Virus record (IMG/VR): IMGVR_UViG_3300016486_001578 | Reading direction: 5' to 3' (one strand) | DNA: 64,000 nt | DNA from: a virus | Taxonomy: Duplodnaviria > Caudoviricetes | In this document: positions 1 to 64,000 of the stretch, piece by piece | Layout of the letters: the number at the start of each line of letters is the position of its first letter | Position numbering within the stretch: position 1 is the first letter of the stretch | The notes under the pieces: generated by a model | Told to the model about the DNA's origin: nothing | What the model saw: only the letters and a program-made list of their open reading frames with translations | The model's database searches: none | Position numbers and translations under genes: made by a program

Positions 1-352
1 ACTCTGTCGCATAAAACTCTTCTCTACACTTAATGCTTAGATTAACATAGGTATTCATTATTTCTGAATCTCTTTTTGCTTCGGTGTGTCGATCTTTTTC
101 TCCGATATATTTAGATTGTAGCTTTATCTTATGCTCCAATATCTCATAAATATAAGAATGGTCCCAATTTCTATCTTTCCAGATTATAGGAAACCAATTA
201 TATAAGTTCTTGGTTCCTTCTATAAAATCTCTTATTAGATGTCTACCATCAAAGTACCACCATAGTGATATAGATTTTATTTTTTTACTTAGCCAGCTTT
301 TATTATCATTATCTTCTTTCCACTGGTCAAACATGTCTTTTTCTGGCTCCAT
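1..352 (-). CDS. Hypothetical phage protein (runs off window edge)
   Basis: ATG at 352 (minus) opens MEPEKDMFDQWKED...WFPIIWKDRNWDHSYIYEIL..., open to position 1. Confidence 0.6.
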   Translation of the reverse strand, partial: MEPEKDMFDQWKEDNDNKSWLSKKIKSISLWWYFDGRHLIRDFIEGTKNLYNWFPIIWKDRNWDHSYIYEILEHKIKLQSKYIGEKDRHTEAKRDSEIMNTYVNLSIKCREEFYATE

Positions 353-376
353 TATAAGTCTTTATGTTTTATAAAT

Positions 377-1609
377 TTATTTTTCATCTTTTATTTTTAA
401 CCAACCATTATTCTTATCGAATGGTTTAATAGTTCCTCTTTTTACGGAACCTTTGAATGTTTCTTCATCCGGATCACCACACTCACATTTATTTGTATGT
501 CCACAATAGCATAATTTTTCTTGTGAATTATTTTCACTATCACTCCTTAGTTGGAGCCAATCTTTATAAGTAGGTTTGAATTTTTTTAAAAAACTTTTTG
601 CAAATTCCACATTACCTTGACTTTCTTCTAAATTATTTTTTAGAATTTCTTCACAGACTAAAATTCCGGCATCTATGCACTCATCATCAGAATCTTTTGT
701 TAATTTTGAAATTATACTATATTCACAAATTGGATAGTATTTACTATATTTTTCTTTTTTTGTTTGTGGCTCTCTTTCGTATAACCTACTTTCCATTTTA
801 TCATTTATGATTTTTTCTACATCTTTTAGTTCGTCATAAGATAGAGTGCCTTTTAATTTCTCTGTTACTTCATCAATGTTCAAAATTGAGTTATACATAG
901 ATATATTATTTCTCATTCTTTCGCTCTTCACTTCATTGAAATATTTCGTTTGAGCATCCAATGCTAGTTTAATATAAGGAGACTTCAGTAAGTTATCTAC
1001 TACAATTTGTATATTATTACTAAATACTGCCTTTTGCCAATTACCATAATCAGCTAGATCCATATCTGCTCCACTTGCTTTCCTGTGAATAAACCCATCA
1101 TCATTTAATCCATAACCTGTTCCGATTGTGCATAATAAATAATTCCTAACACTTTTTTCATTATCATACAAACCATTATATCTATATTCCTTATTCAAAA
1201 ATATATCAACATAGTTATTAAAGCTCAGATTTTTTTGACTTAGTTTAAGTAATGTATCATTTATTTTAACATCACCTCTTACCGTATTCATGAACCTATT
1301 ATAGCTTATGTGGTCGTCATTTATATGCATTCCCCAAGCGTCATAGATATAATCTTCAATTATATCAGTATCCGGTTCACACATTTCTATTTTATATTTT
1401 GGATTATCTTCACAACTATGATCGTTCTTATCGATAATACCATCATAACCATATGAGACTCTACCCGCATACCATAATGTATTATACATATAACCTAATT
1501 TGGCTAATTGTGGTAAATTCTCTGGTTGTGTTAAATATACCTGGTTATCCTTTATTAAATTAAGAATAACATCTATTACTTCTTTTTCAAATTTTTGTTT
1601 ATATTCCAT
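377..1609 (-). CDS. Hypothetical protein (410 aa) with C-terminal CxC-H...CxC cluster
   Basis: Long ORF; LCYCGHTNKCECGD near the end. Confidence 0.7.
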   Translation of the reverse strand: MEYKQKFEKEVIDVILNLIKDNQVYLTQPENLPQLAKLGYMYNTLWYAGRVSYGYDGIIDKNDHSCEDNPKYKIEMCEPDTDIIEDYIYDAWGMHINDDHISYNRFMNTVRGDVKINDTLLKLSQKNLSFNNYVDIFLNKEYRYNGLYDNEKSVRNYLLCTIGTGYGLNDDGFIHRKASGADMDLADYGNWQKAVFSNNIQIVVDNLLKSPYIKLALDAQTKYFNEVKSERMRNNISMYNSILNIDEVTEKLKGTLSYDELKDVEKIINDKMESRLYEREPQTKKEKYSKYYPICEYSIISKLTKDSDDECIDAGILVCEEILKNNLEESQGNVEFAKSFLKKFKPTYKDWLQLRSDSENNSQEKLCYCGHTNKCECGDPDEETFKGSVKRGTIKPFDKNNGWLKIKDEK

Positions 1610-1963
1610 TTTTTATTTTAAAATTGATTTTAATTTATTATCGAGTATTATTTTTTCCCTTAGGTGCTTATTCTCCCATATTCTATATGCCGAACATGAT
1701 GAATCTCCAACATTCCAACTAAATAAAACTTCAAACTCATGGACATTAATGCCTGATTTGTCTTCATCGGACACTTTGTTCTATTTCCTAATAGGATATA
1801 ATCAAAATTTAATTGATTATCATATAGCATCACACTACTTATTAAATAATTTTTATTCATCTAACAAATATAAGGAAAAATAAACTAAAAAAGAACTTTT
1901 ATATAAAGTGTATTATAATTTAAATGGGCACACAATCATTTCTCTTAGTATTGTGTGCATAAT

Positions 1964-2503
1964 TTATTTTAATTGTATATTTTTTGACCAATATGAAACA
2001 GATTCTCTATATAAATCTTCATCTATTTTTTCTCCTGATCCACCATATTCTAATCCTAGTTGATTACGAAACATCGTTATAGGAGGCATTGGTATCTCAC
2101 TGGTTGAGTTTTGTCCACTCATGTGAACTACTGCGTAATCAAACTCAATATCAACCAAGTTGGGTTCCTCTTTTACCATTTGTTCTTTATCATATAGAAC
2201 ATAAAATACATAATTAGCATCATCCACTTCCCAAGGAACTTCTACCCATCTAAAAAGAACCGGTAATTCTTTTTCATTCCTACTATTATATTCTGTTTGG
2301 ATATATGGGTAAACCCAAGGTTCTAATTTTATAGAAGATGGTTTTAGGTTTATTCGATTTTTTAATATAATTAATTTACAAAATGGTGCGTAACCATCTT
2401 CTAATCTATCAGGTTTATCCAATCCTGATAATTGATCTTCTAGTATTTTTATTTCGTCCTCAGATTTTTTTCCTTTCAAGAAGTCGCTTATAATTATTTT
2501 CAT
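1964..2503 (-). CDS. DUF3228-like protein
   Basis: DGYAPFCK, YNSRNEKELPVLFRW, VLYDKEQ, PMPPITMFRNQLGLEYGGSG match the family as I recall it. Confidence 0.65.
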   Translation of the reverse strand: MKIIISDFLKGKKSEDEIKILEDQLSGLDKPDRLEDGYAPFCKLIILKNRINLKPSSIKLEPWVYPYIQTEYNSRNEKELPVLFRWVEVPWEVDDANYVFYVLYDKEQMVKEEPNLVDIEFDYAVVHMSGQNSTSEIPMPPITMFRNQLGLEYGGSGEKIDEDLYRESVSYWSKNIQLK

Positions 2504-2511
2504 TGTTTTAT

Positions 2512-3237
2512 TTATTTAAGTAAAGTATCTAATTTTTTATTTCTGCGATATGCTTCGAAATTGCCGTCATGGTTTATATAAATATCATAATATTCATCAA
2601 TTGCTTCATCCAATAAGACCATTGTGTATCTTCTTGGTCTGTCTATTTTCCAGTGGAATTTTCGACCATCTAAAAAAGTAATATCACCGGATGAAAGATA
2701 AGAGCACTTATTTCCAAAATCACACATATCTGCTTTTGATTCATTCATAAATAATATCTTAATAGAATAAGAACCTTTTTCGACTTTTTTTATACCACTA
2801 GATATATTTCTTAATAATATTTCATCAAGAGAGTTACTAACTGGGTATAACATACTAGTAAAAGTAAATTTATTGAATATTTTTTTAAACCTGTTTATAT
2901 TTTTTGTTTTTACTTTATATTTTTCCTTATTAAAATCATCAATATTATTTGATAACATTGACATAATATACCTACTTGGTCTACTTGCTGTCCAATTATA
3001 TTTTTTATCATCTGAAAATTCAATATAACCACTCGATAACCAAGCAGAGATTGTACTAGTGTCCCACATTGTAGCCCTTGATCCATCATTAAAAACTATA
3101 TGCATTTCATATGAATCCCTTTCTAGGCTTTTTATACCACTTGATATTGATTTTAATAATATACTATCCAGTATCTTATCAACATCATATAACATAATTG
3201 AAAATGTAAATTTATTGAATATTCTTTTTAGTATCAT
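2512..3237 (-). CDS. Hypothetical protein with internal tandem duplication and C-terminal tag
   Basis: Two copies of IFNKFTF.MLY.V...LD.ILL..ISSGIK...LSSG.I.F.D..K..W...RP.RY.M; ends RRNKKLDTLLK. Confidence 0.7.
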   Translation of the reverse strand: MILKRIFNKFTFSIMLYDVDKILDSILLKSISSGIKSLERDSYEMHIVFNDGSRATMWDTSTISAWLSSGYIEFSDDKKYNWTASRPSRYIMSMLSNNIDDFNKEKYKVKTKNINRFKKIFNKFTFTSMLYPVSNSLDEILLRNISSGIKKVEKGSYSIKILFMNESKADMCDFGNKCSYLSSGDITFLDGRKFHWKIDRPRRYTMVLLDEAIDEYYDIYINHDGNFEAYRRNKKLDTLLK

Positions 3238-3803
3238 TTATTTTTATTTCATAATAGTTAGTTGATTACTCCGCATCCTCTGTATTTTTTTCATTAGATA
3301 ATATCCAATTCATTGTTCCGGATGGAATACCCATACCTACATATGATCCCAATTTATCCATAGCACATGTTATATTATCAGCAATAATGTGTGTTTCTTT
3401 CTCAACACCATTATCAACATATATACATTTATATAATAATTTACCCTTTACTTTAGAAATATCTATCATTTCAATAGATACTACAAAATTAACCCGACCA
3501 GATTTAGTGACGGATTTTATTAATTTATTTTTTCCCATTTTTTTATTATTTGATTGATTATTTTTAATCTCTTATTTTGACTTCCATCTTTAGTTGTCCT
3601 AAAAATATAACTTCCAGTGATTGATTACTATATTTGATATATTCACTTTTTATCGATTCTAAGTATTGTGGTGTTCCCTCAAGTTGGGTTCCTTTGTATT
3701 TATGATCAATAAGATAGTCTACTGCATCATTTCTAGTCATAGTTTTGTTAGTAGCTTTATTACTTTCTTCCATCGTATATATATTATAATTCATAAAATC
3801 GAT

Positions 3804-4223
3804 TCATTTTTTAGTCCTACAATGTGGACCAATACCTATTTCTATACTTTTAGCATCACTTAGTTTACGATTACAACATAAACACCTACCTAAATGGTAT
3901 AATTTAACCTTATCGTTTAGAAAATCAAATTTTTTCTGATTAGCCATTCTCAATACCCAAGAAATAGCAATAGCACTATTTGATTTATTTTCTACTTTAT
4001 CCTTTATTAGACTTCCGTTGTTATAAAACCCTAAATAAGTGAAGGTTAGATAACCAGTCTCAACATACACATGTGTGTATACATTACCATTGAATGGTTT
4101 AGTTTTTATTTTAAATGTGAAATCTTTATTAGTCTCTTTGGATTTAACTGTAAATATAGTTGTTGATTTATCCTTAAGTTCTATTACGTGATTTAATTGT
4201 TCTGAGCTAAATTCTTTTACCAT
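3804..4223 (-). CDS. DUF6011-like phage protein (C-terminal Zn-binding)
   Basis: GRCLCCNRKLSDAKSIEIGIGPHC. Confidence 0.65.
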   Translation of the reverse strand: MVKEFSSEQLNHVIELKDKSTTIFTVKSKETNKDFTFKIKTKPFNGNVYTHVYVETGYLTFTYLGFYNNGSLIKDKVENKSNSAIAISWVLRMANQKKFDFLNDKVKLYHLGRCLCCNRKLSDAKSIEIGIGPHCRTKK

Positions 4224-4278
4224 TTTGTAAATATAAGGAAATTTATTTATTTTACAAAACTATATTCATCATTATAAT

Positions 4279-4800
4279 ATGAAAAAGATTTATAATAGTA
4301 AGTGGTTTCCTAGATTACTCTACAACAAACCCGATGGCGGAAAAGATTCAGGTGTTACTGCCTACTTTTTAATAGAATGGAAAATACTTTTTTCTATTGG
4401 TATATTACACTTCCAAGAGGGAAGTAGAGAAGCTTTTCATAATCATGCTTTCAATGCCATAACATTTTGGTTAAGTGGTGATGTTACCGAATAAAAATTA
4501 AACGGAGATAAAAAAGATTTCAAACCTTCTTTCAAACCAAAGTTTACAAAAAGAGATAATTTTCATAAAGTAATAGCACATAAAAGCACCTACGCAATAA
4601 CATTCAGAGGACCTTGGGAAGATGTTTGGCAAGAATTTAAAAATAACACATATGTATTTTTAACACATGGTAGAAAAGTCATAAGAAATCCAGAAATGTG
4701 TATTGAGGATTATTTGGATATTGTTAGAGAAGAAATAGCCAAAAGAAAAACTAATAATAGGAACAATAAAATAAACAATCTATTAAATGATAGTATCTAA
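4279..4800 (+). pseudogene. Cupin-like protein with in-frame TAA at 4492-4494
   Basis: FHNHAFNAITFWLSG..E before the stop; same frame continues KLNGDKK...FHKV...TFRGPW to TAA at 4800. Confidence 0.6.
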
Positions 4801-5134
4801 AATAGGAACAATAAAATTAATGAATTATGATGTAGTAATATACTATGATGTTTATGGTGAAAAAGATAAAATGGTTTGCTCTTGGAAAAATATTGGAGGG
4901 ATTCAAACAGGTCTTGTTTATTTAAACCACAAGACAGGAAAAATTACAAAATCAAATGGAGAAGATATAATAAGAAATGAAACCGAGTGTGTTCCACATT
5001 TTATAGTTGGTGGTAATAAAGAGATTACGGATGATTTTACGGAAAGAATATTATTATATTTAAACAAAAATTATATCCAAAGAAACACAAAGAAGTTTGT
5101 TAGAGAATTTAAGATAAATAAAATATTAAAGTAA
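4787..5134 (+). CDS. Hypothetical protein with C-terminal tag
   Basis: Ends VREFKINKILK. Confidence 0.6.
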   Translation: MIVSKIGTIKLMNYDVVIYYDVYGEKDKMVCSWKNIGGIQTGLVYLNHKTGKITKSNGEDIIRNETECVPHFIVGGNKEITDDFTERILLYLNKNYIQRNTKKFVREFKINKILK

Positions 5135-5415
5135 TGGAAGAATTAGAGGGATTAAATAAAGAAGAGCTTGATAGATTAGTTGTTATAATAGAAAAATTAG
5201 AAAAGAAAAGCCTAAAAAATCATCAACTTAAAGAGTATATTATCTCGGTTAAAGAAGAATATAAAATTTATAACCGAGATAATAGAATAAAAAATCTACT
5301 TGATTTCGCTTAATTTTTCTACCAATTCATCTATCATCATTTCAAAACTTATGACCATCAGGACCAGTATCTTCCTTATATTTATTAATTTTTATTTTTT
5401 GACCTAATTTATATT

Positions 5416-6153
5416 TCATCTTGTAACTCCCGTAATTTGTAACCACCTATCTCTAACAAAGTAGTAATAATCCCTTGGTTCTAATCCATAGTTGCCTATT
5501 GCCCAGGCATCATTAGCTTCTATTAACATAGTTTCTCCTTTATAACTAACACCAAAATCTAGTGTGTATGCTGAGTGTGTTTTGTTTAAAAAATTTGATC
5601 CTTTTATACAATCATTTATAAATTCTGGATCTGGGAATAATAACGGGTCACCTATATAATGTTTCATACCAATAACTCTACCTCCTCTAATATATAATCT
5701 ATACTCAGAGTCAATATCTATAACTGATTGTAAAAGAAACTCATTACATCCTTCTATAATATTAAACATTTCTTCTTTTGAATAAACAACTTGGCCCGTA
5801 AATGATTTTACAGAATTAGCAGGCTTTATAAAAACTTTTCCGCCTATGTTTATTGAATCATAGATACCACCAATTGATTCTTTATCACCAATTATGGAAT
5901 CTCTTTTCATGAATGATAGTAGCTCTTTATTTTGTATTGATTCCGGAACGTCTAATCCATTTTCTTCTAGATATGATTTACATTCTTCTACTGAGCCTAC
6001 AATAATTTTATATGGATTATAAGGAATTTCAAAAGACTCTTCGAATTCTTTCGTTTCTATTCCTAGTTCTTCTGCTCCCATTTTGGCAATAGCAGCAAAG
6101 TCCCATATTGGGTTTCCCTTTCCATCTGATTGGTAATATAATATTGGTTTCAT
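5416..6153 (-). CDS. ATP-grasp domain protein (DUF4343/R2K type)
   Basis: VFIKP..VKSFTG, EYRLYI, YTLDFGV, LIEANDAWAIGNYG. Confidence 0.8.
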   Translation of the reverse strand: MKPILYYQSDGKGNPIWDFAAIAKMGAEELGIETKEFEESFEIPYNPYKIIVGSVEECKSYLEENGLDVPESIQNKELLSFMKRDSIIGDKESIGGIYDSINIGGKVFIKPANSVKSFTGQVVYSKEEMFNIIEGCNEFLLQSVIDIDSEYRLYIRGGRVIGMKHYIGDPLLFPDPEFINDCIKGSNFLNKTHSAYTLDFGVSYKGETMLIEANDAWAIGNYGLEPRDYYYFVRDRWLQITGVTR

Positions 6154-9100
6154 TTATTTATTTTATTACTCTAAGTTACGAAATTCTTGTTTATCAATAG
6201 TATTTTTTAATGTATTTTTCAAAAAAAATACCAAAATCTTTTACTGTTATTTCCCCCTAGTATAATGTGACCTCTCTATTTCAAACAAAACTCTATCCTC
6301 TTCACCTATTCTGTTTCTAATACTAGTCCATAAAATACTGGCTCTGTGTTGATTTTCGAACCTTCTAGCTAAATCTCCAATATGATTGTTTTTTTATTTG
6401 TATAGAATAGTTTATTTTTGATGATTTCATGCTTCTAATATCACTCGGAAATAAATCAACATAATAATCCCAATCCTTTTTAATTCCAAATGATTTTGAT
6501 GATATAAATACTGAACCCATATTTGTCACTATTGATGGTGAATAGTTATTATCAATTACCACTAATAATATATCCCTTATATCTTCTATGAAATCTTCAT
6601 CAACATCAACCAATCCCTTTGAATAAGTAGTATATTTATCAACAATATCTCTATCTTCTTCTGATAGGGGCGCATTTTCTATGTGGTATTCTGGATTATC
6701 ACCATCACAAACACCCGGTCTTATTATATCATATGATACACCAGTATCAATATCCAATGCTTTATCTATTGATTTCAATTCAACTCCTTTAATAGTAGTT
6801 CCCTTAATGTCAGTATTATAAGAATTTAGGAAAAACTTAGTTTCTATTTGGTCACTTTCGAATATTTTATATCCCTTTAAATAATTCATAATTATATATA
6901 TTAAACTATTTATTTTAAATAAAATATAACTTATAAATAAGTACAAAAGATGGAATATAAACCTATGTGTGGTGATCCGAAATGTTTATGTGGTTGGTGG
7001 TATATAACCGGCAAAATCTGCCCCAATATAATAAATGATATTAAGAAGAAAATGAGAGAAGATTGTATAGATAAAATATTAGATTAATTATCTTTTTAAT
7101 ATTTTATTTAATTTATTTTCTCTCTCCCTTTTTGTTCTATTTTCTTCGCGTATTCTAGCGCCAATTTCTTGGAGTTCCTCAACTCTTTCTGGTGTAAAAG
7201 TTAAAAACTTAACATAGTTTTTTCACCATCTATATGTAAATTCAGAGAATCCCTTACTATCACGATTTTCGAATGTATATTCTTTATCCTTTTGTATTTC
7301 TACTTCCTTATTGGTGAATTTATTTATTATTTTTTTTATCCAATTCATTAATCTAATATTTCTTCTATTTTTTTATCTATTCTATATTCCAACTCCATTT
7401 GGTAAAATTTATTATAGTAATTTGTTGGTGTGTAATCTATACAAGCTCTCAACCAAGAACTATTCATTTTAAATAATGGCACCCATTTTAGTGGTTCATC
7501 ACCATTTACCCCACGACCACCACGGCAAAGAAATCTCCTTATGACCTCATATGGATCATCTTCATATATTGTTATATCAGTAAATTCTTCACCACCTAGT
7601 AGATAAACATCGTACTCATCAGAATGATCAGATATCATTTTTCCATCAGCAGTCATTATCCATCTTGTTAATTCTTTTCTCATTTATTTAATTTATGTTG
7701 TTCTTCACAAGCTATTTGGTGTATACGCATTCTTTTTTGGTAATCACCTTTCAATTCTTTTAGTTTTGAATGTAATTTATTTATTTCTAGAATTTTTCTT
7801 TTCTTTCTGAATTTAGGACTCTCCCAATTCATAGAGAATAAACCCTCTGATTCATATCCACTTAGAATATAATCTTCGTTATATGTTTCCCAATAGTCTT
7901 TGTTGTTCAATTCCTTAACTTCGCTTTGTAACCATCTCAACTCTCTCTTAGTTGATTGGATCAATAAGTCAACCTTTCTTAATTCTATATAAGAAGGTAT
8001 CTTTTTATTGTTTGCTCTTTTTGAGTATTTATCCATCTTATAAAGATAAGGAAATTATTATATAAAACAGAACTTATACTTTTCTATATTGTATAATTGT
8101 TATGAAAACTTATGCAATATGGTACGTTCCTATATGGAGTAGATTTACTAGAAGAAGTGAATATGTTAAAGCATCATCAGCTAGACATGCTGAGATTAAA
8201 TTTTATAGCACAAAGGCATCAGATAATTGTCAAGAGATTTTAATAATAGAACATTGTTAATTGGTATTTTTTTATTAGAAACATTAAACCCATTTGAATG
8301 TCAATTCAATTGATCCTATAAAATATTCACCCATTATAGATTTTGATAGTTTTATTATATCATCCGGTATGTCTTTTCCGCTCATATCCGATCCTTTTGG
8401 CTCTTCCCATATTTCTACCCAATCACTACTAAGATTTGCCGAAATAGCCCGAAATAGTCTAAATTTAGACAATGGATATCCACTAATCATCATATACCTA
8501 ATAAATTGATCTATTTCACCATCATGTATATTTAATAAGCCTTCTACGTCTAGACCAAATGATCGGCCGTTATTCTTAGTTATATAAGTTATAATCTTCT
8601 TTTCATTCGAGAGTGTGTAACCAGGTCCCTGTACTTGTGTAGTACTCTTTAACCCAAAATCACTCAATGGTAATAGTATATCTCTAACTGTTTATATATC
8701 AAACTTAACAGATTCAAATAATTTTATACTTTTTATATACTTCATTTATTATATATTATATTTCATATAACTAAAATTACATTATTTATATGAAATATTA
8801 TGCTTATTTAAAACAAAATGGGGAGGGATGTGGTTATATGATCGGATGCGGTGAGACCTTAATAGAGTTTGAGGCCGGAAATGATGATGAGGCTAGAATA
8901 AAATTATCAGAAATAATAACCGGAAATGACGATGAAGGTGGATATACTGATGAACAAGAACTATCTAGTGCTATCATACTAAAGGATAAAATAGATTTTG
9001 ACCTTGGTTCTGTGTATGATGGATTCAAATCTTCCAAAGAAGAAGAGGGTAAAAAAATGCAACACTTAAAAGATAAAGAAGAGTTCGAAATACTAAAAAA

Positions 9101-9314
9101 GAAATTTGGAGAATAACTTATTTACTCTTTGATTTTACTCTTTGATTTTAGAATTGTATACTTTCTTCTAATATTTGCTAATTCTTTTTTTAGACTTGTG
9201 ATTAAATAAACTGCTTCATAGTTATCACAAAATTCTAATTCTTTTATTATTTCTTTATCTGATTTTGGTTCATACATATAAGTTATATTGAAAATAAAAT
9301 ATATTGTTTAAAAT

Positions 9315-9349
9315 AAAAAAGGCGTAACTGATTAAGTTACGCCTTTTTT
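9315..9349. terminator. Bidirectional intrinsic terminator
   Basis: A6-GGCGTAACT-loop-AGTTACGCC-T6. Confidence 0.85.
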
Positions 9350-9365
9350 AATTTAATTTAATTTA

Positions 9366-9743
9366 TTATTTAGCTTTTTTGGTTGGCTTAATAATAGCTG
9401 GTTTTAAGTTCTCCAATAGAGATAAAATTCCTTGTCCTTCATCAGTTTGTTTTAGGCCTTCAACTAGCCCATTTAATTATGCGGAGTAGTTATCTAAATC
9501 TATATCAAAGTTTGATACAGGCAATTCCCTAACAGCAACTCCAATTTTTGGAAGCCATTTGGGAAAGTCATAATAAACATTCGTTCCCTTTCCTACTCCA
9601 TAAGAAACGGTGTTTTTTCCTCTTTGAACAATATGAACTACGTTAGTAGGAACAATTCTTCTGAGTGATAATATGTAGAGAGTTATTAATAAACCCACTA
9701 CAGATGGTATTACAAATACCAGTGATGATAAAATTTGTTGCAT
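9366..9743 (-). pseudogene. SPFH/flotillin-like gene with large internal deletion
   Basis: TM helix + RRIVPTNVVHIVQ...YY.FPKWLP.IGV.V..LPVSNFDI, then TAA, then an in-frame C-terminal remnant LNGLVEGLKQTDEGQGIL...; central domain missing. Confidence 0.6.
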
Positions 9744-9900
9744 TTTTTATTTTTATTTGAATAAATATGATTTTAGTTGGTTTTAATTATGTAAATAAAT
9801 ATTAGGTGGTTCTCTATTTATTGTTAAAATTTTAATTACTTAAAAATCATTTGTTTGAAGTTTTATATCAAATAAACTTGTTTGTTTAATTTTTTGCATA

Positions 9901-9937
9901 AAAAAAAAGGGGAGAACTCTCGATCTCCCCTTTTTTT
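9901..9937. terminator. Bidirectional intrinsic terminator
   Basis: A8-GGGGAGA-loop-TCTCCCC-T7. Confidence 0.85.
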
Positions 9938-10243
9938 ATTTTATCTAATATCTTACAAATCCAATATTCTTTTTCCTAAGATTAATGGACCACCATCTTT
10001 ATGGCTATATACTTTGAAGCAATTATCCGCCTCAACTATCTTTAGCTCTTTTCCTTTGAGTGTTCTATAATTAGCATTTACATACTCTGTTACTTTGTTA
10101 GTAACTTCTTCTTGTCTCATTTCTTCTGTGCTCATTTCTCCCATTTAATGGGTAATTGCACTTCATTTTATCTTTTTTTAATTTTGAATTACAAATATAC
10201 AAACTAATTTTTAGAAATTAGTCTATTTCTCCATTTATTTTAT

Positions 10244-11521
10244 CTAATTATTAATTATTCTTATCAGAAAGTACTTTTTCTTACCTCTTTGTATTAGGAT
10301 ATAATTGTTATCCAATACATCATTACTGTCTAATTTTCTAACTCCATCGAATTTATTTTTATTTATACTTATAGAGTTTTCTAGAATTGCTCTTCTTACT
10401 TCTGACTTACTTCCTAATATGGATGTTTTCTCAGCTAATAATTCCACCAATTCTACTCCACCATCTAATTCATTTCTGTTTAATTCGAAGGTATCAAAAC
10501 CATCAAATATCTCTAACATATCTCTTTGATCTAATTTGTTTAAGTTCTCACAACTTTTGCTAAAAACTATTGATGAAGATAAGATAGCTTTATCTAATTC
10601 TTCCTGACCATGTACAAATAGTGTTACAGAATCAGCTAATGATTTTTGTAACAATCTTTTGTATGGCTCCTTTTTATGATCACTTATTAATTCATCAATT
10701 TCTTCTTTACTTTTGAATGTAAATATCTTTATGTATTTCTCAGCATCACTATCGGAAGTATTTACCCAAAATTGGTAGAACTTGTAGGGTGATGTTTTTT
10801 CAGAATCTAACCAGATATTACCACTTTCGGTTTTTCCAAATTTTGTACCATCTGATTTTGTTATTAGTGGACAAGTTAAAGCAAAAACTTTACTATCATC
10901 ATTCATTTTTTTGACTAGTTCTGTACCGGTTGTTATGTTACCCCATTGATCACTACCACCCATCTGTAATACACAGTCATGATGTTTATTCAAATGGTAA
11001 AAGTCGTAGCCTTGTATTAATTGGTATGTGAACTCAGTAAAAGACATTCCATTATCAACTAATCTATTCTTAACAGAATCTTTTGACATCATGTAATTTA
11101 CGGTTAATCTCTTACCAACATTTCTAACAAAGTCTATGAAAGAAAAGTTCTTCATCCAATCCAAGTTATTAACCAATAGTGAATTTCCATTATCAAAGTC
11201 TAAGAACTTAGATAGAACCTTTTCAATACCATCAACATTTTTTTTCAAATCTTCCTCACTAATAAGATTTCGTTCATCTGATTTACCTGATGGGTCTCCT
11301 ATCATACCAGTAGCACCACCAATTAAGGCGATTGGTTTGTGTCCAAAATTCTCTAAATGTTTTAATAATATAATAGGAACTAAACTACCTATGTGTAGAC
11401 TATCCGATGTTGGATCAAATCCAATATATGCAGTTGTTGGTTTCAAAAGTTGATCTTCTGTTCCTGGTATAATATCATGTACCAATCCTCTCCATCTTAA
11501 TTCTTCTACTATATTTTTCAT
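10244..11521 (-). CDS. tyrS: Tyrosyl-tRNA synthetase
   Basis: YIGFDPTSDSLHIGS (HIGH), GGATGMIGDPSGK, QMGGSDQWGNI, KFGKT, C-terminal S4-like RGKKKY. Confidence 0.97.
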   Translation of the reverse strand: MKNIVEELRWRGLVHDIIPGTEDQLLKPTTAYIGFDPTSDSLHIGSLVPIILLKHLENFGHKPIALIGGATGMIGDPSGKSDERNLISEEDLKKNVDGIEKVLSKFLDFDNGNSLLVNNLDWMKNFSFIDFVRNVGKRLTVNYMMSKDSVKNRLVDNGMSFTEFTYQLIQGYDFYHLNKHHDCVLQMGGSDQWGNITTGTELVKKMNDDSKVFALTCPLITKSDGTKFGKTESGNIWLDSEKTSPYKFYQFWVNTSDSDAEKYIKIFTFKSKEEIDELISDHKKEPYKRLLQKSLADSVTLFVHGQEELDKAILSSSIVFSKSCENLNKLDQRDMLEIFDGFDTFELNRNELDGGVELVELLAEKTSILGSKSEVRRAILENSISINKNKFDGVRKLDSNDVLDNNYILIQRGKKKYFLIRIINN

Positions 11522-12966
11522 TTTTAATTTTTAAAAGTGGTTATTTAATTCTTTTGATAGTTCTTTTCTTACGTTTTCCCAATTTTTTGATAATCTAATA
11601 TCTTTTTCTTTTGTTCTATTTATACCAAATGTAGCCCTCATCATGAAATGCTTCATAGCATCACATGCATATTCATATTTTTGTATTTCCGTAACTCCTT
11701 CTTGTGAATTCAAAAAGAATAAAAGCATTTGTTCTATTTTATTTAGTTTCATCTTGATGTTTTTTAGTAGGGAAAATCTGACCAATTATCATCTGGCCAA
11801 TATCCTTCATCCGCCTCAAAATATTTATCCATCGGAAAATCTTCATCATGCTCAAAGTCTATTTCCATTGGTGGATCAGATAATATACTTCTTATTTTAT
11901 CGATTAAAAATTTCGTTTCTTCTACGTGGTGTTTTTCTAGTAACTTAAATCTTTCTTCCCAGGATAAATCTTTATTATCTTTAAATTTTTTAACTTTTAT
12001 CCATTTATACGAATTAAGTATTAGTTCTCTTTCTTCTTTACTTATATTAATCATTTATTTATTTATAATTACAAATATAGTTAAATTTATTTAAAATACC
12101 TAAAGAATGATTTGACTTTATTAGAGGCTACTTTGCTTCCATCATATACTACTTGAACATATTCGATGGTTGAGTTATGACCTTTTAAGAATTTTTCTAT
12201 TTTTCTAAAGGCAAGGGTAGAGCATTATATTTTGATAGAGATTCTAGATTAGTTGGACTCGACTTGGGACCAAGGCTATTTATTTGGAATTGATACAACA
12301 CCAACCAATGTCGGTGTTGGTTCTATGTTTATAAAAGATATATTTAGTTACTTTGATATTGATAGATTATATTTACCATCGCACCCGGATCATCCTGTTT
12401 GGAATAAAATAGCCACTAAAACTGAAAAAGAAGGATTTAATGGCTTAACTATATTTTTTATCGATGTTGGTCAACTTAGTTAATTATTTCATCAATTTTA
12501 TTATTTCTTTTATCTTTAATTGTTTTTTCACAAGTATGACAAAATATTGATTTTTCATTTGACCCATTAAATGGAAAGAAAAAAATAACTTTAATTATAT
12601 ACTTGTTTGTGATAGTTGTGAAGAAGCCTTAGCCCAATTTTTTAACTCTGATGTAATCATTTTTTATCTTTTTCCACATACTCATTTTTTGATAGTATGT
12701 CTTTTAGTTTTGGCTTTGGTTTTTTTCGGAGGCTCATTCTATAATTATAATTGGTGTAGAAATTCCATAAATAGTTTGTATCTCTTTCTTCCATAATTAT
12801 TTTTCTAATATTGAATTTATTTTTTTATCTCTTTCCTCGATAGATTTATTTTTTTCACTATCCAATCTTGTTAAAGTAGATGACAAAGAATAAAAATCTT
12901 ACTATTGCTGGGTGCGTTGTTGTTAATTCGTACCTCATTAATTTGCCAACGCTCTAAAAAATAACA

Positions 12967-13031
12967 GTAACTAACACCGTATATAATTAATTGGCGAAAA
13001 GCCAACTAACCATATACCATCCGTTAGGCAC
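12967..13031. repeat. attC-like imperfect palindrome 1
   Basis: AACTAAC...GTTAGGC ends with inner TTGGC-GAAAA-GCCAA hairpin. Confidence 0.45.
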
Positions 13032-13232
13032 AATAAAAATTATTCCTTTAGTGCCTTTATTATTTTTTCAGCCAAATCAAAGGCTTCTTTAATTTCTGCA
13101 ACATATCTTTCTTCTTGACCATCGTATTTACTTACTTTAGGGAAAAATAATAAGTAACCACCTTCATCTCTAATTCCATAAGGTTGTCCATTTTTTATGT
13201 ATTGTTTGCAATCCTACCATAATTTTAAAAGT

Positions 13233-13330
13233 GCCTAACAATGGCTAAAGTTAATAGCCTAAATAGGTCTTGTTATATAGTTTAACGGTTAGTGATTACG
13301 GCTACTAACCTTAGCCTAAACTTTGTAGGC
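13233..13330. repeat. attC-like imperfect palindrome 2
   Basis: GCCTAAC...TGTAGGC ends; inner GGCTAAAGTTAATAGCC / GGCTACTAACCTTAGCC arms. Confidence 0.45.
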
Positions 13331-13636
13331 AATTAAGTTGCGAAATACTTTACCTCTTTACATTTACTGCATTTGTACCCCATTCTACAACTCGTCCCTT
13401 CAAACTCTTTCCATCTATGTTCGCAACCTAACTGTTCGCTTCGCCCTACAACATTGACAACATTGGGGCATTGCTTTTACTTAAGCCATTAGTTAAGTCT
13501 TTAATCAAAACATCTATCTCATAAGCATCTATGTAATCGCCATTGTCATTTTCTTCACGTTCAGTTTCAACCACAAACTCATTCATTATATAATTACATA
13601 GGTCAAACCTTTGTATCTTCTTTAAACGGCTTATAA

Positions 13637-13770
13637 TTACTTTGATAGATAAATCTCCATCAAAGGATTCAAATTTTTTAATCATTTTTTAATCATTTTT
13701 TATTTTATATATTAATGCTCTATTTCAAAATAACCATCATCTTCTATTAAATCTAAACCCATATAAGATC
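13637..13770 (-). repeat. 134-bp perfect inverted repeat, left copy
   Basis: Reverse complement of 14375-14508; carries TAATATATA and MIKKFESFDGDLSIKV. Confidence 0.92.
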
Positions 13771-14374
13771 CTGTGATAGCAACGTGGCATTTTCCTCTAT
13801 TGGATTTTACTTTCCAATAAACCATTCCCAGTGAAACCATAGCAATTATAAGTGTTGCAACTAATAAGTAAAATCATATTTTATTTTTTTATTTACACAA
13901 AGATACAAAAATATTTAAATTATGGTAATATTTTGTTAATTTTTTCTTCACGTATATCTTTTAAATAAAAAATAATGTGTTGAAGAAATGGTCTCTCATT
14001 TCTTCTTCTTGTAACATTTTGGTATAATAATCACTTATTCTATCTCTCTCATTTTTTTCATCTATGTCATATAATTTAGATAAATTTAGGTAATAATTTG
14101 AATAATTCATATTTTTTATATTTAAATAAAAAAATTAGTTTAGAAGTGTTATCTTTGTTTTTAATTAAAAATAATAACATGACAGTAAAGCAAATAGAGA
14201 GATTAGGATTTCCATATGTTGGTAGTAAATTAAGACCAAGAAGGTTCTATTGTTATTTCGGCGAGGTAACAATACCAGACTATTATAATATACAAGATAT
14301 TCACCAACTTATATTCGATAAAGGAATAGAAGAGGGTAAGAGAGTTCAAAAAATAATAGATGCTAATAAATTAA

Positions 14375-14508
14375 GATCTTATATGGGTTTAGATTTAATA
14401 GAAGATGATGGTTATTTTGAAATAGAGCATTAATATATAAAATAAAAAATGATTAAAAAATGATTAAAAAATTTGAATCCTTTGATGGAGATTTATCTAT
14501 CAAAGTAA
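14375..14508 (+). repeat. 134-bp perfect inverted repeat, right copy
   Basis: Reverse complement of 13637-13770. Confidence 0.92.
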
Positions 14509-14684
14509 AATGGGATGTTAGTGAAAGTAGTGGGGAAGAATCCTTTGACCTCGATGATTTAGGAGTAACAAAAGAAGATTGGGAATCAATGAGTGATTCT
14601 GATAAAGAAGAGACTATACAATCCGCACTTGATGATTTACCAGAAAGAGTATCGATTATTGTTGATACTTGGACAGAGGATTAA
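14460..14684 (+). CDS. Small acidic protein with capsid-targeting-like N-terminus
   Basis: Starts MIKKFESF; TAATATATA at 14431. Confidence 0.6.
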   Translation: MIKKFESFDGDLSIKVKWDVSESSGEESFDLDDLGVTKEDWESMSDSDKEETIQSALDDLPERVSIIVDTWTED

Positions 14685-14695
14685 AAATAAAATAT

Positions 14696-15241
14696 ATGAC
14701 AGATAATAAGAAAATTGAAGCAGAAAGAAAATTTTTATTGAAACGGAAACCGGATTTAGATTTATCTAAATTTTATTCAGAAACCGTATTACAATCGTAT
14801 TATCCAAAGGATAACGATAAGTGGGGGAGAGTTGAGCACATAAAGACCAAATCCGCCACTATCGAGACTGGTGGGCTATTTGTTAACGAGACATCAGTAA
14901 AATATATTCAAAACGAAAAAGAATTTCTAAGACCTGGGGTTTGTGATGAATTTGAAAAGGAAATAACAGAATCAGAATATGAGGAGTTATTTGGTGAGTG
15001 TGTTAAGTTTGTCAAAAAGACGAGATATTGGATACCAGATCCATCAATTTCTGATACCTTTTGGGAATTGGATATTTATCATAATCTAGATATGGTTGTT
15101 GTGGAAGTAGAGGCAGATGAAAGTATTCTATTTGATATTCAATTGCCAGAATTTATAAAAGAAGTTCTAATACTAGAAGTTACACAATTTAGAGAGTTCT
15201 CAAACGAGAGGTTATCTGTTGAATTTAATAAAGCACTATGA
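14696..15241 (+). CDS. CYTH-domain (triphosphate tunnel) protein
   Basis: EAERKFL, EFEKEI, KKTRY, WELDIY, VVEVE, EVT....SN. Confidence 0.8.
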   Translation: MTDNKKIEAERKFLLKRKPDLDLSKFYSETVLQSYYPKDNDKWGRVEHIKTKSATIETGGLFVNETSVKYIQNEKEFLRPGVCDEFEKEITESEYEELFGECVKFVKKTRYWIPDPSISDTFWELDIYHNLDMVVVEVEADESILFDIQLPEFIKEVLILEVTQFREFSNERLSVEFNKAL

Positions 15242-15505
15242 AGATAGAAATGGTAGATAAAGAATCCCTAAAAAGATATTCTGATTATCTTTCTTCTGGT
15301 TATTTAAATAAACCCATAGATTATACTAAATATGTTTCTCCTTCTAGTAAGTTAAAGAAAATTAAAGAAGATAGAGATAAAAAAATTAATGATTTATTAA
15401 ATGAATAAGGATAACATTAAAATAACAATAAAAGATTCTGATTCGACACTTGTTTATGATTTTATGAACACTTGGAGAAAGAAAATTGATGATGAGAATA
15501 ATTAA

Positions 15506-15691
15506 ATGAGGAATAAATATCCTATACTTGGGTTTGCTCCAGGGAGTTACATGGGAACTTGTGTTAATTGTAAAAAAACCTTTATGGGTGATAAAAGAGC
15601 AATACATTGCGAACCTTGTGCTATTATATTATCAAACGAACATATATCAAAAAATAGATATATAAAAATTAATAAAATAATAAATGGGTAA
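15506..15691 (+). CDS. Zn-ribbon microprotein with C-terminal tag
   Basis: GFAPGSYMGTCVNC...GDKRAIHCEPCA; ends RYIKINKIING. Confidence 0.65.
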   Translation: MRNKYPILGFAPGSYMGTCVNCKKTFMGDKRAIHCEPCAIILSNEHISKNRYIKINKIING

Positions 15692-16118
15692 TTATTCAAA
15701 TATGGATTTATATCCAGAGTTTACAAATACCTGCTCTCTATGTAACTCTATGTTTGGTTCCAAATTCGCTCATATAGAAATATGTAAAAATTGCTCAGAT
15801 GTTTTCAAGAATAGAGAAGAAAAAATTAATAAAATAATAAGTGGTGAAAATAGATAAAATCCATTCATATGTTGTTGCTAGTCCGGCCTTTGGTAATGTA
15901 ATATATTGCGCGAGGTGTAAAAAATATAGAACTGATATATGTCATTGTATAAAAGAAGAAAGAGATAAAAAAATTAATGATTTATTATATGGAATATGAG
16001 TATAATGAAAATGTTCATCAATGTAATGAGTGTGTTAAAATTTTTTATAATGAGAAGTCGGATAAATGTCCGTTCTGTTACCCACAGAAAAATAGAGATA
16101 GAAAAATAGAAGCTATAA

Positions 16119-17033
16119 TTAAGAAGTTATAATAGGCTTTTTGAATTTTAGTATATTCAACTCTTTTGACTTCGCTTCTATCATAACATCAACTTTATTT
16201 CCATAAAGGTTCGGTAATTCATTTATCATATCTGAGTGAGCTTGTTCTTTTATACTACTATTATTTTCGTGTATAGCCTTGGACTCAGAATAGTGAACAA
16301 CTGGTGTTATTCCATCTGGCCAAGTTTTTATAGCCATTTCTAATGCTTCTCTTTCACTAAGGCCACCATCTTGAAATTTGTGGTGATGGTAGTCAAAAAC
16401 TATCGGAATACCTATTCGCTCATGAATATACATTAGATCTTTAACCGAATACATACTTCCTTTATCATCATTTTCAACAGTTAATCTTAATTTAACTGAA
16501 TCTGATAATCTATCAAAATTTTTAACAAACCTATCCATGGCTGATATCTTATCACCATAAACACCATTACAATGTATATTTATTTTATTATAGTGTGATG
16601 GCTCGAATCCCATAATGTCAAGTATCTTACCATTATTTTCTAGATCGGTTATTGTATTATTAATAACTCTTTCGTTTGGTGATACTAAAACATTAAAGGG
16701 ACCAGGATGTGATGTTATTCTTATATTATTTTCCTTAGCAAAATCTCCACAAGCCTTCAGAGCGTCTCTTATTTCTAAATGATCTGGAGCATCTTCTAAA
16801 TTCCATTCAGAGAACCAAGGAAATATATCAGAACTCATTCTGAATAGTTTTATATCATTATCGTTATTCCATTTCAATATTTTCAATAAGTCAATTGAGT
16901 TTAACAAAGATAACTCACTAGCGTAATTTATTCCTTTTGATAAAAATGTTCTTTTTATCATGGATCTATTAGTTGTTATTTTCGGTCTCTGATTACTTAA
17001 TGTCATGTTTATACAAGCGTATCCTAAATTCAT
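16119..17033 (-). CDS. uvsE: UV damage endonuclease
   Basis: LGYACIN, FRMSSDIFPW, SHPGPFNVL, INIH, RLTVENDD, PIVFDYHHH, HYSES, MIEAKSKE. Confidence 0.95.
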   Translation of the reverse strand: MNLGYACINMTLSNQRPKITTNRSMIKRTFLSKGINYASELSLLNSIDLLKILKWNNDNDIKLFRMSSDIFPWFSEWNLEDAPDHLEIRDALKACGDFAKENNIRITSHPGPFNVLVSPNERVINNTITDLENNGKILDIMGFEPSHYNKINIHCNGVYGDKISAMDRFVKNFDRLSDSVKLRLTVENDDKGSMYSVKDLMYIHERIGIPIVFDYHHHKFQDGGLSEREALEMAIKTWPDGITPVVHYSESKAIHENNSSIKEQAHSDMINELPNLYGNKVDVMIEAKSKELNILKFKKPIITS

Positions 17034-17483
17034 TCTTCTAATTTACTATAAATATAATACTTTAATTTGGATATCCAATTATTTTCCAATATCTCTTTTA
17101 ATTTAGATTCTCTTTCATCTTCTTTTCTCTTACAAAAGGGGCACTCGACCTTAATATGGTATTTATAACATGATTTACACTGATTAATATCGGCCATTTT
17201 CATTCTATTCATATAGTATTTTATTAATTAATTGATTACGCTCTCTTTTTATTCTATCTAAATTTGATTCGTTTTGTTCTTCATATCCATCCCAATCACA
17301 TTCTTCACAGTATGATCTACAATTTACACAATATGAACAAGGAGGATTGCCCATGTGGCAACTACATCCATAGTCGGTATCATGTTCTTCTAATATACCC
17401 TTACATCCATTTCTGTTACATTGTTCTCCTTTTTCGTATCCTTCCATAATTAAAACTTGATCGTTATTTTTCATATAAAATAA

Positions 17484-17885
17484 ATGACACAAAGTTTACC
17501 AAATGAAGAGATGATGAAGAGATGGAGTTCTATATTAGAACAACATGAGAATACTGGATTAATGAATTCAGGAACGCAATCAATAAATAACCAAATGGTT
17601 GATTTTTTACCACTAGTTACTAAGGCCTTTGTAGGGTCAGTTGCCTTAGATTTAGTTCCTGTTATTCCAATGGATGGTAGTAATTCACCAGATGAATTTA
17701 AAAAAATGAGGTCTGATATTAAAATAGAAAATAGAGAAAGGCGAATAGACTCTGTTATAGGTGGTATAAAAATTGAAGAAATGAAAATAGAAGATCACAA
17801 AGATTATAAAAAAAGTAAACCACCAAGTTGTAATTTATTCTATATGGATTATACATATGGTGGTACTTCCTCGACTACTTCCTAA
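17484..17885 (+). CDS. Truncated major-capsid (gp23-like) paralog
   Basis: RWSSILE; LPLVTKAF...VALDLVPVIPMDG...PP..LFYMDYTY resemble the N-terminal third of T4-like major capsid proteins. Confidence 0.5.
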   Translation: MTQSLPNEEMMKRWSSILEQHENTGLMNSGTQSINNQMVDFLPLVTKAFVGSVALDLVPVIPMDGSNSPDEFKKMRSDIKIENRERRIDSVIGGIKIEEMKIEDHKDYKKSKPPSCNLFYMDYTYGGTSSTTS

Positions 17886-18504
17886 CTAAGGTTCTAAATT
17901 CAGTCATTAGTTTATTTCTAGTTGGTTGATATTTTTCTTGTAATTCACCCCAATTCCATTTCTTAGAATTTAATTCACTCCATATTTGATTAGAGACATC
18001 AAAATTTATTTTACCATATTTCACAAATTCAATACCAAATTGAGCAATTCTTAGTGAGTGAAAAATACTTTTTATTCCAATATAATAATCACCTTGTTCT
18101 AATTTCTTTTTGGATTTAACCCATGAGTTAGAAACTGAGTGTGATATATTATGTATTAGGCTTTTTTCACTAAGTTTAAAATCACAATCAAATTTCTTAA
18201 TAATAGCCCAATCTGGGGCAAATAAACATTCTATTGCTTTTATGTGATTAACTTTCGACCATTGTTTGAATTTATCCGGAACAATTAGGTGTATGTTTAA
18301 TTCTTTACCCTTAAATTTTGATGATAGTGTTGATGTCTGGTTTATTTCTACCTCAGGTGAGCTAGAATTACATATCAGTATTATATCCCAATCAGAATTA
18401 TAATTTGATGTTCCATAAACTCTGGATCCAAAAATATAACAACCATGCACCCTTAATGGGTGCTTCTTTGCTACCTTGCATATTTCTTCTAATGTTGGTA
18501 TCAT
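17875..18504 (-). CDS. Pol-beta-superfamily nucleotidyltransferase
   Basis: IFGSRVYGT...SDWDII signature; C-terminal KSIFHSLRI helical domain. Confidence 0.8.
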   Translation of the reverse strand: MIPTLEEICKVAKKHPLRVHGCYIFGSRVYGTSNYNSDWDIILICNSSSPEVEINQTSTLSSKFKGKELNIHLIVPDKFKQWSKVNHIKAIECLFAPDWAIIKKFDCDFKLSEKSLIHNISHSVSNSWVKSKKKLEQGDYYIGIKSIFHSLRIAQFGIEFVKYGKINFDVSNQIWSELNSKKWNWGELQEKYQPTRNKLMTEFRTLVRK

Positions 18505-18834
18505 TTTTTTCTCCTTGTTGCTTTTATAACTTTAGTTTTTTTACTACCTTCTATTCTTTTCTTCTTCTTTAAATAAACATCACCATTAAGAACATATGGT
18601 AAATTTTGTATATTAGCTCTTATTGATTTTATACGATTAGACATTTTTGTTTTTGAGATACCCTTAAGTGAATCTACCTCACTCTCTAATAAATTAATTT
18701 GATCCATCATAGGTTTGGATGCTTCTATTACCAATTTTGTCTTTAGACTTTCTGGTATCATTACTCCATACCATCTAATTTTATTATCATTCTTGATTAT
18801 GTCTTCGTATATAGTATCTGTCATGTTTTATTTT

Positions 18835-18970
18835 TGGTGTTCCTAGCAGGATTCGAACCTGCCTTGTAGAGCTACTTGATTAATGACCATTGCCTATATA
18901 TCACTGGGACCATTTATCCATCACCTACCCAAACTCACTAACTTGTTGCGACCTCATTAGTTATAGGAAC
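18835..18970 (-). ncRNA. tRNA-like RNA (136 nt) with encoded CCA and expanded central domain
   Basis: Acceptor GTTCCTA/TAGGAAC + A + CCA; T-arm GCAGG-TTCGAAT-CCTGC; no 7-nt anticodon loop. Confidence 0.75.
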
Positions 18971-19686
18971 CTATTTATATGTAAATATAATAATAATAAT
19001 TAAGATAAACAAGTTTTATTTTTAATTAAAAGTCCGTATATTTATTAAAATAAAAAGAAATGAGTAGAGAAATAAATCTATATAGATATGAATATAATAT
19101 AAGCGAAGATGATAAACATTTCAATTCAATTAAAATAACTTTACCTAGTTATGTGGAATTAGTTTATGATATTGAGTATGAATATTATGATAATGCTTGG
19201 TTAGAGAAATTTAAAGATATGATTAATTATTTTATTTATATTTTAAAAAAAATATCTAGGTTAGATTTTAAATTTTCCAAAATGAAAAAAAGAATTGGTC
19301 TATATAGCATGATTAATCTTAAATTTAAACACAATACAGAAAAAAATACACTAATAATTCTTGAGGAGTATTTAGAAGATCATAAAATAAATATAATATA
19401 TCTATCATCTGTTAGAGACCGAGAAGAAAAACTAAAATCAATTGGTATATGAAAAATATAAATAAAGAAACTTTTTGCATACACAAAGAGAGTGGACATA
19501 TAGGAAAGATAATAAATGAGATTACCGGAAGCACTGATTTCCCAGACCAATGGGGAATCTATTGGCTACCTGGTAAGAATTCCGAACAAAATAAAGAACA
19601 TGGTCGTAAATACTATTGGCAAGACAAAGACAAAATAGAAATCCTAAAAAGTATAAACTAATTATAAATTTATTCATATTAATATT

Positions 19687-20196
19687 ATGAATAAAGGATA
19701 TAAAATAATTGTAGCCACCGGATTGAATGGTGAGATAGGCGCAAATGGCGACCTATTATGGAGGCTACCAAACGATATGAAATGGTTTAGTAAAAACACA
19801 ACAGGATCTGTTGTAATAATGGGTAGAAAAACATACGAAAGTTTCCCAGAGAAATATAGACCTCTACCAAATCGAAAAAACATCGTTATAACAAGAAACA
19901 AAGACTACGTAGCGCCAGAAAACGTATCAGTCGTTAATAGTATCGATGATGCTTTAATTGTGGCCGAGGGCTCATCATATGAACAAAAGTGGATAATAGG
20001 TGGTGGTGATATATACAAACAAGCCTTAGAATTTTGTGAAGAAGTTGTTATAACAAAAGTAGATTCTTCTTTTGAAGAAGCTGATACATTTTTCCCAAAA
20101 TTAAATGAAGAATGGAGAGAAGAATGGAGAGAAGATCATAAAATTGATGATAGACATAAGTATAACTTTTCCTTCATAAGATATAATAGAGTATGA
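19687..20196 (+). CDS. folA: Dihydrofolate reductase
   Basis: IG.NGDLLWRLPNDMKWF, VIMGRKTYESFP..RPLPNRKNIVITR, IIGGG, ADTFFP. Confidence 0.96.
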   Translation: MNKGYKIIVATGLNGEIGANGDLLWRLPNDMKWFSKNTTGSVVIMGRKTYESFPEKYRPLPNRKNIVITRNKDYVAPENVSVVNSIDDALIVAEGSSYEQKWIIGGGDIYKQALEFCEEVVITKVDSSFEEADTFFPKLNEEWREEWREDHKIDDRHKYNFSFIRYNRV

Positions 20197-20359
20197 GAAT
20201 AAAAGCAATATATCGAAAAAATCTAAAAATGAGTGATAATAAACCGAAGTTGAAGCAGGAACAAAAACTTCTGCGGCTTGGATAGTTGATTTTAAAAGTA
20301 TAAATACCGACTCAAAAGAATGTAGATGTTCTTATTATCCAAAAAATGGACCACCATAG
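20193..20359 (+). pseudogene. Pth2-type peptidyl-tRNA hydrolase with internal deletion
   Basis: MRIKAIYRKNLKMSDNK joined out of frame at ~20243 to TEVEAGTKTSAAW; both resemble Pth2 motifs (RxDLKMSxGK; TEVxxGTxT). Confidence 0.55.
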
Positions 20360-20390
20360 AAAAATAAAAATATACTTTAATATATACAAT

Positions 20391-20855
20391 ATGAAGTATT
20401 TAAAGAAATTCAACGAAGAATTAGAAGTAACTACACAGAGACAAATATTAATAGATGATTTTGAAGGTGAGTTATCGAGAATGGAATCTTATGATTTAGA
20501 GAGATTCTCAGTTCAGAAAAAATTCACACAGGAGCAAAGAAACAAACTAAATTTAAAATTTGGTATTGATACAACCATATTTGGACCTAGGTCTAAAATG
20601 GATTACCCACTTAGTTTTGAATATGGTTCTTTTGGTGGAGCTAAATATGATTTTAATGGTGATTTAAAAAAGAAGATATTCTTTGGTAAAGAAGAAGAAT
20701 CAAATGAAATTTTCTATTTGATTTCTGGTAATATAAACATTAAGTTAGGAAATGATGTTGGTAGGAAAAGGGTAGTAATAAAATTCAATAAATTAGATAA
20801 AGTAATAAATTTATTCAATAATTTCGAGGATAAGATAAATTATTATGTTGAATAA
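20391..20855 (+). CDS. Hypothetical protein with capsid-targeting-like N-terminus
   Basis: MKYLKKFNEE directly after TAATATATA (20378). Confidence 0.65.
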   Translation: MKYLKKFNEELEVTTQRQILIDDFEGELSRMESYDLERFSVQKKFTQEQRNKLNLKFGIDTTIFGPRSKMDYPLSFEYGSFGGAKYDFNGDLKKKIFFGKEEESNEIFYLISGNINIKLGNDVGRKRVVIKFNKLDKVINLFNNFEDKINYYVE

Positions 20856-21687
20856 CCTATCTTAAACACAAAGATCTGCAACATCATGATATATACTATA
20901 TTATATACTCGACTCAGGAATCCATTTTTGTCCATTTATACTCAATGTCCCAAGTTCATTATCCCACTCAATCTCTTCTGAGTAATCATCCATCAATTTA
21001 GCAATTGTCTCTGATCTTTTTTTAGATATTGATTTTTTACCTGCTATAAATGATTCTATGACCATAGAATGTATCTCTCTTTTAGCACTATCGGATAGAA
21101 TATCCATTCTATCACAAAATGACTCAAACCTTTCTAAAACTTCTTTTGGTAGTTTGGTTTTTGTTTTTAATTTGTCTTTCATTTATTTTATATGAAAAAA
21201 TAAAACAATAGTTTAGTCTATGAGCCAAGAAGTCTCAGAAATAATAAACAAACAGATAATAGATAATAAAAATAAATTTGATAGTCTATATAAAAAGTCA
21301 TTAATTCAAGCCGGTGATGATGTTTGTACAAAGGGTAGTGTAGAATTCTGGGAAAATTGGCTATCACAGATTATTTTATTATTCTCCACCTTTTCTATTC
21401 GCCCAAGCTCTGATAGTAAAGTGGTTATTTTTGTTTCTTCGCCCAAAAGATTATTTATAGATATCTCTCTTTTAAAGGATTCACTATTCGTTATATGTTT
21501 ATATCGATTTAATAAACCAGATATGGTTTTTGTGTCGCCTATGTTTATGTTTAATCTTTTCATAGCACCGACAAGAGTTTTATATCTCTTAGCTAAGTAC
21601 CACTTATCTGAATAGTTATCACATATCTTGTCTTTATAACTGACATAATATTCTCCAACTGATCCAATATAAACAATGTATTCCATG

Positions 21688-21802
21688 TCCTCAGGGTAGG
21701 ACCTGCACCTACCTACTCTTAATTAACTCGGATTGAGGCTTTAATATCCCAATCAAATGCGGTTAATTCGTCAATGTGTTTTTCTCGATAAACTACCTAA
21801 GG
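21688..21802 (-). ncRNA. tRNA-like RNA (115 nt) with long hairpin replacing the anticodon arm
   Basis: Acceptor CCTTAGG/CCTGAGG + A; D-arm TA-GTTT-ATCGAGA-AAAC; T-like arm GTAGG-TGCAGGT-CCTAC; central AATTAAC/GTTAATT and GATTGGG/CCTCAATC stems. Confidence 0.6.
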
Positions 21803-21827
21803 AGGTATAAAGATAAGAATATTTTTA

Positions 21828-22262
21828 TTAACTACAAACTAAATACAAAAGAAAAGAAGCAGCCAATAATCCAAATATTATATTTAGCTTTATCAAAAAA
21901 TTATTTACTTTTCCTAATTTATAATTCTCAATATATTCTGATTCTTTATTAAATTCTTCACACAATAAATAATAAAAACAAACTCTATATTTACTCTTAT
22001 TTGATTTGCCTAATTTTTTAATAACACTTTCTATTGATTCATCCAGTTCTTTGGAATCCTTTAGTCCTAATTTTTTAATTAAGTAATTATCTTTTATTGT
22101 CTTTAATTCAGATGGATCACTACTTGATACTGTTTCAGCATCAGCCTTGAAAATACCCGGAGATAGACTATCGGTTATTTTATTCAATAACTCCATATTA
22201 ACTTTTATTCCTGTTGATTCAAGTTGTTTTTTATACCTTTTGATCATATCCGATTTCTTCAT
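21828..22262 (-). CDS. DUF2853-like protein with C-terminal TM helix
   Basis: PGIFKADAETVSSSDPSELKTIKDNYLIKKLGL...SNKSKYRVCFYYLL. Confidence 0.7.
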   Translation of the reverse strand: MKKSDMIKRYKKQLESTGIKVNMELLNKITDSLSPGIFKADAETVSSSDPSELKTIKDNYLIKKLGLKDSKELDESIESVIKKLGKSNKSKYRVCFYYLLCEEFNKESEYIENYKLGKVNNFLIKLNIIFGLLAASFLLYLVCS

Positions 22263-23092
22263 TTGAATGATTTATTTTCTATAACTAATTTAACATGTGT
22301 TGGCTGTGTTAATAATACATTGAATTCTCTTTTTATCCTATCTTTTAAAAAATCTTGTAAAAAAGATTCCTCATGTATAATTTTATAGTTTTTTGGTATT
22401 TTTGTTTTAACTGTTTCTAAAGATACTGGTAGATAATTTTCATTAACTTCCCTCTTCCAATTATTCTTATATCTATATTTCAATAGGTAGTGCATAAATG
22501 TTCTATAACTATCATTTATAGAACCCCACTTAGACTCAAAAGAATTAAGATATTCTTGGTCAGTTTTTCTTCTAACCTTTTTTACATCATCTTTAAATTG
22601 TGATATTTCTTCTTTTTCTAATTCTACGGATGGTATCATATCTCTTATGGTTATCCATTTAAAGTCATTACCAAATACTTGCTTTTCCCAGAATTTTTTA
22701 ATTATTTTACCATGTGAATATGAATAAACTTCATGTATCACCGAGCTCAAATTTAAAAGTGGTGATTTGTTTTTTTGTATAGACCTTAATACTTCTTCCC
22801 AATTATTTGTTATTAGTGTATTTTGTCCTAATCTTTTTTTGGCCTTTAATATCATATCATCATCTAAATCATAACCAATTATCTTTATATTAGGATTGTT
22901 ATTTCTAATATTTTCCAAAAAGGTGCCATCGGCGCATCCAAAATCAACAATTACATCAAAATTTAACATATCGATAAAAAAAGATTTATCTACCATTGAT
23001 TTACTCATACTATCTATATAAGATTGTGTGTTATTTATTGGTGATTTTCCAACAAATTCTTCTAAAAATAGCTCCCAGTTTAATATAACCAT
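22259..23092 (-). CDS. Class I SAM-dependent methyltransferase
   Basis: IVDFGCADG, IGYDLD, LSSVIHEVYSY, ITIRD. Confidence 0.85.
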   Translation of the reverse strand: MVILNWELFLEEFVGKSPINNTQSYIDSMSKSMVDKSFFIDMLNFDVIVDFGCADGTFLENIRNNNPNIKIIGYDLDDDMILKAKKRLGQNTLITNNWEEVLRSIQKNKSPLLNLSSVIHEVYSYSHGKIIKKFWEKQVFGNDFKWITIRDMIPSVELEKEEISQFKDDVKKVRRKTDQEYLNSFESKWGSINDSYRTFMHYLLKYRYKNNWKREVNENYLPVSLETVKTKIPKNYKIIHEESFLQDFLKDRIKREFNVLLTQPTHVKLVIENKSFK

Positions 23093-23697
23093 GATTTATA
23101 TATTAAAATATGTTTTTTTATTTTAAATAATAAATATATAAAAAGGTCACTATATGTGTTTAAAATCGCTCAATTCTAGTGATAAATCTTTTAATATTGA
23201 TATTTTTCTATCAACTAGGCTTTCGAATAATTTATATGATAAAATCATATAATATATATTAAAACTACTATATTATTTCCTCTATCTTGGATATCCTGGA
23301 TATTCTTATACTATCTAATAACATATCAACTACCCAATTTCCAAAATCATCTTGTATTTTAGTGGCTCTTTCATGGCTCAAATGGAGGCCACCGGTGCCT
23401 GTTAAGTCACCCCAGCCTCTTATAGATAGAAAAACTTCACCTTTTAGATAAATATAACTCTCGTCATATGATATTGTTGAGAAGTCAATTTCATCAGTAA
23501 TTTCATCAGTTTCCCCATTTAAAAAAGAAACAATGTTGTTTGTTATGTGATCAGTAAGATGATCATCCTCAAATGTAAATGCCCAAGTATTATTTATAGA
23601 AAATACAGTACCCCAGGTATTCTTTAGTGGTAATTTATATACATCTTTGAAACTTCTTATTTTACTTGATCTTGTTCTTTTCTTTCTACTCATTATG

Positions 23698-25008
23698 TTA
23701 TTTTAATTTTTTTACTTCATTTATCAATTCTACCAAATCTACAAGATTTTGTGTTCCGGTTTCCATATTCTTCAACATGAATTTACCCTCACTCATTTCT
23801 TTGTCGCCAATTATTGCTACAAATGGTATTTTTCTATCATCCGCATATTTCATTTTTTTACCTATTTTCCCACCATCGAAATACATTTCTGACTTTATAA
23901 TATTTCTCAATTTACATAAAGAATTATAAGCATATGATGTATTTTCATCATTAAGTGTAACAAAAAGTAATTTAGTAACATCCACTAAATTAGAAGGGAA
24001 TTTATTTAAGTATTCTAAAGTATCACATATTCTATCTAATCCAAATGAAATACCAACACCGGTTAATTCTTTTTTGCCAAACATTTCCGTTAGATTATCA
24101 TACCTACCTCCACCACCAATACTACCAATTGAATATTCATTACTAACTACTTCGAATATACATCCAGTGTAGTAATCTAATCCCCTCGCTAGTGTTGCAT
24201 CAAATTTAGCATTTGGTATTTTGAATTTATTTATAAATTCTAATTCTTTCTTACCTTGTTCGATTAATTCATTAGAACTTATATCTAAATAGTAAGTATC
24301 TTTATTTTTTATAATGTCATTAAAAATAGACAATTGATTATTGTTTAATCCTAAATTTCTTAGACCATCAATTACCTTATCGATTCCTATTTTATCTAAT
24401 TTATCTAAAAGTTTTATTCCTTCTATTTCTCTGTCTTTTAATCCTATGACTTGCATCATTCCAAATAATAGTTTTCTATTACTATATCTTATAGTAACAT
24501 CTAAATTTAACTTTGAAAAAACCTCAGAGTATATTTTCATCAACTCTACTTCGTTTAATAGGCTATCACTACCGATAACATCCACATCACATTGATAGAA
24601 TTCTCTATATCTACCTCTCTGTGGTCTATCTGCTCTCCAAACTGGAGCTATTTGATATCTTTTAAATGGGAATGATATATCGTTTTGATTTTGAACAACA
24701 TATCTAGCTAATGGAACTGTCAAATCATACCTCAATCCTTTTCCGGAAATTTGAGGAGTTAATTCACTAGCACTTAGGCTCCTGTCTGCCTTTTTTAAGA
24801 AATCACCAACATTTAAGACTTTAAATATTAACTTACTATCATCACCATATTTTCCGGATAACGTATCTAGTTTCTCCATAACAGGAGTCTCTATTGGTTG
24901 AAATCCGAATTTAACGAATATTTCACTAATAGTATCAATAACATATTTTCTCTTAGCCACATCTTGTGGTAAGAAGTCTCTCATTCCTTTAGGTAGTGTT
25001 GGTTTCAT
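23698..25008 (-). CDS. hisS: Histidyl-tRNA synthetase
   Basis: PKGMRDF, LRYDLTVP, RADRPQRGRYREFYQCD, RGLDYYTG, GGGGRYD, GISFGLDR. Confidence 0.97.
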   Translation of the reverse strand: MKPTLPKGMRDFLPQDVAKRKYVIDTISEIFVKFGFQPIETPVMEKLDTLSGKYGDDSKLIFKVLNVGDFLKKADRSLSASELTPQISGKGLRYDLTVPLARYVVQNQNDISFPFKRYQIAPVWRADRPQRGRYREFYQCDVDVIGSDSLLNEVELMKIYSEVFSKLNLDVTIRYSNRKLLFGMMQVIGLKDREIEGIKLLDKLDKIGIDKVIDGLRNLGLNNNQLSIFNDIIKNKDTYYLDISSNELIEQGKKELEFINKFKIPNAKFDATLARGLDYYTGCIFEVVSNEYSIGSIGGGGRYDNLTEMFGKKELTGVGISFGLDRICDTLEYLNKFPSNLVDVTKLLFVTLNDENTSYAYNSLCKLRNIIKSEMYFDGGKIGKKMKYADDRKIPFVAIIGDKEMSEGKFMLKNMETGTQNLVDLVELINEVKKLK

Positions 25009-25044
25009 CCAATAAAGATAAGGAATTTACTCTATTTAATGGAA

Positions 25045-25588
25045 TTATTTTGATTTTTTTGGAGAAATAACCATGATCATCCTCTTTCCTTCTAGTTTTG
25101 GTAATTGCTCGGGAGAACCCCATTCTTCTAGTCTTTTAGCTAGTTTAAGTAATAATAACTCACCTCTATCCTTGAATACAATTGCTCGTCCTCTAAATTG
25201 AACGTATGCTTTTATCTTATTTCCAGCCATTAAGAACTTTTCACCATTTTTTGCCTTAAACTCAAAATCATGATCGTCTGTATTTGGACCAAATCTAAGT
25301 TCTTTTATTAAGGTTTTCTTGGTATTTTTTCTTTATTTCCTTGTCTTTCTTTTTCTTTTCATATAGGAATTTCTTATAATCTAAAATTTTACAAACTGGT
25401 GGACTAGCATTTGGTGATATTTCCACCAAATCTAAACCAAAATCGTTGGCCAATGTTAACGCCTTTTCTATTGGGTAGATTCCTGGTTCTACGTTATCTC
25501 CAACCAACCTTATATGAGTTGCTCTTATTTGTTTGTTTAATTTGTGTTCCTCTTGCTTGGCCCTTGGCCTAAAGTTATTTTTTCTCAA
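25045..25588 (-). pseudogene. infC: Translation initiation factor IF-3, frameshifted in an A6 run at 25325-25330
   Basis: N-domain [10 protein letters not shown]...[26 protein letters not shown]; removing one A gives [17 protein letters not shown]...KIKAYVQFRGR...PKLEGKRM; TTG start. Confidence 0.9.
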
Positions 25589-26403
25589 ATATTTATTTTT
25601 TATTTATTTTATATATTAATCGCTTATTACGTTATTATCAATATTATTATTATCGTTTCTTCCAGGTTCTAATATATTACCTATCGTAGATAACTCTTCC
25701 TTTTTTAATTCTTTATTTATATTACATAGTAGTCTGTTAGTTGCTGCTACTAATCCACTATGCTCTTTTGGGTTATATCCATAATACTCTATATCATATT
25801 TATTTCTATAATCAGATCTAATTATTTTTGCACCACAATGACCGACAGCTTTACCATCATCCCCAGTGAACCTAAAATTAGTATATTCTCCATTTGGGTA
25901 ATAATGAGCATAAACATCCAAGAAAGGATACCAATCATTTGGTGGTTTTATCCAATAAAATATTCTAGTAAAACAGTTAATTTTTTCTTTTTATATTTAT
26001 TTAACAATTTAATTAGTTCTTCTTTAGTATCGACAGATATATCATTTCTTTGTTTATCATCTAGGAACCAAGTCCAAATACTAGTTGCATTTATTCCTAT
26101 TCTTCCTTTCTTATAATAGTATATTGATGCTCTCATAGAGTTTATACTAGTAAATCCAGTTCCCATCATTAGCCTTTTTTCAAAACCAATATCAACCAAA
26201 TCTCTTTCTGTTAATCTATTATTTAATCTTATCATTCATACTTATTATAAGAGAAACACTGATTTGTTTTAATTCTTTATAACCAATTTCTCTATTTGAT
26301 CTACCAATGGATTGTATATTAAAGTTTTTATTAAAAACCACATACATAGAACCACTCATTATTTTAATTATTAACATTGATCAAATATAAGGATAATTTT
26401 TCG

Positions 26404-26411
26404 TATATTTG
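26404..26411 (+). promoter_or_regulatory. Bacteroidota sigma70-type -7 box (TAnnTTTG), representative of several
   Basis: TATATTTG 4 nt before ATG; also at 1865-72(-), 10192-99(-), 12072-79(-), 13898-905(-), 14150-57(+), 33960-67(+), each upstream of an ORF start. Confidence 0.65.
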
Positions 26412-26415
26412 TATA

Positions 26416-27174
26416 ATGACTATTAAAACTTTATCAATTGGAGACCTACACGGACTCGATGTGTGGCGAAAAGCACTATTCGGAGAAATATATGATATGG
26501 ACAATTTTGACAAAATTATCTTTGTTGGTGATTATGTTGATAGTTTTTACATAACACCAATTGAACAGATACATAATTTGCGACTTTTAATAGAATTGAA
26601 AAAGAAATATCCAGATAAAATCATTTTACTATATGGTAATCATGATATACAATATAGCCATTATCCTAATTATAGATGTTCTGGTTTCCAACAAAGAAAC
26701 CATTTAGATTATATGAAGCTATTCCAAGATAATTTAGATTTGTTTCAAATGTCTTATCAAATTGATAATACACTATGGTCTCATGCTGGTGTTCATATAG
26801 CTTGGTATAATGAGTATATAAAAGAATATCACGATAATAATCCAGAAATGACTTTGAGTAATATTTTAAATAATGATTTTGATAATCAAAAAAGTTATAT
26901 GTTTAATATTGGTAAAATGCGATCAGGATTCAGTGATGTTGGTGGACCTCTTTGGTTAGACCGTAGACAACTTTGGAACAAACCATTACCGGGATATCAT
27001 CAAATTGTTGGTCACACAAAAATAACATATGATAATAGAAAGTATAGAATTGGTAAAAAACACCCAAAGTTAATTAGACACTTTGATATAGAAAGAATAA
27101 ATGCTTCTTTAACTTGTATTGATGTATTGACGGAAAGTAATCCGGAATTTTATACCAAAGAATTTGAAATATAA
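26416..27174 (+). CDS. Calcineurin-like metallophosphoesterase
   Basis: GDLHG, GDYVD, GNHD, SHAG, GPLW, VGHT. Confidence 0.9.
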   Translation: MTIKTLSIGDLHGLDVWRKALFGEIYDMDNFDKIIFVGDYVDSFYITPIEQIHNLRLLIELKKKYPDKIILLYGNHDIQYSHYPNYRCSGFQQRNHLDYMKLFQDNLDLFQMSYQIDNTLWSHAGVHIAWYNEYIKEYHDNNPEMTLSNILNNDFDNQKSYMFNIGKMRSGFSDVGGPLWLDRRQLWNKPLPGYHQIVGHTKITYDNRKYRIGKKHPKLIRHFDIERINASLTCIDVLTESNPEFYTKEFEI

Positions 27175-27196
27175 ATTTATTTTGTTATCTTTACAA

Positions 27197-27346
27197 TCAG
27201 GTTAAACATTGAAGCCTTTATGATTTAATCATATAAAGATACTAATCTTGAATTAACAAGATATAGCAACTACAGACTAAGAGTTAATTCTCCGTTGTGG
27301 CTAAGTATGGAGTAATCCTAGGTGTGTTGTTCCCTTGAGAAAGGAA
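27197..27346 (+). ncRNA. Candidate structured ncRNA
   Basis: ORF-free, after TATCTTTA promoter-like box; five hairpins including GGA-GTAA-TCC and CTT-GAGA-AAG GNRA tetraloops. Confidence 0.45.
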
Positions 27347-27670
27347 TGAGTAAAAAATAGACAATAAAAACCTAAATAGGATGCTTGGTCTATGATAGAT
27401 TTGAAATTAGAATTTATAAAAGAGATTTAGTATCGTATATTAAATCATTAAGATCCTCACTAAATTTATCTCTTATACTTTCGCTCTTAAAGGCTAATAC
27501 ACTAGACCTATCATAAGAGCTACCAATAACCTTTTCGCCTCTCTTGAAGTATATTACGTGCTTCATAGAATCATTTTTCCAGTCACACCAAGAATCAAGT
27601 TCTTCTCCGTTGTAATTATCTCTTAATTCAATTAATTCTCTCAATTGATATATTTTGTTATTTTCCATAT

Positions 27671-28018
27671 TTATAATTCTATACAATTTATATAGAGGTG
27701 TTTTTTATAATTAAAATAATCCACTGATTGATAACAATGTGGGCACATTTTAACACCTTCTATTAATTTTAATTTCTTAATTCTTTTTAATTTCTTAATT
27801 TCATATTCTCTTTTAGAAGCAGAACTCCTATCTGGCTTTTCTTCTGTATAAACAACACTAACCGGTCTTCTTGACCTTGTATACTTTGCTCCCTTTTTTG
27901 ATTCATTGTGTTCTTTTAATCTTTTTGATATATCTGTTGTTATTCCAGTATATAATGTATCATCTGAACATTTTAATACATAAACAAACCAATTTTTTAA
28001 AGTGGTATCTCGTTCCAT
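27671..28018 (-). CDS. GIY-YIG nuclease (YhbQ/YazA-like)
   Basis: [20 protein letters not shown]...RL.EHN..KGAKYTR.RRPV...A.KREY.IKKL. Confidence 0.9.
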
Positions 28019-29792
28019 TTTTCTTCTTTAAATTCTTCAAGTGCCACTTCACCATAAAAGACCCTATCACTCTGTGATATCATATCACACCAGTTGTAAT
28101 AAACTGTTTTATTAGATTCCTGATCTGGCCACCAATTATCTTTGTGATTTTTTTCACCTCTTCTATAGTCCAATAAAGATTGTATAGCATCATTTAAATT
28201 CCCATCAAAATCCTCTGGTAACTTAAAACAAATGTCTAGTTTTAATAATTTCGTTCCTTCTTGCATATTTCTTATATATTTTTTTAGTTTTTAGTTTCGA
28301 ACCAATGTAATAGTCTTTTCAATCTTAATGATGAATATTGATATGCTTCTTTTTTGGCCATCCAAATATCAGAATGACCACCTATATTTTTCTTCTCGTC
28401 GGACTCATATCCCTTTGATGCTTTATCAAAATAATTTATCTCATATTCTATCTCTTTTTTTATTCTATCAATATCGCTCATATATTTTTTCTTTTTATTT
28501 TAAATAATAATAGGTTTGTTTTATATAATGATATATTTTTATTATCTTTAATTTTATGAAATATAGTAAAAACTTTGAAAGAGATTATAATTGGTACTTA
28601 TCAGTTTCTGATATTTTTAACTTTGACGGGAAAAAAGAATACTTTAATAAGAAGGGTGTTTATTTGATTCAATATGATGAAGAAGGAAAAAGTGCTAAGG
28701 ATTGCTTTTATCTATATGATACTAGTGGTGTTATTAAAAAAACAAACGAGCCAGTAAAATTAAGAAAACTACTTAAAACCAAAGGTAGTGTGAATCTACA
28801 CATAAAAATGTATGCTGAAGATAGAGGTCGTGGTTATTTACCACTAGCTGAGTTAGTAGATATGTGTAAAGAGTACAAATCTCCTGATTGGTTTTTTGAT
28901 GCTATTGAGAGACAAAAGTGTAAATATTACTAAAATTTTATGTATCTTTACATTATAATGAATTTTTCTAAATATAGATTTTTAGTAGCTAGTGGAAATG
29001 AATTTTTAACAGAACTCTTGTATCTAGATTTTAAATCCAAAGAATAATCTTATGAAATTTATGATAATCTCATTGATCCATTCTATTTTTCCTTCTCTAT
29101 AAGATTTTGATTCACCATCTTTAACTTCTAGTGATTCGTTTATGAATTGATTATATCTTTTTAATTCCATATAATATATATTAAATCAATTTTGCTAAAA
29201 GGTTTCTATTTTCTTTATAGCAGATAGTAGTCCGTTTTCTAACGCTGTGTCCCAGGTTTTTTCATCATATATACTCCAGGTTAAATCACCTGATTTGCTT
29301 ATGTGGAAGCTATACTTCCATTTTTTTATATAATAAGGCACCACCCAGACGGTTATGCTTTTTTCAACCCTTAGCCAATTTTGTAAAGAGGTTAGTGTTT
29401 TATTATCATCTTTATAACCAAAATATCTGAATAATTCAATGGTTTTTTTGGTTGCTAATTTATCTAACATAATTTTGATTTATAATCTTTATACAAACAT
29501 ATGTATTTAAGTTTTGTATTTAATATATAATCTATGATATATTTAAAAAAATTTAATGAAAGTAGTGAAGATGGATTCACTAATTGGTTAAGCCAACAAA
29601 AACCAGTAGATGGCCTGAAATTTATAGCTTACTTTTCTAATGTTCTTATTAAAATTTTATAGTTAGTTTCTCTAAATAGATTCTCTTGTATTATGTGTAT
29701 CATTTTTTAAATTTAAGTATTTTAATTAATAATTATAGATTTTGTCGTATTTTTGTTTTATAAACTTTTATAATTGTTTAAATATAATCAAT

Positions 29793-30653
29793 ATGAATGA
29801 ATCAAATATTATAGTATATTATCACAACAAGGATATGGATGGTTATACATCAGGAGCTATCTTAAAATACAAATACCCAAAGGCGGAATTAATAGGATGG
29901 GATTATGTTGATGAAGTACCAGATTCAGAAATGCTTAGAAATAAAGAAGTTATATTAATAGATATAACATTCCCAATAAAGGATTTACAAAAAATAGGGA
30001 AAGTCGCTTCCAAATTAACAATAATTGACCACCATTCTTCTTTTAGGAAAGAGGTTGATGATTTGGTTGAGGAAATAAATTTTGAATATGTTTATGATGT
30101 ATCAAAATCAGCATGTGAAGGTGGTTGGAAATACTGTTTCCCTAATAGAAATGTACCAGTTGCTATTGAATTAATTGGAGAATACGATACACATAGAAAC
30201 GGAGACTTAGATAAATGGGAAAATACGATTCTGCCATTTAAGTATTATTCTTATAGTATAATAAACAAAGTAGAAGATTTTCCAACAGATTTTTTTACTG
30301 AGAAAATAAATATATCAGAATGTATAGATATTGGTGTTAATATAATGAAGTATGACGATACCATGAATGAATCACTTTGTTCGAAAAATAGTTTTGATAA
30401 AAAAATATATGGTGGTCTAAGAGCTATATGTCTAAATTATTCACCATTTAGTTCTGAGGTGATAAAAAGTGTTTGGGACCCAAATAAATATGATATAATG
30501 GTTGGATTTTGTTTTGTTGGTGATAGTTGGACAATCAGCCTTAGGAGCGTCGGTGATATTGATGTTTCTGATATAGCAAAGGCCCGTGGAGGCGGTGGGC
30601 ATAAAAATGCCGCAGGATTCGAAGTCAAGAAATTCGAAGATATATGGGTATAA
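29793..30653 (+). CDS. DHH/DHHA1 phosphoesterase
   Basis: YHNKDMDG, IIDHH, SLRS, GGGGHKNAAGF. Confidence 0.9.
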   Translation: MNESNIIVYYHNKDMDGYTSGAILKYKYPKAELIGWDYVDEVPDSEMLRNKEVILIDITFPIKDLQKIGKVASKLTIIDHHSSFRKEVDDLVEEINFEYVYDVSKSACEGGWKYCFPNRNVPVAIELIGEYDTHRNGDLDKWENTILPFKYYSYSIINKVEDFPTDFFTEKINISECIDIGVNIMKYDDTMNESLCSKNSFDKKIYGGLRAICLNYSPFSSEVIKSVWDPNKYDIMVGFCFVGDSWTISLRSVGDIDVSDIAKARGGGGHKNAAGFEVKKFEDIWV

Positions 30654-30994
30654 TTAATTAAATTATGACTATATTTATAAAACATCAAAATAAAAAAAAT
30701 GAATAAATTTTTAAAAAATATGTCTTGGTTGAAGGTTTGTAACTTTTTGTTACAGATATTTTTCATTAGATTAACAAAATGCTCAGAAAAAAGAGTCGAT
30801 TCTATTGATATAGAATCATATGATTATGTACAAGGTAATGGAACATCTTCAAGAGCAAGAGGAACATTACAAAAATATCAATGGTGGAGTATAGTATACT
30901 TCATATTACCATTTACTGGTTGGGGATATAAATACATAACTTTAACAAAAAAACCCAAGTTCTTGAAAATAACAAGTCCTAAAAAATTATAAAA

Positions 30995-31240
30995 ATGATA
31001 GAACATCAAATATTTGGAAGTGAAGATAGCACTGATTATGACATATTATGTTTTGTAGATTCTATACCAGAAATACATAAAGCACACGACATTATAAAGA
31101 AATTCAATAGTGATTTGTCTGAAATTTATACAGATAAAGAGCTAAACTGCAACATGGCGGTTGAAAGAGGAGGCAAGATAATACAAGTTTTTAAAGGAAC
31201 TGCTGATGAAGTAAATAATTCAGCCTTTTTGACCTGGGTG
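30995..31240 (+). pseudogene. Nucleotidyltransferase-like N-terminal fragment fused to purA fragment
   Basis: FGSEDSTDYDI motif; sequence switches to PurA at ~31241. Confidence 0.5.
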
Positions 31241-32003
31241 TCTAAGGGCAGTTCTAAGATTGGATCAACACTAAGAGGTATTGGACCAACATATATGGAT
31301 AAAACAGGCAGGAATTTTATCTGGTGAATATTATATTAATAATGCCTTATCCAATGGAAAGAAAGTATTAGCAGAAGGAGCACAGGGTTCTATGTTAGAT
31401 ATAGACTTTGGTACATATCCATTTGTTACATCATCAAATACAATATCATCCGGGGCTTGTAATGGTTTGGGCGTTTCTCCAAACAAAATAAAGGAAGTTA
31501 TCGGCATAACCAAGGCTTATTGCACGAGAGTTGGTAGTGGGCCATTTCCAACAGAATTAAATGGTGATATTGGAAATTTATTAAGAGAAAAAGGATCTGA
31601 GTTTGGTGCTACAACTGGTAGAGTAAGGAGATGTGGTTGGATTGATTTGGTTGCTTTGAAATATGCATCCTTTTTAAATGGAGTAACACAAATAGCATTA
31701 ACTAAATCGGATGTATTAAACCAATTTGATAAAATTGATGTCTGTGATTCATACAATATAAATGGATTGATATCTAGTGAATTACCATTTGAGTTTAATA
31801 AACCAATAGAGTGCAATTATAAATCATTTGATGGTTGGAATTCAGAATTGGGAAATGATTATAGTAGTCTTCCAAAAAACATGATGGACTTTATTAAATA
31901 TATAGAATCATATGTTGGTGCTCCTATAACTATGATATCCACAGGACCGGAAAGAGAAAAATTAATATCAAAATCAAATATTCAAAAACTTATAAATATA
32001 TAA
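31241..32003 (+). pseudogene. purA: Adenylosuccinate synthetase, 5'-truncated and internally deleted
   Basis: KIGSTLRGIGPTYMDK fragment, then out-of-frame EGAQGSMLDIDFGTYPFVTSS...TRVGSGPFPTE...GATTGRVRRCGW...STGPER; N-terminal GDEGKGK loop absent. Confidence 0.9.
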
Positions 32004-32416
32004 TATGATAAAATAAACAAAACTTCTAATTTTAATATTATTATTCTCACTTTTTTTTAGCTCTATTATTATATCAACACAATCAATTTATATAATTGAT
32101 CATCAAAGAAAAAATAATGATAATATTGAAACAGTGAATAATGATTCAACTAAATTAAAAATAAAATATGGATTATAAAAAATTAAATTTAAAAAATATA
32201 CACTCTGAAGCTATTTTTGTAGATGATTTATTGGGTAAGAAATTTAGAAGAAATAAATATGGATTATCAGATTGGATAGATGAAATAGTTCAAGTTAGAG
32301 AAGTTTCTGATTTATACCCACATACAGTAGTTTGTGGTAAAAAAAATAGCTTTATCTATAGATTAGACGAAATAAAGATCATTGATTAGTTATGTAGATT
32401 TTTTAATATATAATCA

Positions 32417-33397
32417 ATGGGTATTAAAAAATTCGAAAACTTCATACCATCTGGTTGGGTAAATGTTAAATTAGATGAAGAATTACACATTAGGATATCT
32501 AGGTATATCGAAGCATTAGATACACTAGTAGATACTAAAGATAAGTTTAATCTTTTTAAAAAAATAGAAGCACTATCCGATAGAGATTTAATAATGAATT
32601 CTGATATAAAAACAAAAATATCAGTCTTAACAATTCTACAATACCTCAAAGAAATAAAAGACAATTTCAACCCATCATCATCCGGTTTCTTATTAGAAGG
32701 GTTTTTGGCAGCATTAATACATGGTGAGATAGTCGGTGATTATGGATATTCGGATATAAGATCTAAGAATAAAAATTTAACTCCTTATAATGACTTAGAC
32801 CCTATTGTTTTCAAGACTAAGATTGGTCAAAGTAATAAAGTCTGGAATTATCAAATAAAGTTATATAAAGATAAAAGCTCTATAAATGTTACTTGGGGTG
32901 ATGTTGATAAAAGGTGTGATTTTTATGTTATTTGTGTTAAGGACTCTGATAAAATTTCTGTAAAAATATTAAATGGTAAAGATGAAAGCGATGAAAGTTA
33001 CATAGGTAGGTTTTGTACAACAAAAAGGGACAAAAGTGGGTCCATTCCACACTTTATAGATGGTGAGTTAAACCCCCTATCATATGAAAGAGAGAAAGGC
33101 ACTAAGAGGTATGTTACAATAAGCTATGCCAAGATGAGAGATAACTTTAAATATAGTAGAACTTTGGATTTTGGTATTATGGAGAATATAATAGACTCTT
33201 GTGGTGATGATATAAAGAAGTCTATAAAAGAAATTTATGATAGTTTATCTGAGCTTCATTATGATATAGACTCTTTGGTATCCGGACATAGCAAAGAAAA
33301 TAGAGTAATAAAAACAGAAGATGCTGGTGATAACGCAATTGCTAGTGCTAATAAAATAATAGATGAAGTTGATAAACTAAAAAAAGGACTGGGTTAA
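32417..33397 (+). CDS. Hypothetical protein, possible PD-(D/E)XK nuclease, with capsid-targeting-like N-terminus
   Basis: MGIKKFENF; SGFLLEGFLAAL...SD...YQIKLY. Confidence 0.5.
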   Translation: MGIKKFENFIPSGWVNVKLDEELHIRISRYIEALDTLVDTKDKFNLFKKIEALSDRDLIMNSDIKTKISVLTILQYLKEIKDNFNPSSSGFLLEGFLAALIHGEIVGDYGYSDIRSKNKNLTPYNDLDPIVFKTKIGQSNKVWNYQIKLYKDKSSINVTWGDVDKRCDFYVICVKDSDKISVKILNGKDESDESYIGRFCTTKRDKSGSIPHFIDGELNPLSYEREKGTKRYVTISYAKMRDNFKYSRTLDFGIMENIIDSCGDDIKKSIKEIYDSLSELHYDIDSLVSGHSKENRVIKTEDAGDNAIASANKIIDEVDKLKKGLG

Positions 33398-33717
33398 TCA
33401 CTTGGCAGTAAAACCTTAACTGTTGTTGCTTTTACTCCGCCACAAAATGGCAACACTAACCAGGCACCTCTTTTTGATTTATATAACTCACCTTCATCTA
33501 AACCGGCCCAAGGCAATAATTCTTCGTGTGTTCTGTATTTATATTCTTCCATATAATAAAGATAGTTAAAAAAAATTAATTAAAGATATTTTTGTATATT
33601 TATATCAGAATAGAAACAAAGAATTGTTTTTTAATATATAATTAGTAAATAATTTGGAAATTAGAAAACATTCCGTATATTTACATTATAATTAATAACA
33701 ACAATAAAAAAAGAAAA

Positions 33718-33807
33718 ATGAGAACAAGTAACACACATACAAACCGACAAGAGCTTCCCCAAGAGGAAACCAGTTCATTATGTGGAGTTAATATGTGTAT
33801 GGAATAA
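33718..33807 (+). promoter_or_regulatory. Putative leader peptide upstream of terminator and tRNA
   Basis: MRTSNTHTNRQELPQEETSSLCGVNMCME* between promoter-like motifs and the terminator at 33833. Confidence 0.4.
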
Positions 33808-33832
33808 ACACATTTGTTTTTTAAAGATATTT

Positions 33833-33868
33833 AAAAACCCTCTACATTAACTTGTAAGAGGGTTTTTT
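33833..33868 (+). terminator. Intrinsic terminator or attenuator hairpin
   Basis: AAAAACCCTCT-ACA...TGT-AAGAGGGTTTTTT. Confidence 0.75.
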
Positions 33869-33877
33869 AATTTATAT

Positions 33878-33951
33878 ACGGTAGCGATCCATTGGTGTGG
33901 TTACCTCATTTGGAATGAGGGTTATTGTGGGTTCAACTCCCACCTACCGTA
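33878..33951 (+). tRNA. tRNA-Pro (TGG)
   Basis: Acceptor ACGGTAG/CTACCGT; anticodon arm CCTCA-TTTGGAA-TGAGG; T-arm GTGGG-TTCAACT-CCCAC; weak D-stem, C at position 8, no encoded CCA. Confidence 0.8.
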
Positions 33952-34028
33952 CAAATACCTATATTTGTATAAATAAATAAAAATATGCAAAAAGAACCAT
34001 CAATAGGGTCTTCCCGCCAAACAGCGGG

Positions 34029-34139
34029 TTTAGGGAGATTGATGGAAAGCCCGGTATTATTTTAGATAGGCTAAATTCATTCTTAGAAGACATAGGAGAA
34101 GAATCGGTTAATAAAGTTGAAGGATATATTAATATATAG
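34029..34139 (+). pseudogene. 3' remnant of a third LRR gene copy
   Basis: 34029-34097 is identical to 35498-35566; reads FREIDGKPGIILDRLNSFLEDIG...VEGYINI*. Confidence 0.85.
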
Positions 34140-34143
34140 TTTA

Positions 34144-34716
34144 ATGAAGCACCTAAAAATATTTGAAAACTTTAATTCTGATGAGAAAATTCATGAAATT
34201 TGTAAAAAGCATAATATCAAAAATTATACTATAAATAAAGACCATTCAATAGATGTTGATGGTGATGTTTATTTATATAGAAAAGGATTAACTAAAATTC
34301 CACTGAAGTTTAGAAAAGTTAGTGGATATTTTGATTGCGATGATAACAGTTTAACTTCATTAGAGGGCTCTCCAACTTCAGTCGGTGGTGATTTTTATTG
34401 TGATAATAATAAATTAACTTCATTAGAGGACTCTCCAACTTCAGTCGGTGGCCATTTTTATTGTGATAATAATAAATTAACTTCATTAGAAGGTTCCCCA
34501 ACTTCAGTCGGTGGTTATTTTTATTGTAATGATAATCCAGTCAATGAGGTATACAATCTATTCAATGATAAAGACAAAATAGAACTTCTAAACGACTATG
34601 ATATCTTTAGAAAGGTTGATGGAAAACCTGGTATTATTTTAGATAGACTAAATTCATTCTTAGAAGACATAGGAAAAGAGAGCGTCACTAAAGTTGAAGG
34701 ATATATTAATATATAG
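34144..34716 (+). CDS. Leucine-rich-repeat protein, 3 x 21-aa repeats
   Basis: MKHLKIFENF; repeat SVGGxFxCxxNxLTSLExxPT (63 bp). Confidence 0.9.
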   Translation: MKHLKIFENFNSDEKIHEICKKHNIKNYTINKDHSIDVDGDVYLYRKGLTKIPLKFRKVSGYFDCDDNSLTSLEGSPTSVGGDFYCDNNKLTSLEDSPTSVGGHFYCDNNKLTSLEGSPTSVGGYFYCNDNPVNEVYNLFNDKDKIELLNDYDIFRKVDGKPGIILDRLNSFLEDIGKESVTKVEGYINI

Positions 34717-34720
34717 TTTA

Positions 34721-35608
34721 ATGAAGCACCTAAAAATATTTGAAAACTTTAATTCTGATGAGAAAATTCATGAAATTTGTAGAAAATATAATATCGAAAA
34801 TTATACTATAAATCCGGATGGATCAATAGATGTTGATGGTAGTGTTTTTTTATATAGAAAAGGATTGACTAAAATTCCACTGAAGTTTAGAAAAGTTAGT
34901 GGATATTTTGATTGCGATGATAACAGTTTAACTTCACTAGAGTTTGCTCCAACTTCAGTCGGTGGATATTTTAATTGTTCTAGTAATAAATTAACTTCAT
35001 TAGAAGGTGCTCCAACTTCAGTCGGTGGCCATTTTTATTGTGATAATAATAAATTAACTTCACTAGAGTTTGCTCCAACTTCAGTCGGTGGAAATTATTA
35101 TTGCCATGATAACCGATTAACTTCATTAGAAGGTTCCCCAACTTCAGTCAGTGGTAATTTTTATTGCCATGATAACCGATTAACTTCATTAGAAGGTGCT
35201 CCAACTTCAGTCGGTGGAGATTTTAATTGCAATTATAATCAATTAACTTCATTAGAAGGTGCTCCAACTTCAGTCGGTGGCGGTTTTTATTGTTATAATA
35301 ATCAACTAACTTCATTAGAAGGTTCCCCAACTTCAGTCGGTGGTGATTTTTATTGTGATGATAATCAACTAACTTCATTAGAAGGTTCCCCAACTTCAGT
35401 CGGTGGTGATTTTTATTGTGATGATAATCCAGTCTATGAAGTCTGGAAATTATTTAAAGATTTGGATAAAATAGAAATTCTAAGTGATTCTGACATCTTT
35501 AGGGAGATTGATGGAAAGCCCGGTATTATTTTAGATAGGCTAAATTCATTCTTAGAAGACATAGGAAAAGAAAAGGTTGATGGAGTCAAAGGATATATAA
35601 ACTTATAG
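34721..35608 (+). CDS. Leucine-rich-repeat protein, 8 x 21-aa repeats (tandem paralog)
   Basis: Same N- and C-caps as 34144-34716 plus five more repeats. Confidence 0.9.
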   Translation: MKHLKIFENFNSDEKIHEICRKYNIENYTINPDGSIDVDGSVFLYRKGLTKIPLKFRKVSGYFDCDDNSLTSLEFAPTSVGGYFNCSSNKLTSLEGAPTSVGGHFYCDNNKLTSLEFAPTSVGGNYYCHDNRLTSLEGSPTSVSGNFYCHDNRLTSLEGAPTSVGGDFNCNYNQLTSLEGAPTSVGGGFYCYNNQLTSLEGSPTSVGGDFYCDDNQLTSLEGSPTSVGGDFYCDDNPVYEVWKLFKDLDKIEILSDSDIFREIDGKPGIILDRLNSFLEDIGKEKVDGVKGYINL

Positions 35609-35938
35609 ATTAATTTTAATTATCTTGTATGGGTAATCCCTTTTATCATAGAACCTCATCCTTTCTTTAAAATGTGTATAGTGTATATTATTGAAATTAT
35701 CATGACTAAAGACATCAACCAAATCGAATATAGTTGCTTTCTTTTTATCAGCGTGTAGCCTAAGTGATCTACCAATAGATTGTATTATTATTTGCTCAGA
35801 CTTAAAAGAATCAGCAAAAATAACATTAAATATAGCATTTATTGATACACCGGTACTCAGTGTACCAAAACTCGCAATTAAAACCTTAGTCGCCCCTTCT
35901 TCTCTAATCTCTTTTCTTTTATCTATTATTCTCGCCAT
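35603..35938 (-). CDS. uvsW: UvsW-like helicase part 3 (motifs V-VI)
   Basis: KVLIASFGTLSTGVSI...QSIGRSLRLH...TIFDLVD. Confidence 0.85.
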   Translation of the reverse strand: MARIIDKRKEIREEGATKVLIASFGTLSTGVSINAIFNVIFADSFKSEQIIIQSIGRSLRLHADKKKATIFDLVDVFSHDNFNNIHYTHFKERMRFYDKRDYPYKIIKINL

Positions 35939-35941
35939 TAT

Positions 35942-36853
35942 TTATTTTATTGTTTCTATTAAGGAATCTAATAAATTAACGTTTTCATTATTTAAATGTT
36001 TTTCTAAAACCACATTATTAGTGTCTCTATATTTTCTTATTAGGTGTTTACTAAAGTTGTATTTTCTAACTACATCTTCCATATTTTCAAATATTTCAAT
36101 ATCACCGCCTTTTTTAATTATTTTTATCTTAGTCCCACATCTCTTTTTTCTATTTTTCATCTTTTCTAGGTAATCTAGGTCTTTCCATTTTTTCTTTATT
36201 TTTTTACCAGCATCTAATCTTTTAGACTTATCTTTATTTATAAGTGTCATCTTATTTTTAAAATTTCTCCTATAATCATCATCTAAGTTATCCCATCTAT
36301 CTTTAGTTTCTTTTCTTTTCTTCTCAACATTATCGGGGTTAGAATAATATTCATTCATTTGATTTGATTTTTCTAATCTCTTCTCTTCTGTCCAACATGA
36401 TTTCATTTTTTTACAAAATTTTTCATAATCATCATCACTTATATTTTCCCAAAATATATTAATTCTTTTTCTTTGTATTTCTGATGAATATCTATTGTCA
36501 AAATATTTGTTATTATTAGAATAGTTAATCATATATTCCTTATATTTTTCTGAATTCCTAAATTCTTTCATCATATCTGATTTCCCTTTTCTCCAATTAT
36601 TATATTTTTCTTTATCTTTCTTTAATTTAACCCAACCCTTTTTTGCAGCATTTGATGTTTCTTCTGAATTCTTATAATAGTTCATCATCCAATTTAATGG
36701 TCTTTGATATTTTCTTATATTTATTGCTTTAAATATCCATAAATGTGATAATTTATGATCCTCATAATCTAATTCAATTATATTCCACTCCTCATTTTCA
36801 TATTCTGGGAATGTCGATCTTGGTAGAATATGATGTTTTTCTGAATAATCCAT
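35942..36853 (-). CDS. Putative HNH homing endonuclease (real start probably 36971, via A7 frameshift)
   Basis: EKHHILPRS...NIIEL...DHKLSHLW; repetitive K-rich DNA-binding region. Confidence 0.75.
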   Translation of the reverse strand: MDYSEKHHILPRSTFPEYENEEWNIIELDYEDHKLSHLWIFKAINIRKYQRPLNWMMNYYKNSEETSNAAKKGWVKLKKDKEKYNNWRKGKSDMMKEFRNSEKYKEYMINYSNNNKYFDNRYSSEIQRKRINIFWENISDDDYEKFCKKMKSCWTEEKRLEKSNQMNEYYSNPDNVEKKRKETKDRWDNLDDDYRRNFKNKMTLINKDKSKRLDAGKKIKKKWKDLDYLEKMKNRKKRCGTKIKIIKKGGDIEIFENMEDVVRKYNFSKHLIRKYRDTNNVVLEKHLNNENVNLLDSLIETIK

Positions 36854-37007
36854 TTTCTCTTTTAATTCATAATTTATGAGTGTTGATATATATTTATCTA
36901 GATATTTATCATCATCTATATTTTTGTGCTTTTTTTATAAATTGATCCTTAATGAATTCATAATTTCTCATATACTATATATAAATTAACCATTACCCCC
37001 GTAGATA

Positions 37008-37793
37008 CTATTTTTTAAGTGTTTTAATAAAATCATCACTTATATCATCATATGGTGTTATATCTTCCGCCTTTTTATATTTACCATCACTAAGTAATAT
37101 CATAAAATTGGATTTAACATCTATTTCATAGTCGCCAAAATTTAGAATAGTGTATTCTACTTTGGTTTTAGTTTTCTCCATTTCTTTCTTAATTATCTCT
37201 CTATTCTTACCACTAATAGAACCATCAATATAATAAAATTCCTTATCCGGTATCTCCGATTTTAATTTATTTAATAATCTCTTACCATGTTCAATTGTAT
37301 AAAATAAAACTAATGTATTACCATCACATTTATCTACTATTTTCTTTATAAAATCTAATCGCTTTTCGGATATATGTATATAATCCTTTTCTAAACCGAA
37401 GGCTTCTTTTCCAAGACCGGCCTTTCGAACTTCGTTTATCTTATCTCCAAAATCAGAATCATTATGGTTTATTATCACTGCTTTTATCTCCATTGGCGTA
37501 ACAATTCCTTTTTTCTTTAATTCTGTTGCGGAAACTTCTGTTATTTTGGGCCCAAGAACAGATTGTATAGTTAATATCTCACAAGTGTCTTCTTCTGGTA
37601 TAGTACCACTAACACCAAATCTAGAATAAGCATGTCCGAATGTTTTTCCTAATATTTTAGTATATGTCTTGGCTTTAGACTGATGACAATTACTAACACA
37701 AACACTATTTGCAAAATAGTTATGATTGTCCTTTATCCTTAAATTATAAACATCACCACTATATCCTATCTTTTTAATACACTTAATCTTCAT
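37008..37793 (-). CDS. uvsW: UvsW-like helicase part 2, with split-intein C-part (aa 1-35) and a 53-aa intein-like tail
   Basis: MKIKCIKKIG..GDVYNLRI..NHNYFAN.V.VSN/CHQ; RFGVSGT (motif III); YYIDGS. Confidence 0.9.
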   Translation of the reverse strand: MKIKCIKKIGYSGDVYNLRIKDNHNYFANSVCVSNCHQSKAKTYTKILGKTFGHAYSRFGVSGTIPEEDTCEILTIQSVLGPKITEVSATELKKKGIVTPMEIKAVIINHNDSDFGDKINEVRKAGLGKEAFGLEKDYIHISEKRLDFIKKIVDKCDGNTLVLFYTIEHGKRLLNKLKSEIPDKEFYYIDGSISGKNREIIKKEMEKTKTKVEYTILNFGDYEIDVKSNFMILLSDGKYKKAEDITPYDDISDDFIKTLKK

Positions 37794-38608
37794 TTATATC
37801 TTTTTAATTTTCTGATTATATTATCACCATCTGGTTGGTTATCTAATAGGTGTATGAATTTTTCTTTATTCTCTATTATCCAATCTTCTGTTATGTAAAT
37901 AAACTCATAACCATTTAATAAACACCATTCTTCGGCATATCTTCTTTTTGTTGTATTTTTTGATAGACCAATAGTTGATTTTGGTTTTATCTCATATAAT
38001 ATTTTTTCATCATAATCAACAAAATCTATTATATAATTATGTGATATATCTTTAAATAAATATTCTATTCGTATATCTTCGTATAATAGTTTGGGGTTAC
38101 ATAGATGAAAGAAAGCCTCCCAGGAAGATCTATATCTAAATTTTTTATTATCAATGGTTAAGTATGAGAAACTACCGTGCCAGCTATTTGTAATGTTTGG
38201 AGTGAACGAACCATTTTTTATATTAGCCTTCATTTTCTTTGAATTTTTTCTACACATATTTTTGAAAGTTTCCTCAGACATTCTATGTGATGTGTTATTT
38301 TCACCCATTTGTCTAATTGATATACTTTTGTTATAACAATTATCTGAACAAAAACTATTAAATCCAAAATTTTCTTTATTTCTAATACCGACAAATATTC
38401 TTTCATTATCACATTCATCAATTTGGCATTTTTTTTCAATATTTTTAAGGTATGCGATTACATTTTTTATTGATATTTTAAAATTAAAATTTATGTTATT
38501 TTTTTCTAAAAATAACATAAATTTCTCTTCTTTCTCCTTCCGATTGAATATTGAGTATCTTTTTTCAAATATTAATTTATATATTTTATCCTTTTGCTTT
38601 TGATCCAT
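37790..38608 (-). CDS. Putative homing endonuclease (TnsA-like PD-(D/E)XK)
   Basis: YRSSWE...YE.IRIEY...YIIDF...EIKP; upstream CSDNC Zn motif; lies between the split-intein halves. Confidence 0.7.
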   Translation of the reverse strand: MDQKQKDKIYKLIFEKRYSIFNRKEKEEKFMLFLEKNNINFNFKISIKNVIAYLKNIEKKCQIDECDNERIFVGIRNKENFGFNSFCSDNCYNKSISIRQMGENNTSHRMSEETFKNMCRKNSKKMKANIKNGSFTPNITNSWHGSFSYLTIDNKKFRYRSSWEAFFHLCNPKLLYEDIRIEYLFKDISHNYIIDFVDYDEKILYEIKPKSTIGLSKNTTKRRYAEEWCLLNGYEFIYITEDWIIENKEKFIHLLDNQPDGDNIIRKLKRYK

Positions 38609-38625
38609 GTCCTTCTGTGCTTTTG

Positions 38626-39729
38626 TTATATATTAAAATTAATATCCAATATTTCTTCATCAACATTTAATTCATCGACCCTTTTCCATTCACCACTTAT
38701 TAGTTTTACTTTATGATTGCCTGTTATTTTTAATACTTCTCCGTTATCTAGTGATATCTCATATATATCATCAGATTTTGTTAGATTCTTATAAACAAAA
38801 TCAACTTCTTTATTTTCTATTAGGAGGCTTTCTTCATTTATGGTTTTGACAAAATCGCCTATTTTTATTTCGGATATATTTTTTTTTGATCCATCTGACA
38901 TAGTTATTTTAGTAGATGGGTGCAAACACTCATCAGTTATCACCGTATGAAACTGTTTAAAGAAGCTTTTTGGCCACTTATCTAGTGATTGATAAGTTCC
39001 TATGTATATGTTAGCATCTTTTGTTCCGGTGTGTTTTCTTGGCTTCTCCGACATTATCTCCTCAACTCTTATATCACAAGCAGTATATTTTACTTCTTTT
39101 GTTAATATAGCGTCTAATTTAGCATCTCTTACTTCAATTAAATTATTTATACCATGATTATACTCAACTATATTATCATAAAATTGTGTAACTAATGTTA
39201 TTGATGGTACTATTATCAAGAATTTAGCACTTTTGTCTATCTTATGTAATGTATAAAACATCACGATTGATATTATCAGTGATTTTCCACCAGATGTGGC
39301 AACTTCGGCCATACAATATCTATTTTTTAGAATTTTATAAGCACTCTCTACTTGATGATCATATGGAGTAAATGATATCCAATCTCCACTCTTTGTCTTT
39401 ATTTTATGATTTTTGAAAAATTCATCACAAAAATCTTTCACTTTCTCTAAAGTAACATCTCTATTTATTGGGAAGTCTTCTTTATTTTCTAAAATGAAAG
39501 GAACGCCTATTTCCTGACAAGCTCTAAGTGATTCTTTCCAAAGGCCTAAATTTATCTTACCATCTCTAAAATATGAATTTTTGCCATTCCAAACACCCAT
39601 CTTAACCAATGGCATATATTTATATCCCTTAACATGTCTTGTTAACCAAAGATCAAGCTGGTGATACTCTATTCGTGTTGCCTCACTAACAACTATCTCT
39701 TCTTTTTTCTTATCATATCTAAATTTCAT
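38626..39729 (-). CDS. uvsW: UvsW-like SF2 helicase part 1, with split-intein N-part (aa 268-367)
   Basis: PYDHQ, ATSGGKS (Walker A), IIVPSITLVTQ, TYQSL, VITDE/CLHPST...ITGNHKV...WKRVDEL. Confidence 0.92.
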   Translation of the reverse strand: MKFRYDKKKEEIVVSEATRIEYHQLDLWLTRHVKGYKYMPLVKMGVWNGKNSYFRDGKINLGLWKESLRACQEIGVPFILENKEDFPINRDVTLEKVKDFCDEFFKNHKIKTKSGDWISFTPYDHQVESAYKILKNRYCMAEVATSGGKSLIISIVMFYTLHKIDKSAKFLIIVPSITLVTQFYDNIVEYNHGINNLIEVRDAKLDAILTKEVKYTACDIRVEEIMSEKPRKHTGTKDANIYIGTYQSLDKWPKSFFKQFHTVITDECLHPSTKITMSDGSKKNISEIKIGDFVKTINEESLLIENKEVDFVYKNLTKSDDIYEISLDNGEVLKITGNHKVKLISGEWKRVDELNVDEEILDINFNI

Positions 39730-39824
39730 ATTAACTTATATATTAATATTATGATTTTTCCACCGGTTTTTTACAAAAAAGGGAAGGAGACTTATGTAAT
39801 ATATACATAAAAATAAATTTAAAC

Positions 39825-40208
39825 ATGAGTATTTTATCATTCCTAAAAAATCTTTTTACTAAACAAGAAGTTAAACAAGTCGAAGAGACCAAACAAGAAG
39901 TTAAACAAGAAGTTAAACAAGAAGTTAAACAAGTTGTTAAAAAAGTTGAAGAGACCAAACAAGAAGTTAAGCAAGAAGTTGAGCAAGTTAAAGAAGTTGT
40001 TGAAGCAAAGAAAGAAACACCCAAGGCTACGCCTAAGAAAGCTACAGCAAAGTCACCTAAGAAAACTACAACTAAAAAGAAGACATCCACAAAAGAAAAA
40101 CCAGTAACGGCAAAGGATATTAAATCAAAAGCTAAAGAAACTAAAGAAGATAAACCTAAGGCAAAAAGAAAATATACAAAAAGAAAGCCTAAGACTCCTA
40201 AGAAGTAA
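39825..40208 (+). CDS. Low-complexity protein: KQEV repeats + histone-H1-like basic tail
   Basis: Repeated KQEV (12-bp unit), then K/T/P-rich tail. Confidence 0.7.
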   Translation: MSILSFLKNLFTKQEVKQVEETKQEVKQEVKQEVKQVVKKVEETKQEVKQEVEQVKEVVEAKKETPKATPKKATAKSPKKTTTKKKTSTKEKPVTAKDIKSKAKETKEDKPKAKRKYTKRKPKTPKK

Positions 40209-40229
40209 TAGATTAATGAGAAAAATGAT

Positions 40230-40255
40230 AAAACCACCATATTATGGTGGTTTTT
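40230..40255 (+). terminator. Intrinsic terminator
   Basis: AAAACCACCAT-ATT-ATGGTGGTTTTT. Confidence 0.8.
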
Positions 40256-40324
40256 CTGTTTTGGTGTAATTTAAATTAAAAGGGTTTTTTAATTTAATAT
40301 ATAATAAAAAATAAATAAATTAAT

Positions 40325-40666
40325 ATGAAAACTAAAGTCGAAATCGAAATAGGGGATTATGAAATCCAAATTGAAGAAGTAGATGGTGTAATATCTGTAA
40401 GAGCTGAAAAAGATGATGAGGTTGTTGAAGAATTTTCTATCACTACCGAAGAAGTAGAAGGAGAAGACTCAGAGATGGGTGATGATGAAGAAGGTGATGA
40501 GATAAAAGGATTCGGTGAATTCGGTGATGAAGAAGAAGATTTTGGATCTGAAGATCTAGAAGGCGAAGCTGGAGAAGGCGAAACCGAAGAATCTGAAATG
40601 GATATCGAAGAATTAGAAGACGAAGGTACACTAGAATCTTTTCAATCTTTTATAAGTAAAAAATAA
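40325..40666 (+). CDS. Highly acidic protein, possible prohead core/scaffold component
   Basis: E/D-rich; ends LESFQSFISKK; TAATATATA at 40295. Confidence 0.5.
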   Translation: MKTKVEIEIGDYEIQIEEVDGVISVRAEKDDEVVEEFSITTEEVEGEDSEMGDDEEGDEIKGFGEFGDEEEDFGSEDLEGEAGEGETEESEMDIEELEDEGTLESFQSFISKK

Positions 40667-40674
40667 GAACAAAA

Positions 40675-41751
40675 ATGCACAATTTCATTTCATTCATAAA
40701 AGAAAGTGAAAGCAAGATTATTAAATATTATGCCTTTGATTGGGATGATAATATTGTTAATATGCCGACCGTTATACATATGGAAAAACTAATTGATGGT
40801 GATTGGGTACCAACTGATGTTTCTACATCAGAATTTGCTGAGGTAAGAGGTGATAAAGAAAATTGGAGACTATTAAGTGATCCAGAGAAATCATTCTCTG
40901 AATTTAGAGATACAGGACCAAGGGGCGAAGTAGCCTTCTTAGAAGACCTAAAACACGCAATTGAATTAGGCAATTATGGCCCAGCTTGGGATGATTTTAT
41001 AGAGTGCTTAACGACTGGTTCGTTATTTGCTATAATAACTGCGAGGGGACATGAGCCAAAAGCAATAAGAACTGGAATAGAATGGTTATTAGATAATGTT
41101 TTGTCTCCTGACCAAATGTATGATATGTATAATCATTTGATGAAATTCGCATATCTATTCAGAGATGAAGAAGAATTTGATAGATTATTAAAAGGAAAAC
41201 CATCCGAGAATAAACTAATATCTAAATTTTTAGATAGTTGTGATTATGTTGGTGTTTCTGCTCCATCAAGAGGATCGGACTCAGCATCGAATCCGGAAAA
41301 GGCTAAAGTAAATGCTTTGTTGGAATTTAAAACAAAAGTTAATGATTTATGCTCACAGATAGGATACAAAGCGATGGTTGGGTTTTCGGATGATGACTTA
41401 GGTAATGTAAAACATATCGAAGACTTAGTTGATAGCTTAACACACGAACAGTTCCCGAATATAATAAAATATGTAGTTAAGGGAACTAATGATCCAAAAA
41501 ACATGACCAAAACAGTTAGAACAATGGGTCCACCAAAAGATACTACACTAACAGAAACAAATCAAGCACCTGGATTAGAATCATCTATTATGCCGTTTTC
41601 TTCATTTAATAATATGACTACCCGGCTTTACCCAAGTGGTGAAAAAAATAGACAAGATGATTTTGCTAATCGGTTTCAAAAAAAAACTGAAAAATTAGCT
41701 AAAATGTCTAAAGAATTGGTAAAACCAGTTAAGAAGAAAAAAAAGAAATAA
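40675..41751 (+). CDS. HAD-superfamily hydrolase
   Basis: AFDWDDNI (DxD), IITARGH, K, GFSDDD. Confidence 0.75.
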   Translation: MHNFISFIKESESKIIKYYAFDWDDNIVNMPTVIHMEKLIDGDWVPTDVSTSEFAEVRGDKENWRLLSDPEKSFSEFRDTGPRGEVAFLEDLKHAIELGNYGPAWDDFIECLTTGSLFAIITARGHEPKAIRTGIEWLLDNVLSPDQMYDMYNHLMKFAYLFRDEEEFDRLLKGKPSENKLISKFLDSCDYVGVSAPSRGSDSASNPEKAKVNALLEFKTKVNDLCSQIGYKAMVGFSDDDLGNVKHIEDLVDSLTHEQFPNIIKYVVKGTNDPKNMTKTVRTMGPPKDTTLTETNQAPGLESSIMPFSSFNNMTTRLYPSGEKNRQDDFANRFQKKTEKLAKMSKELVKPVKKKKKK

Positions 41752-41754
41752 TCT

Positions 41755-41783
41755 AAAGACCCAAACATTTGGGTCTTTTTTTT
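41755..41783 (+). terminator. Intrinsic terminator
   Basis: AAAGACCCAAA-CA-TTTGGGTCTTTTTTTT. Confidence 0.85.
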
Positions 41784-41793
41784 GGTTAATTTT

Positions 41794-41802
41794 TAATATA
41801 TA
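41794..41802 (+). promoter_or_regulatory. Putative phage late promoter TAATATATA, representative of ~20 copies
   Basis: Just upstream of start codons at 14431, 20378, 29521, 32404, 34130, 34707, 39797, 40295, 41794, 46013, 57728, 59151 (+) and 6895, 8750, 13706, 23097, 25610, 29175, 39737, 45277, 57180 (-); analogous to T4 TATAAATA. Confidence 0.65.
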
Positions 41803-41806
41803 AATA

Positions 41807-43588
41807 ATGTTAAAGTATATAGAATTCATATTAGAAAATGCTGATAATTTTAAATTATATTATTCGTATGATTTTAAATATATTCTAAAAAATATGGAAT
41901 CAGATAAAGTAGCAAAACTTTTATTACAAATAGAGGACAACTCATATTTTACTGGAAAACAAACACTAATTGATATTACTGATAAGAACGATAAGATTTC
42001 TTTTGTACAGAGTAATAGAATTTCTAGAAAAACACCAAAACTTAAAGATGAGATAAACTTACCAATTACAATAAGAAATAGTCAAATGACAAACAGATAT
42101 CCTTTGTGGGATTCTAATAGAACCGAGATGTCTATAGGTAGATGGGTAAATAAGACATTCACTGACGTTTTACAAAAACACGATAAATCATTATCTTTAA
42201 GTAATTCTGATTTAGAAAAATTTGTAAATAATTATAAATCAACATATGATGAGGGAACTGACTTAGGTCTTGAATTAGTAGAGGGAGAAGAAATAAGACA
42301 TTGGTATTGTTTTGAAAATTACGAAAAGCGAGATGGTCAATTAGGTAGCTCTTGTATGAGACAGAAACGTAAATCTAAATTTTTTGATATTTATGTTAAA
42401 AATCCAGATGCTTGTAAGTTATTAATATTAAAATCTAAAGAAGATGAAACAAAAATAAAAGGACGTGCATTAGTTTGGAGATTAGATAATGGTGATTACT
42501 ACCAAGATAGGATATATACACATGCTGATCACGATTTTGTATCATTTGAAAAATGGGCTAAGAAGAAAGGAATGAAATATTATAGCAATAATGAGTATGA
42601 TATTATGAAAATAACACTTGGTACTGATGGTGACTTTGAATATGAATACTACCCATATATGGATACCTTCAAATATTATAGCCCGGGCGAAAAAATATTA
42701 ACAAATAATGAATCTAAGTTTCCAAATTGGGGATATCAAAGACTCGAAAGTGTTGATGGTGGTTTTGATCCAGAAGATTCGGTTTGGTCTGATTGGGATG
42801 ATAGTTTTATATCAGCACGAGATTCAATAGAAACAATAGATGCTGGGATAATGAGAAAGGATCAAGCAATTTATGTAAAATTTAGAGATGAGTGGTATTC
42901 ACCAGATTATTATAACTTAGTATATTCTAATACTGACCAAGAAACACACCATATAGATGATTGTGTATTTAGTGAGATATTAGATGATTGGTTGTTCGTC
43001 ACAGATGATTTGATTGAATTGGAGGGAGGGGATTATTGTAGCAAAGATATGGAATACCTCTATTTTAAATCTGATGATAAATATTTTTCTAGGATTTATT
43101 GGATAAGAGACCCATTTACTAGTAATTTAATAGACAAAGAATCATTTAAAGACATAAATAAAAAACTAAAATCAGAGTTAGGAGATTATGATAAAGCTGA
43201 GTCTAGATTGATGGAAATTTTCAAAAATAAAGACTTTGATATAGAAAAGGTGTATAATTATATTAATAATAATAAATTTTATATCAAAGAAGTACGAAAC
43301 ATCTATTGGGGTATGGATCACAAACCGGATCCTAATTTAATTTTAGAAATAATAATAAATAGTATACCATTAAATATTAAAGATAGAATTAGAGTTGGGC
43401 CTTCATTTCTTGATATAAATAAAAAAATGGTATTCTATTCCGGTGATGATTGTCCGAATATAAATGGATGGCAATATTTACTAAAAGATAGAGTTTTTAA
43501 ATTTATTAAATTCTTTGATTATGAACTACTTGGAGAGGAGATATATAAAATATTCGTTTACTTTAACACAAAGAATAGAGAACAATAA
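41807..43588 (+). CDS. Conserved phage protein with capsid-targeting-like N-terminus
   Basis: MLKYIEFILE; GQLGSSCMR...YVKNP...GRALVW...DRIY...YPYMDTF. Confidence 0.6.
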   Translation: MLKYIEFILENADNFKLYYSYDFKYILKNMESDKVAKLLLQIEDNSYFTGKQTLIDITDKNDKISFVQSNRISRKTPKLKDEINLPITIRNSQMTNRYPLWDSNRTEMSIGRWVNKTFTDVLQKHDKSLSLSNSDLEKFVNNYKSTYDEGTDLGLELVEGEEIRHWYCFENYEKRDGQLGSSCMRQKRKSKFFDIYVKNPDACKLLILKSKEDETKIKGRALVWRLDNGDYYQDRIYTHADHDFVSFEKWAKKKGMKYYSNNEYDIMKITLGTDGDFEYEYYPYMDTFKYYSPGEKILTNNESKFPNWGYQRLESVDGGFDPEDSVWSDWDDSFISARDSIETIDAGIMRKDQAIYVKFRDEWYSPDYYNLVYSNTDQETHHIDDCVFSEILDDWLFVTDDLIELEGGDYCSKDMEYLYFKSDDKYFSRIYWIRDPFTSNLIDKESFKDINKKLKSELGDYDKAESRLMEIFKNKDFDIEKVYNYINNNKFYIKEVRNIYWGMDHKPDPNLILEIIINSIPLNIKDRIRVGPSFLDINKKMVFYSGDDCPNINGWQYLLKDRVFKFIKFFDYELLGEEIYKIFVYFNTKNREQ

Positions 43589-43611
43589 AGTATTTTGTCC
43601 ATATAAAAAAC

Positions 43612-44802
43612 GTGGATAAATCTTATATAAGGGGAATAACCCAAAAAATACTAAATAAAGAATTCGCTTCTACTAATAGAAGAAAGATAGTGGAATATGG
43701 CGATAGGCTGAATTTGAGCTGTCCATATTGTGGTGATGGTAGGTCCGAATATAAAAAAAGAGGTAATATATACTTCAATAGATTGTTCTACATTTGCTTT
43801 AATTGTGATAAAAAGACAACATTTGATAAATTTTGCAAAGATTATCATGAACAAATAGATCCTAGTAAAAAGTTAGAGATGATAGAATATTTAGATTCTG
43901 TTATGACATACTCCGACTTTGAGGGTGATTTTATGGATGCTAGAATAGAGAATCTAATAGATATGAAGGATCTAGAAAAGGCAATATTATCTAATGTTAC
44001 ACCAATAAGTGATTTTCAACCAATAAAAGTAGGTGGTGGTATTTATAAATACCTCATAAACAGAGGAATAAAAAAAGAACTACATAAAAACATATACCAA
44101 GGAAAATTCTGGATAAACGAAGACCAATCCGAGTGGATTATAATAATGCTAAATAGGCGAGATGATAAAATACTAGGTCTACAAATTAGAAACCTAAAAT
44201 CTGGACGTAGACGTATGTTCAAAATATACAACTATGAGAATGTATTTGAGTGGGTATCTTTAATAAACCCAGATAAGAAAGAATTAGATGTTAATCAAAT
44301 GGTTATTTATAATAAATTGTCATATTACTTTAATATACTAAATATAGATGTTTCTAGAACAATAACTGTCTTTGAGGGATATTTAGATTCTCTTTTCTAT
44401 CCAAATTCTATTGGATTAGTTGGTGTTAATACTGATTATAGGTTCTTAGAAAATAATGATCTAGATATACAATATTTCTTCGATAATGATGATGCTGGGT
44501 TTTCTAAATCAGAAGAAAAAATAGAAATAGGATATCCAGTTTTTTTATGGAAAAAACTATTCGAGGATATAGTTGATAAAAAAAATGATAAAGATCCATA
44601 TAGGTTATTACATAGAATATCGAAAGTTAAAGATATAAATAAATTAGATGAGCTAATAAATGGCTCTTATGGTAAATTAAAATTATATAATTATTTTAGT
44701 AGTGATGTTTTGGACAAAAAATGGATACCAAAAGTTGGTAAAAAGAAATATAACAATGATATTGATTATAATAGAAAATTTGATTCTTTTAATAAACTTT
44801 AA
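43612..44802 (+). CDS. DNA primase (T4 gp61-like)
   Basis: CPYCGD...CFNC Zn ribbon; YLINRGI; VFEGYLDSLF, FFDND (TOPRIM), KDIN. Confidence 0.88.
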   Translation: MDKSYIRGITQKILNKEFASTNRRKIVEYGDRLNLSCPYCGDGRSEYKKRGNIYFNRLFYICFNCDKKTTFDKFCKDYHEQIDPSKKLEMIEYLDSVMTYSDFEGDFMDARIENLIDMKDLEKAILSNVTPISDFQPIKVGGGIYKYLINRGIKKELHKNIYQGKFWINEDQSEWIIIMLNRRDDKILGLQIRNLKSGRRRMFKIYNYENVFEWVSLINPDKKELDVNQMVIYNKLSYYFNILNIDVSRTITVFEGYLDSLFYPNSIGLVGVNTDYRFLENNDLDIQYFFDNDDAGFSKSEEKIEIGYPVFLWKKLFEDIVDKKNDKDPYRLLHRISKVKDINKLDELINGSYGKLKLYNYFSSDVLDKKWIPKVGKKKYNNDIDYNRKFDSFNKL

Positions 44803-45266
44803 ATAAACTTTATATTGTGGTGATTTATATTTTTTTGTGATAAAAAATCTCTAAAATCTATATTCCCTCTCTCTGAATTACAAGGCTGACAACAGACTAT
44901 TAAGTTGACTTGTGTATTATTACCACCATTGGAAATAGGAACAATATGATCAGCCGTTGCATTATCGTAATTTAATTCATCATCACAATATAAACATTTG
45001 GCATCCCTGTTTCTATCTAAAAAATTCTTAGCATAGCCACTTGTTCTCCTTTTGACATTTTTACCACTATATTTCAAACCAACTACAACAAATTCTTTTC
45101 TGAATTTGAATTTCTTCCGGTATATCTCACAAGGTCGGTAATTTTTATTAATTAGTATAGCTATTATTATAAGATATTTCCACCTTTCGTATATTTTATA
45201 ATCCACTGATAGGAAGTGGTTATTTTTTGCTTTAACCAATATTTTCAATATTTTAAATATACTCAT
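44799..45266 (-). CDS. HNH endonuclease
   Basis: CLYC...TADHIVPISNGG.N...NLIVCCQPCNSERG. Confidence 0.9.
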   Translation of the reverse strand: MSIFKILKILVKAKNNHFLSVDYKIYERWKYLIIIAILINKNYRPCEIYRKKFKFRKEFVVVGLKYSGKNVKRRTSGYAKNFLDRNRDAKCLYCDDELNYDNATADHIVPISNGGNNTQVNLIVCCQPCNSERGNIDFRDFLSQKNINHHNIKFI

Positions 45267-45318
45267 TTTCTAATTGTATATATTATAAAAACCATTTTCC
45301 TAAAAAAATATATAATAT

Positions 45319-45993
45319 ATGTCTGATAATAAAAAGAAAAAATATGTTGTTAATTTAAACATACCAAGGGATGGTGGTTTAAAGAAAACAATTGAACTGA
45401 ATATATCAAGTAAACCAAGGAGAAAGCCTTTACCGGTGGCCAAAAATGACACACCAAGGGGCGTTGGTGGTTTTATTTCTTATGTATTTTTAGATAGTTT
45501 TTTTGGATGGAGAAACATAAAATGGCTTTTATCAGAAATAGCTAAAATATATTCAGCCGAGCCTTCTTATTTTTCCAAAAAGAGAGTAGAATCTAGTATA
45601 GCCTTTATAATTGGTCAATTTGGTATGATATTCTATTTTTGTCATAATTATGAATCACTTGTTATGTCGGATTTGATGCTATGGGCATCCGCTGAGTTTG
45701 TTATAGCTGGTTATTATGTGAATAAGATACAAAGTGAGAAAAAAGAATTTCCTGATAACGGCGGAGATTATTTTGACCCAGAAGATTATGTAGATCCCAA
45801 TGATCCAAGTGGTTATGTAGATCCTAATGATCCAAATGGTTATGTAGATCCTAATGATCCAAATGGTTATGTAGATCCAAATGGTAACCAAGATGGATCA
45901 AACAACCAAAATGTTGTTAACAATAATGGTAGAAATAATCATAAAGATGGACCAATTGATCCAAGTGACCTAGACTCAGAATATTACAAATAG
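45319..45993 (+). CDS. Membrane protein (holin-like) with YVDPNDPNG repeats
   Basis: FSKKRVES.IAF followed by two hydrophobic helices; four 27-bp repeats near 45787-45885. Confidence 0.5.
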   Translation: MSDNKKKKYVVNLNIPRDGGLKKTIELNISSKPRRKPLPVAKNDTPRGVGGFISYVFLDSFFGWRNIKWLLSEIAKIYSAEPSYFSKKRVESSIAFIIGQFGMIFYFCHNYESLVMSDLMLWASAEFVIAGYYVNKIQSEKKEFPDNGGDYFDPEDYVDPNDPSGYVDPNDPNGYVDPNDPNGYVDPNGNQDGSNNQNVVNNNGRNNHKDGPIDPSDLDSEYYK

Positions 45994-46026
45994 ATTGGAA
46001 TATATTATATTTTAATATATAATTTC

Positions 46027-48495
46027 ATGTCCATCAATACTAAAATAACACTCAAAACAAAATCAGGCCCAGGTGAGATAGTTGGTAAAACCGAATTAGA
46101 AATGGTTGATGGTTATGTTGAATTTACTAAAATTCAATTCACAGAACCAGGCGATTATGTTGTTTCTGTAGTGCCATCAAATTCAGAAGAGTTAGAACTA
46201 GGTGAGTTTGAAATAAGTGTATCACCACAAGAAGAGTTCATTCCACAAGAAGACTCTGATGAAGTCGAAGATAAAAAAATAGATGGAGTTAGACCAATAA
46301 TTGCACAAATAACACAACCAACAATTAAGTTAGATCCAATGGAATTCGAAACTAGTGATAATGATAGAGATAATGCTGATATAGGAAGCTCAATAGGATA
46401 TACACCATTTGTTTGGTATAATGGAATACAAATACAAACAAAAGATATAATAAAATTATTTTTATACTATGATAACTTAGTACCTAAGTGTAAATTGACG
46501 ATAATTGACACACTTGGTTTGATAAATACACCAGAGACTATGCCATTGAATGATACTAAATTTGAGATATTTTTTAATTCAGGGTCGGAGTTATTAAAAT
46601 CTATACATCTAAAATTTAAATTAGAAATAAACCAATTAAATAAAAATAACACAAACTCAATAACAGGAACGATAGACTTGGTTGATTTTTATAAAGGAGC
46701 ATATGAATCAAATGTAGGAACATCATATGATGTTTTGAAAAAGGTATCCTCCAAACTTAGCCTTGGATTTAACTCAAATATAGGAAATACATCAGATGAG
46801 ATGAAGTGGATAAGAAGAGGATCTAAATACTCGGAATATATTTCAAATATAATAAAACATTCATATATATCCGATAACTCTTTTTTGATGGGATATGTAG
46901 ATTTTTATTGGTGTTTTAATTATATTGATTTAGAAAAGGAATGGACTAGGGATATATCAAGTGATGTTGGTGTAAACTCACAAGGAATATCATCAATAAG
47001 TAATGGAGAGAATTTATTACCAATGGTTCTAACTAATGACAAATCAGATAGCTCATCATCCTTTTATTTTTCGGATTATAGATTAAATAATAATTCAACA
47101 TATAGGACAACAAATAATGGTGTATTCACGACATCAAAGGTATATGATAGAATAAAAAAACAATTTTTAAAATTTGATATAGATTCTATAACATCAAACG
47201 CTGATGATAACATAATATTAAAGGGCGCACCAAGTGATTCCAATGAATTAAAAGATAATTTTATATCTAAATATGGTGGCAAGATAGACACAGATAATGT
47301 GCATGAAAATTATCAATATTCGGTTGAACAAAATAGGAGAAATTTAGAAAACTTAGATAATATATCAATAGATATGACATTACCTCAGCCAAATTTTAAC
47401 ATATACCTTTATCAAAAGGTTGAAATTCTTTTTATAAATGAAAAACAAACTGTTGTTAATGAAAAAATAAAAGATGAGAGGCTATCCGGTGGTTGGTTAA
47501 TAACAGATATATCCTTTGTTTGGATAAATGGATCACTAAAACAGAGGCTATCAGCATCTAGAAAAGAATTAGGTAAAACGAAAAACGAAAGAGAAGAACA
47601 AAGAACATCCACCGATAAAAGTGTAAATAATTCAGAAATAAATGAAAACCCAGTAACAGAAGAAGTTGAGCAAAACATTGGCGACTTTGTATTCGGTGAT
47701 GAAGTATCTGGTGATAATTCATTATTGGGAGAAGAATATACCGAAGAATTTGGCGGACTTAGTGAAGAAGATATGCTAGTAGAGGAATTAAGTGAACATA
47801 TAGGATCTGAGGTTAATTTACAAGAAGAAGAAATAGATATAAAGAGTTCTGATTCATATAATGGATTAGATAAAAACCCAGAAACTTGGTCAAATAGTGG
47901 TATAATAGTAATTGGTAGCAAAGTACCATCTGATATATCCGGTCCACCAAAGGTATTTAATAAAATAACTATAAATAATACCATAAAAGAAAAATACATA
48001 CCAATAATAGAGAAGATGGATGTTACTATTGGTACTAGATTGTTAGCAACAATAATGACACAAAAAGAGGGGTTTAAGGAAGGAACTAGATCTTTCAAAA
48101 CAAACAATCCTGGTAATATAGGAAATATAGATAATGGTAGCAACAAGGAATTAAAAACATTAGAAGATGGTATAGAATTACAAATCGATTATATTAATAA
48201 AGTTGCTGTTGGTAAACACACATCATACCCAATAGGTAAGAAGAAATTAGTGAAGCCTTATTATTCAAAAGAGATATCAAATAACCCACAATATAAACTA
48301 ACGCCCTTTTTACCAGGATATGAATTTAATTATAGTGGAAAAATAGAAGAATATGTTAAAATATATTCAACTGGAGCAAGGGTCAGTAATTCTTATATAA
48401 GTATGATAGTTTCTTGGTTCAACATAAATGGTTATAATTGGGTAAACTCAGAGACAACCATAAAAGAATTAACAAGAATAAATAACACAGCATAA
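46027..48495 (+). CDS. Putative baseplate hub protein with C-terminal lysozyme-like domain
   Basis: Hub-like region ending RLSGGWLITDISF; C-terminal QKEGF..GTRSFKTNNPGNI; baseplate context. Confidence 0.55.
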   Translation: MSINTKITLKTKSGPGEIVGKTELEMVDGYVEFTKIQFTEPGDYVVSVVPSNSEELELGEFEISVSPQEEFIPQEDSDEVEDKKIDGVRPIIAQITQPTIKLDPMEFETSDNDRDNADIGSSIGYTPFVWYNGIQIQTKDIIKLFLYYDNLVPKCKLTIIDTLGLINTPETMPLNDTKFEIFFNSGSELLKSIHLKFKLEINQLNKNNTNSITGTIDLVDFYKGAYESNVGTSYDVLKKVSSKLSLGFNSNIGNTSDEMKWIRRGSKYSEYISNIIKHSYISDNSFLMGYVDFYWCFNYIDLEKEWTRDISSDVGVNSQGISSISNGENLLPMVLTNDKSDSSSSFYFSDYRLNNNSTYRTTNNGVFTTSKVYDRIKKQFLKFDIDSITSNADDNIILKGAPSDSNELKDNFISKYGGKIDTDNVHENYQYSVEQNRRNLENLDNISIDMTLPQPNFNIYLYQKVEILFINEKQTVVNEKIKDERLSGGWLITDISFVWINGSLKQRLSASRKELGKTKNEREEQRTSTDKSVNNSEINENPVTEEVEQNIGDFVFGDEVSGDNSLLGEEYTEEFGGLSEEDMLVEELSEHIGSEVNLQEEEIDIKSSDSYNGLDKNPETWSNSGIIVIGSKVPSDISGPPKVFNKITINNTIKEKYIPIIEKMDVTIGTRLLATIMTQKEGFKEGTRSFKTNNPGNIGNIDNGSNKELKTLEDGIELQIDYINKVAVGKHTSYPIGKKKLVKPYYSKEISNNPQYKLTPFLPGYEFNYSGKIEEYVKIYSTGARVSNSYISMIVSWFNINGYNWVNSETTIKELTRINNTA

Positions 48496-48549
48496 TTCTA
48501 TGTAGTTAACAGTTTATTTTATATATAATATAAATTTAAATCATAATAA

Positions 48550-50433
48550 ATGCCAATAGGAAAAGAGTCACTCGCAAAAGAGTCATTAGATAAATTAAAA
48601 AATAAAGCGACTGCAACTGCTGAGGGCCTTAAAAGACAATATGGCATAGGTGGTGATGGACCAACTTGGCCACAAACAAAATATGAGCCAATAACAGGAT
48701 CATCAGGACTTTCTCTATACCCAAATCACAAAACCAGAGGGTTCTTACCACCAGTTAATATCAATCCTATTCTAGACTCCGAAAGGAAAGTCGGTAATTA
48801 TGTATATAAAGATTGGAGAGGACACCAATTATCATTAAATACTAACCAATTAGAAACAAAGGATAGATTTGATGAAGGAATAAATATACCCAAATCAAGC
48901 TCAGAATTAATAGATTCGCCATACTCAACAAGAGATACTTATTTAATATTTGGTGATAACTCACAAGATTATTTTAAACACGGATTACATATAATAGATG
49001 GATTAACACCAATAGAAAACCCAGAAAGTGGCAAATCTAATTTAAGACTTGGTAGTTTTACCGAGACACCATTTGAGAATAGTGATCCAATAGTATATGG
49101 TTTTGAAATAATAATAGATGATATTAGCTCACCATTATTAAATGGTTCTATATCAGACTTTCTTAGAAATTATTCTGGTGTTTCTGAAATAGAATCTAGA
49201 GTGAAGGTATATGAGGAATTTAAACAACAGTTTATAAAGTTCTTTAAAACAAAAGCAACGGTTAGAATAAATGATAGTGGTGATGGAATAACAAAAATGA
49301 GATCATCTGGATATCCAGAATCTGATAGCACCAAAAGTATATTCCAATCTGGCAAAAAATCATATTTTAATTATTATTTAAAAAAAATAGATGGGTTAGA
49401 TAAATTAGTCGAGGGTAACACACCAAAGAGTAAAAAATTCTTGAATAGCTATAATGATGATATAATAACACTATCATTTAGTGAAGATGTTTCGTTGAGT
49501 GTTGGTACATTAGCACACCTTTATAAATTATTATATTGGTCGAAGCCCAGAGGAAAAGGAATAGTTCCTGAAAATTTACTTAGATTTAATTGTGATATAA
49601 TAGTTTCGGAAGTAAGAAATTTCAATAGAGTAAGGAAGGCAACCGGTAGTGGTGAATTAGAAATAATAAAAGATAATGTTTCTAGGTACGTTTATTCACT
49701 AAAAGAGTGTCAATTTTACTTCAATAATATGCCACATGATTCTACTATAAACCTTGGAAATATAGCACCACACCCAGAGGGTAGTTATGTTGTTCAATTT
49801 GATTATAAATATTCAACTTCAAAATTAGAAAGGTTCATGCCAAGTGGTGATGGGTTTGGAAAGTATGTTGGTTATAATAATGGTGCTATATGGAAAATAG
49901 GAAACCCAGGTGAAAGAAGCAACAGAACGGGTACACAATCAATTGGCGGTGATACCTCAGTTCCTAGATTCTTCACAACTGGTGATAATACATTAAATAA
50001 ATCTGGCGTATTAGAGCCGTTTATTTTATCAACACCAATTGATAACCAATTTAAAAGAACTTTTTTTGATAACGATGATGGTTCATCAGATCAACTTAGT
50101 GGGTTGGAAAAATTCAAAAAGAATGCTAAGAGTGGTGCTAGAGAAATAAAAAATAGATTAGAAGACGTAGCGATAAGAGCAGCAACTCGTGAGTTACAAA
50201 CATTTATAAACACAAGAGCAGCAATTTTAAACAAAACATTAAACAAAATATTAAATTCCTCAGGAGTAACACAGATGAGACCACCTAGAAATATATATAC
50301 TGATAAAGGATTAACCCCTGGTCAAAGAATATTTTATGATATCCGGGGCGAGTTAGGAGACTTCCTAGGAGGCGCATTAGGTGGAGCCCTTGGAGGAGGT
50401 GGAATAACTAGTGGGGTATTTAATCCAAGATAA
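48550..50433 (+). CDS. Putative virion/baseplate protein
   Basis: 627-aa ORF between hub and gp5-like genes. Confidence 0.5.
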   Translation: MPIGKESLAKESLDKLKNKATATAEGLKRQYGIGGDGPTWPQTKYEPITGSSGLSLYPNHKTRGFLPPVNINPILDSERKVGNYVYKDWRGHQLSLNTNQLETKDRFDEGINIPKSSSELIDSPYSTRDTYLIFGDNSQDYFKHGLHIIDGLTPIENPESGKSNLRLGSFTETPFENSDPIVYGFEIIIDDISSPLLNGSISDFLRNYSGVSEIESRVKVYEEFKQQFIKFFKTKATVRINDSGDGITKMRSSGYPESDSTKSIFQSGKKSYFNYYLKKIDGLDKLVEGNTPKSKKFLNSYNDDIITLSFSEDVSLSVGTLAHLYKLLYWSKPRGKGIVPENLLRFNCDIIVSEVRNFNRVRKATGSGELEIIKDNVSRYVYSLKECQFYFNNMPHDSTINLGNIAPHPEGSYVVQFDYKYSTSKLERFMPSGDGFGKYVGYNNGAIWKIGNPGERSNRTGTQSIGGDTSVPRFFTTGDNTLNKSGVLEPFILSTPIDNQFKRTFFDNDDGSSDQLSGLEKFKKNAKSGAREIKNRLEDVAIRAATRELQTFINTRAAILNKTLNKILNSSGVTQMRPPRNIYTDKGLTPGQRIFYDIRGELGDFLGGALGGALGGGGITSGVFNPR

Positions 50434-50437
50434 TAAA

Positions 50438-51601
50438 ATGATAGATTCAAATAAAACATATGTTGGTGTAGTAGAAGACAACCAAGATCCAAATAGGATA
50501 GGTAGAGTAAAGATAAGAGTGATGGGTATATTTGATGATATTCCATTAGAAGATATACCATGGGCAATGCCTTGGAAAGATTTAAATGGTAACGAATTCA
50601 ATGTTCCAGAGATAGGAAAAGTTGTTATTGTTATATTTGATGATGGTAATGAGAATAACCCAGAGTTTATTTATTCAGATCATTATAATATAAACCTCGA
50701 AGAAAAACTTAAGTCACTATCTGATGAGGATTATACTTCTATGAAGTCTATTATATTTGACCATAAAACACAAATATATGTGAATGATTCGGAGGGATTA
50801 AAGATAGACCATAAGTATAATAATTTGAACATAACAAATGGTGGAGTTGATATAAATCTAAAAGATAATAATGCTTCACTAAACTTAGGGGATTCAACAG
50901 CATCACAACAAGCCATATTAGGAAACCATTTTCTTGATTGGGTTGGTAAATTTTTAGAAGCACTACAATCTGGATCGCTAATGAACCAAGCTGGACCAGC
51001 TGTGCCGAACCCGGCTATGTTAAAATTAATCGTAGAATTTAATTCATTAAAAGATTTAAATTTTTTATCACACCATGTTAATATAGCAGATAATAATAAA
51101 ATAACAACAGTAAATAGCGAGGAAAGAGAGGATGATCCACAATATGGTGATACATGGACATCAACAAAAGAAGATAATGAATTAACTTCTAAGAAAGAAG
51201 AAAGCTTTGCATCAAAAGAAGGACCGAAAGATGAATATAATAAACCAATAAGTATACCAGTTTCACAAAACCAAGACTCACAAACTGCAGAAAATGAGAT
51301 AGCAGTTCAAACAGGACTTACGCCTAATAGAATAGCCGAACTAAAACAAGCCGCTAGCCTTATTTCAATAGAGTTAGAAACAGGAAGCAATTTAAGTTGG
51401 TGGGATAATTTAACAAATATAGCAGAATTTTCAGAAATAAAAAAATTGTTAATTGGTATTAATTCAACTGCTGAAATGCAAGTTTTATCATCGTTCTATA
51501 AAAATATTTTTACATTAAATGGTAATTTATACCAAGACATCGCGCAAGAGTTTTCGGCAGACGAAGTCGCTACGATTCCTTTTTTAAGTTCAATTGCATA
51601 G
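50438..51601 (+). CDS. gp5-like baseplate spike (OB-fold), fused in frame to inserted foreign DNA after 51250
   Basis: YVGVVEDNQDPNRIGRVKIRV.G......IPWA.P...VPEIG..V.V.F..G. Confidence 0.8.
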   Translation: MIDSNKTYVGVVEDNQDPNRIGRVKIRVMGIFDDIPLEDIPWAMPWKDLNGNEFNVPEIGKVVIVIFDDGNENNPEFIYSDHYNINLEEKLKSLSDEDYTSMKSIIFDHKTQIYVNDSEGLKIDHKYNNLNITNGGVDINLKDNNASLNLGDSTASQQAILGNHFLDWVGKFLEALQSGSLMNQAGPAVPNPAMLKLIVEFNSLKDLNFLSHHVNIADNNKITTVNSEEREDDPQYGDTWTSTKEDNELTSKKEESFASKEGPKDEYNKPISIPVSQNQDSQTAENEIAVQTGLTPNRIAELKQAASLISIELETGSNLSWWDNLTNIAEFSEIKKLLIGINSTAEMQVLSSFYKNIFTLNGNLYQDIAQEFSADEVATIPFLSSIA

Positions 51602-52623
51602 CTATGAATTTAGGCACAATTGGCACAGTTGAAATAGTTTTAACTTCAGATAGTATTAAAAATTACAGTTTTTATTTTAGTGATCATTACAAAAAAAATA
51701 AATTAAAGCATGAAAAAAGGAAATTTTAAACGGAAACTAAAGCAATTTTTTGAAAAAGTACGGGAATTTTTTAAGGAACTAAACAGTGATTTAGATGAAT
51801 TTTTTGAAAATACAGTTAGACCGACTGTTCAATTTTTAGAAGTAATAAAATTATCGCTCAACAATCCAGCTATAAATATTTTAACTGTATTTATACCCGG
51901 AGAAATAGACGATAAAATAATTCGTAAACTTCGGGAAATTTTGCCGAAAATTATTATAAAATTAGGTATTGTAATAAATATTCAAGAACATTTTAGTCCA
52001 GAAAAAACTATAGATCTATATTGTAAAGAATTAAATAACTTACCCTTAGAATTAAAAAACGCCGCACTTCACATAGCATATAATCAATTAAAAGAAGAAA
52101 ACACTAATAAAAATGGCATATAAAAAATTCACAACAAAGCAAATAGCCGCTCAAAAAATGTTTGCAAAAAATGCAAAGAAAGCCCGTTTATTAGTTAAAC
52201 AGGGTAAAGCCAAAAACCTTAAAGCAGCCTGGAAAAAATTAAAATAACCTTGACAGCAAAAAACAAAATAGTAATTATTATTACTACGTTGCTAATATTA
52301 GTCGCAACGATACTTTATTTCGTTAAATATAAAAGGCTACCAATGACAGCAGTTAAAACACCAGGACAAACACCTGGACAAAGTAATAGAAAATTTACAT
52401 TAGAAGACGCAACACCAGCTTTAAGACAAATTATAAATGAATATGGCCGAGAAATGGCCGAAAACGTGGAAAAAGTTTATAGGTGGGAAACGGCGCATTT
52501 TAAAAGTTCTCAATTTACCAATACAGGCAGCGCAGGTATGGAAGCCGCCTTACATTCAAAAGCCCCAAATTATGGCTGGAATCCTGCAAGCTGGATTAAC
52601 GACATTAACTCGGCGCCAATTGG
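51251..52623 (+). mobile_element. 1.37-kb foreign DNA insert resembling a fragment of another virus
   Basis: Begins and ends mid-gene, richer in CG-containing codons, ATA at both junctions; removal restores the gp5 frame. Confidence 0.6.
52113..52247 (+). CDS. Small basic protein (within insert)
   Basis: MAYKKFTTKQIAAQKMFAKNAKKARLLVKQGKAKNLKAAWKKLK. Confidence 0.55.
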   Translation: MAYKKFTTKQIAAQKMFAKNAKKARLLVKQGKAKNLKAAWKKLK

Positions 52624-52627
52624 ATAG
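52250..52627 (+). CDS. TM-anchored lysozyme-like protein, truncated (within insert)
   Basis: N-terminal TM helix; YRWETAHFKS with putative catalytic Glu; stops at the junction. Confidence 0.4.
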   Translation: MTAKNKIVIIITTLLILVATILYFVKYKRLPMTAVKTPGQTPGQSNRKFTLEDATPALRQIINEYGREMAENVEKVYRWETAHFKSSQFTNTGSAGMEAALHSKAPNYGWNPASWINDINSAPIG

Positions 52628-52635
52628 AGGATCAA

Positions 52636-53328
52636 TTGGGTATAGAAAATATAAGTAACCAAGAATTAGAAAACTCAATTAGCGATACAAATACAATAAT
52701 AGAAGAACAAAACCCAGATTATGACATTAGAGTTGATAAATTAATATCTTTTATGGAAAATAAAAAATATAAAATTTATAGATCTAAAAATATACTAAAT
52801 ATACTATCTATGAGAGGAAAAGATAGTGGTGAAATAACAAATAGGTTTGATGAAAAAATGTTTGTTTTTTATATGGATGATTCAAATAATTGGAAATTAA
52901 ATGAATATGATATAACCACATTACCTGGTCTGATAATATCTAATGAAGAAAGAAGGCTACCGAATAATGTAAATTTATTATCTTGTGGTCAATACATAGA
53001 CCAGTGTTCTCTAAATTACTATAAAGGAGACCTTACACACAGATGTTTATCCTTTAATAATTCTACGGTATATATAAACAAAAGAACAGATAGATATGAT
53101 TATTCCTCACCAACCAAAACTGGTAATTTTGGAATATCAATACATAGATCCAGTAGTTCAGGAACATCCGAATTAGTTTATGACTACTCACAAAATGGTG
53201 ACCAAGTATTTAAAAACTATAATCAATTCAATCAATTTATTAAGCTATGCGAAAAACAAGAACTGATAAAAAATAATTTCACTTACACAATTTGTCTAAA
53301 ATCAGATTTTGATAGATTCTTAATTTAG
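52636..53328 (+). CDS. Separated C-terminal part of the gp5-like gene; cell-wall-hydrolase-like domain
   Basis: NILSMRG...NRFD...TTLPG...GQY...FGISIHRS...YS..GDQVF. Confidence 0.5.
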   Translation: MGIENISNQELENSISDTNTIIEEQNPDYDIRVDKLISFMENKKYKIYRSKNILNILSMRGKDSGEITNRFDEKMFVFYMDDSNNWKLNEYDITTLPGLIISNEERRLPNNVNLLSCGQYIDQCSLNYYKGDLTHRCLSFNNSTVYINKRTDRYDYSSPTKTGNFGISIHRSSSSGTSELVYDYSQNGDQVFKNYNQFNQFIKLCEKQELIKNNFTYTICLKSDFDRFLI

Positions 53329-54926
53329 ACTATTGATAAATTATTCAATCCTAAATCACTATAGAATAAATTATTGGATTTTGGCAAAGATGCGTATGGC
53401 CCCTTAGTTGCCTTAGTCGGCCAGTATTCATAGTGCCACTCCTCTGTTGAAACTGTTCTAAGAAATCCAAATCTCCAACTGTTTTTGATTAACCAAGAGT
53501 ATATTTTGGGATCTAGTTTGCTATTTAGTTTACCTGTTCTAGTGCCAGTATTGAAATCAACTGCTATACCACTACCATGCTTTGATGTGCCTGCCCTTGC
53601 AGTAGCTGGGGAACATTTACCATTCTTACAGTTTTGATTATATAGTTCTTCTTGTGATTGAGCACTAACACTAACACCTGATTCTGATTTACCATCTATA
53701 TTAGGGTAGAACGCTGGTCGAAATCCAGAATTTAACCTCAAACTAACACCATCCTTTTTAGCCTCTTCTATCATATCCAAAACAGCATCGGCTATGTTAA
53801 CATTAACTGGTCTCCCATGTATTTGGCAACATCTAATAGAAGTCTTTGAGTTAGTTATGTAGCTATTTGGTATTAGATCTAACCTATGGTTTCCTTGAAC
53901 ATATGTCTCACTATTAATAATATTAGCATTGTTCTCAGTCTCAATAAATACCTCTTTGCTTGTATATTCTTGTATTTCTATTTCAGATTCTTCACGGCCA
54001 CTAAAATCCTCTTCAATGAACTCACCACTCAGTAAGTCCGAATCTTCCATATCACCAAAATCAAATCCATCAATAGTTGAATCTTTTGGTGGCTCGCCTA
54101 TATAAACTTTTATAGAAAAGTCTTCTTTTATTTTTAATACTAAATCAGATGGTATAACAACACTTATTTTTTCTTTGTTATTTTTACTCTCTTCTGGTAT
54201 CTCATTATCTAATTTATAATCTGGTAGATTTTCAGTTTCTAATGGACTAATATAATCTATCTCTTTACATGAGTAATTAATATTTTCACATAAGCTTAAT
54301 TCATAATTTGGTACTGAATATTTCCATTTCGTGATTATAGATTCTAATATTTTTAAATCTAAAATCAAGCCCGAATACTCTAAGTCTTTTTCAGATAAAT
54401 CATATTTAACTAATCCATAAGAAGTCATCATTAATTTATCATTACCATCTGGTGGTAAAATTTTAATTATTTTAGTTATGAATCCCTTTGTGCTAGTAGT
54501 CGCTCCTTTTTCTATATCCAACTCACCCCCTTCATCATCACTCCAAGATTTACCACCAACCGATGTATCACCATCATTCCAGGATATTATAACCTTAGAC
54601 CCATTATTTAAGTGATATTCGTCAAACCCATAGCTTCTTAGGATTGGCAAATTATCCTCCCAGGGGTCTTGTATTATACTAAAATTATTTCCTTGAGCTT
54701 TTTGTGTATTTAACCAAGATTCTACATATTTATTAACATCATCTAACCAAGTTTCATACCTCTTATTATATTTAAAATTTAAATCAAATTTTGTTTGTTT
54801 AGTAGCATATCCCTCATTAGATATTGTCATTATCGATATAAACCTATCTTTGCCCCTTTTTTGAATAGTTAATTTATAATTTTTTAAATTATCTATACCA
54901 AGTCTTATTGATTTTATATCTTCCAT
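53325..54926 (-). CDS. Virion protein with C-terminal peptidase M15B (VanY-like) domain
   Basis: NSGFR...Q..LY...AGTSKHGSGIAVD...WL...RFGF...EEWHYEY. Confidence 0.82.
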   Translation of the reverse strand: MEDIKSIRLGIDNLKNYKLTIQKRGKDRFISIMTISNEGYATKQTKFDLNFKYNKRYETWLDDVNKYVESWLNTQKAQGNNFSIIQDPWEDNLPILRSYGFDEYHLNNGSKVIISWNDGDTSVGGKSWSDDEGGELDIEKGATTSTKGFITKIIKILPPDGNDKLMMTSYGLVKYDLSEKDLEYSGLILDLKILESIITKWKYSVPNYELSLCENINYSCKEIDYISPLETENLPDYKLDNEIPEESKNNKEKISVVIPSDLVLKIKEDFSIKVYIGEPPKDSTIDGFDFGDMEDSDLLSGEFIEEDFSGREESEIEIQEYTSKEVFIETENNANIINSETYVQGNHRLDLIPNSYITNSKTSIRCCQIHGRPVNVNIADAVLDMIEEAKKDGVSLRLNSGFRPAFYPNIDGKSESGVSVSAQSQEELYNQNCKNGKCSPATARAGTSKHGSGIAVDFNTGTRTGKLNSKLDPKIYSWLIKNSWRFGFLRTVSTEEWHYEYWPTKATKGPYASLPKSNNLFYSDLGLNNLSIV

Positions 54927-54946
54927 TATCTATTTATAAATAAATA

Positions 54947-55447
54947 TTATATCCCACCAACAGAAAACTTACCATTAGAAATTCTAACAGGAGCTCGTGG
55001 TGTTTCTAAAACCACTGGAGGTAAAGAATAATTATTGGATTTAAATTTCTCTCTGTCTTTGTCTTTTCTTGTTGATTTGTTTGGAACAATAATCTGTTCT
55101 CTTATACTTAACTTATCTTCTTCTAAAGTTGATAAACTTATTCTAAATTCACCAAAATTGGATATATTAGGAAATTTAAGGATCATTCCTTCCTTTATAG
55201 ATAGTGGATTATCTATATTATTTATATAGAGTAATATGTCTATATTCTCTAAATAGACACCAACTTCATTTGGTTCCAAATTATAAATATCTTGAAACAA
55301 TAGGTCTACTCTCATTTCATGTTCTCTTTTTACTTTATACTCGCCCGATATTTTATCTTCTCTGTATATAAAAGATGGTGTAGTTAAGTCATATAATTCT
55401 AAATCAGAATCATATTTAACATATTCATTTATTGATTTAAAATTCAT
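54947..55447 (-). CDS. Baseplate wedge protein (T4 gp53-like)
   Basis: YKV....MRVDLL...Y.....IDILLYINNIDNPLSIKEGMIL.FP. Confidence 0.7.
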   Translation of the reverse strand: MNFKSINEYVKYDSDLELYDLTTPSFIYREDKISGEYKVKREHEMRVDLLFQDIYNLEPNEVGVYLENIDILLYINNIDNPLSIKEGMILKFPNISNFGEFRISLSTLEEDKLSIREQIIVPNKSTRKDKDREKFKSNNYSLPPVVLETPRAPVRISNGKFSVGGI

Positions 55448-55449
55448 AA

Positions 55450-57159
55450 TTATCCGTTTTCTTTGGTTGTTATTTTTATTCCATCTTTACCAACTCTAGC
55501 GTTGGATCCAGAATCACTAACAGTATTTCCAGAATCATCTCTTATATAATCCTTTATATCATCATAATATGTGTCATTATCACTAGATGTGAAGTTTGAT
55601 GTTATATAGTCCTTTCTAACATTAACAACCCTTAAATATCCTGTATTAAATTTTGCTAATATTTCTTGTAACCCAAGGTTTCTAGCATTTTTAAGTGTAA
55701 ATTCTATTGTTATATTTGATGGCAAATCATTAAAGGCTAAAGTAGGCCCCATCCTTAGAGTAAGGTTATCAGTATACATATCACCTGAGCAAAATATTGG
55801 TCTCAGTGGATTTCCGACTGTTATGTGCCAAGGAGTAGAGGGTAGACCAGATAATGAATGAGCTATACCCATTAATTCGACTCTATATTTCTCTATTGTT
55901 TTTTCTACACTCAAGACAATTTTATCAAATAAATCATTAGAATCCTTTTTTTTATCTTTTTCTTTATCTTTTTCTTCTTTTTCCTTTCTTTTTTGAGATT
56001 TCTTTCCTGCTCCCTTGTTTTCTTCACTACTACTCTCACTTGTTCCTAGTAAGGAGTTAACTATTTCATTCTTTAGATCTTTCAGTGATTCAGTTATAGA
56101 TTCTATAACTTTTGATATCAATATCTTTGTACCACCTGGTCCCGTCCATTTTTTTATATTTTCATCAAACTCTGGAGATAAGCCGTAATTATCACTATTT
56201 GAAGTACCAAAAGATAAAGCATTATTCATTATATCCATCCAAGCTATTGTTGGATCAATTCCTGATATAAACTTTTGCTCATACTCAACTTTAATTTTTA
56301 TAGATATCTTGGCCATTAGTCCAGATCCAGAGCTACCATAAGGTACTGTTTTTCTTCTCTTTGCTTCTTTTATTAAATTTGGATTACCGGACGGTAGTGG
56401 CTCATCACCATCTGGGCCTAATATCCCTAGGTTTGTCATTAATTGTCTTTGTATAACTTCCGTGAAGCCGGTCAATGGAACAACATTTAGTCCCTTACCA
56501 AGACCAGAACCCTTACCTCCAATTCCAAAATTACCACCTAGTTTATTTAAAACACTAGTAAAATCGGCATCAGCATCCTCCCATTCTTCTCCATATGTGA
56601 AGTCTATGAAATCTTCTTCTTCTGGTTTCCAAGATATTAATACCGCCAATGGTATACTACCACCTTTATCCATTATATTATCTTTTTGTGGTTCAGAAAA
56701 TCTCCTGGCTATCATTAATCTATTATTTGGATACACACCTAAATTTTTTAAGTATGCGAAATCTTGTGGCCTAAGTGATGCTTTTGGTGAAAATGATAAT
56801 TTCTCAATTATGTTAAGAACACTAGTATCATATACTTCATTACTATGTAGAGCGCTTCTATTTATGCCCTTATATTTCTCTGATCTACTTAGGCCAGTGG
56901 TTGTTTCGTCTGTTCCGGATTTTGCTATATTTGCCCAAAATTTTGGAATAGAACCACCAGTAAACAATGATACAGTAGAATCTAAATTATTACCACCAAC
57001 ACTTATATTGGTGCTTTGTTCTTTTGCTGAATTATATGAATTTATATTTATATCTCTGGAATCACCACCATTAAATGTTGACATTCCAGTTGAGGTTGGT
57101 CTACTCTTAACGCCTATTAATCCCAATGGGGATCCACCCAAAACAAAAGTATTAGCCAT
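55450..57159 (-). CDS. Putative baseplate/tail protein
   Basis: YPNNRLMIARRF; STPWHITVGNPLRPIF.SGD...FNDLP; adjacent to gp53-like gene. Confidence 0.5.
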   Translation of the reverse strand: MANTFVLGGSPLGLIGVKSRPTSTGMSTFNGGDSRDININSYNSAKEQSTNISVGGNNLDSTVSLFTGGSIPKFWANIAKSGTDETTTGLSRSEKYKGINRSALHSNEVYDTSVLNIIEKLSFSPKASLRPQDFAYLKNLGVYPNNRLMIARRFSEPQKDNIMDKGGSIPLAVLISWKPEEEDFIDFTYGEEWEDADADFTSVLNKLGGNFGIGGKGSGLGKGLNVVPLTGFTEVIQRQLMTNLGILGPDGDEPLPSGNPNLIKEAKRRKTVPYGSSGSGLMAKISIKIKVEYEQKFISGIDPTIAWMDIMNNALSFGTSNSDNYGLSPEFDENIKKWTGPGGTKILISKVIESITESLKDLKNEIVNSLLGTSESSSEENKGAGKKSQKRKEKEEKDKEKDKKKDSNDLFDKIVLSVEKTIEKYRVELMGIAHSLSGLPSTPWHITVGNPLRPIFCSGDMYTDNLTLRMGPTLAFNDLPSNITIEFTLKNARNLGLQEILAKFNTGYLRVVNVRKDYITSNFTSSDNDTYYDDIKDYIRDDSGNTVSDSGSNARVGKDGIKITTKENG

Positions 57160-57213
57160 AGTATTTTTTGATATTTAATTATATATTAAAGGCACTACAA
57201 TACCTATGTTTGT

Positions 57214-57603
57214 TTAGTAATCTCTTATTATTTGTGATGCTGAAAATTTAGATAAATTTGATAAAACATTTGTTACTATATCAGGATTCTTTCTGAATTC
57301 GTTATAAAAAATCAATACATTGAAATTATTATCACCGAGTATTTTTTTGATATTTAATAGTTTTTCTATTGAGAAGTCATTATCAAAATCAGGCAAATAA
57401 TATATATCCTTCTCTTTTTCTATTGCTTGTTGGATTTTATTAAATATTAGTATTTTTAGATATGTTTTATCATTATTAAAATCCACATCCTCATCATCAA
57501 CTATTCGTCTTATATCGATGATGTATTTATTTTTTACTTTGTTTACTTTGATAAATTTATCAAATTTTTTTCTTGTTTTACAATAGACACAAAAGAACTG
57601 CAT
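57214..57603 (-). CDS. Hypothetical protein
   Basis: Intact 129-aa ORF. Confidence 0.6.
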   Translation of the reverse strand: MQFFCVYCKTRKKFDKFIKVNKVKNKYIIDIRRIVDDEDVDFNNDKTYLKILIFNKIQQAIEKEKDIYYLPDFDNDFSIEKLLNIKKILGDNNFNVLIFYNEFRKNPDIVTNVLSNLSKFSASQIIRDY

Positions 57604-57741
57604 TCAGGTGGTAATATTTTTTATTATATATCAAAAATATCTCCTCCCATCCTATTGCTCATCATTAATGCCTTATTAAAGATATCATCTATTTCAGTAT
57701 CTGATAAAAATTTGCAATTAACTTATTTAATATATATGTTT

Positions 57742-59127
57742 ATGAGGACATATTCGGATAAATTTTTAAATGAAAATGAAAAATTAAGAGACGCTGTTGT
57801 TGGAATAGAATTTGAGTTTTACACAAAGGATATTTCATATTATAAAACAATGGAAATATTAAATGATTATTTATACCCAGTAAAGGTTTGGGGATTTAGG
57901 CAATATCACTCAGATTTTAAACCAGATTCTAATAACTTCAAAATAGAGCCTGATTTATCTGGTGGTTCTAATATGGTTGAATTAGTAACGGGACCTTTGG
58001 ATTATTTAGATGCTAAATTTTATTTGATAAAAATAATGAAATTTATACAAGAGAATGGATATACAACAGATAAATGCTCGATACACTTTAATGTATCTTT
58101 CAAATCAGAAGATATGGACTTAAATAATATGAATATACTAAAGTTGATATTAGGCTTAGATGAGGACGAAATATATCAAGCTTATCCATCTAGAAAAAAT
58201 AATGTTTATGCTAAATCTATAAAACAAATAATACCATTTAAAGAATATGATTTTTTTAATATACCCATTTCTGTAGTTAAGAATAATATTAGACTACCGG
58301 ATGATAAATATTATGGAGTAAATTTTTTAAATATAACAAATCTAAGAAAAGATCAAAGGGTTGAATTTAGATATATTGGTGGGAAAGATTATGAGAAGAA
58401 CTTAGGACAAATAATTTATTTCATGGAGAAGTTTATAATTGATGTTAGTGATTCTATACAAAATGATTTTAATACAGATGATTTAGAGAAACTAAAGACA
58501 TATTTAGAAGATAACATAAGAGATTATAAGTCATTATCAAAATATGATAATTTTATAATTGAGTTTCCAAGTATAAATATACAAATAGATAAGGATGGTA
58601 GTTATGAGATGGTATCATCATATTATTATAAAATATATCAAAAAATATATGATATAGTTAACTCTACCGAAGATATAAAAGATTGTATAATAAACTACAC
58701 AACAGACACACAAGCAATAGAAATTGTTGATGCTGATATAAAAGGAGCAACAACAATAAAGGGCATAGAATTAATACACTGTAATGTAGAGGGTATATTT
58801 CTTGATTGTTTCTTTGTTGGGTGTGATGTTACAAATTCACAATTAACCAAATGTAAGTTTAATAATTCAGAAGCAATAAATTCAAAATTCTTAAATTGTA
58901 GTGTAGAATCTTCATTATTAATAAATTCATATTTTATGAATGGATATCTTAATGGTGATATGAATGGTGGTGTATTTAGATCTGGTAAATTGGGACCATA
59001 TGCTTCATTGGACGAGGATGTTAAGGTAGTAACCGACAATAATAATTTCTTTGATACAAAATATGATGAAGTGGATAAGGGAGATAAGGGTGATGTGTTG
59101 AAGTCTTATGGTAAGTATGCAAAATAA
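57742..59127 (+). CDS. Putative amidoligase (COOH-NH2 ligase) with C-terminal beta-helix repeats
   Basis: GIEFEF, KIEPDLS, ELVTGP, CSIHFN, KYYGVN, RVEFR; pentapeptide-like repeats. Confidence 0.75.
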   Translation: MRTYSDKFLNENEKLRDAVVGIEFEFYTKDISYYKTMEILNDYLYPVKVWGFRQYHSDFKPDSNNFKIEPDLSGGSNMVELVTGPLDYLDAKFYLIKIMKFIQENGYTTDKCSIHFNVSFKSEDMDLNNMNILKLILGLDEDEIYQAYPSRKNNVYAKSIKQIIPFKEYDFFNIPISVVKNNIRLPDDKYYGVNFLNITNLRKDQRVEFRYIGGKDYEKNLGQIIYFMEKFIIDVSDSIQNDFNTDDLEKLKTYLEDNIRDYKSLSKYDNFIIEFPSINIQIDKDGSYEMVSSYYYKIYQKIYDIVNSTEDIKDCIINYTTDTQAIEIVDADIKGATTIKGIELIHCNVEGIFLDCFFVGCDVTNSQLTKCKFNNSEAINSKFLNCSVESSLLINSYFMNGYLNGDMNGGVFRSGKLGPYASLDEDVKVVTDNNNFFDTKYDEVDKGDKGDVLKSYGKYAK

Positions 59128-59177
59128 GCCATTATTGTTGGTTTGATTTTTAATATATAATAAAAATAATAATAGAT

Positions 59178-59402
59178 ATGAAAAAATTTATAGAATATCT
59201 AAAGGAAAATAATAGTGAAGTAAAAGCGAACTTAGGTGACCTCAGAGATGAGATTTATAATGCTGAGGATGTTATAGATGGAGTTTATAATAGTGAAGAT
59301 GTAAAATATTCTGACCTAACTGATATAAATAAAAGATATAAAAAACTATTAGCTGATATGAATGAATTTATTGAAGTATTAAATAGTGAAATTAATTCAT
59401 AA
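59178..59402 (+). CDS. Small protein with capsid-targeting-like N-terminus
   Basis: MKKFIEYLKE after TAATATATA (59151). Confidence 0.6.
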   Translation: MKKFIEYLKENNSEVKANLGDLRDEIYNAEDVIDGVYNSEDVKYSDLTDINKRYKKLLADMNEFIEVLNSEINS

Positions 59403-59422
59403 AAATAATAATAATTTACAAA

Positions 59423-61309
59423 ATGAAGAAATATATAGAGTTTATAAATGAAGAAGTTGGTATGAAAAACATATCAAAATTAGCAAAATTACATAAAACT
59501 GCGGAAATTTATTTCCACAAAGATTTGGATGGAGTGACATCAGCGTTAGCTATAAAGGAATTTTTAAAAAATTATTATCAAATAGAAACAGTTGATAGCC
59601 ATGTTATACAATACGGAGGGTTAGAATATGCTATAAAAAATCACAAACCAGAAAATTTATCAGTTTTAGTTGATTTTGCACATGGTAAGCCAATGTTTCA
59701 TATACAATCTGATCACCACGATAAACAAGTTGGTGCCGAAGATACCGAATCAACATATTTTAAATCTGCTAGGTCTAATGTTGAGATTATATCAGGTGAA
59801 ATATCATATAGTGATATTTTTACAGATACTGATTTACAATTAATAAGAACAATTGACTCTGCTGATTTTTTCGCAAATGATATTAAACCAGAGGATGTAC
59901 AAAACTCTATTTTTAAATACCAAAAAGGTGATTCTGCAAAAAAGAATAGAACAATGATGGGTTTCACTGTTAATAGATTATTATTAGCATATAAAAATAA
60001 AAGAATATCACTTAAATCATTAGATGGTAAGAGAACTCATAATAATAGAAATATATTAGAGTGTTTGTTATTAGATTCGACTGCGAGTTTATATTCTATG
60101 TTTAATAACATAAGACACTACATAAACGTAGCCAAGACTACTGATAAGTTGGGTAGATTAGCTACTCCAGAAGAAATAAAAGTAAATTTATCAAATTATA
60201 TTGATAGAATGAAAAATTATAGCTTTGTTGAAGACTCATATGGAAGAACACACGAAATTAGTGGCGATGAGTTAAATGTGCTTAAAAACATAAACAATAA
60301 AAAAGAATCTGATTTACCTGGATTAGCCACAAAATTAAAATTACCATTAGAGAAAGTAAAAGAAATAATAGAAAAGTTAAAATCTAGTAAATATATTTTT
60401 TGGAGTGATAAAGGATCTAATTATTTTGTTGGAACCAACGGTGATAAAATCATACAAGGAAAGAAAGCAATAAAAGGGGTACACATGGATGATGATTATA
60501 ATATTTTAATGCAATATGGTGGAGGTAGTATGTTTAAACCAGGTTCTTATGATAGATACACACCTTTTAAAAATTACCCAGATTCAGAATTCTTGTGTAT
60601 AATATGGCCAATGGGTCTTATTCAAGTTTCTTGTAACCCATTCAAAGAAAAGGTATTAAAAGATATAAATCTAGGCGAAATGGCTAAAGAAGTTTTAGCA
60701 AAACACGAGCCTATGTTATCAAGATATTATATAGCACTAGAATCTGTTAAATATGAATTTGAGACATCACAAGATTGGAAAAAAATGAAAAAAGAAGAAG
60801 GTGAAGATTATCAAGGTGTCGGATTTAAATATTCTGATTTAGAAGCATTTTATTCTGATTGTGTTTATAAAAAAGAAGATGGTAAAATTCAAAATGTTGA
60901 TATAAATAATGACAAATTAAAGGATGCTATGAATACTATCTACGAAGATATGACATATGATCAAAAGAATTATCTAAAAGGTCTTAAAATTCCTGTTTGG
61001 GAAATAATAAAAAGAAATAGTGGTGGTCACCCATCAATAACAAATATATCTGGATTGAGCTTCTTAAAGTATAATAAACCAGTTATGAGTAGATTGTATA
61101 AAACAGAAAGTTATGTTGATGTTTTAAAAATGTTAGCAAGAGAACTTGTTGATAAACTAAAAGAAAAAATAGATGTTGTTAGATCCGGTGATAAGGTCTC
61201 ATACGATACCGCTGGTATTGAATTATTAGGAAGTGATACAAATGAATCTGTTAGTATTTCAAAAACAAAATCAAATATTATAAAATATTTTAATAAATAT
61301 GAGAATTAA
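59423..61309 (+). CDS. DHH-family phosphoesterase with capsid-targeting-like N-terminus
   Basis: MKKYIEFINEE; YFHKDLDG, VDF, SDHH, GGH. Confidence 0.78.
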   Translation: MKKYIEFINEEVGMKNISKLAKLHKTAEIYFHKDLDGVTSALAIKEFLKNYYQIETVDSHVIQYGGLEYAIKNHKPENLSVLVDFAHGKPMFHIQSDHHDKQVGAEDTESTYFKSARSNVEIISGEISYSDIFTDTDLQLIRTIDSADFFANDIKPEDVQNSIFKYQKGDSAKKNRTMMGFTVNRLLLAYKNKRISLKSLDGKRTHNNRNILECLLLDSTASLYSMFNNIRHYINVAKTTDKLGRLATPEEIKVNLSNYIDRMKNYSFVEDSYGRTHEISGDELNVLKNINNKKESDLPGLATKLKLPLEKVKEIIEKLKSSKYIFWSDKGSNYFVGTNGDKIIQGKKAIKGVHMDDDYNILMQYGGGSMFKPGSYDRYTPFKNYPDSEFLCIIWPMGLIQVSCNPFKEKVLKDINLGEMAKEVLAKHEPMLSRYYIALESVKYEFETSQDWKKMKKEEGEDYQGVGFKYSDLEAFYSDCVYKKEDGKIQNVDINNDKLKDAMNTIYEDMTYDQKNYLKGLKIPVWEIIKRNSGGHPSITNISGLSFLKYNKPVMSRLYKTESYVDVLKMLARELVDKLKEKIDVVRSGDKVSYDTAGIELLGSDTNESVSISKTKSNIIKYFNKYEN

Positions 61310-61628
61310 AAGAATAAACGAAGATTTTGAAGGAAAAGAGATTGATGAGAAATCAATAACCCATTCAAATGTAAGCGATTATAGAGGATTACCTCCGTTT
61401 GGATATGAATTTAGTTCAAGAAAACTAACTCAAAAAGCAAGGGGGTTCCTAAACGGTTATTGGACAATGACCGCCAATCTTAATGAGAAGAATCAAGAGA
61501 TATCAGAAGACTATAAACCAGGAGAATCTATCTCCGAATTTGATAGAAAGTGGAAATATAAATACATGAGTGGTCAGGCTCGGTTTCTAGGTGAACTAAA
61601 ACCATTTATTAGGAGAAAAAGATAATAT

Positions 61629-62261
61629 CTATCCAGATATTATACTAGATATTTTATCATTTCTAATTTTTGATACATCTCTAAATGATATTTTATATGA
61701 GCAATAGTCACAATCATAAATCTTATAATATATTGTATGTATATTACCATCTATAACATAAAACATATTTTGTATTACATAAACTAAAGATTGTATAGAC
61801 CTATCAGTAACATAGATATCAATCTCATTTTTATGACTAATTATATTTGGTGATTCGTATATCTTAATACCGTTTAAGTTTTTCTTTATATAAAAGTATT
61901 GAGGAAACGGTCTGTTTGTATCACTTATAGATGGTCCAAATAAATTAGAATAACTTATTTGACAAAAAACATATTTACGTCCAATATTTAATTCTTCTAC
62001 CTTTTCCAAAAATGATTTTAATATATTTGTTTCTCTATCAAAGGCCAAATCAATTAATTCTGATTTATTTATCATCTGTAAGATACTTTTTTTGTATATT
62101 CCGGATATACATTCTATTATAAATTTAGGAGATATTTGATTATTATCTATTGATTTGGATATATAATGATCTGATGATGATATTATATCACCATCATATA
62201 GATATTTAAAATTACTAAAATTACTTTCTAATGTTTTTTTATACTCATCAAAGCTTTCCAT
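61629..62261 (-). CDS. Hypothetical protein with C-terminal tag
   Basis: Ends IRNDKISSIISG. Confidence 0.6.
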   Translation of the reverse strand: MESFDEYKKTLESNFSNFKYLYDGDIISSSDHYISKSIDNNQISPKFIIECISGIYKKSILQMINKSELIDLAFDRETNILKSFLEKVEELNIGRKYVFCQISYSNLFGPSISDTNRPFPQYFYIKKNLNGIKIYESPNIISHKNEIDIYVTDRSIQSLVYVIQNMFYVIDGNIHTIYYKIYDCDYCSYKISFRDVSKIRNDKISSIISG

Positions 62262-62342
62262 AAAATTTATATGGTTTATAATATCTTAGTTTTAATTAAA
62301 CAAAATTACTTTTTATAGTATAATATAAAAACAATATAAATT

Positions 62343-62780
62343 ATGATAGAAAATGGAAAATTAGTATCAGTTCATTATACCGGCAAACTTACCGACGGTA
62401 ACGCATTTGATACATCAGAAGGAAAAGACCCACTTAAGTTTCAAGTCGGCTCTGGTCAAATTATACCAGGATTTGAAAAGGCAATTATGGGAAAAAATGT
62501 TGGTGATAAAGTAACGATAAACATATCTTCTGATGAAGACGGATATGGCCCTATTAGAGAAGATCTAATAGTAAAGGTACCTAAGGACCAAATGCCAGGA
62601 GAAGTTGTTCCAGGTCAATCTTTAGAAGCACAGGGTGATGGTGAACAATCGATCAATGTCGTAGTTAAAGAAGTAAATGAGGATCACGTAGTAGTTGATG
62701 GGAATCATCCATTGGCAGGTAAAGATTTGATATTTGAAATCGAGATAATGAAAATCGAGGAATTACAAGAAGAAAATTAA
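62343..62780 (+). CDS. slyD: FKBP-type peptidyl-prolyl isomerase (SlyD-like)
   Basis: VSVHYTGKL.DG..FDTS, GQIIPGFE, VDGNHPLAGKDL.FEIEI. Confidence 0.93.
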   Translation: MIENGKLVSVHYTGKLTDGNAFDTSEGKDPLKFQVGSGQIIPGFEKAIMGKNVGDKVTINISSDEDGYGPIREDLIVKVPKDQMPGEVVPGQSLEAQGDGEQSINVVVKEVNEDHVVVDGNHPLAGKDLIFEIEIMKIEELQEEN

Positions 62781-62797
62781 TTTTCAATTAATTTAAT

Positions 62798-62832
62798 AAA
62801 AAAAGACACTTAAAGCTAAGTGTCTTTTTTTA
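62798..62832. terminator. Bidirectional intrinsic terminator
   Basis: A7-GACACTTA-loop-TAAGTGTC-T8. Confidence 0.8.
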
Positions 62833-64000
62833 TTAACTCATATTTTATTTTACCACAATCCCATATTCTATAATAGCCTTTACTTCTCATGAATTGACTT
62901 TCAGTTATTTTTTGTCCCTTTATTCCTAAATTAGATTTCTTAAAATTTTGCTTGTGTTTTCTATTTCCATCAATTACATATTTGTAATCTGGGTTACTTT
63001 CTGATAATAAAGAAAAACCTAATTTATTATATAAATTACCAGTTGACCAATCTCTATCAGCATAACTAATTATTCTATTTGTTTTATATCTTTTTATAAA
63101 AAAATTTAACATTTTACTTGATCCACCAACAATACTAAAATTTAGTTTATTACAAAATCTAGATAAGTTCCAACAACCATCTTTCATTTTTTTCCTACCC
63201 TCTAATTTATTAAATGTCATGACAGAAATCAACTCATTATCAAAGAACATACCTATTTTGATATTAGATATATCAATTCCTTGTATATGGTTATTGTTTA
63301 AGAATTTAGATACCTTGTCTTGTTTTATCTCTTTAATGTCACATCTTCTAGCGTATATTTTGTTCTTAGTCAGTCCTAACCAATTACTAATCTGTGATTC
63401 TAGTATTCTTTTTTTATTAATCCAATCATCTTCCCAGATATGAATAATCCTTATTCCTCTCTCCATAAAGTACTTAGTCTTATCCAAATGATAGTTTTTA
63501 TCCTTGAATTCTTCTGAGTGCCAATAAAGTCCATTAAATTCAAAGCCTATTTTTAATTCTGGTAAATAAATATCAATTTCTAAACCATCACGATATGATT
63601 GAATTATTTTACCATCATATATTGAATCTATAAAATTAAATAGTTCTTTTTCTTTTATTGAAACTGAATCACCAATTGGATTACAAACGGTACATATAGG
63701 GATATTTAGCTTTTTCCTACTCAAATAGTTATCTGATTTTATTTCAAATTCATGTCCTTCATCACATCTAAATAGTGATATAGAATCTTTTACATAACTA
63801 TCATAACCAACTTCTTTGCCTATTTTTGTGTCTAAATGAAATTTTTCCGATTTTTTGTAATTATTAACCCCGTATTTTTCAAAAATAGTCTTTTCTGACT
63901 TTGAGATAAACTCACTAGAAAGCATATAGTTATTAACACCATACTTTTCTAAACAAGTCTCTTTTATTTTATCTTTAAATTCATCCGTCTTTGAATAACT
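62816..64000 (-). CDS. Putative homing endonuclease (Vsr/PD-(D/E)XK-like), 5' end outside window
   Basis: KYGVNN repeats; LEIDIYLPELKIGFEFNGLYWHS; IHIWEDDW; SYADRDWS; RIWDCGK. Confidence 0.75.
   Translation of the reverse strand, partial: SYSKTDEFKDKIKETCLEKYGVNNYMLSSEFISKSEKTIFEKYGVNNYKKSEKFHLDTKIGKEVGYDSYVKDSISLFRCDEGHEFEIKSDNYLSRKKLNIPICTVCNPIGDSVSIKEKELFNFIDSIYDGKIIQSYRDGLEIDIYLPELKIGFEFNGLYWHSEEFKDKNYHLDKTKYFMERGIRIIHIWEDDWINKKRILESQISNWLGLTKNKIYARRCDIKEIKQDKVSKFLNNNHIQGIDISNIKIGMFFDNELISVMTFNKLEGRKKMKDGCWNLSRFCNKLNFSIVGGSSKMLNFFIKRYKTNRIISYADRDWSTGNLYNKLGFSLLSESNPDYKYVIDGNRKHKQNFKKSNLGIKGQKITESQFMRSKGYYRIWDCGKIKYELIKKDT

Follow-up and report, generated by a model that had tools for sequence, protein, structure and literature searches.

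Tagged reading frames of the window

The window, i.e., the whole stretch of 64,000 nucleotides analysed here, contains about 20 ORFs that carry, 0-5 residues before the stop codon, a motif with the core R-[D/E/N]-x-K-[I/L]-x-x-[I/L]-[L/I]. The extended consensus is [K/h]-[S/Q]-x-h-R-[D/E/N]-x-K-[I/L]-[N/D]-x-[I/L]-[L/I] (h, hydrophobic), followed by 0-2 polar residues; the tail is of 0-2 aa for most carriers. The first-pass annotation had listed these peptides as a shared C-terminal tag. All of them were found at the stop coordinates that it gave, and its observation is confirmed, with a greater extent than first noted.

Several carriers are orphans. On the plus strand these are proteins of 115 aa (4787..5134; tag REFKINKIL 5102-5128, tail K), 59 aa (5134..5313; RDNRIKNLL 5275-5301, tail DFA; no co-directional gene downstream), 56 aa (15238..15408; RDKKINDLL 15373-15399, tail NE) and 130 aa (19060..19452). 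The last one has the variant tag REEKLKSIG-I (19420-19446), and its L-G-[IL] ending is seen again in LR756502.1. On the minus strand they are proteins of 241 aa (2512..3237; internal duplication; RNKKLDTLL 2518-2544, tail K), for which no Pfam or PHROG family was found, of 111 aa (7348..7683; degenerate tag IDKKIEEIL 7354-7380, R1 being replaced by I, tail D) and of 210 aa (61629..62261; RNDKISSII 61638-61664). The orthologues of the latter are tagged too (RDEKINEIL in the relative G001, RDEKINQIL in LR756502.1), with a body identity of about 40%. A 34-aa ORF (4696..4800, plus strand; RNNKINNLL 4759-4785, tail NDSI) could instead be the 3' portion of a frame of 101 codons; it is preceded by the in-frame TAA that ends 4279-4494.

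About eight carriers have a common CxxC...CxxC zinc-ribbon layout immediately before the tag; their identity is only 23-42% across about 45 columns. Zinc-ribbon proteins are encoded on the plus strand at 15506..15691 (61 aa; phrog_10481, weak FYVE match; RYIKINKII 15656-15682), 15684..15857 (57 aa; REEKINKII 15813-15839, tail SGENR) and 15977..16132 (51 aa; RDRKIEAII 16094-16120, tail KKL). Cys-rich proteins, also on the plus strand, are found at 6950..7087 (45 aa; REDCIDKIL 7055-7081), the end of which adjoins a convergent tagged frame at 7088, and at 15841..15999 (52 aa, GTG start; RDKKINDLL 15961-15987). The minus strand encodes a 95-aa zinc-cluster protein of phrog_22771 (17205..17492; RNQLINKIL 17214-17240) and a 60-aa zinc-ribbon protein (17030..17212). 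In this 60-aa protein RESKLKEIL (17087-17113) is followed by 18 aa and is thus not terminal. The tag RISKIEEII (23271-23297) stands right at the end of a 141-aa protein of the phrog_12467 family (23268..23693, minus strand).

Five instances, all on the minus strand, lack an ATG in their frame or have none ahead of the motif: (i) a 55-codon frame with only a GTG start (1613..1777; degenerate tag LDNKLKSIL 1619-1645), the status of which as a gene is doubtful; (ii) a 44-codon start-less frame (7088..7222; RENKLNKIL 7097-7123, tail KR), in frame with 7223-7348, whose terminal TGA (at 7223) precedes it; (iii) a 50-codon start-less frame with half a zinc ribbon, FCHTCEK (12476..12625; RNNKIDEII 12482-12508), probably a gene remnant; (iv) a 29-aa ORF with a TTG start (12797..12886; RDKKINSIL 12806-12832, tail EK); (v) a gene split over two frames, 13961-14110 and 13920-14027 (13920..14110; REEKINKIL 13926-13952). 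In the last case the fragment with the tag continues 13961-14110 at its 3' end in another frame, with a T6 run between the two, and the G001 orthologue (235540-235752) is an unbroken 70-aa protein with the tag. Since some copies are thus in broken or start-less frames, not every copy in the window is a working protein.

Enrichment of the motif and selection on the peptide

The strict expression R..[KR][IL]..[IL][IL] was searched in the last 15 aa of the 109 window ORFs of at least 40 aa. It gave 9 matches there vs. 2 at 17,399 internal positions (Fisher p=2e-11). When each 15-aa end was shuffled with its composition kept, the mean was 0.07 and the maximum 2. With a position matrix, 16 of the 19 matches in the window lie at most 8 aa from a stop, and shuffled frames give 0-1. 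No match was obtained in three other AT-rich phage loci dense in small genes (GC 29-36%), and three megaphage relatives of 24-31% GC have counts at background only. A composition artefact, to which the AT-rich gene ends could point, is contradicted by these shuffles and AT-rich controls, which give about zero matches.

The conserved R, K, I and L are encoded by the same codons as genome-wide (for R: AGA 13, AGG 2, CGA 2, CGT 2). The nucleotide information across the motif is 3-periodic and low at wobble positions, and no conservation was found in the flanking DNA. It follows from these three features that selection bears on the peptide and not on a DNA/RNA regulatory element overlapping the gene ends. 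In favour of such an element, 5-6 cases have a downstream ATG 1-2 nt past the motif; against it, about half of the instances have no co-directional gene downstream. The first-pass annotation had named an AT-biased background and a DNA/RNA element independent of frame as the two things that could undo its motif: C-termini are strongly enriched over the former, and the conservation is frame-dependent. As judged from the sequences, the tag is under purifying selection as a protein.

Unrelatedness of the carriers and retention of the tag

The carriers are nearly all small soluble orphans of no known function. No Pfam domain was found in 39 G001 carriers, and 3 of the 38 largest LR756502.1 carriers have one. 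A transmembrane-like segment is present in only 2 of 62 carriers. When 62 carriers were stripped of their tag, BLASTP gave 61 clusters. A paralogous family or a shared C-terminal domain, with homology reaching past the motif, is thereby rejected, and the carriers are indeed otherwise unrelated, as first noticed.

Two carrier families have tag-free homologues in other phages: 15/15 aligned phrog_12467 homologues of other origin stop short of the tag, and none of five homologues of the phrog_22771 zinc-cluster family in other phages is tagged. Conversely, 17 G001 carriers have homologues in LR756502.1 (28-54% identity), among which 11 keep a full tag, 3 a degenerate one and 3 none. This distribution over genes shows the tag, 9-13 residues long, to be a genetically portable C-terminal peptide.

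Distribution among related phages

The tag is found on 41-48 ORFs of a 483-kb IMG/VR relative, on 103-125 ORFs of LR756502.1 (642 kb) and on about 48 ORFs of LR756504.1; it is also present in LR745206.1, a relative of LR756502.1. LR756501.1 (735 kb), LR756500.1 and Lak-C1 lack it, as do further AT-rich phages. Its range is a single sub-clade of Bacteroidota 'Mahaphage' megaphages, where it ends about 7-12% of ORFs. In LR756504.1 it has the form R-K-x-K-I-x-E-L-L right at the end of the protein, the tail being of exactly 0 residues in 30/48. At position 2, one lineage has D/E/N and LR756504.1 has K/Q, a swap that would fit a partner evolving together with the phage.

Expression class of the tagged genes

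In the window, AATATATA is found upstream of the baseplate and tail block genes, and we infer from gene content that it is a 'late' motif. It precedes 0/38 carriers vs. 149/620 other genes in one relative (p=7e-5) and 1/95 carriers vs. 198/906 other genes in LR756502.1 (p=9e-9); its rate among non-tagged genes is 22-24% in these two relatives. The tag marks a class of genes without the late-type motif.

Predicted structure of the tag and its putative partner

Conservation has the spacing i, i+3, i+4, i+7, i+8, and a helical wheel places K4, I8, R1, I5, L9, D2 and N6 on one face. In the AF2 model of the phrog_12467-family protein, the last helix spans 107-140, and the tag forms its free end. 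A search of the tag profile against PDB sequences gave no match at E up to 10. The tag probably forms a short amphipathic helix. By its conserved face this helix would bind a single partner common to all carriers, and many unrelated proteins would in this way be handled as a class. A portable, selected C-terminal tag that docks its carriers to a common candidate partner is probably the right description, and the tag resembles a movable address label directed to that partner. The first-pass annotation had proposed a portable amphipathic-helix docking signal for a common hub. Portability, protein-level selection, retention in orthologues and one-face conservation bear out the signal part of this proposal, in which the hub is putative.

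The leading, though tentative, candidate for the partner is a protease encoded by the phages themselves, made up of a ClpC-like unfoldase without the usual N-domain and 2-3 ClpP subunits. In 4/4 tag-bearing genomes tested, a ClpC-like protein (AAA, AAA_lid_9, AAA_2 and ClpB_D2-small domains) occurs with 2-3 ClpP genes; this protein has a VGF loop and lacks Clp_N. Each of two tag-free relatives misses one component, ClpP in LR756501.1 and the ClpC-like gene in LR756500.1, although this phyletic link involves very few independent lineages. The gene immediately upstream of the ClpC-like gene has a tag-like end, RENI[L/I]NDIL in G001 and LR745206.1 and RDEIIDDLL in LR756502.1. Clp genes are not sufficient for tags, because Lak-C1 has ClpP, a weak, split AAA_2 match and 0 tags, and a 42-kb sample of LR756508.1, which has a ClpC-like gene, contains no tag.

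With such a partner, the tag would be a class-wide degron or adaptor-docking signal, and non-late proteins would be removed on schedule. That it sends them to the phage ClpC-like/ClpP (or to host Clp/Lon) for clearance at the late switch can be put forward only tentatively. The position at the extreme C-terminus, the short tail and the lack of the late-type motif speak for it, as does the presence of a cognate unfoldase and peptidase beside a signal that is transferable and lies at or near the free C-terminus. With basic residues and then a hydrophobic end, the motif is similar to ClpX C-motif 2 of MuA (RRKKAI); like this and the ssrA tag, it is short and portable. However, its sequence is other than that of AAA+ degrons, and its helical one-face conservation has no counterpart in them: known Clp degrons are read in extended, not helical, form, and the periodicity, with an acidic or basic residue kept at position 2, suits docking better than pore threading. 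Moreover, Lak-C1 has ClpP without tags, and phage ClpP genes may have other roles. Phage ClpP, ClpS, ClpA and ClpX genes are on record, with targets unknown (Iyer et al. 2021, PMC7824862).

About as likely is recruitment without proteolysis, in which the carriers would dock through the tag onto a scaffold of the phage, the receptor of a compartment or a hub of the host. It would account for the one-face conservation, the portability and class-wide distribution and the lineage-specific swap at position 2. Twenty-nine G001 proteins are common to the tag-bearing LR756502.1 and LR756504.1 and missing from LR756501.1; these candidates, which track the tag, include both ClpP genes and a 1161-aa orphan (G001 241093-244578) without Pfam domain. 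Nevertheless, no candidate receptor whose fold is known to bind peptides came to light, and compartment-building by these phages has no support.

Other readings and comparison with known systems

It is improbable that the tags pair together, so that the small proteins dimerise or bundle. An amphipathic helix at the free end would allow it, and carrier genes are often neighbours; however, an invariant Arg mid hydrophobic face and only three hydrophobic positions make a poor coiled-coil core, and oligomerisation would need much less uniformity of sequence. Still less credible is a membrane-targeting helix, like the C-terminal ones of MinD or FtsA. Its basic residues would suit this role, but positions 2 and 6 of the conserved face are D/E/N, I and L occupy the hydrophobic positions almost exclusively, with no aromatic residue, the net charge is near zero, and transmembrane-like segments are as rare as stated above.

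Docking by a C-terminal helix is known from ESCRT-III MIM1, which binds the Vps4 MIT domain, and from the PIP box, which binds PCNA: both use one amphipathic helix with few fixed charged or hydrophobic positions to bind a hub, with a consensus different from that of the tag. A sliding-clamp binding motif is equally hard to accept. The PIP box Q-x-x-[ILM]-x-x-F-F can be aligned with [D/N/E]-x-K-[IL]-x-x-[IL]-[LI], and both are C-terminal. However, the replicative polymerase does not share the motif with the carriers: the G001 family-B polymerase ends in ...RRLSVVMDIFGGFK (...VVMDIFGGFK), a T4-like hydrophobic-acidic tail, and the carriers are orphans without DNA-enzyme domains. This tail also weakens the earlier suggestion of a replication scaffold. 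A PF02916 search for the clamp gave no match, as in its 14 control genomes (0 matches).

A virion-packaging signal of the encapsulin cargo type, taken together with the artefact and DNA/RNA element discussed above, is just as remote: we infer that the phage capsid is of HK97 fold, but tagged genes avoid AATATATA, which precedes virion genes. Encapsulin cargo-loading peptides and PTS1 are likewise C-terminal peptides of about 10 residues on unrelated cargo, loaded via one receptor surface; they have no sequence likeness to the tag, which is not preceded by a flexible linker, and the expression class of the carriers argues against capsid loading.

The capsid-targeting sequence of T4 (the leader of IPI-III and Alt) is, like the tag, a short terminal peptide addressing unrelated phage proteins as a class. 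It is N-terminal, cleaved by the prohead protease and borne by late packaged proteins, whereas the tag is C-terminal and found on genes all but devoid of AATATATA; a T4-type signal is thus rejected. The carriers had been described as lacking the N-terminal leader, and the N-terminal tag of these phages is present on 0/38 and 1/95 of them in the two relatives; the two tags are mutually exclusive but for this single carrier.

Reality of the tag at the peptide level

All the C-terminal peptides listed by the first-pass annotation, i.e., endings of the form R-x-x-K-[I/L]-x-x-[I/L]-[L/I] (the tag; e.g., KEVRDEKIEQILS), were found where it had placed them. The claimed C-terminal enrichment holds: the strict regular expression has 9 matches in the last 15 residues of the 109 ORFs vs. 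2 at 17,399 internal positions (p=2e-11), and when those C-terminal stretches are shuffled with their composition preserved, 0.07 matches are obtained on average. With a position matrix, 16 of the 19 matches in the window lie ≤8 residues from the stop (0-1 in shuffled frames).

Two artefacts had been named beforehand, namely an AT bias and a DNA or RNA element independent of the reading frame. The GC content of the window is 28%. AT bias is not the cause of the tag, since other AT-rich, small-gene-rich phage loci give 0 matches and the counts in three related megaphages (24-31% GC) do not rise above background. The tag is a peptide and not a nucleic-acid element. Its conservation is 3-periodic and its codons are free: the Arg codons AGA, AGG, CGA and CGT occur in proportions similar to those of the genome, the Ile, Leu and Lys codons vary freely, and the nucleotide information is highest at codon positions 1-2 and falls at wobble positions. 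No conservation was found in the flanks of the 27 nt of the tag. About half of the copies have no co-directional downstream gene and two stand at abutting convergent gene ends.

Gene content and relatives of the window

The window encodes TyrRS, HisRS, DHFR, UvdE, an R2K ATP-grasp protein, a split UvsW and a baseplate and tail block, which includes a Phage_base_V spike (50411-51601) and a VanY/tape-measure-like protein (53325-54926). A Mom-family protein (62816-63925, minus strand) and a DUF3228 protein (1964-2503, minus strand; absent from G001, see below) are among the tagged genes.

No near-identical relative of the window was found in INPHARED, where a single 693-bp match (75% identity) to LR756502.1 was obtained, and IMG/VR gave no exact match. 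The JGI contig Ga0078899_102062 is the same phage (99.9% identity) and thus brings no comparative information. Relatives were linked to the window through marker proteins: (i) G001 (IMG/VR contig UViG_3300027996_002186; 483,262 bp, 98% complete) has 70% identity on window 59423-61309; (ii) marker identity is 70-73% for LR745206.1 (634 kb) and 62-64% for LR756502.1 (642 kb); (iii) LR756504.1 (38%), LR756501.1 (39%), LR756500.1 (33%) and the Prevotella Lak phages (28%) are more distant. Judging by their sizes, the LR75xxxx records are probably the genomes of Al-Shayeb et al. (2020; PMC7162821), whose «Mahaphage» clade unites Lak with the largest genomes of that study, for all of which Bacteroidetes hosts are predicted. 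The 16 loci found by a HisRS-based search are unrelated (~50% GC) and without tags.

In G001, the family-B DNA polymerase is in separate pieces ~100 kb apart on opposite strands (173061-173462, plus; 76067-77326, minus), and one of the matches contains a TGA. No tmRNA was found in G001 by ARAGORN.

Distribution and conservation of the tag

G001 has 41-48 tagged ORFs ≤8 aa from the stop (0 expected from shuffling) and LR756502.1 has 103-125 (1 expected); 95 of its ~1,000 genes are tagged, with the highest density at 620-640 kb (21 of 56 genes). The tag is present in a 42-kb sample of LR745206.1. LR756504.1 (636 kb) has ~48 tagged ORFs in a variant form, R-[K/Q]-x-K-I-x-[E/D/N]-L-L, which is the exact C-terminal end in 30 of 48. 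A single tagged ORF was found in the whole of LR756501.1 (735 kb; loose motif, 90 vs. 89 expected), and a single one, i.e., background, in 441 of 540 kb of Lak-C1 and in 441 of 462 kb of LR756500.1.

Almost no orthologues of the window carriers (proteins ending in the tag) exist in G001, thus the set of carriers turns over rapidly. Among 17 carrier pairs between G001 and LR756502.1 (28-54% identity), the full tag is kept in 11, degenerate in 3 and lacking in 3. These comparisons indicate that the tag is clade-wide and selected.

From 103 independent copies in LR756502.1, the extended consensus is [K/h]-[S/Q/A]-x-h-R-[D/E/N]-x-K-[I/L]-[N/D]-x-[I/L]-[L/I/G] (h, hydrophobic), after which most copies have 0-2 polar residues. 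When the tag is drawn as a helical wheel, K4, I8, R1, I5, L9, D2 and N6 (numbered within the tag) share one face, opposite to the variable positions. In the AF2 model of the 23268-23693 carrier (pLDDT 87), the tag is the free end of the last helix.

Carriers and portability

The carriers are short proteins, with a median length of 115-120 aa, and are soluble (a transmembrane-like segment in 2 of 62). That they are unrelated, as first described, is largely borne out: with the tag removed, BLASTP sorts the 62 carriers of the window and G001 into 61 clusters. It does not extend to ~8 window carriers, which share a CxxC...CxxC ribbon directly preceding the tag; part of the tag density at 15.5-17.5 kb is thus the tandem duplication of a small family. 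No Pfam domain was found in 39 G001 carriers. Among the 38 largest carriers of LR756502.1, only 3 gave a domain, namely riboflavin kinase, DUF6011 and BtpA.

The 23268-23693 carrier (141 aa) belongs to phrog_12467 and has 29 homologues from other sources; the 15 that were aligned all stop 14-16 residues earlier, ahead of the tag. For the zinc-cluster protein at 17205-17492, five homologues have an early end or a different C-terminal domain. The tag is portable between proteins. Foldseek with the model of the 141-aa carrier gave nothing below E 0.9 in PDB.

Expression class of the carriers

Among upstream 8-mers, AATATATA shows the strongest enrichment in both G001 and LR756502.1. In the window it lies 12-29 nt ahead of the ATG of baseplate and tail-block genes and of N-tagged genes (proteins starting with M-K-x-K-x-F), and is therefore read as a probable late-type signal. 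It is found ≤80 nt upstream of 0/38 carriers vs. 149/620 other genes in G001 (p=7e-5), and of 1/95 vs. 198/906 in LR756502.1 (p=9e-9). Carriers also almost never have the N-terminal leader, in line with the remark of the first-pass annotation: 0/38 in G001 (others 59/620) and 1/95 in LR756502.1 (others 103/906). Moreover, 31 of the 38 G001 carriers are in co-directional blocks entirely devoid of TAATATATA.

Across the whole of G001 and LR756502.1, no upstream 8-mer is more enriched than (T)TAATATATA, which precedes ~150-200 genes per genome; its sites in the window include 41795, 45307, 46014, 32405 and 29522. It often starts exactly 12 nt ahead of the ATG, implying very short or absent leaders on that gene class. 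Through a perfect 134-nt inverted repeat (13637-13770 and 14375-14508), the beginning of an N-tagged ORF is present twice (MIKKFESFDGDLSIKV...; 13446-13685, minus, and 14460-14684, plus), and both copies have AATATATA 28 nt upstream.

Candidate readers of the tag

Conservation on one face, portability and class-wide distribution argue for docking of the tag to a common candidate partner. The best lead for this reader is the phage Clp machine. The tag would then be a degron delivering the carriers to ClpC-like/ClpP, a reading that we hold as tentative. G001, LR756502.1, LR745206.1 and LR756504.1, all tag-bearing, each have a ClpC-like protein of ~700 aa and 2-3 bona fide ClpP genes (in G001, 36628-37386 and 68605-69276). 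The nearest relatives of the ClpC-like protein are ClpC-type proteins of 810-860 aa; it lacks their ~150-aa N-domain (Clp_N) and keeps the VGF loop. In G001 this double-AAA+ unfoldase (315339-317453; L059:253-2367) starts with ~40 low-complexity residues in place of Clp_N. Of the tag-free relatives, LR756501.1 lacks ClpP and LR756500.1 lacks a ClpC-like gene. A set of 29 G001 proteins is common to the tag-bearing LR756502.1 and LR756504.1 and missing from LR756501.1, and it includes both ClpP genes. The gene directly upstream of the ClpC-like gene has a tag-like end, RENI[L/I]NDIL in G001 and LR745206.1 and RDEIIDDLL in LR756502.1. However, Lak-C1 has ClpP and no tags, the co-occurrence is drawn from a tiny sample of lineages, and helical conservation is unusual in a degron. 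A complex prediction of the G001 ClpC-like protein with a 70-aa carrier (L035:15540-15752), run without controls, scored 0.00 and gave no answer, which weighs neither for nor against this reading.

That a scaffold or a receptor reads the tag is an equally tentative proposal. A tag profile of 21 columns had no match among PDB sequences at E up to 10, and a tag-bearing tail used for a feature search of the ESM Atlas returned unnamed clusters only (0.75-0.76). A possible lead is the likeness of the tag to the extreme C-terminal end of primary sigma factors (B. subtilis SigA, ...RSKRLKDFLE). The polymerase of G001 ends in ...VVMDIFGGFK and not in the tag, which disfavours clamp binding, and the R2K-clade ATP-grasp ligase (5416-6153, minus strand, among the tagged genes) was rejected as a C-terminal ligase or hub because tag-bearing G001 lacks the gene.

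Overall reading and significance

We lean slightly towards an undescribed class-wide addressing system, in which one C-terminal helix on 40-125 fast-evolving orphans per genome would hand the whole early/middle effector set to a single phage-encoded machine. This machine would be either a ClpC-like/ClpP protease serving as a developmental timer or a receptor or scaffold dedicated to the tag. Position 2 changes from D to K between lineages, which suggests that tag and reader co-evolve.

Known terminal addressing peptides are the T4 capsid-targeting sequence, encapsulin cargo-loading peptides, ssrA-type degrons and PTS1. The first-pass annotation could match the tag to no described system, and our literature searches agree: nothing relevant was found on shared C-terminal motifs or import signals in (jumbo) phages, nor any description of a C-terminal tag common to phage early/middle orphan proteins. 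Clp genes of jumbo phages are reported, their targets not being known (Iyer et al. 2021; PMC7824862).

About one protein in ten has this single label of 9-13 residues, which offers experimental access to hundreds of small orphans, the least tractable part of giant-phage genomes, and marks out a likely early/middle effector set by sequence only. Were the phage Clp protease the reader, the virus would encode a degron system timing its own programme; were it a receptor or scaffold, this would be a new way to organise phage proteins within the cell. Under both readings the tag would be a compact portable module and a possible tool in Bacteroidota.

Interrupted frames, variant and internal copies

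Tag copies at 1613, 7088, 12476, 12797 and 13920 of the window are in start-less or interrupted frames. A T6 run (ATTATTTTTTATTTAA) divides the tagged gene 13920-14110 (minus) into two frames, the 13920 fragment being the out-of-frame end of 13961-14110. The same run is present in the independent JGI assembly of this phage (L017). The G001 orthologue is an intact tagged protein of 70 aa, with which a -1 shift or one extra T at the run makes the window protein colinear; the split may be an assembly error, a pseudogene or a programmed frameshift. Two other tagged frames, 4279-4800 (plus) and 7088-7348 (minus), continue in frame past a single stop (TAA 4495 and TGA 7223, respectively), and the downstream parts have no early start codon. 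They could be readthrough products, pseudogenes or errors.

The 133-aa «capsid paralogue» (17484-17885) has an internal tag-like RERRIDSVI. Its G001 orthologue (234140-234631, 43% identity) has RDRKIDSIT, thus this is a conserved internal copy and not a chance match. A recurrent variant, ...K-L-x-x-[IL]-G-[IL], replaces ...[IL]-[LI]-x at the C-terminus in LR756502.1 (e.g., 624421-624732 and 629211-629699) and at window 19420-19449. Finally, G001 74608-75000, 454602-455735 and 48207-48614 have internal or near-terminal tags followed by an acidic-hydrophobic stretch (SDEEVIDFDI, DEDILDYIPE and DDSNIIDDEV), which may be a second short motif.

Follow-up and report, generated by a model that had tools for sequence, protein, structure and literature searches.

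A giant-phage tRNA-Arg(UCU)-type derivative that lacks an anticodon arm: a probable non-decoding RNA in an operon leader

The window analyzed here is a stretch of 64,000 nucleotides and forms part of a 560,843-bp metagenomic contig (GCA_900162855.1, FUWD013429777.1) of a giant phage, which has a G+C content of 28% and encodes HisRS, UvdE, and DHFR. On the minus strand of the window, a 136-nt tRNA-like element, termed E1, can be read directly from the sequence, from 18970 (G1) to 18835 (the end of its CCA). Positions within E1 are numbered 1–136, such that the window position equals 18971 minus the element position. E1 is located between a promoter-like region and two genes of the same orientation, and it is missing from the closest relative of this phage at the locus, designated L031. 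The features of the locus, from upstream to downstream, are as follows.

18983–19031, minus strand: promoter-like region and putative promoter, nearly identical in L031 and containing TTATCTTAA.
18825–18982, minus strand: ACATATAAATAG, E1, and AAAATAAAAC, replaced by 6 nt (GTATTT) in L031.
18835–18970, minus strand: the whole of E1, from G1 (18970) to CCA (18837–18835), by direct reading; the sole non-tRNA match of the strict top-half scan described below.
18964–18970, minus strand: 5′ strand of the acceptor stem, GTTCCTA (E1 1–7), forming seven perfect Watson-Crick pairs with TAGGAAC at 18845–18839.
18937–18961, minus strand: D-like arm, with the helix ACTAA/TTAGT and a 15-nt loop, TGAGGTCGCAACAAG, containing GG.
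18869–18936, minus strand: helix GAGTT/AGCTC (one G-U pair) at the place of the anticodon stem, around a 58-nt insert at 18874–18931.
18846–18862, minus strand: T-arm, GCAGG-TTCGAAT-CCTGC (E1 109–125).
18835–18845, minus strand: 3′ strand of the acceptor stem, TAGGAAC (E1 126–132), with the discriminator A and the encoded CCA.
18501–18824, minus strand: ORF of 107 aa that belongs to no known family, its ATG 10 nt past the CCA.
17875–18504, minus strand: RlaP-related nucleotidyltransferase of 209 aa with a Pol-beta fold (Pfam Polbeta, NTP_transf_2), listed for context only.

E1 thus has the top half of a tRNA, with a 7-bp acceptor stem, a 5-bp T stem closed by a 7-nt loop of the form TTCRANY, and a discriminator (A73, E1 133, at 18838) followed by an encoded CCA (E1 134–136), all as described in an earlier sequence-only reading of the same DNA. 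The enlarged D-like arm and the GAGTT/AGCTC stem described there can likewise be read at 18937–18961 and 18869–18936. The first of these helices pairs ACTAA (E1 10–14) with TTAGT (30–34), the loop between them having GG at positions 18 and 19, and the second pairs GAGTT (35–39) with AGCTC (98–102). Compared with the tRNA norm for the D arm (a stem of 3–4 bp and a loop of 7–11 nt with G18 and G19), E1 retains the GG but its stem is 5 bp and its loop 15 nt in length, and it no longer has the ancestral GCG/CGC pairing. About 82 nt of E1 stand where a tRNA has its anticodon stem-loop and variable loop.

E1 was not called as a tRNA by ARAGORN with default settings or by Rfam at the gathering threshold (29 bits), both of which reported only a tRNA-Pro at 33878. 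When Rfam matches up to an E value of 10 were admitted, the tRNA family (RF00005) aligned to the 3′ 73 nt of E1 only and scored 13.6 bits, compared with 43–69 bits for the 11 phage tRNAs above the Rfam threshold. These were among the checks proposed in the sequence-only reading, and its view of E1 as non-decoding is borne out: apart from the T-arm, E1 contains no hairpin with a 5-bp stem and a 7-nt loop, let alone one with U33 and a purine at 37, and as written it is unable to decode. Its dismissal of a tmRNA also holds, as an ARAGORN tmRNA search of E1 was empty even at a lowered threshold, Rfam gave no match, and pair 3:70 of E1 is U-A and not the G3:U70 that confers alanine identity on tmRNA. 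The statement that no self-splicing intron can be recognized is in agreement with the lack of any match to an intron or ribozyme family, group I included, at E values up to 10, and a reading of the candidate junctions in E1 revealed no 4-bp helix flanked by 3-nt bulges, i.e., no bulge-helix-bulge motif. E1 matches no family in ARAGORN, run with its intron, tmRNA, and mitochondrial settings, or in Rfam, whether matches are taken at the gathering threshold or at E values up to 10.

Relaxed settings do produce tRNA calls, and these raise the possibility that E1 is an intron-containing tRNA in which about 51–57 nt would be removed from the anticodon loop by phage enzymes such as an endonuclease and RNA ligase, with a product that decodes, for example, as Leu(GAG), Leu(CAA), or Thr(GGU) according to where the cut falls. 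ARAGORN calls a tRNA after a 57-nt deletion, G18 and G19 of E1 fall at the positions so numbered in tRNA, the phage has genes for both an RNA ligase (about 7 kb beyond the window) and an RlaP-like nucleotidyltransferase, and there are inserts in other tRNAs of the phage. Those inserts, however, spare the anticodon loop and interrupt the D loop or the variable region instead, and the calls themselves are inconsistent. At 80–90% of the default threshold, ARAGORN reads E1 as a tRNA-Thr(GGU) with a 47-nt intron, a D stem of one pair, and a 16-nt variable loop, and when every block of 20–74 nt was deleted from E1 in turn, the 33 resulting calls all had a broken D arm and their identities shifted among Leu GAG, Thr AGT, Asn ATT, Cys, Phe, and SeC. 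With the better-supported helices, position 33 is a G. The inconsistent anticodons, the one-pair D arm, and the missing group I and bulge-helix-bulge signatures led to rejection of an ordinary intron-bearing tRNA. No protein-dependent tRNA splicing is known in bacteria or phages, and a spliced, decoding tRNA is considered very improbable here.

The tRNA top half of E1 is real, as a strict scan shows. Both strands of 105 kb, comprising the window and the loci L165 and L173 (41 kb of adjoining contig), were searched for sites at which a TTYRANY T loop, a T stem containing two or more G-C pairs, and an acceptor stem of seven perfect pairs occur together, and the only matches were nine genuine tRNAs and E1. 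The two helices beneath the top half were evaluated by shuffling the inner 101 nt of E1 200,000 times, some positional slack being allowed. The D-like helix by itself occurred in 12.8% of shuffles but both junction helices together in only 0.55% (p about 0.006), and a four-way junction is therefore probably kept in E1. The same cannot be said of the insert, for which the sequence-only reading had drawn a branched domain of about 60 nt with two sub-hairpins. The inner 58 nt have a predicted folding energy of −7.0 kcal/mol, compared with a shuffle mean of −9.7 (z = +1.15), and an insert that folds worse than its own shuffles leaves the branched domain unsupported. The whole of E1 has a folding z of −0.41, rival pairings such as AGTTA/TAGCT compete for the same bases, and constrained folds differ little between the alternative pairings.

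Insights into the origin of E1 came from a 24-mer query that comprised its T-arm and the 3′ strand of its acceptor stem. This had no match in 185,579 species genomes or in viral_contigs, and its absence from the species genomes led to rejection of the 3′ end of E1 as a copy of a host attachment site. In metagenome_contigs it occurred once, on a 13.6-kb contig (L043) that carries 16 tRNA genes, has a G+C content of 40%, and is unrelated to the contig of this phage. There the 24-mer belongs to a canonical 75-nt tRNA-Arg(UCU) at 3087–3161, which is identical to E1 throughout the acceptor stem and T-arm (31 nt) and at U8, compared with just 60–75% likeness for the other tRNAs of L043 and those of the phage. 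The resemblance extends in part to the D region, where AATG of the D loop is common to both and CGCAAC occupies positions 23–28 of the L043 tRNA and 21–26 of E1. As the 24-mer itself retrieved the match, only the D-region identities are independent evidence of descent; the probability that a 6-mer matches by chance at so similar an offset is, by our own estimate, about 0.001. In at least 120 bacterial species from many phyla, the 17-mer GCAGG-TTCGAAT-CCTGC likewise comes after an anticodon loop with UCU. Taken together, the identities in the D region, the acceptor stem, and the T-arm indicate that the ancestor of E1 was a phage gene of the tRNA-Arg(UCU) type. A tRNA-Arg(UCU) of the phage itself was sought in the 29 kb beyond the window, where there are 13 tRNA-type genes and none for Arg.

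The comparison with L043 also indicates what has changed. Positions 29–48 of the tRNA-Arg, which include most of its anticodon arm and the variable loop, are replaced by E1 27–108. The canonical GCG/CGC D stem is broken in E1, where the bases at 10 and 12 are A and T, and its place is taken by a new helix that involves TTAGT. In addition, the L043 tRNA has G73 and no CCA, whereas E1 has A73 and an encoded CCA. The sequence-only reading had allowed that E1 might turn out to be a normal tRNA with a recent random insertion or a member of a known Rfam family. An ordinary tRNA-Arg(UCU) that shares its entire acceptor stem and T-arm with E1 does exist, but no Rfam family matches, and the change is no simple insertion; instead, the anticodon arm and the variable loop have been replaced and the D stem rebuilt.

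E1 is confined to one lineage. For the 107-aa ORF that follows it, a search of 5.8 billion proteins gave only three relatives, and these represent two diverged lineages, both of which lack E1. In L031, the promoter-like region of about 50 nt and the ORF (83% identical) are retained and E1 is absent, and the lineage of P0124, in which the ORF is 50% identical, is also without it. E1 itself is identical in 10 metagenome contigs from several samples, with only the A-run after the CCA varying, but as the flanks are identical too, this says nothing on selection. The A-run, at 18825–18834, differs by one base among the contigs of this phage (AAAAAT vs. AAAAAAT, with L012–L020 and L032 compared) with a further indel in L032, which is probably homopolymer error or micro-variation, and a 141-aa variant of the ORF that extends across E1 in the L032 gene call was rejected as an artefact of a homopolymer indel. 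From these comparisons, E1 can be described as an optional block of about 150 nt in the 5′ leader of one lineage. The flanks of E1 differ from those of L031 by about 10%, and the interior of E1 cannot be recognized as a tRNA; hence E1 probably arrived already formed or was lost in L031, and the junction fits either. A box, TATAAATA, immediately precedes G1 and, if used, could place a start site inside the acceptor strand, a point that counts against the preferred account given below.

The restricted distribution bears on the possibility that E1 is an inert relic, that is, a decayed duplicate of a tRNA gene that was scrambled by slippage or recombination and is passively carried in the leader. 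Confinement to one lineage, an unstructured insert, and the destruction of the canonical D stem and anticodon arm are all in favor of such a relic, and AATGGTC and GTGAT, which recur within E1, hint at slippage. The repeats are not significant, however, with 75 of 300 shuffles scoring as highly, and a tandem duplication of a D-arm unit within E1 was rejected as not significant. Neutral decay would also be an odd way to arrive at no changes in the 31 nt of the acceptor stem and T-arm beside heavy change and a new junction elsewhere, a comparison that is biased by the manner in which L043 was retrieved, and with flanks about 10% different from L031, E1 probably arrived formed and did not decay in place. 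An inert relic is regarded as possible but doubtful.

Other members of a family to which E1 might belong were sought in several ways. No second copy of the insert-bearing form was found by blastn, megablast, or tblastn in the phage collection, and pattern scans of viral_contigs gave no relative, the three inner 18-mers having only chance matches in unrelated sequence with no tRNA-like context. A covariance model (R1) built on E1 and run on LR756502.1, the window, and the adjoining loci returned only ordinary tRNAs or spurious weak matches, the best being a class-II-like tRNA-Lys(UUU) of LR756502.1 (36.6 bits) and the phage's own 85-nt tRNA-Val (27.6 bits). A candidate third copy at 30612–30623 was rejected as a chance 12-mer within a coding region, and no significant complementarity to E1 was found in other parts of the window. 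With no family found in the collections searched, E1 is best described as a single, lineage-specific case of a tRNA-derived non-decoding element.

The sequence-only reading had also proposed that E1 acts as a decoy or as a partner of the nucleotidyltransferase, the gene for which it placed in the same orientation downstream. The gene is indeed downstream on the same strand, but the 107-aa ORF, beginning 10 nt past the CCA, is located between the two. The partnership itself is not supported, and a conserved pairing was rejected, as no tRNA-like element precedes the nucleotidyltransferase homologues at four loci (LR756502.1, L021, L022, and L023) and the L031 operon lacks E1. The enzyme of the window matches Pfam Polbeta and NTP_transf_2 only and not RlaP (PF10127), while its 47%-identity relatives P0105 and P0108 do pass the RlaP model (24.8 and 28.6 bits vs. 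a threshold of 23). At L021 812–5364, the gene for a 65% identical nucleotidyltransferase is part of a run that encodes an RNA ligase, an unknown protein, YqeY, the nucleotidyltransferase, three unknown proteins, and Thg1, which looks like an RNA/tRNA-repair gene block. The RNA ligase of the phage described here is more than 50 kb away from its nucleotidyltransferase. The predicted role of RlaP enzymes in jumbo phages is the repair of damaged RNA ends by restoring nucleotides (PMC7824862), and since the family borders on RlaP, a connection of the nucleotidyltransferase with tRNA ends is not absurd and a tRNA connection is plausible.

These results also bear on whether E1 is a trans-acting tRNA mimic, which would sponge a host factor that reads the acceptor/T-arm/CCA end, such as a tRNA-end-modifying toxin or nuclease, or present its 58-nt single-stranded loop for pairing on a stable tRNA scaffold, maybe together with the nucleotidyltransferase. 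A mimic is suggested by the combination of an intact top half with a remodelled remainder, by the new 5-bp helix in place of the lost D stem and the four-way junction that is kept, by the encoded CCA, which no other tRNA-type gene of the phage has, and by the nucleotidyltransferase family, which borders on RlaP and is elsewhere encoded beside RNA ligase and Thg1 genes (PMC7824862). Against it are the absence of E1 from L031, the lack of relatives in viral_contigs, the phage collection, LR756502.1, and (for the 3′ 24-mer) metagenome_contigs, the lack of a conserved link to the nucleotidyltransferase, and the lack of significant complementarity elsewhere in the window. Moreover, without an anticodon loop, E1 would be unable to act as a decoy for anticodon nucleases. 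A trans-acting role of this type is judged to be rather unlikely.

In the preferred account, held with a little more than even confidence, E1 derives from a tRNA-Arg(UCU)-type gene, is specific to this lineage, does not decode, and is transcribed within a 5′ leader, after which it is probably matured in the manner of a tRNA. Given its position between the conserved promoter-like region and the operon of the 107-aa ORF and the nucleotidyltransferase, E1 would be transcribed within the leader of that operon. RNase P, the CCA-adding enzyme, and the T-loop modifying enzymes read the acceptor, T-arm, and elbow, so that with its top half intact, to which the GG-bearing D-like loop would contribute part of the elbow, E1 could be excised as a stable RNA. 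In this scheme, RNase P would cut the leader transcript at G1, the 3′ end would be trimmed to the CCA and the CCA maintained, the T loop would be modified, and a stable RNA of about 136 nt would be released and accumulate, with the same cuts leaving an mRNA with a short A-rich leader. Separation of the 3′ end from the mRNA is a difficulty for this scheme because an encoded CCA normally blocks RNase Z. The identity set of ArgRS consists of C35, U/G36, and A20, and as the anticodon bases that it uses are missing, E1 should not be charged by ArgRS. The phage also tolerates other enlarged tRNAs with inserts in the D loop and the variable region, which is in favor of a non-decoding derivative. Roughly equal weight is given to the released RNA being an accessory RNA (a decoy, end-mimic, sponge, or loop scaffold) and to its being a tolerated relic.

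Several known RNAs resemble the proposed product in part. With canonical tRNA-Arg(UCU) (RF00005; L043 3087–3161), E1 shares the acceptor stem, U8, and the T-arm, with a partial D match in AATG and CGCAAC, and differs in having 82 nt instead of an anticodon arm and variable loop and another D helix with a 15-nt loop. Species 1 RNA of phage T4 (rnaC, NC_000866 70908–71046) is a stable RNA of about 139 nt and of unknown function. Like E1, it has ends that pair and a canonical T-arm (CCGGG-UUCGAAU-CCCGG), and where a tRNA has its body there are additional hairpins. No sequence relationship between the two is detectable, however, as R1 matches only the T-arm region of rnaC (14.5 bits), and homology is not indicated. 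Moreover, rnaC is part of a tRNA cluster and strongly structured (z = −4.6), whereas E1 stands alone and has only weak structure, and the ends of rnaC do not form the clean 7-bp acceptor stem that those of E1 do. The tRNA-like domain of tmRNA also combines an acceptor stem, T-arm, and CCA with a long domain in place of the anticodon arm, but E1 has no G3:U70, tag reading frame, or pseudoknots and is less than half the size.

The bacterial Y RNA YrlA, which is bound by Ro/Rsr, is a non-decoding mimic of the acceptor/T/D elbow, as E1 would be. The ends of YrlA, however, are in the Ro-binding stem and its acceptor-like stem is closed by a loop, whereas E1 has free acceptor ends with CCA and no Rfam match. 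YrlA is encoded by some phages. Ro with a tRNA-like partner has been mentioned for jumbo phages (PMC7824862). The topology of E1 is also that of the engineered "tRNA scaffold" RNAs, which have a top half and a D arm with a cargo at the anticodon position but are man-made. Ponchon and Dardel in 2007 reportedly put foreign RNA in place of the anticodon arm and obtained RNAs that were processed and stable in E. coli, which by analogy is an indication that the architecture of E1 could be processed and could accumulate. A bolder extension, held to be distinctly unlikely, is that E1 is a working natural tRNA scaffold with a 58-nt single-stranded cargo, having kept just those tRNA parts on which host enzymes for processing, CCA maintenance, and end recognition depend, and serving either as a sponge for a host defence factor that attacks the tRNA 3′ end or as a dedicated substrate or guide of the co-transcribed RlaP-like enzyme, with a protein-spliced true tRNA as a still rarer variant. 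If true, protein-dependent splicing of a tRNA would be seen for the first time in a bacterial system.

Giant phages have large and odd sets of tRNAs, and tRNA-targeting defence and counter-defence is an active field. If the top half of a tRNA was kept while its decoding half was swapped, E1 would show how a tRNA gene can become a non-decoding RNA that is still processed by host enzymes. This phage and the L031 lineage together constitute a natural presence/absence experiment for any effect on the downstream operon. Even as a relic, E1 would matter for annotation, as it is missed by standard tRNA finders and mislabelled as an intron-bearing tRNA-Thr or tRNA-Leu with relaxed settings.

The other tRNAs of the phage differ from E1 at their 3′ ends. 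None of the 11 called by ARAGORN (L173 8187–12131, where the window coordinate is the L173 coordinate plus 72154, and 33878–33952 in the window) has an encoded CCA; in 10 of them, N73 is followed by CAA, and the exception has GCTT. The ACCA of E1 is one base from this N73-CAA trailer, which itself looks conserved. D loops of about 21–22 nt are found in other tRNAs of the phage, and two tRNAs (L173 9733–9819 and 10932–11018) have the same D-loop insert of 12–14 nt, (T)ATCCGAGAGGTG, directly after GGT. One of the pair, with the loop CTTTTAA, is a Lys UUU tRNA that ARAGORN miscalls as Leu(aag) and that scores 28.1 bits with Rfam; the other, with the loop CTTCCAA, is a Gly UCC tRNA that is missed by ARAGORN and scores 61.6 bits with Rfam. 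An insert common to unrelated isoacceptors looks like a deliberate feature. The RNA ligase (PF09414) is encoded at L165 18912–20000 (about 71254–72342 in window coordinates), and within a few kb past it are genes for RNase H, NUDIX, rhomboid, and Endonuclease_NS proteins and then the tRNA block.

A second tRNA-shaped element, E2, is found at 21688–21802 on the minus strand of the window. Its acceptor strands are CCTTAGG/CCTGAGG and its D arm is GTTT/AAAC; the T loop, TGCAGGT, is odd, and the anticodon position is occupied by a long hairpin (z = −1.76). The ORF adjoining it is called on the opposite strand (21220–21615, plus), which makes it doubtful that E2 abuts a start codon. E2 has no Rfam tRNA match at E values up to 10 and no relatives in viral_contigs, and it has no insert in common with E1 and no similarity to the E1 insert.

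In the 642-kb phage LR756502.1, tRNA-Lys(UUU) genes at 373661–373847 (L033 1501–1589 and 1599–1687) measure 87–89 nt and have a variable arm of 4 bp, which gives them a class-II-like shape rarely associated with tRNA-Lys, and one of them has an encoded ACCA and an acceptor stem, GTTTCTG/CAGGAAC, close to that of E1. The same phage has a dense tRNA array in which two T-arm-bearing stretches that ARAGORN does not call are located between called tRNAs (L002 1355–1532), one of them about 87 nt in length with the T-arm GCAGG-TTCGAAT-CCTGT. The tRNA arrays of giant phages seem to hold many tRNAs that are missed by standard finders.

Follow-up and report, generated by a model that had tools for sequence, protein, structure and literature searches.

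The 64,000-nucleotide stretch of phage DNA analysed here (the window) carries the UvsW repair helicase gene of a giant phage, which has been cut by a selfish endonuclease gene. All pieces lie on the minus strand (Table 1). The first break is a split intein whose halves flank a free-standing endonuclease gene, and it served as an internal comparison. The second break, with which we are concerned, consists of helicase part 2, an HNH homing endonuclease gene and helicase part 3. The helicase parts match Pfam DEAD, ResIII and Helicase_C, UvsW_N lies above its cut-off in the relatives P0266 and P0270, and the best structural match of the RecA2 and C-terminal fold was T4 UvsW (2oca_A, Z 21.6, rmsd 2.5 over 194 residues). 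No terminator-like site was found between the helicase pieces.

A preliminary description of the sequence had part 2 leaving the helicase at ...EMEKT to continue as a 53-aa tail, and part 3 opening with 14 extra residues, the head; open reading frames and coordinates agree with this. The helicase match in part 2 runs to T208 (...KKEMEKT), where EMEKT is followed by KTKVEY, and after the head part 3 resumes with GATKVLIASFG, the motif V strand. The same description placed an HNH gene between the two parts. The gene is present, but the start that had been called is not the true one, which is the ATG at 36971; a frameshift in an A-run near 36930-36940 interrupts the reading frame. Its product shares 51% identity with the endonuclease found at this position in the related locus L007, and is related to I-LimI of Dickeya phage LIMEstone1 (E 3e-7).

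Table 1. Features at the two breaks of the UvsW-like helicase gene (window coordinates).
Feature	Position	Strand	Remarks
Helicase part 1 with genuine 100-aa IntN	38626..39729	-	First break, internal comparison; IntN begins CLHPST..., block B TGNH
Free-standing endonuclease gene between IntN and IntC	37790..38608	-	First break; TnsA-like N-terminal match; PHROG 15427 endonuclease
Genuine IntC, 35 aa	37689..37793	-	First break; ends VSN then Cys; Pfam Intein_splicing
Helicase part 2 ORF	37008-37793	-	261 aa; residues 1-35 are the genuine IntC
Helicase part 2 proper	37170..37688	-	+1 Cys after IntC to ...KKEMEKT; end of RecA1 and first half of RecA2
Tail, C-terminal extension of part 2 (K209-K261, 53 aa)	37011..37169	-	Homologous to block B region and remaining second half of the intein N-part
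Stop codon of part 2	37008..37010	-	Falls where the endonuclease domain of inteins is inserted
HNH-type homing endonuclease gene	35942..36971	-	Longest called ORF 35942-36853; PHROG 655 and 12434
Helicase part 3 ORF	35603-35938	-	111 aa
Head, N-terminal extension of part 3 (14 aa), MARIIDKRKEIREE	35897..35938	-	Colinear with first strand of the intein C-half
Helicase part 3 proper	35603..35896	-	Motif V strand (G)ATKVLIASFGTLSTGVSI, motif VI and C-terminal end of UvsW-like RecA2

Tail and head together are one insertion of about 67 residues, and its presence among close relatives is sporadic. That both extensions are extra to an uninterrupted gene, as had been proposed, is borne out by the closest public relative, LR756502.1, a single open reading frame that reads EMEKT-DGR-VKVLIASFG and has no insertion. 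Most close relatives (536-538 aa) also lack it, with the junction EMEKT-DGKV-KVLVASYG (L001, for example), as does T4 UvsW, and the junction is uninterrupted in about 100 of the 120 best relatives. A search of related uvsW loci for the same split recovered it both with and without an endonuclease gene. L007 and LIMEstone1 are split with a homologous HNH gene. Many other relatives, cultured Vibrio phages included, are split inside the insertion without one: the parts are separated by a 48-nt spacer in L009, and the two genes overlap by ATGA in Vibrio phages D506 and K476. Tail and head are retained in all three, and so have been kept after loss of the endonuclease gene. At its end the head passes from ...IREEGA to TKVL in the window, from HKQGA to VLL in the Vibrio phages and from AEDI to TVL in LIMEstone1. 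In a few relatives, P0021 (14 member sequences) and P0022, tail and head are continuous and in frame; the segments are thus contiguous in some homologues, a situation that the preliminary description had weighed against a split relic, yet what these homologues carry is the same sporadic insertion and not an ordinary loop. A search of 1.84 billion proteins with the tail profile returned 59 helicase-type matches, 58 of which end no more than 12 residues past the tail and are therefore split; P0304, the lone exception, extends 25 residues past it. L007 also has a second pair of tail and head type, at another site of the uvsW-like helicase gene.

Sequence comparisons linked the tail to the Hint (intein) domain. 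The tail profile matched block B of every intein in two portal proteins, at whole-library E-values of only about 5e-4, and the tail HMM scored block B of every intein tested. The similarity first seen by eye between the tail and the second half of IntN was recovered by both profiles: the tail HMM scored the window's own IntN at KITGNHKVKLISGEWKRVDELNVDEEILD, and the window tail alone matched the Hint N-half profile at E 3.9e-5. Reciprocally, when a Hint N-half HMM was run on the six-frame translation of the window, only the true IntN and the second-break tail (E 1.4e-4) were matched, and there was no further tail-like or Hint-like open reading frame in the 64 kb. With hhalign, the tail/head family aligned to Hint N-halves with probability 93.7 and E 1.9e-7. 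When tail and head were joined and compared with endonuclease-less mini-inteins, 54 columns aligned colinearly (E 6.5e-6). The aligned part spans positions about 64-119 of a mini-intein of 145 residues and continues past the site of endonuclease insertion into the C-half, where it takes in the first strand. It is in this colinear profile alignment, and there only, that the proposed resemblance of the head to the first IntC strand found support. The observed score of 34.9 was reached by none of 200 column shuffles (mean 10.7, maximum 17.6).

The best sequence matches to the tail were continuous HNH-inteins of phage portal genes. Two of these, from T4-like portal proteins (gp20; P0306 and P0310), align with it without gaps from the strand preceding block B to just before the HNH domain, with about 31% identity over 49 residues, counted by eye. 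They differ from the relic in being complete, continuous inteins with Cys1, TPDH and a terminal HN followed by Cys or Ser, and the window endonuclease had no detectable similarity to their HNH domain (Pfam HNH_3). The ancestor of the relic may have been either a split intein or a continuous HNH-intein. Thirteen tails compared with Pfam (E up to 10) returned nothing relevant, the tail profile found only the AXH domain of ataxin-1 among PDB sequences (E 0.75, not significant), and a BLASTP match between tail and window IntN (E 0.041), which fell on block A and not on block B, was too weak to use. Inspection by eye, MAFFT and tblastn had also suggested that the tail is a decayed duplicate of the downstream exon (KVEYTILNFGD... 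against KVLIASFGT...); this was ruled out, as the tail HMM gave no positive score on the motif V region of five helicases or of four part 3 proteins.

Predicted structures point the same way. AlphaFold2 modelling of the continuous relative (P0021:300-606), with insertion-less rows left out of the large alignment used for folding, gave a mean pLDDT of 90.4, with the insertion forming four strands and a helix and the head a 10-residue strand within it (pLDDT about 90). When the insertion was folded alone, the head was modelled with low confidence as a helix (pLDDT about 52), and this model does not bear on contact between tail and head. The isolated insertion was also compared exhaustively with 48,161 solved chains; the best 11 were all inteins, at Z-scores (3.3-4.5) that are low because the piece is small, and the top structures aligned through the second half of IntN (Npu DnaE 49-98, for example). 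Inteins led the fold searches, and about half of the top 50 Foldseek hits to the insertion were Hint-fold entries; no Foldseek match reached E 0.001 or better. Taken together, the intein HMM matches, hhalign alignments, shuffle control, reciprocal match in the window and intein-led fold searches support, by sequence and fold, homology of tail and head to the central 60-70 residues of the Hint domain, and with it the Hint-derived origin proposed in the preliminary description.

We consider it probable that a three-part mobile cassette (tail, HNH homing endonuclease gene, head) caused the second break, and that its tail and head are the centre of a Hint domain without its catalysis and clasp parts 2 and 3 together non-covalently. 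Of the Hint domain, tail and head would retain the hairpins surrounding block B, the short helix leading up to the endonuclease insertion point and, from the C-terminal half, the first strand. A structural hint of such a clasp is the confident strand that the head forms within the insertion of the naturally continuous relative P0021. The tail has an acidic patch, EDITPYDDISDDF, and the head a net charge of +3 over its first nine residues, only +1 over all 14. In the primary 'capture and collapse' study, the association segments are reportedly the latter half of IntN and the first part of IntC. The first contact between the halves of a split intein is made by anionic segments of IntN and cationic segments of IntC (review PMC11766414), and the acidic tail may bind the basic head in the manner of the corresponding segments in this electrostatic 'capture' step, with the head strand pairing with the first long strand of the tail. 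Parts 2 and 3, presumably translated separately from one transcript, would probably be held together by this clasp, and in RecA2 the helix-loop-strand connection that immediately precedes motif V would be re-formed without a peptide bond. On this proposal, the endonuclease could therefore reside in an essential gene with little penalty, and neither RNA nor protein would be spliced.

Conservation of the tail matches that of the helicase core. Eighteen of its positions are invariant in 13 relatives and the invariant residues persist in relatives down to about 25% helicase identity; between the window and the Vibrio phages, tail identity is 49% and helicase identity 30%. Synonymous codon differences in the tail are about as many as non-synonymous ones. 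These comparisons show strong purifying selection on the tail. Together with the fold of the insertion in P0021, this conservation lends indirect support to a need for tail and head in the activity or assembly of the split enzyme. Such conservation would also be expected of an accessory domain with a function of its own (DNA or partner binding, for example), continuous at first and later a permissive landing place for endonuclease genes. On that reading the Hint likeness is old or functionally unimportant, and the domain does not serve to hold fragments together. Because continuous forms exist, the insertion could indeed have a function apart from holding fragments; P0021 and P0022 are natural and fold confidently, and the tails of another split phage protein, Aeh1 NrdA, served something other than fragment binding. 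We nevertheless regard this explanation as unlikely, given that 58 of the 59 representative tail-bearing helicase clusters are split, that the insertion is missing from most close relatives and from T4 UvsW, that in very distant phages it is accompanied by homologous HNH genes, and that the break always falls where inteins carry their endonuclease.

Less probable still is a neutral origin, in which tail and head simply remain from the insertion and do nothing at present, the fragments joining through the RecA2 core alone or the helicase being dead. Split RecA-like domains sometimes reassemble unaided, and the endonuclease gene of the window is already frameshifted, which suggests decay of the element. 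However, residues that stay invariant down to such low helicase identity and an excess of synonymous change are difficult to reconcile with neutrality, tail and head persist in cultured, viable phages that lack the endonuclease, and part 3 retains intact motifs V and VI.

RNA splicing is likewise unlikely. The authors of the LIMEstone1 genome listed its uvsW interruption (I-LimI) as a putative intron, without a test (PMC3296691), and HNH or GIY-YIG genes are common in phage introns. Were the interruption a group I intron with an endonuclease reading frame, tail and head would be meaningless translated edges of intron or exon and RNA splicing would restore the helicase mRNA. No Rfam family was matched at E up to 1 in window positions 35000-40500, however, or at E up to 0.1 in five related loci (L002, L004, L007, L009 and L010). 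The start codon of part 3 lies 3 nt past the endonuclease stop, and just 42 nt precede the helicase match. In the splits that lack an endonuclease, the L009 spacer measures only 48 nt and nothing lies between the overlapping Vibrio phage genes. The ATGA overlap and the continuous, in-frame forms leave no room for an intron, and conservation acts at the amino-acid level. The preliminary description had suggested excluding an intron, and we now regard one as very improbable.

Protein splicing is not expected either, because the catalytic parts have been lost: block A with Cys1, the Thr and His of block B, blocks F and G, the terminal Asn and the +1 nucleophile. Nothing in tail and head, which total 67 aa against about 130 or more in a complete Hint fold, corresponds to block A or to blocks F and G. 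The absence of Cys1, the TxxH histidine and the terminal Asn/+1 nucleophile, previously noted for the window, extends to its relatives. Among 43 diverse tails, no conserved Cys, Ser or Thr stands at the start and the block B histidine is missing throughout, and neither a terminal Asn nor a conserved +1 nucleophile was found in the window, the 43 tails or the heads of three phage groups. In place of TxxH the window tail has KSNF, and the tails of close relatives have mostly K-S-D/N-x, where true inteins have TPDH or TGNH. Inteins without Cys1 (classes 2 and 3) do exist, which counts in favour of an active, unusually small non-canonical split intein that ligates parts 2 and 3. Even though the pair is Hint-derived and very short split-intein fragments are known (review PMC11766414), we give that reading almost no weight, since only about 67 of roughly 135-145 Hint residues are left, no catalytic residue survives among them and the continuous forms would retain the insertion in the mature protein.

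The proposed non-covalent clasp has several known counterparts. In Aeromonas phage Aeh1, nrdA is split by the mobE homing endonuclease gene (Friedrich 2007; Crona et al. 2011, PMC3045599). There, as here, an essential phage gene is cut by a free-standing HNH-family gene, unique C- and N-terminal tails came with the insertion and neither RNA nor protein is spliced. The Aeh1 tails brought in by mobE are essential for activity, being needed for dimerization of the heterodimers and not for fragment binding, and the authors speculated that tails and mobE are degenerate intein remnants (PMC3045599). The charges are reversed relative to those at uvsW, with a basic C-tail and an acidic N-tail. For the NrdA tails a relationship to Hint was not demonstrated, whereas in the present case, where the host gene is uvsW and the system is known from sequence, Hint homology is demonstrated.

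In T4, the MobA element splits topoisomerase into gp39 and gp60 (Manning and Atkins 2022, bioRxiv 10.1101/2022.08.31.505936). It resembles the uvsW cassette in combining an HNH endonuclease with a conserved extension at the C-terminus of ORF1 and one at the N-terminus of ORF2. In many cases the endonuclease has decayed or disappeared, but the extensions persist in all, and there are secondary fusions (10.1101/2022.08.31.505936). MobA differs in also having a 50-nt bypass cassette, and in extensions of about 44 aa each that were described as unique. By eye, the end of gp39 and the start of gp60 resemble the uvsW tail and head; a single T4 gp39 tail aligned by hhalign to the uvsW tail family over 27 colinear columns with probability 2.8 and E 0.016, and neither this comparison nor one of the gp39 tail with Hint established homology.

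Fractured genes, in which naturally split inteins have a free-standing homing endonuclease gene between their halves (Dassa et al. 2009, PMC2677866), share the layout. On one strand of phage-like DNA, an N-fragment with a Hint-derived C-terminal end is followed by an endonuclease gene and a C-fragment with a Hint-derived N-terminal end. The first break of the window helicase gene is itself such a case. Fractured-gene inteins keep the whole Hint fold and all splicing residues and ligate their exteins, whereas the pair at the second break keeps only the central part.

Two ways for a homing endonuclease to reside inside an essential gene are well known, self-splicing introns and inteins. A third, in which tails reassemble the fragments, had been represented by biochemistry in a single system, Aeh1 NrdA, and by one comparative study, of T4 MobA. 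We tentatively propose, at somewhat less than even confidence, that it is general: the association module of an intein (the second half of its N-part and the first strand of its C-part), stripped of catalysis, would clip the products of an interrupted gene together non-covalently, so that the endonuclease gene sits harmlessly in it. One Hint-derived class would then unite the uvsW clasp, the second pair in L007 and, possibly, the tails of T4 gp39/gp60 and of Aeh1 NrdA. A Hint origin of cassette tails had previously only been speculated; for the uvsW tail and head it is here traced, and the surviving segments match those described as driving the first electrostatic association of split inteins (review PMC11766414). 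The findings offer an evolutionary route from an intein, through a split intein with a free-standing endonuclease, to a non-splicing clasp, and a testable mechanism for the tolerance of endonucleases in essential genes. Tail and head would be small, natural heterodimerizing peptides that could serve as protein-assembly tags. Direct testing is feasible, with cultured hosts for LIMEstone-type Dickeya phages and for Vibrio crassostreae phages. For the cultured Dickeya phages, the present analysis corrects the 'putative intron' annotation of the uvsW interruption.

On the minus strand of the window, the UvsW-like helicase gene, broken twice, and its endonuclease genes form five ORFs in head-to-tail order, and no terminator-like site was found between them. 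Pfam matches part 1 to DEAD/ResIII and Hint/Intein_splicing, residues 2–35 of part 2 to the last 34 positions of Intein_splicing, and part 3 to Helicase_C; the intein matches on either side identify the first break as a true split intein. This intein is canonical and lies in the DExH motif (DE/CLHPST...; ...VSN/CHQ; 37689–39729, minus strand); its halves flank an endonuclease gene (TnsA-like or PHROG 15427), and in a distant relative (P0314) this site is occupied by a continuous mini-intein of 135 aa. Directly downstream of the locus, on the opposite strand (34117–35608, plus), are two neighbouring paralogous genes, almost identical at their N- and C-terminal ends, in which a leucine-rich-type repeat (...SLEGSPTSVGGxFYCxxNxLT...) occurs 3 and 8 times.

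Open reading frames of the helicase locus
Feature	Position	Strand	Length
Helicase part 1	38626–39729	-	367 aa
Endonuclease gene of first break	37790–38608	-	
Helicase part 2	37008–37793	-	261 aa
HNH-type endonuclease ORF	35942–36853	-	
Helicase part 3	35603–35938	-	111 aa

The layout of the second break given in the preliminary description, a tail, an HNH gene and a head, was borne out by the ORF sequences. The helicase match of part 2 ends at ...KKEMEKT, followed by 53 more residues up to the stop (the tail; 37011–37169), and part 3 begins with MARIIDKRKEIREE (the head) before GATKVLIASFG. The endonuclease gene has its true start at ATG 36971 and a frameshift in an A-run: its N-terminal piece (MRNYEFIKDQFIKK...; 36912–36971, minus strand) shifts frame near 36930–36940 and continues as KHKNIDDDKYLDKYISTLINY...MDYSEKHH. 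The gene's stop precedes the start codon of part 3 by 3 nt. Taken together, the two frames correspond to the N-terminal end of the endonuclease of a related locus, L007, which is intact at 321 aa; the window's endonuclease is 51% identical to this one and shows a relationship to I-LimI along its full length (E = 3e-7). The frameshift could reflect element decay, a homopolymer sequencing error or slippage. The head segment KRKEIREE (35897–35920) is similar to KREIIKKEMEK, the native helix that immediately precedes the tail (37170–37200, minus strand), and MAFFT aligned the two; this could be a small host-sequence duplication carried by the cassette or Lys/Glu-rich chance.

Derivation of tail and head from a Hint (intein fold) domain, as originally proposed, is well supported. 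A profile from 13 tails, searched against 1.84 billion representative proteins, yielded 61 proteins at E up to 0.001, 59 of them helicase fragments; beyond these, it matched two T4-like portal proteins (E = 4.5e-4 and 6.4e-4, whole library), the first with two HNH-containing inteins and the second with at least three. The profile aligns at block B in both inteins of the first and in four block B segments of the second, pairing portal V-D-C-T-P-D-H-x-x-M-L-R-D-G-S-Y-K-E-A-K-D-L with tail I-D-V-K-S-N-F-M-I-L-L-S-D-G-K-Y-K-K-A-E-D-I. The likeness of the tail to the window's own IntN, first noted by eye, held in both directions: the tail HMM scored IntN at block B and gave nothing on the motif V region of helicases, and when all six-frame ORFs of the window were searched with a Hint N-half HMM, only the true IntN and the tail matched (E = 1.4e-4 for the tail). 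In profile–profile comparison with nine Hint N-halves, the tail/head family reached a probability of 93.7 (E = 1.9e-7, 45 columns) and the window tail alone E = 3.9e-5. When natural tail and head pairs were joined and compared with mini-inteins after leaving out the endonuclease, 54 colinear columns aligned (E = 6.5e-6), starting at the strand that precedes block B, passing the endonuclease insertion point and reaching the first strand of the C-half. This alignment includes the likeness previously seen between the head and the first IntC strand (head K-I-T-K-I-T-G-K-R-K-E-I with N-H-K-V-V-K-V-E-W-L-V), and its score of 34.9 compares with a mean of 10.7 (sd 2.2, maximum 17.6) in 200 column shuffles.

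An AlphaFold2 model of the insertion (tail plus head) alone had a pLDDT of 81.8 (83–93 in the tail part). Against 48,161 representative solved chains, its 11 best matches were all inteins (Z 3.3–4.5 over 44–53 residues), and the alignments fell in the latter half of the N-part (Npu DnaE 49–98, gp41-1 40–120). Foldseek, a check suggested in the preliminary description, gave no match at E 0.001 or better, yet inteins, BIL or hedgehog domains made up about half of its top 50. With so small a piece, absolute scores are low, and the informative part is the specificity of the ranking.

Protein splicing of this pair is unlikely, as the missing Cys1, TxxH histidine and terminal Asn/+1 nucleophile had suggested. 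The insertion corresponds to about positions 64–119 of a 145-residue mini-intein; nothing in it matches block A, which holds Cys1, or blocks F and G with the terminal Asn. At the Thr and His positions of block B the window has K and F and its relatives vary, and junction residues on both sides are not conserved between three phage groups. With these residues and blocks absent and the junctions unconserved, splicing would not be expected.

Tail and head form one insertion, sporadic among relatives, that occurs in four states. In the closest public genome (LR756502.1, a 642-kb uncultured phage) the helicase is one ORF without it (junction EMEKT-DGR-VKVLIASFG), and among the 120 best database relatives, about 100 have this short junction and a length of 536–538 aa. 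Two database proteins (P0021 and P0022) carry tail and head continuously in a single 601–606-aa chain. The search of related uvsW loci proposed earlier recovered the same split both without an endonuclease gene (L009, with a 48-nt spacer between parts, and cultured Vibrio phages D506 and K476, whose two genes overlap by ATGA) and with an HNH gene (the window, L007 and Dickeya phage LIMEstone1). The split form is the usual state, since the tail match ends at most 12 residues from the C-terminus in 58 of the 59 helicase fragments; P0304 runs on for 25. The part 3 genes of L010 (4939–5040) and L007 (6868–6960) are interrupted precisely between the motif V Tyr and Gly (ASY/GTLSTG) by an insert of 4 nt (TAAC) or 7 nt (TGAGGAC) that contains an in-frame stop, so that the head ORF stops at ...KVLVASY with the remainder in the +1 frame; this accounts for the many 92–93-aa 'part 3' database clusters. 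A +1 shift there would yield ASY-N-GTL or ASY-ED-GTL. The window's part 3 lacks the insert.

An intron at the second break, the alternative named in the preliminary description and the annotation of the LIMEstone1 uvsW interval (putative intron, I-LimI; PMC3296691), is unlikely: no Rfam family matched the window interval or five related loci, and no intron could fit in the forms with overlapping genes or a continuous insertion. Conservation of the tail as protein also speaks against it. Eighteen tail positions are invariant among 13 relatives, and the motif h-x-h-x-F-G ... L-S-N-G-x-x-K-x-A-K-D-I-T-x-D-D-D-I-D-D-x-W-I is kept in 43 tails whose helicase parts are only 20–30% identical; between window and Vibrio phages, identity is 49% in the tail (41 residues) and 30% in the helicase. 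Synonymous differences are about as many as non-synonymous in tail codons (window versus L007: 27 identical, 15 synonymous, 10 non-synonymous). By these comparisons, the tail is a selected protein segment, not translated junk or an intron.

The best-supported and probable mechanism is a clasp, which would hold parts 2 and 3 together non-covalently. The RecA2 half plus insertion of a natural continuous relative was modelled with mean pLDDT 90.4 (best structural match T4 UvsW, Z 21.6). In this model, no more than two residues separate the end of a helix (...RME) from the 11-residue strand with which the tail starts, and the head forms a 10-residue strand (pLDDT ~90) that reaches the motif V core strand within two residues; in the model of the insertion on its own, no such strand formed at the head. 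In the uninterrupted helicase, a loop of only about five residues joins the helix end to the start of the core strand, so both long strands depart and return at one point; for this reason they would probably pair as a ribbon, in the split form between two chains. In primary work on split-intein association, the segments involved are reportedly the later half of IntN and the beginning of IntC, the pieces retained here. An acidic patch (EDITPYDDISDDF) lies in the tail, and the net charge over head residues 1–9 is +3; split inteins first associate via anionic IntN and cationic IntC segments (review PMC11766414).

The closest functional precedent is Aeh1 NrdA, in which tails arrived with the mobE endonuclease and are essential for activity, and for which a degenerate intein origin was speculated (PMC3045599). 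The T4 MobA element likewise left conserved extensions on gp39 and gp60, which persist after endonuclease loss, and secondary fusions are known (bioRxiv 10.1101/2022.08.31.505936). Fractured genes with true split inteins, of which the window's first break is one, have the same gene order as the second break, but those splice (PMC2677866). Our literature search found no paper showing Hint homology for endonuclease-associated tails of split genes. In T4 (L013), the gp39 C-terminal end (EWFTFELNGDTIIVNENDEVQINGKWITVGELRKNL; 3778–3990, minus strand) and gp60 start (MKFVKIDSSS; 2853–2990, minus strand) look like tail and head by eye; profile comparison of the gp39 end with the tail family gave a probability of 2.8 (E = 0.016).

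L007 has another tail and head pair at a different site of the same helicase (3042–5050), before the ...VRVEEVMS segment: part 1 ends with ...YYLEIELEDNTILKLKPGDKIITKNRGEIFAKDLTELDEV at its stop, followed by a 413-aa DUF723 endonuclease-like gene and part 2, which starts MKIKRISKVKIDDD. In hhalign, this second tail aligned with the block B region of Hint (probability 53, E = 1.4e-4). Judged by eye, a continuous insertion in a database protein (P0270) is located close to the equivalent site.
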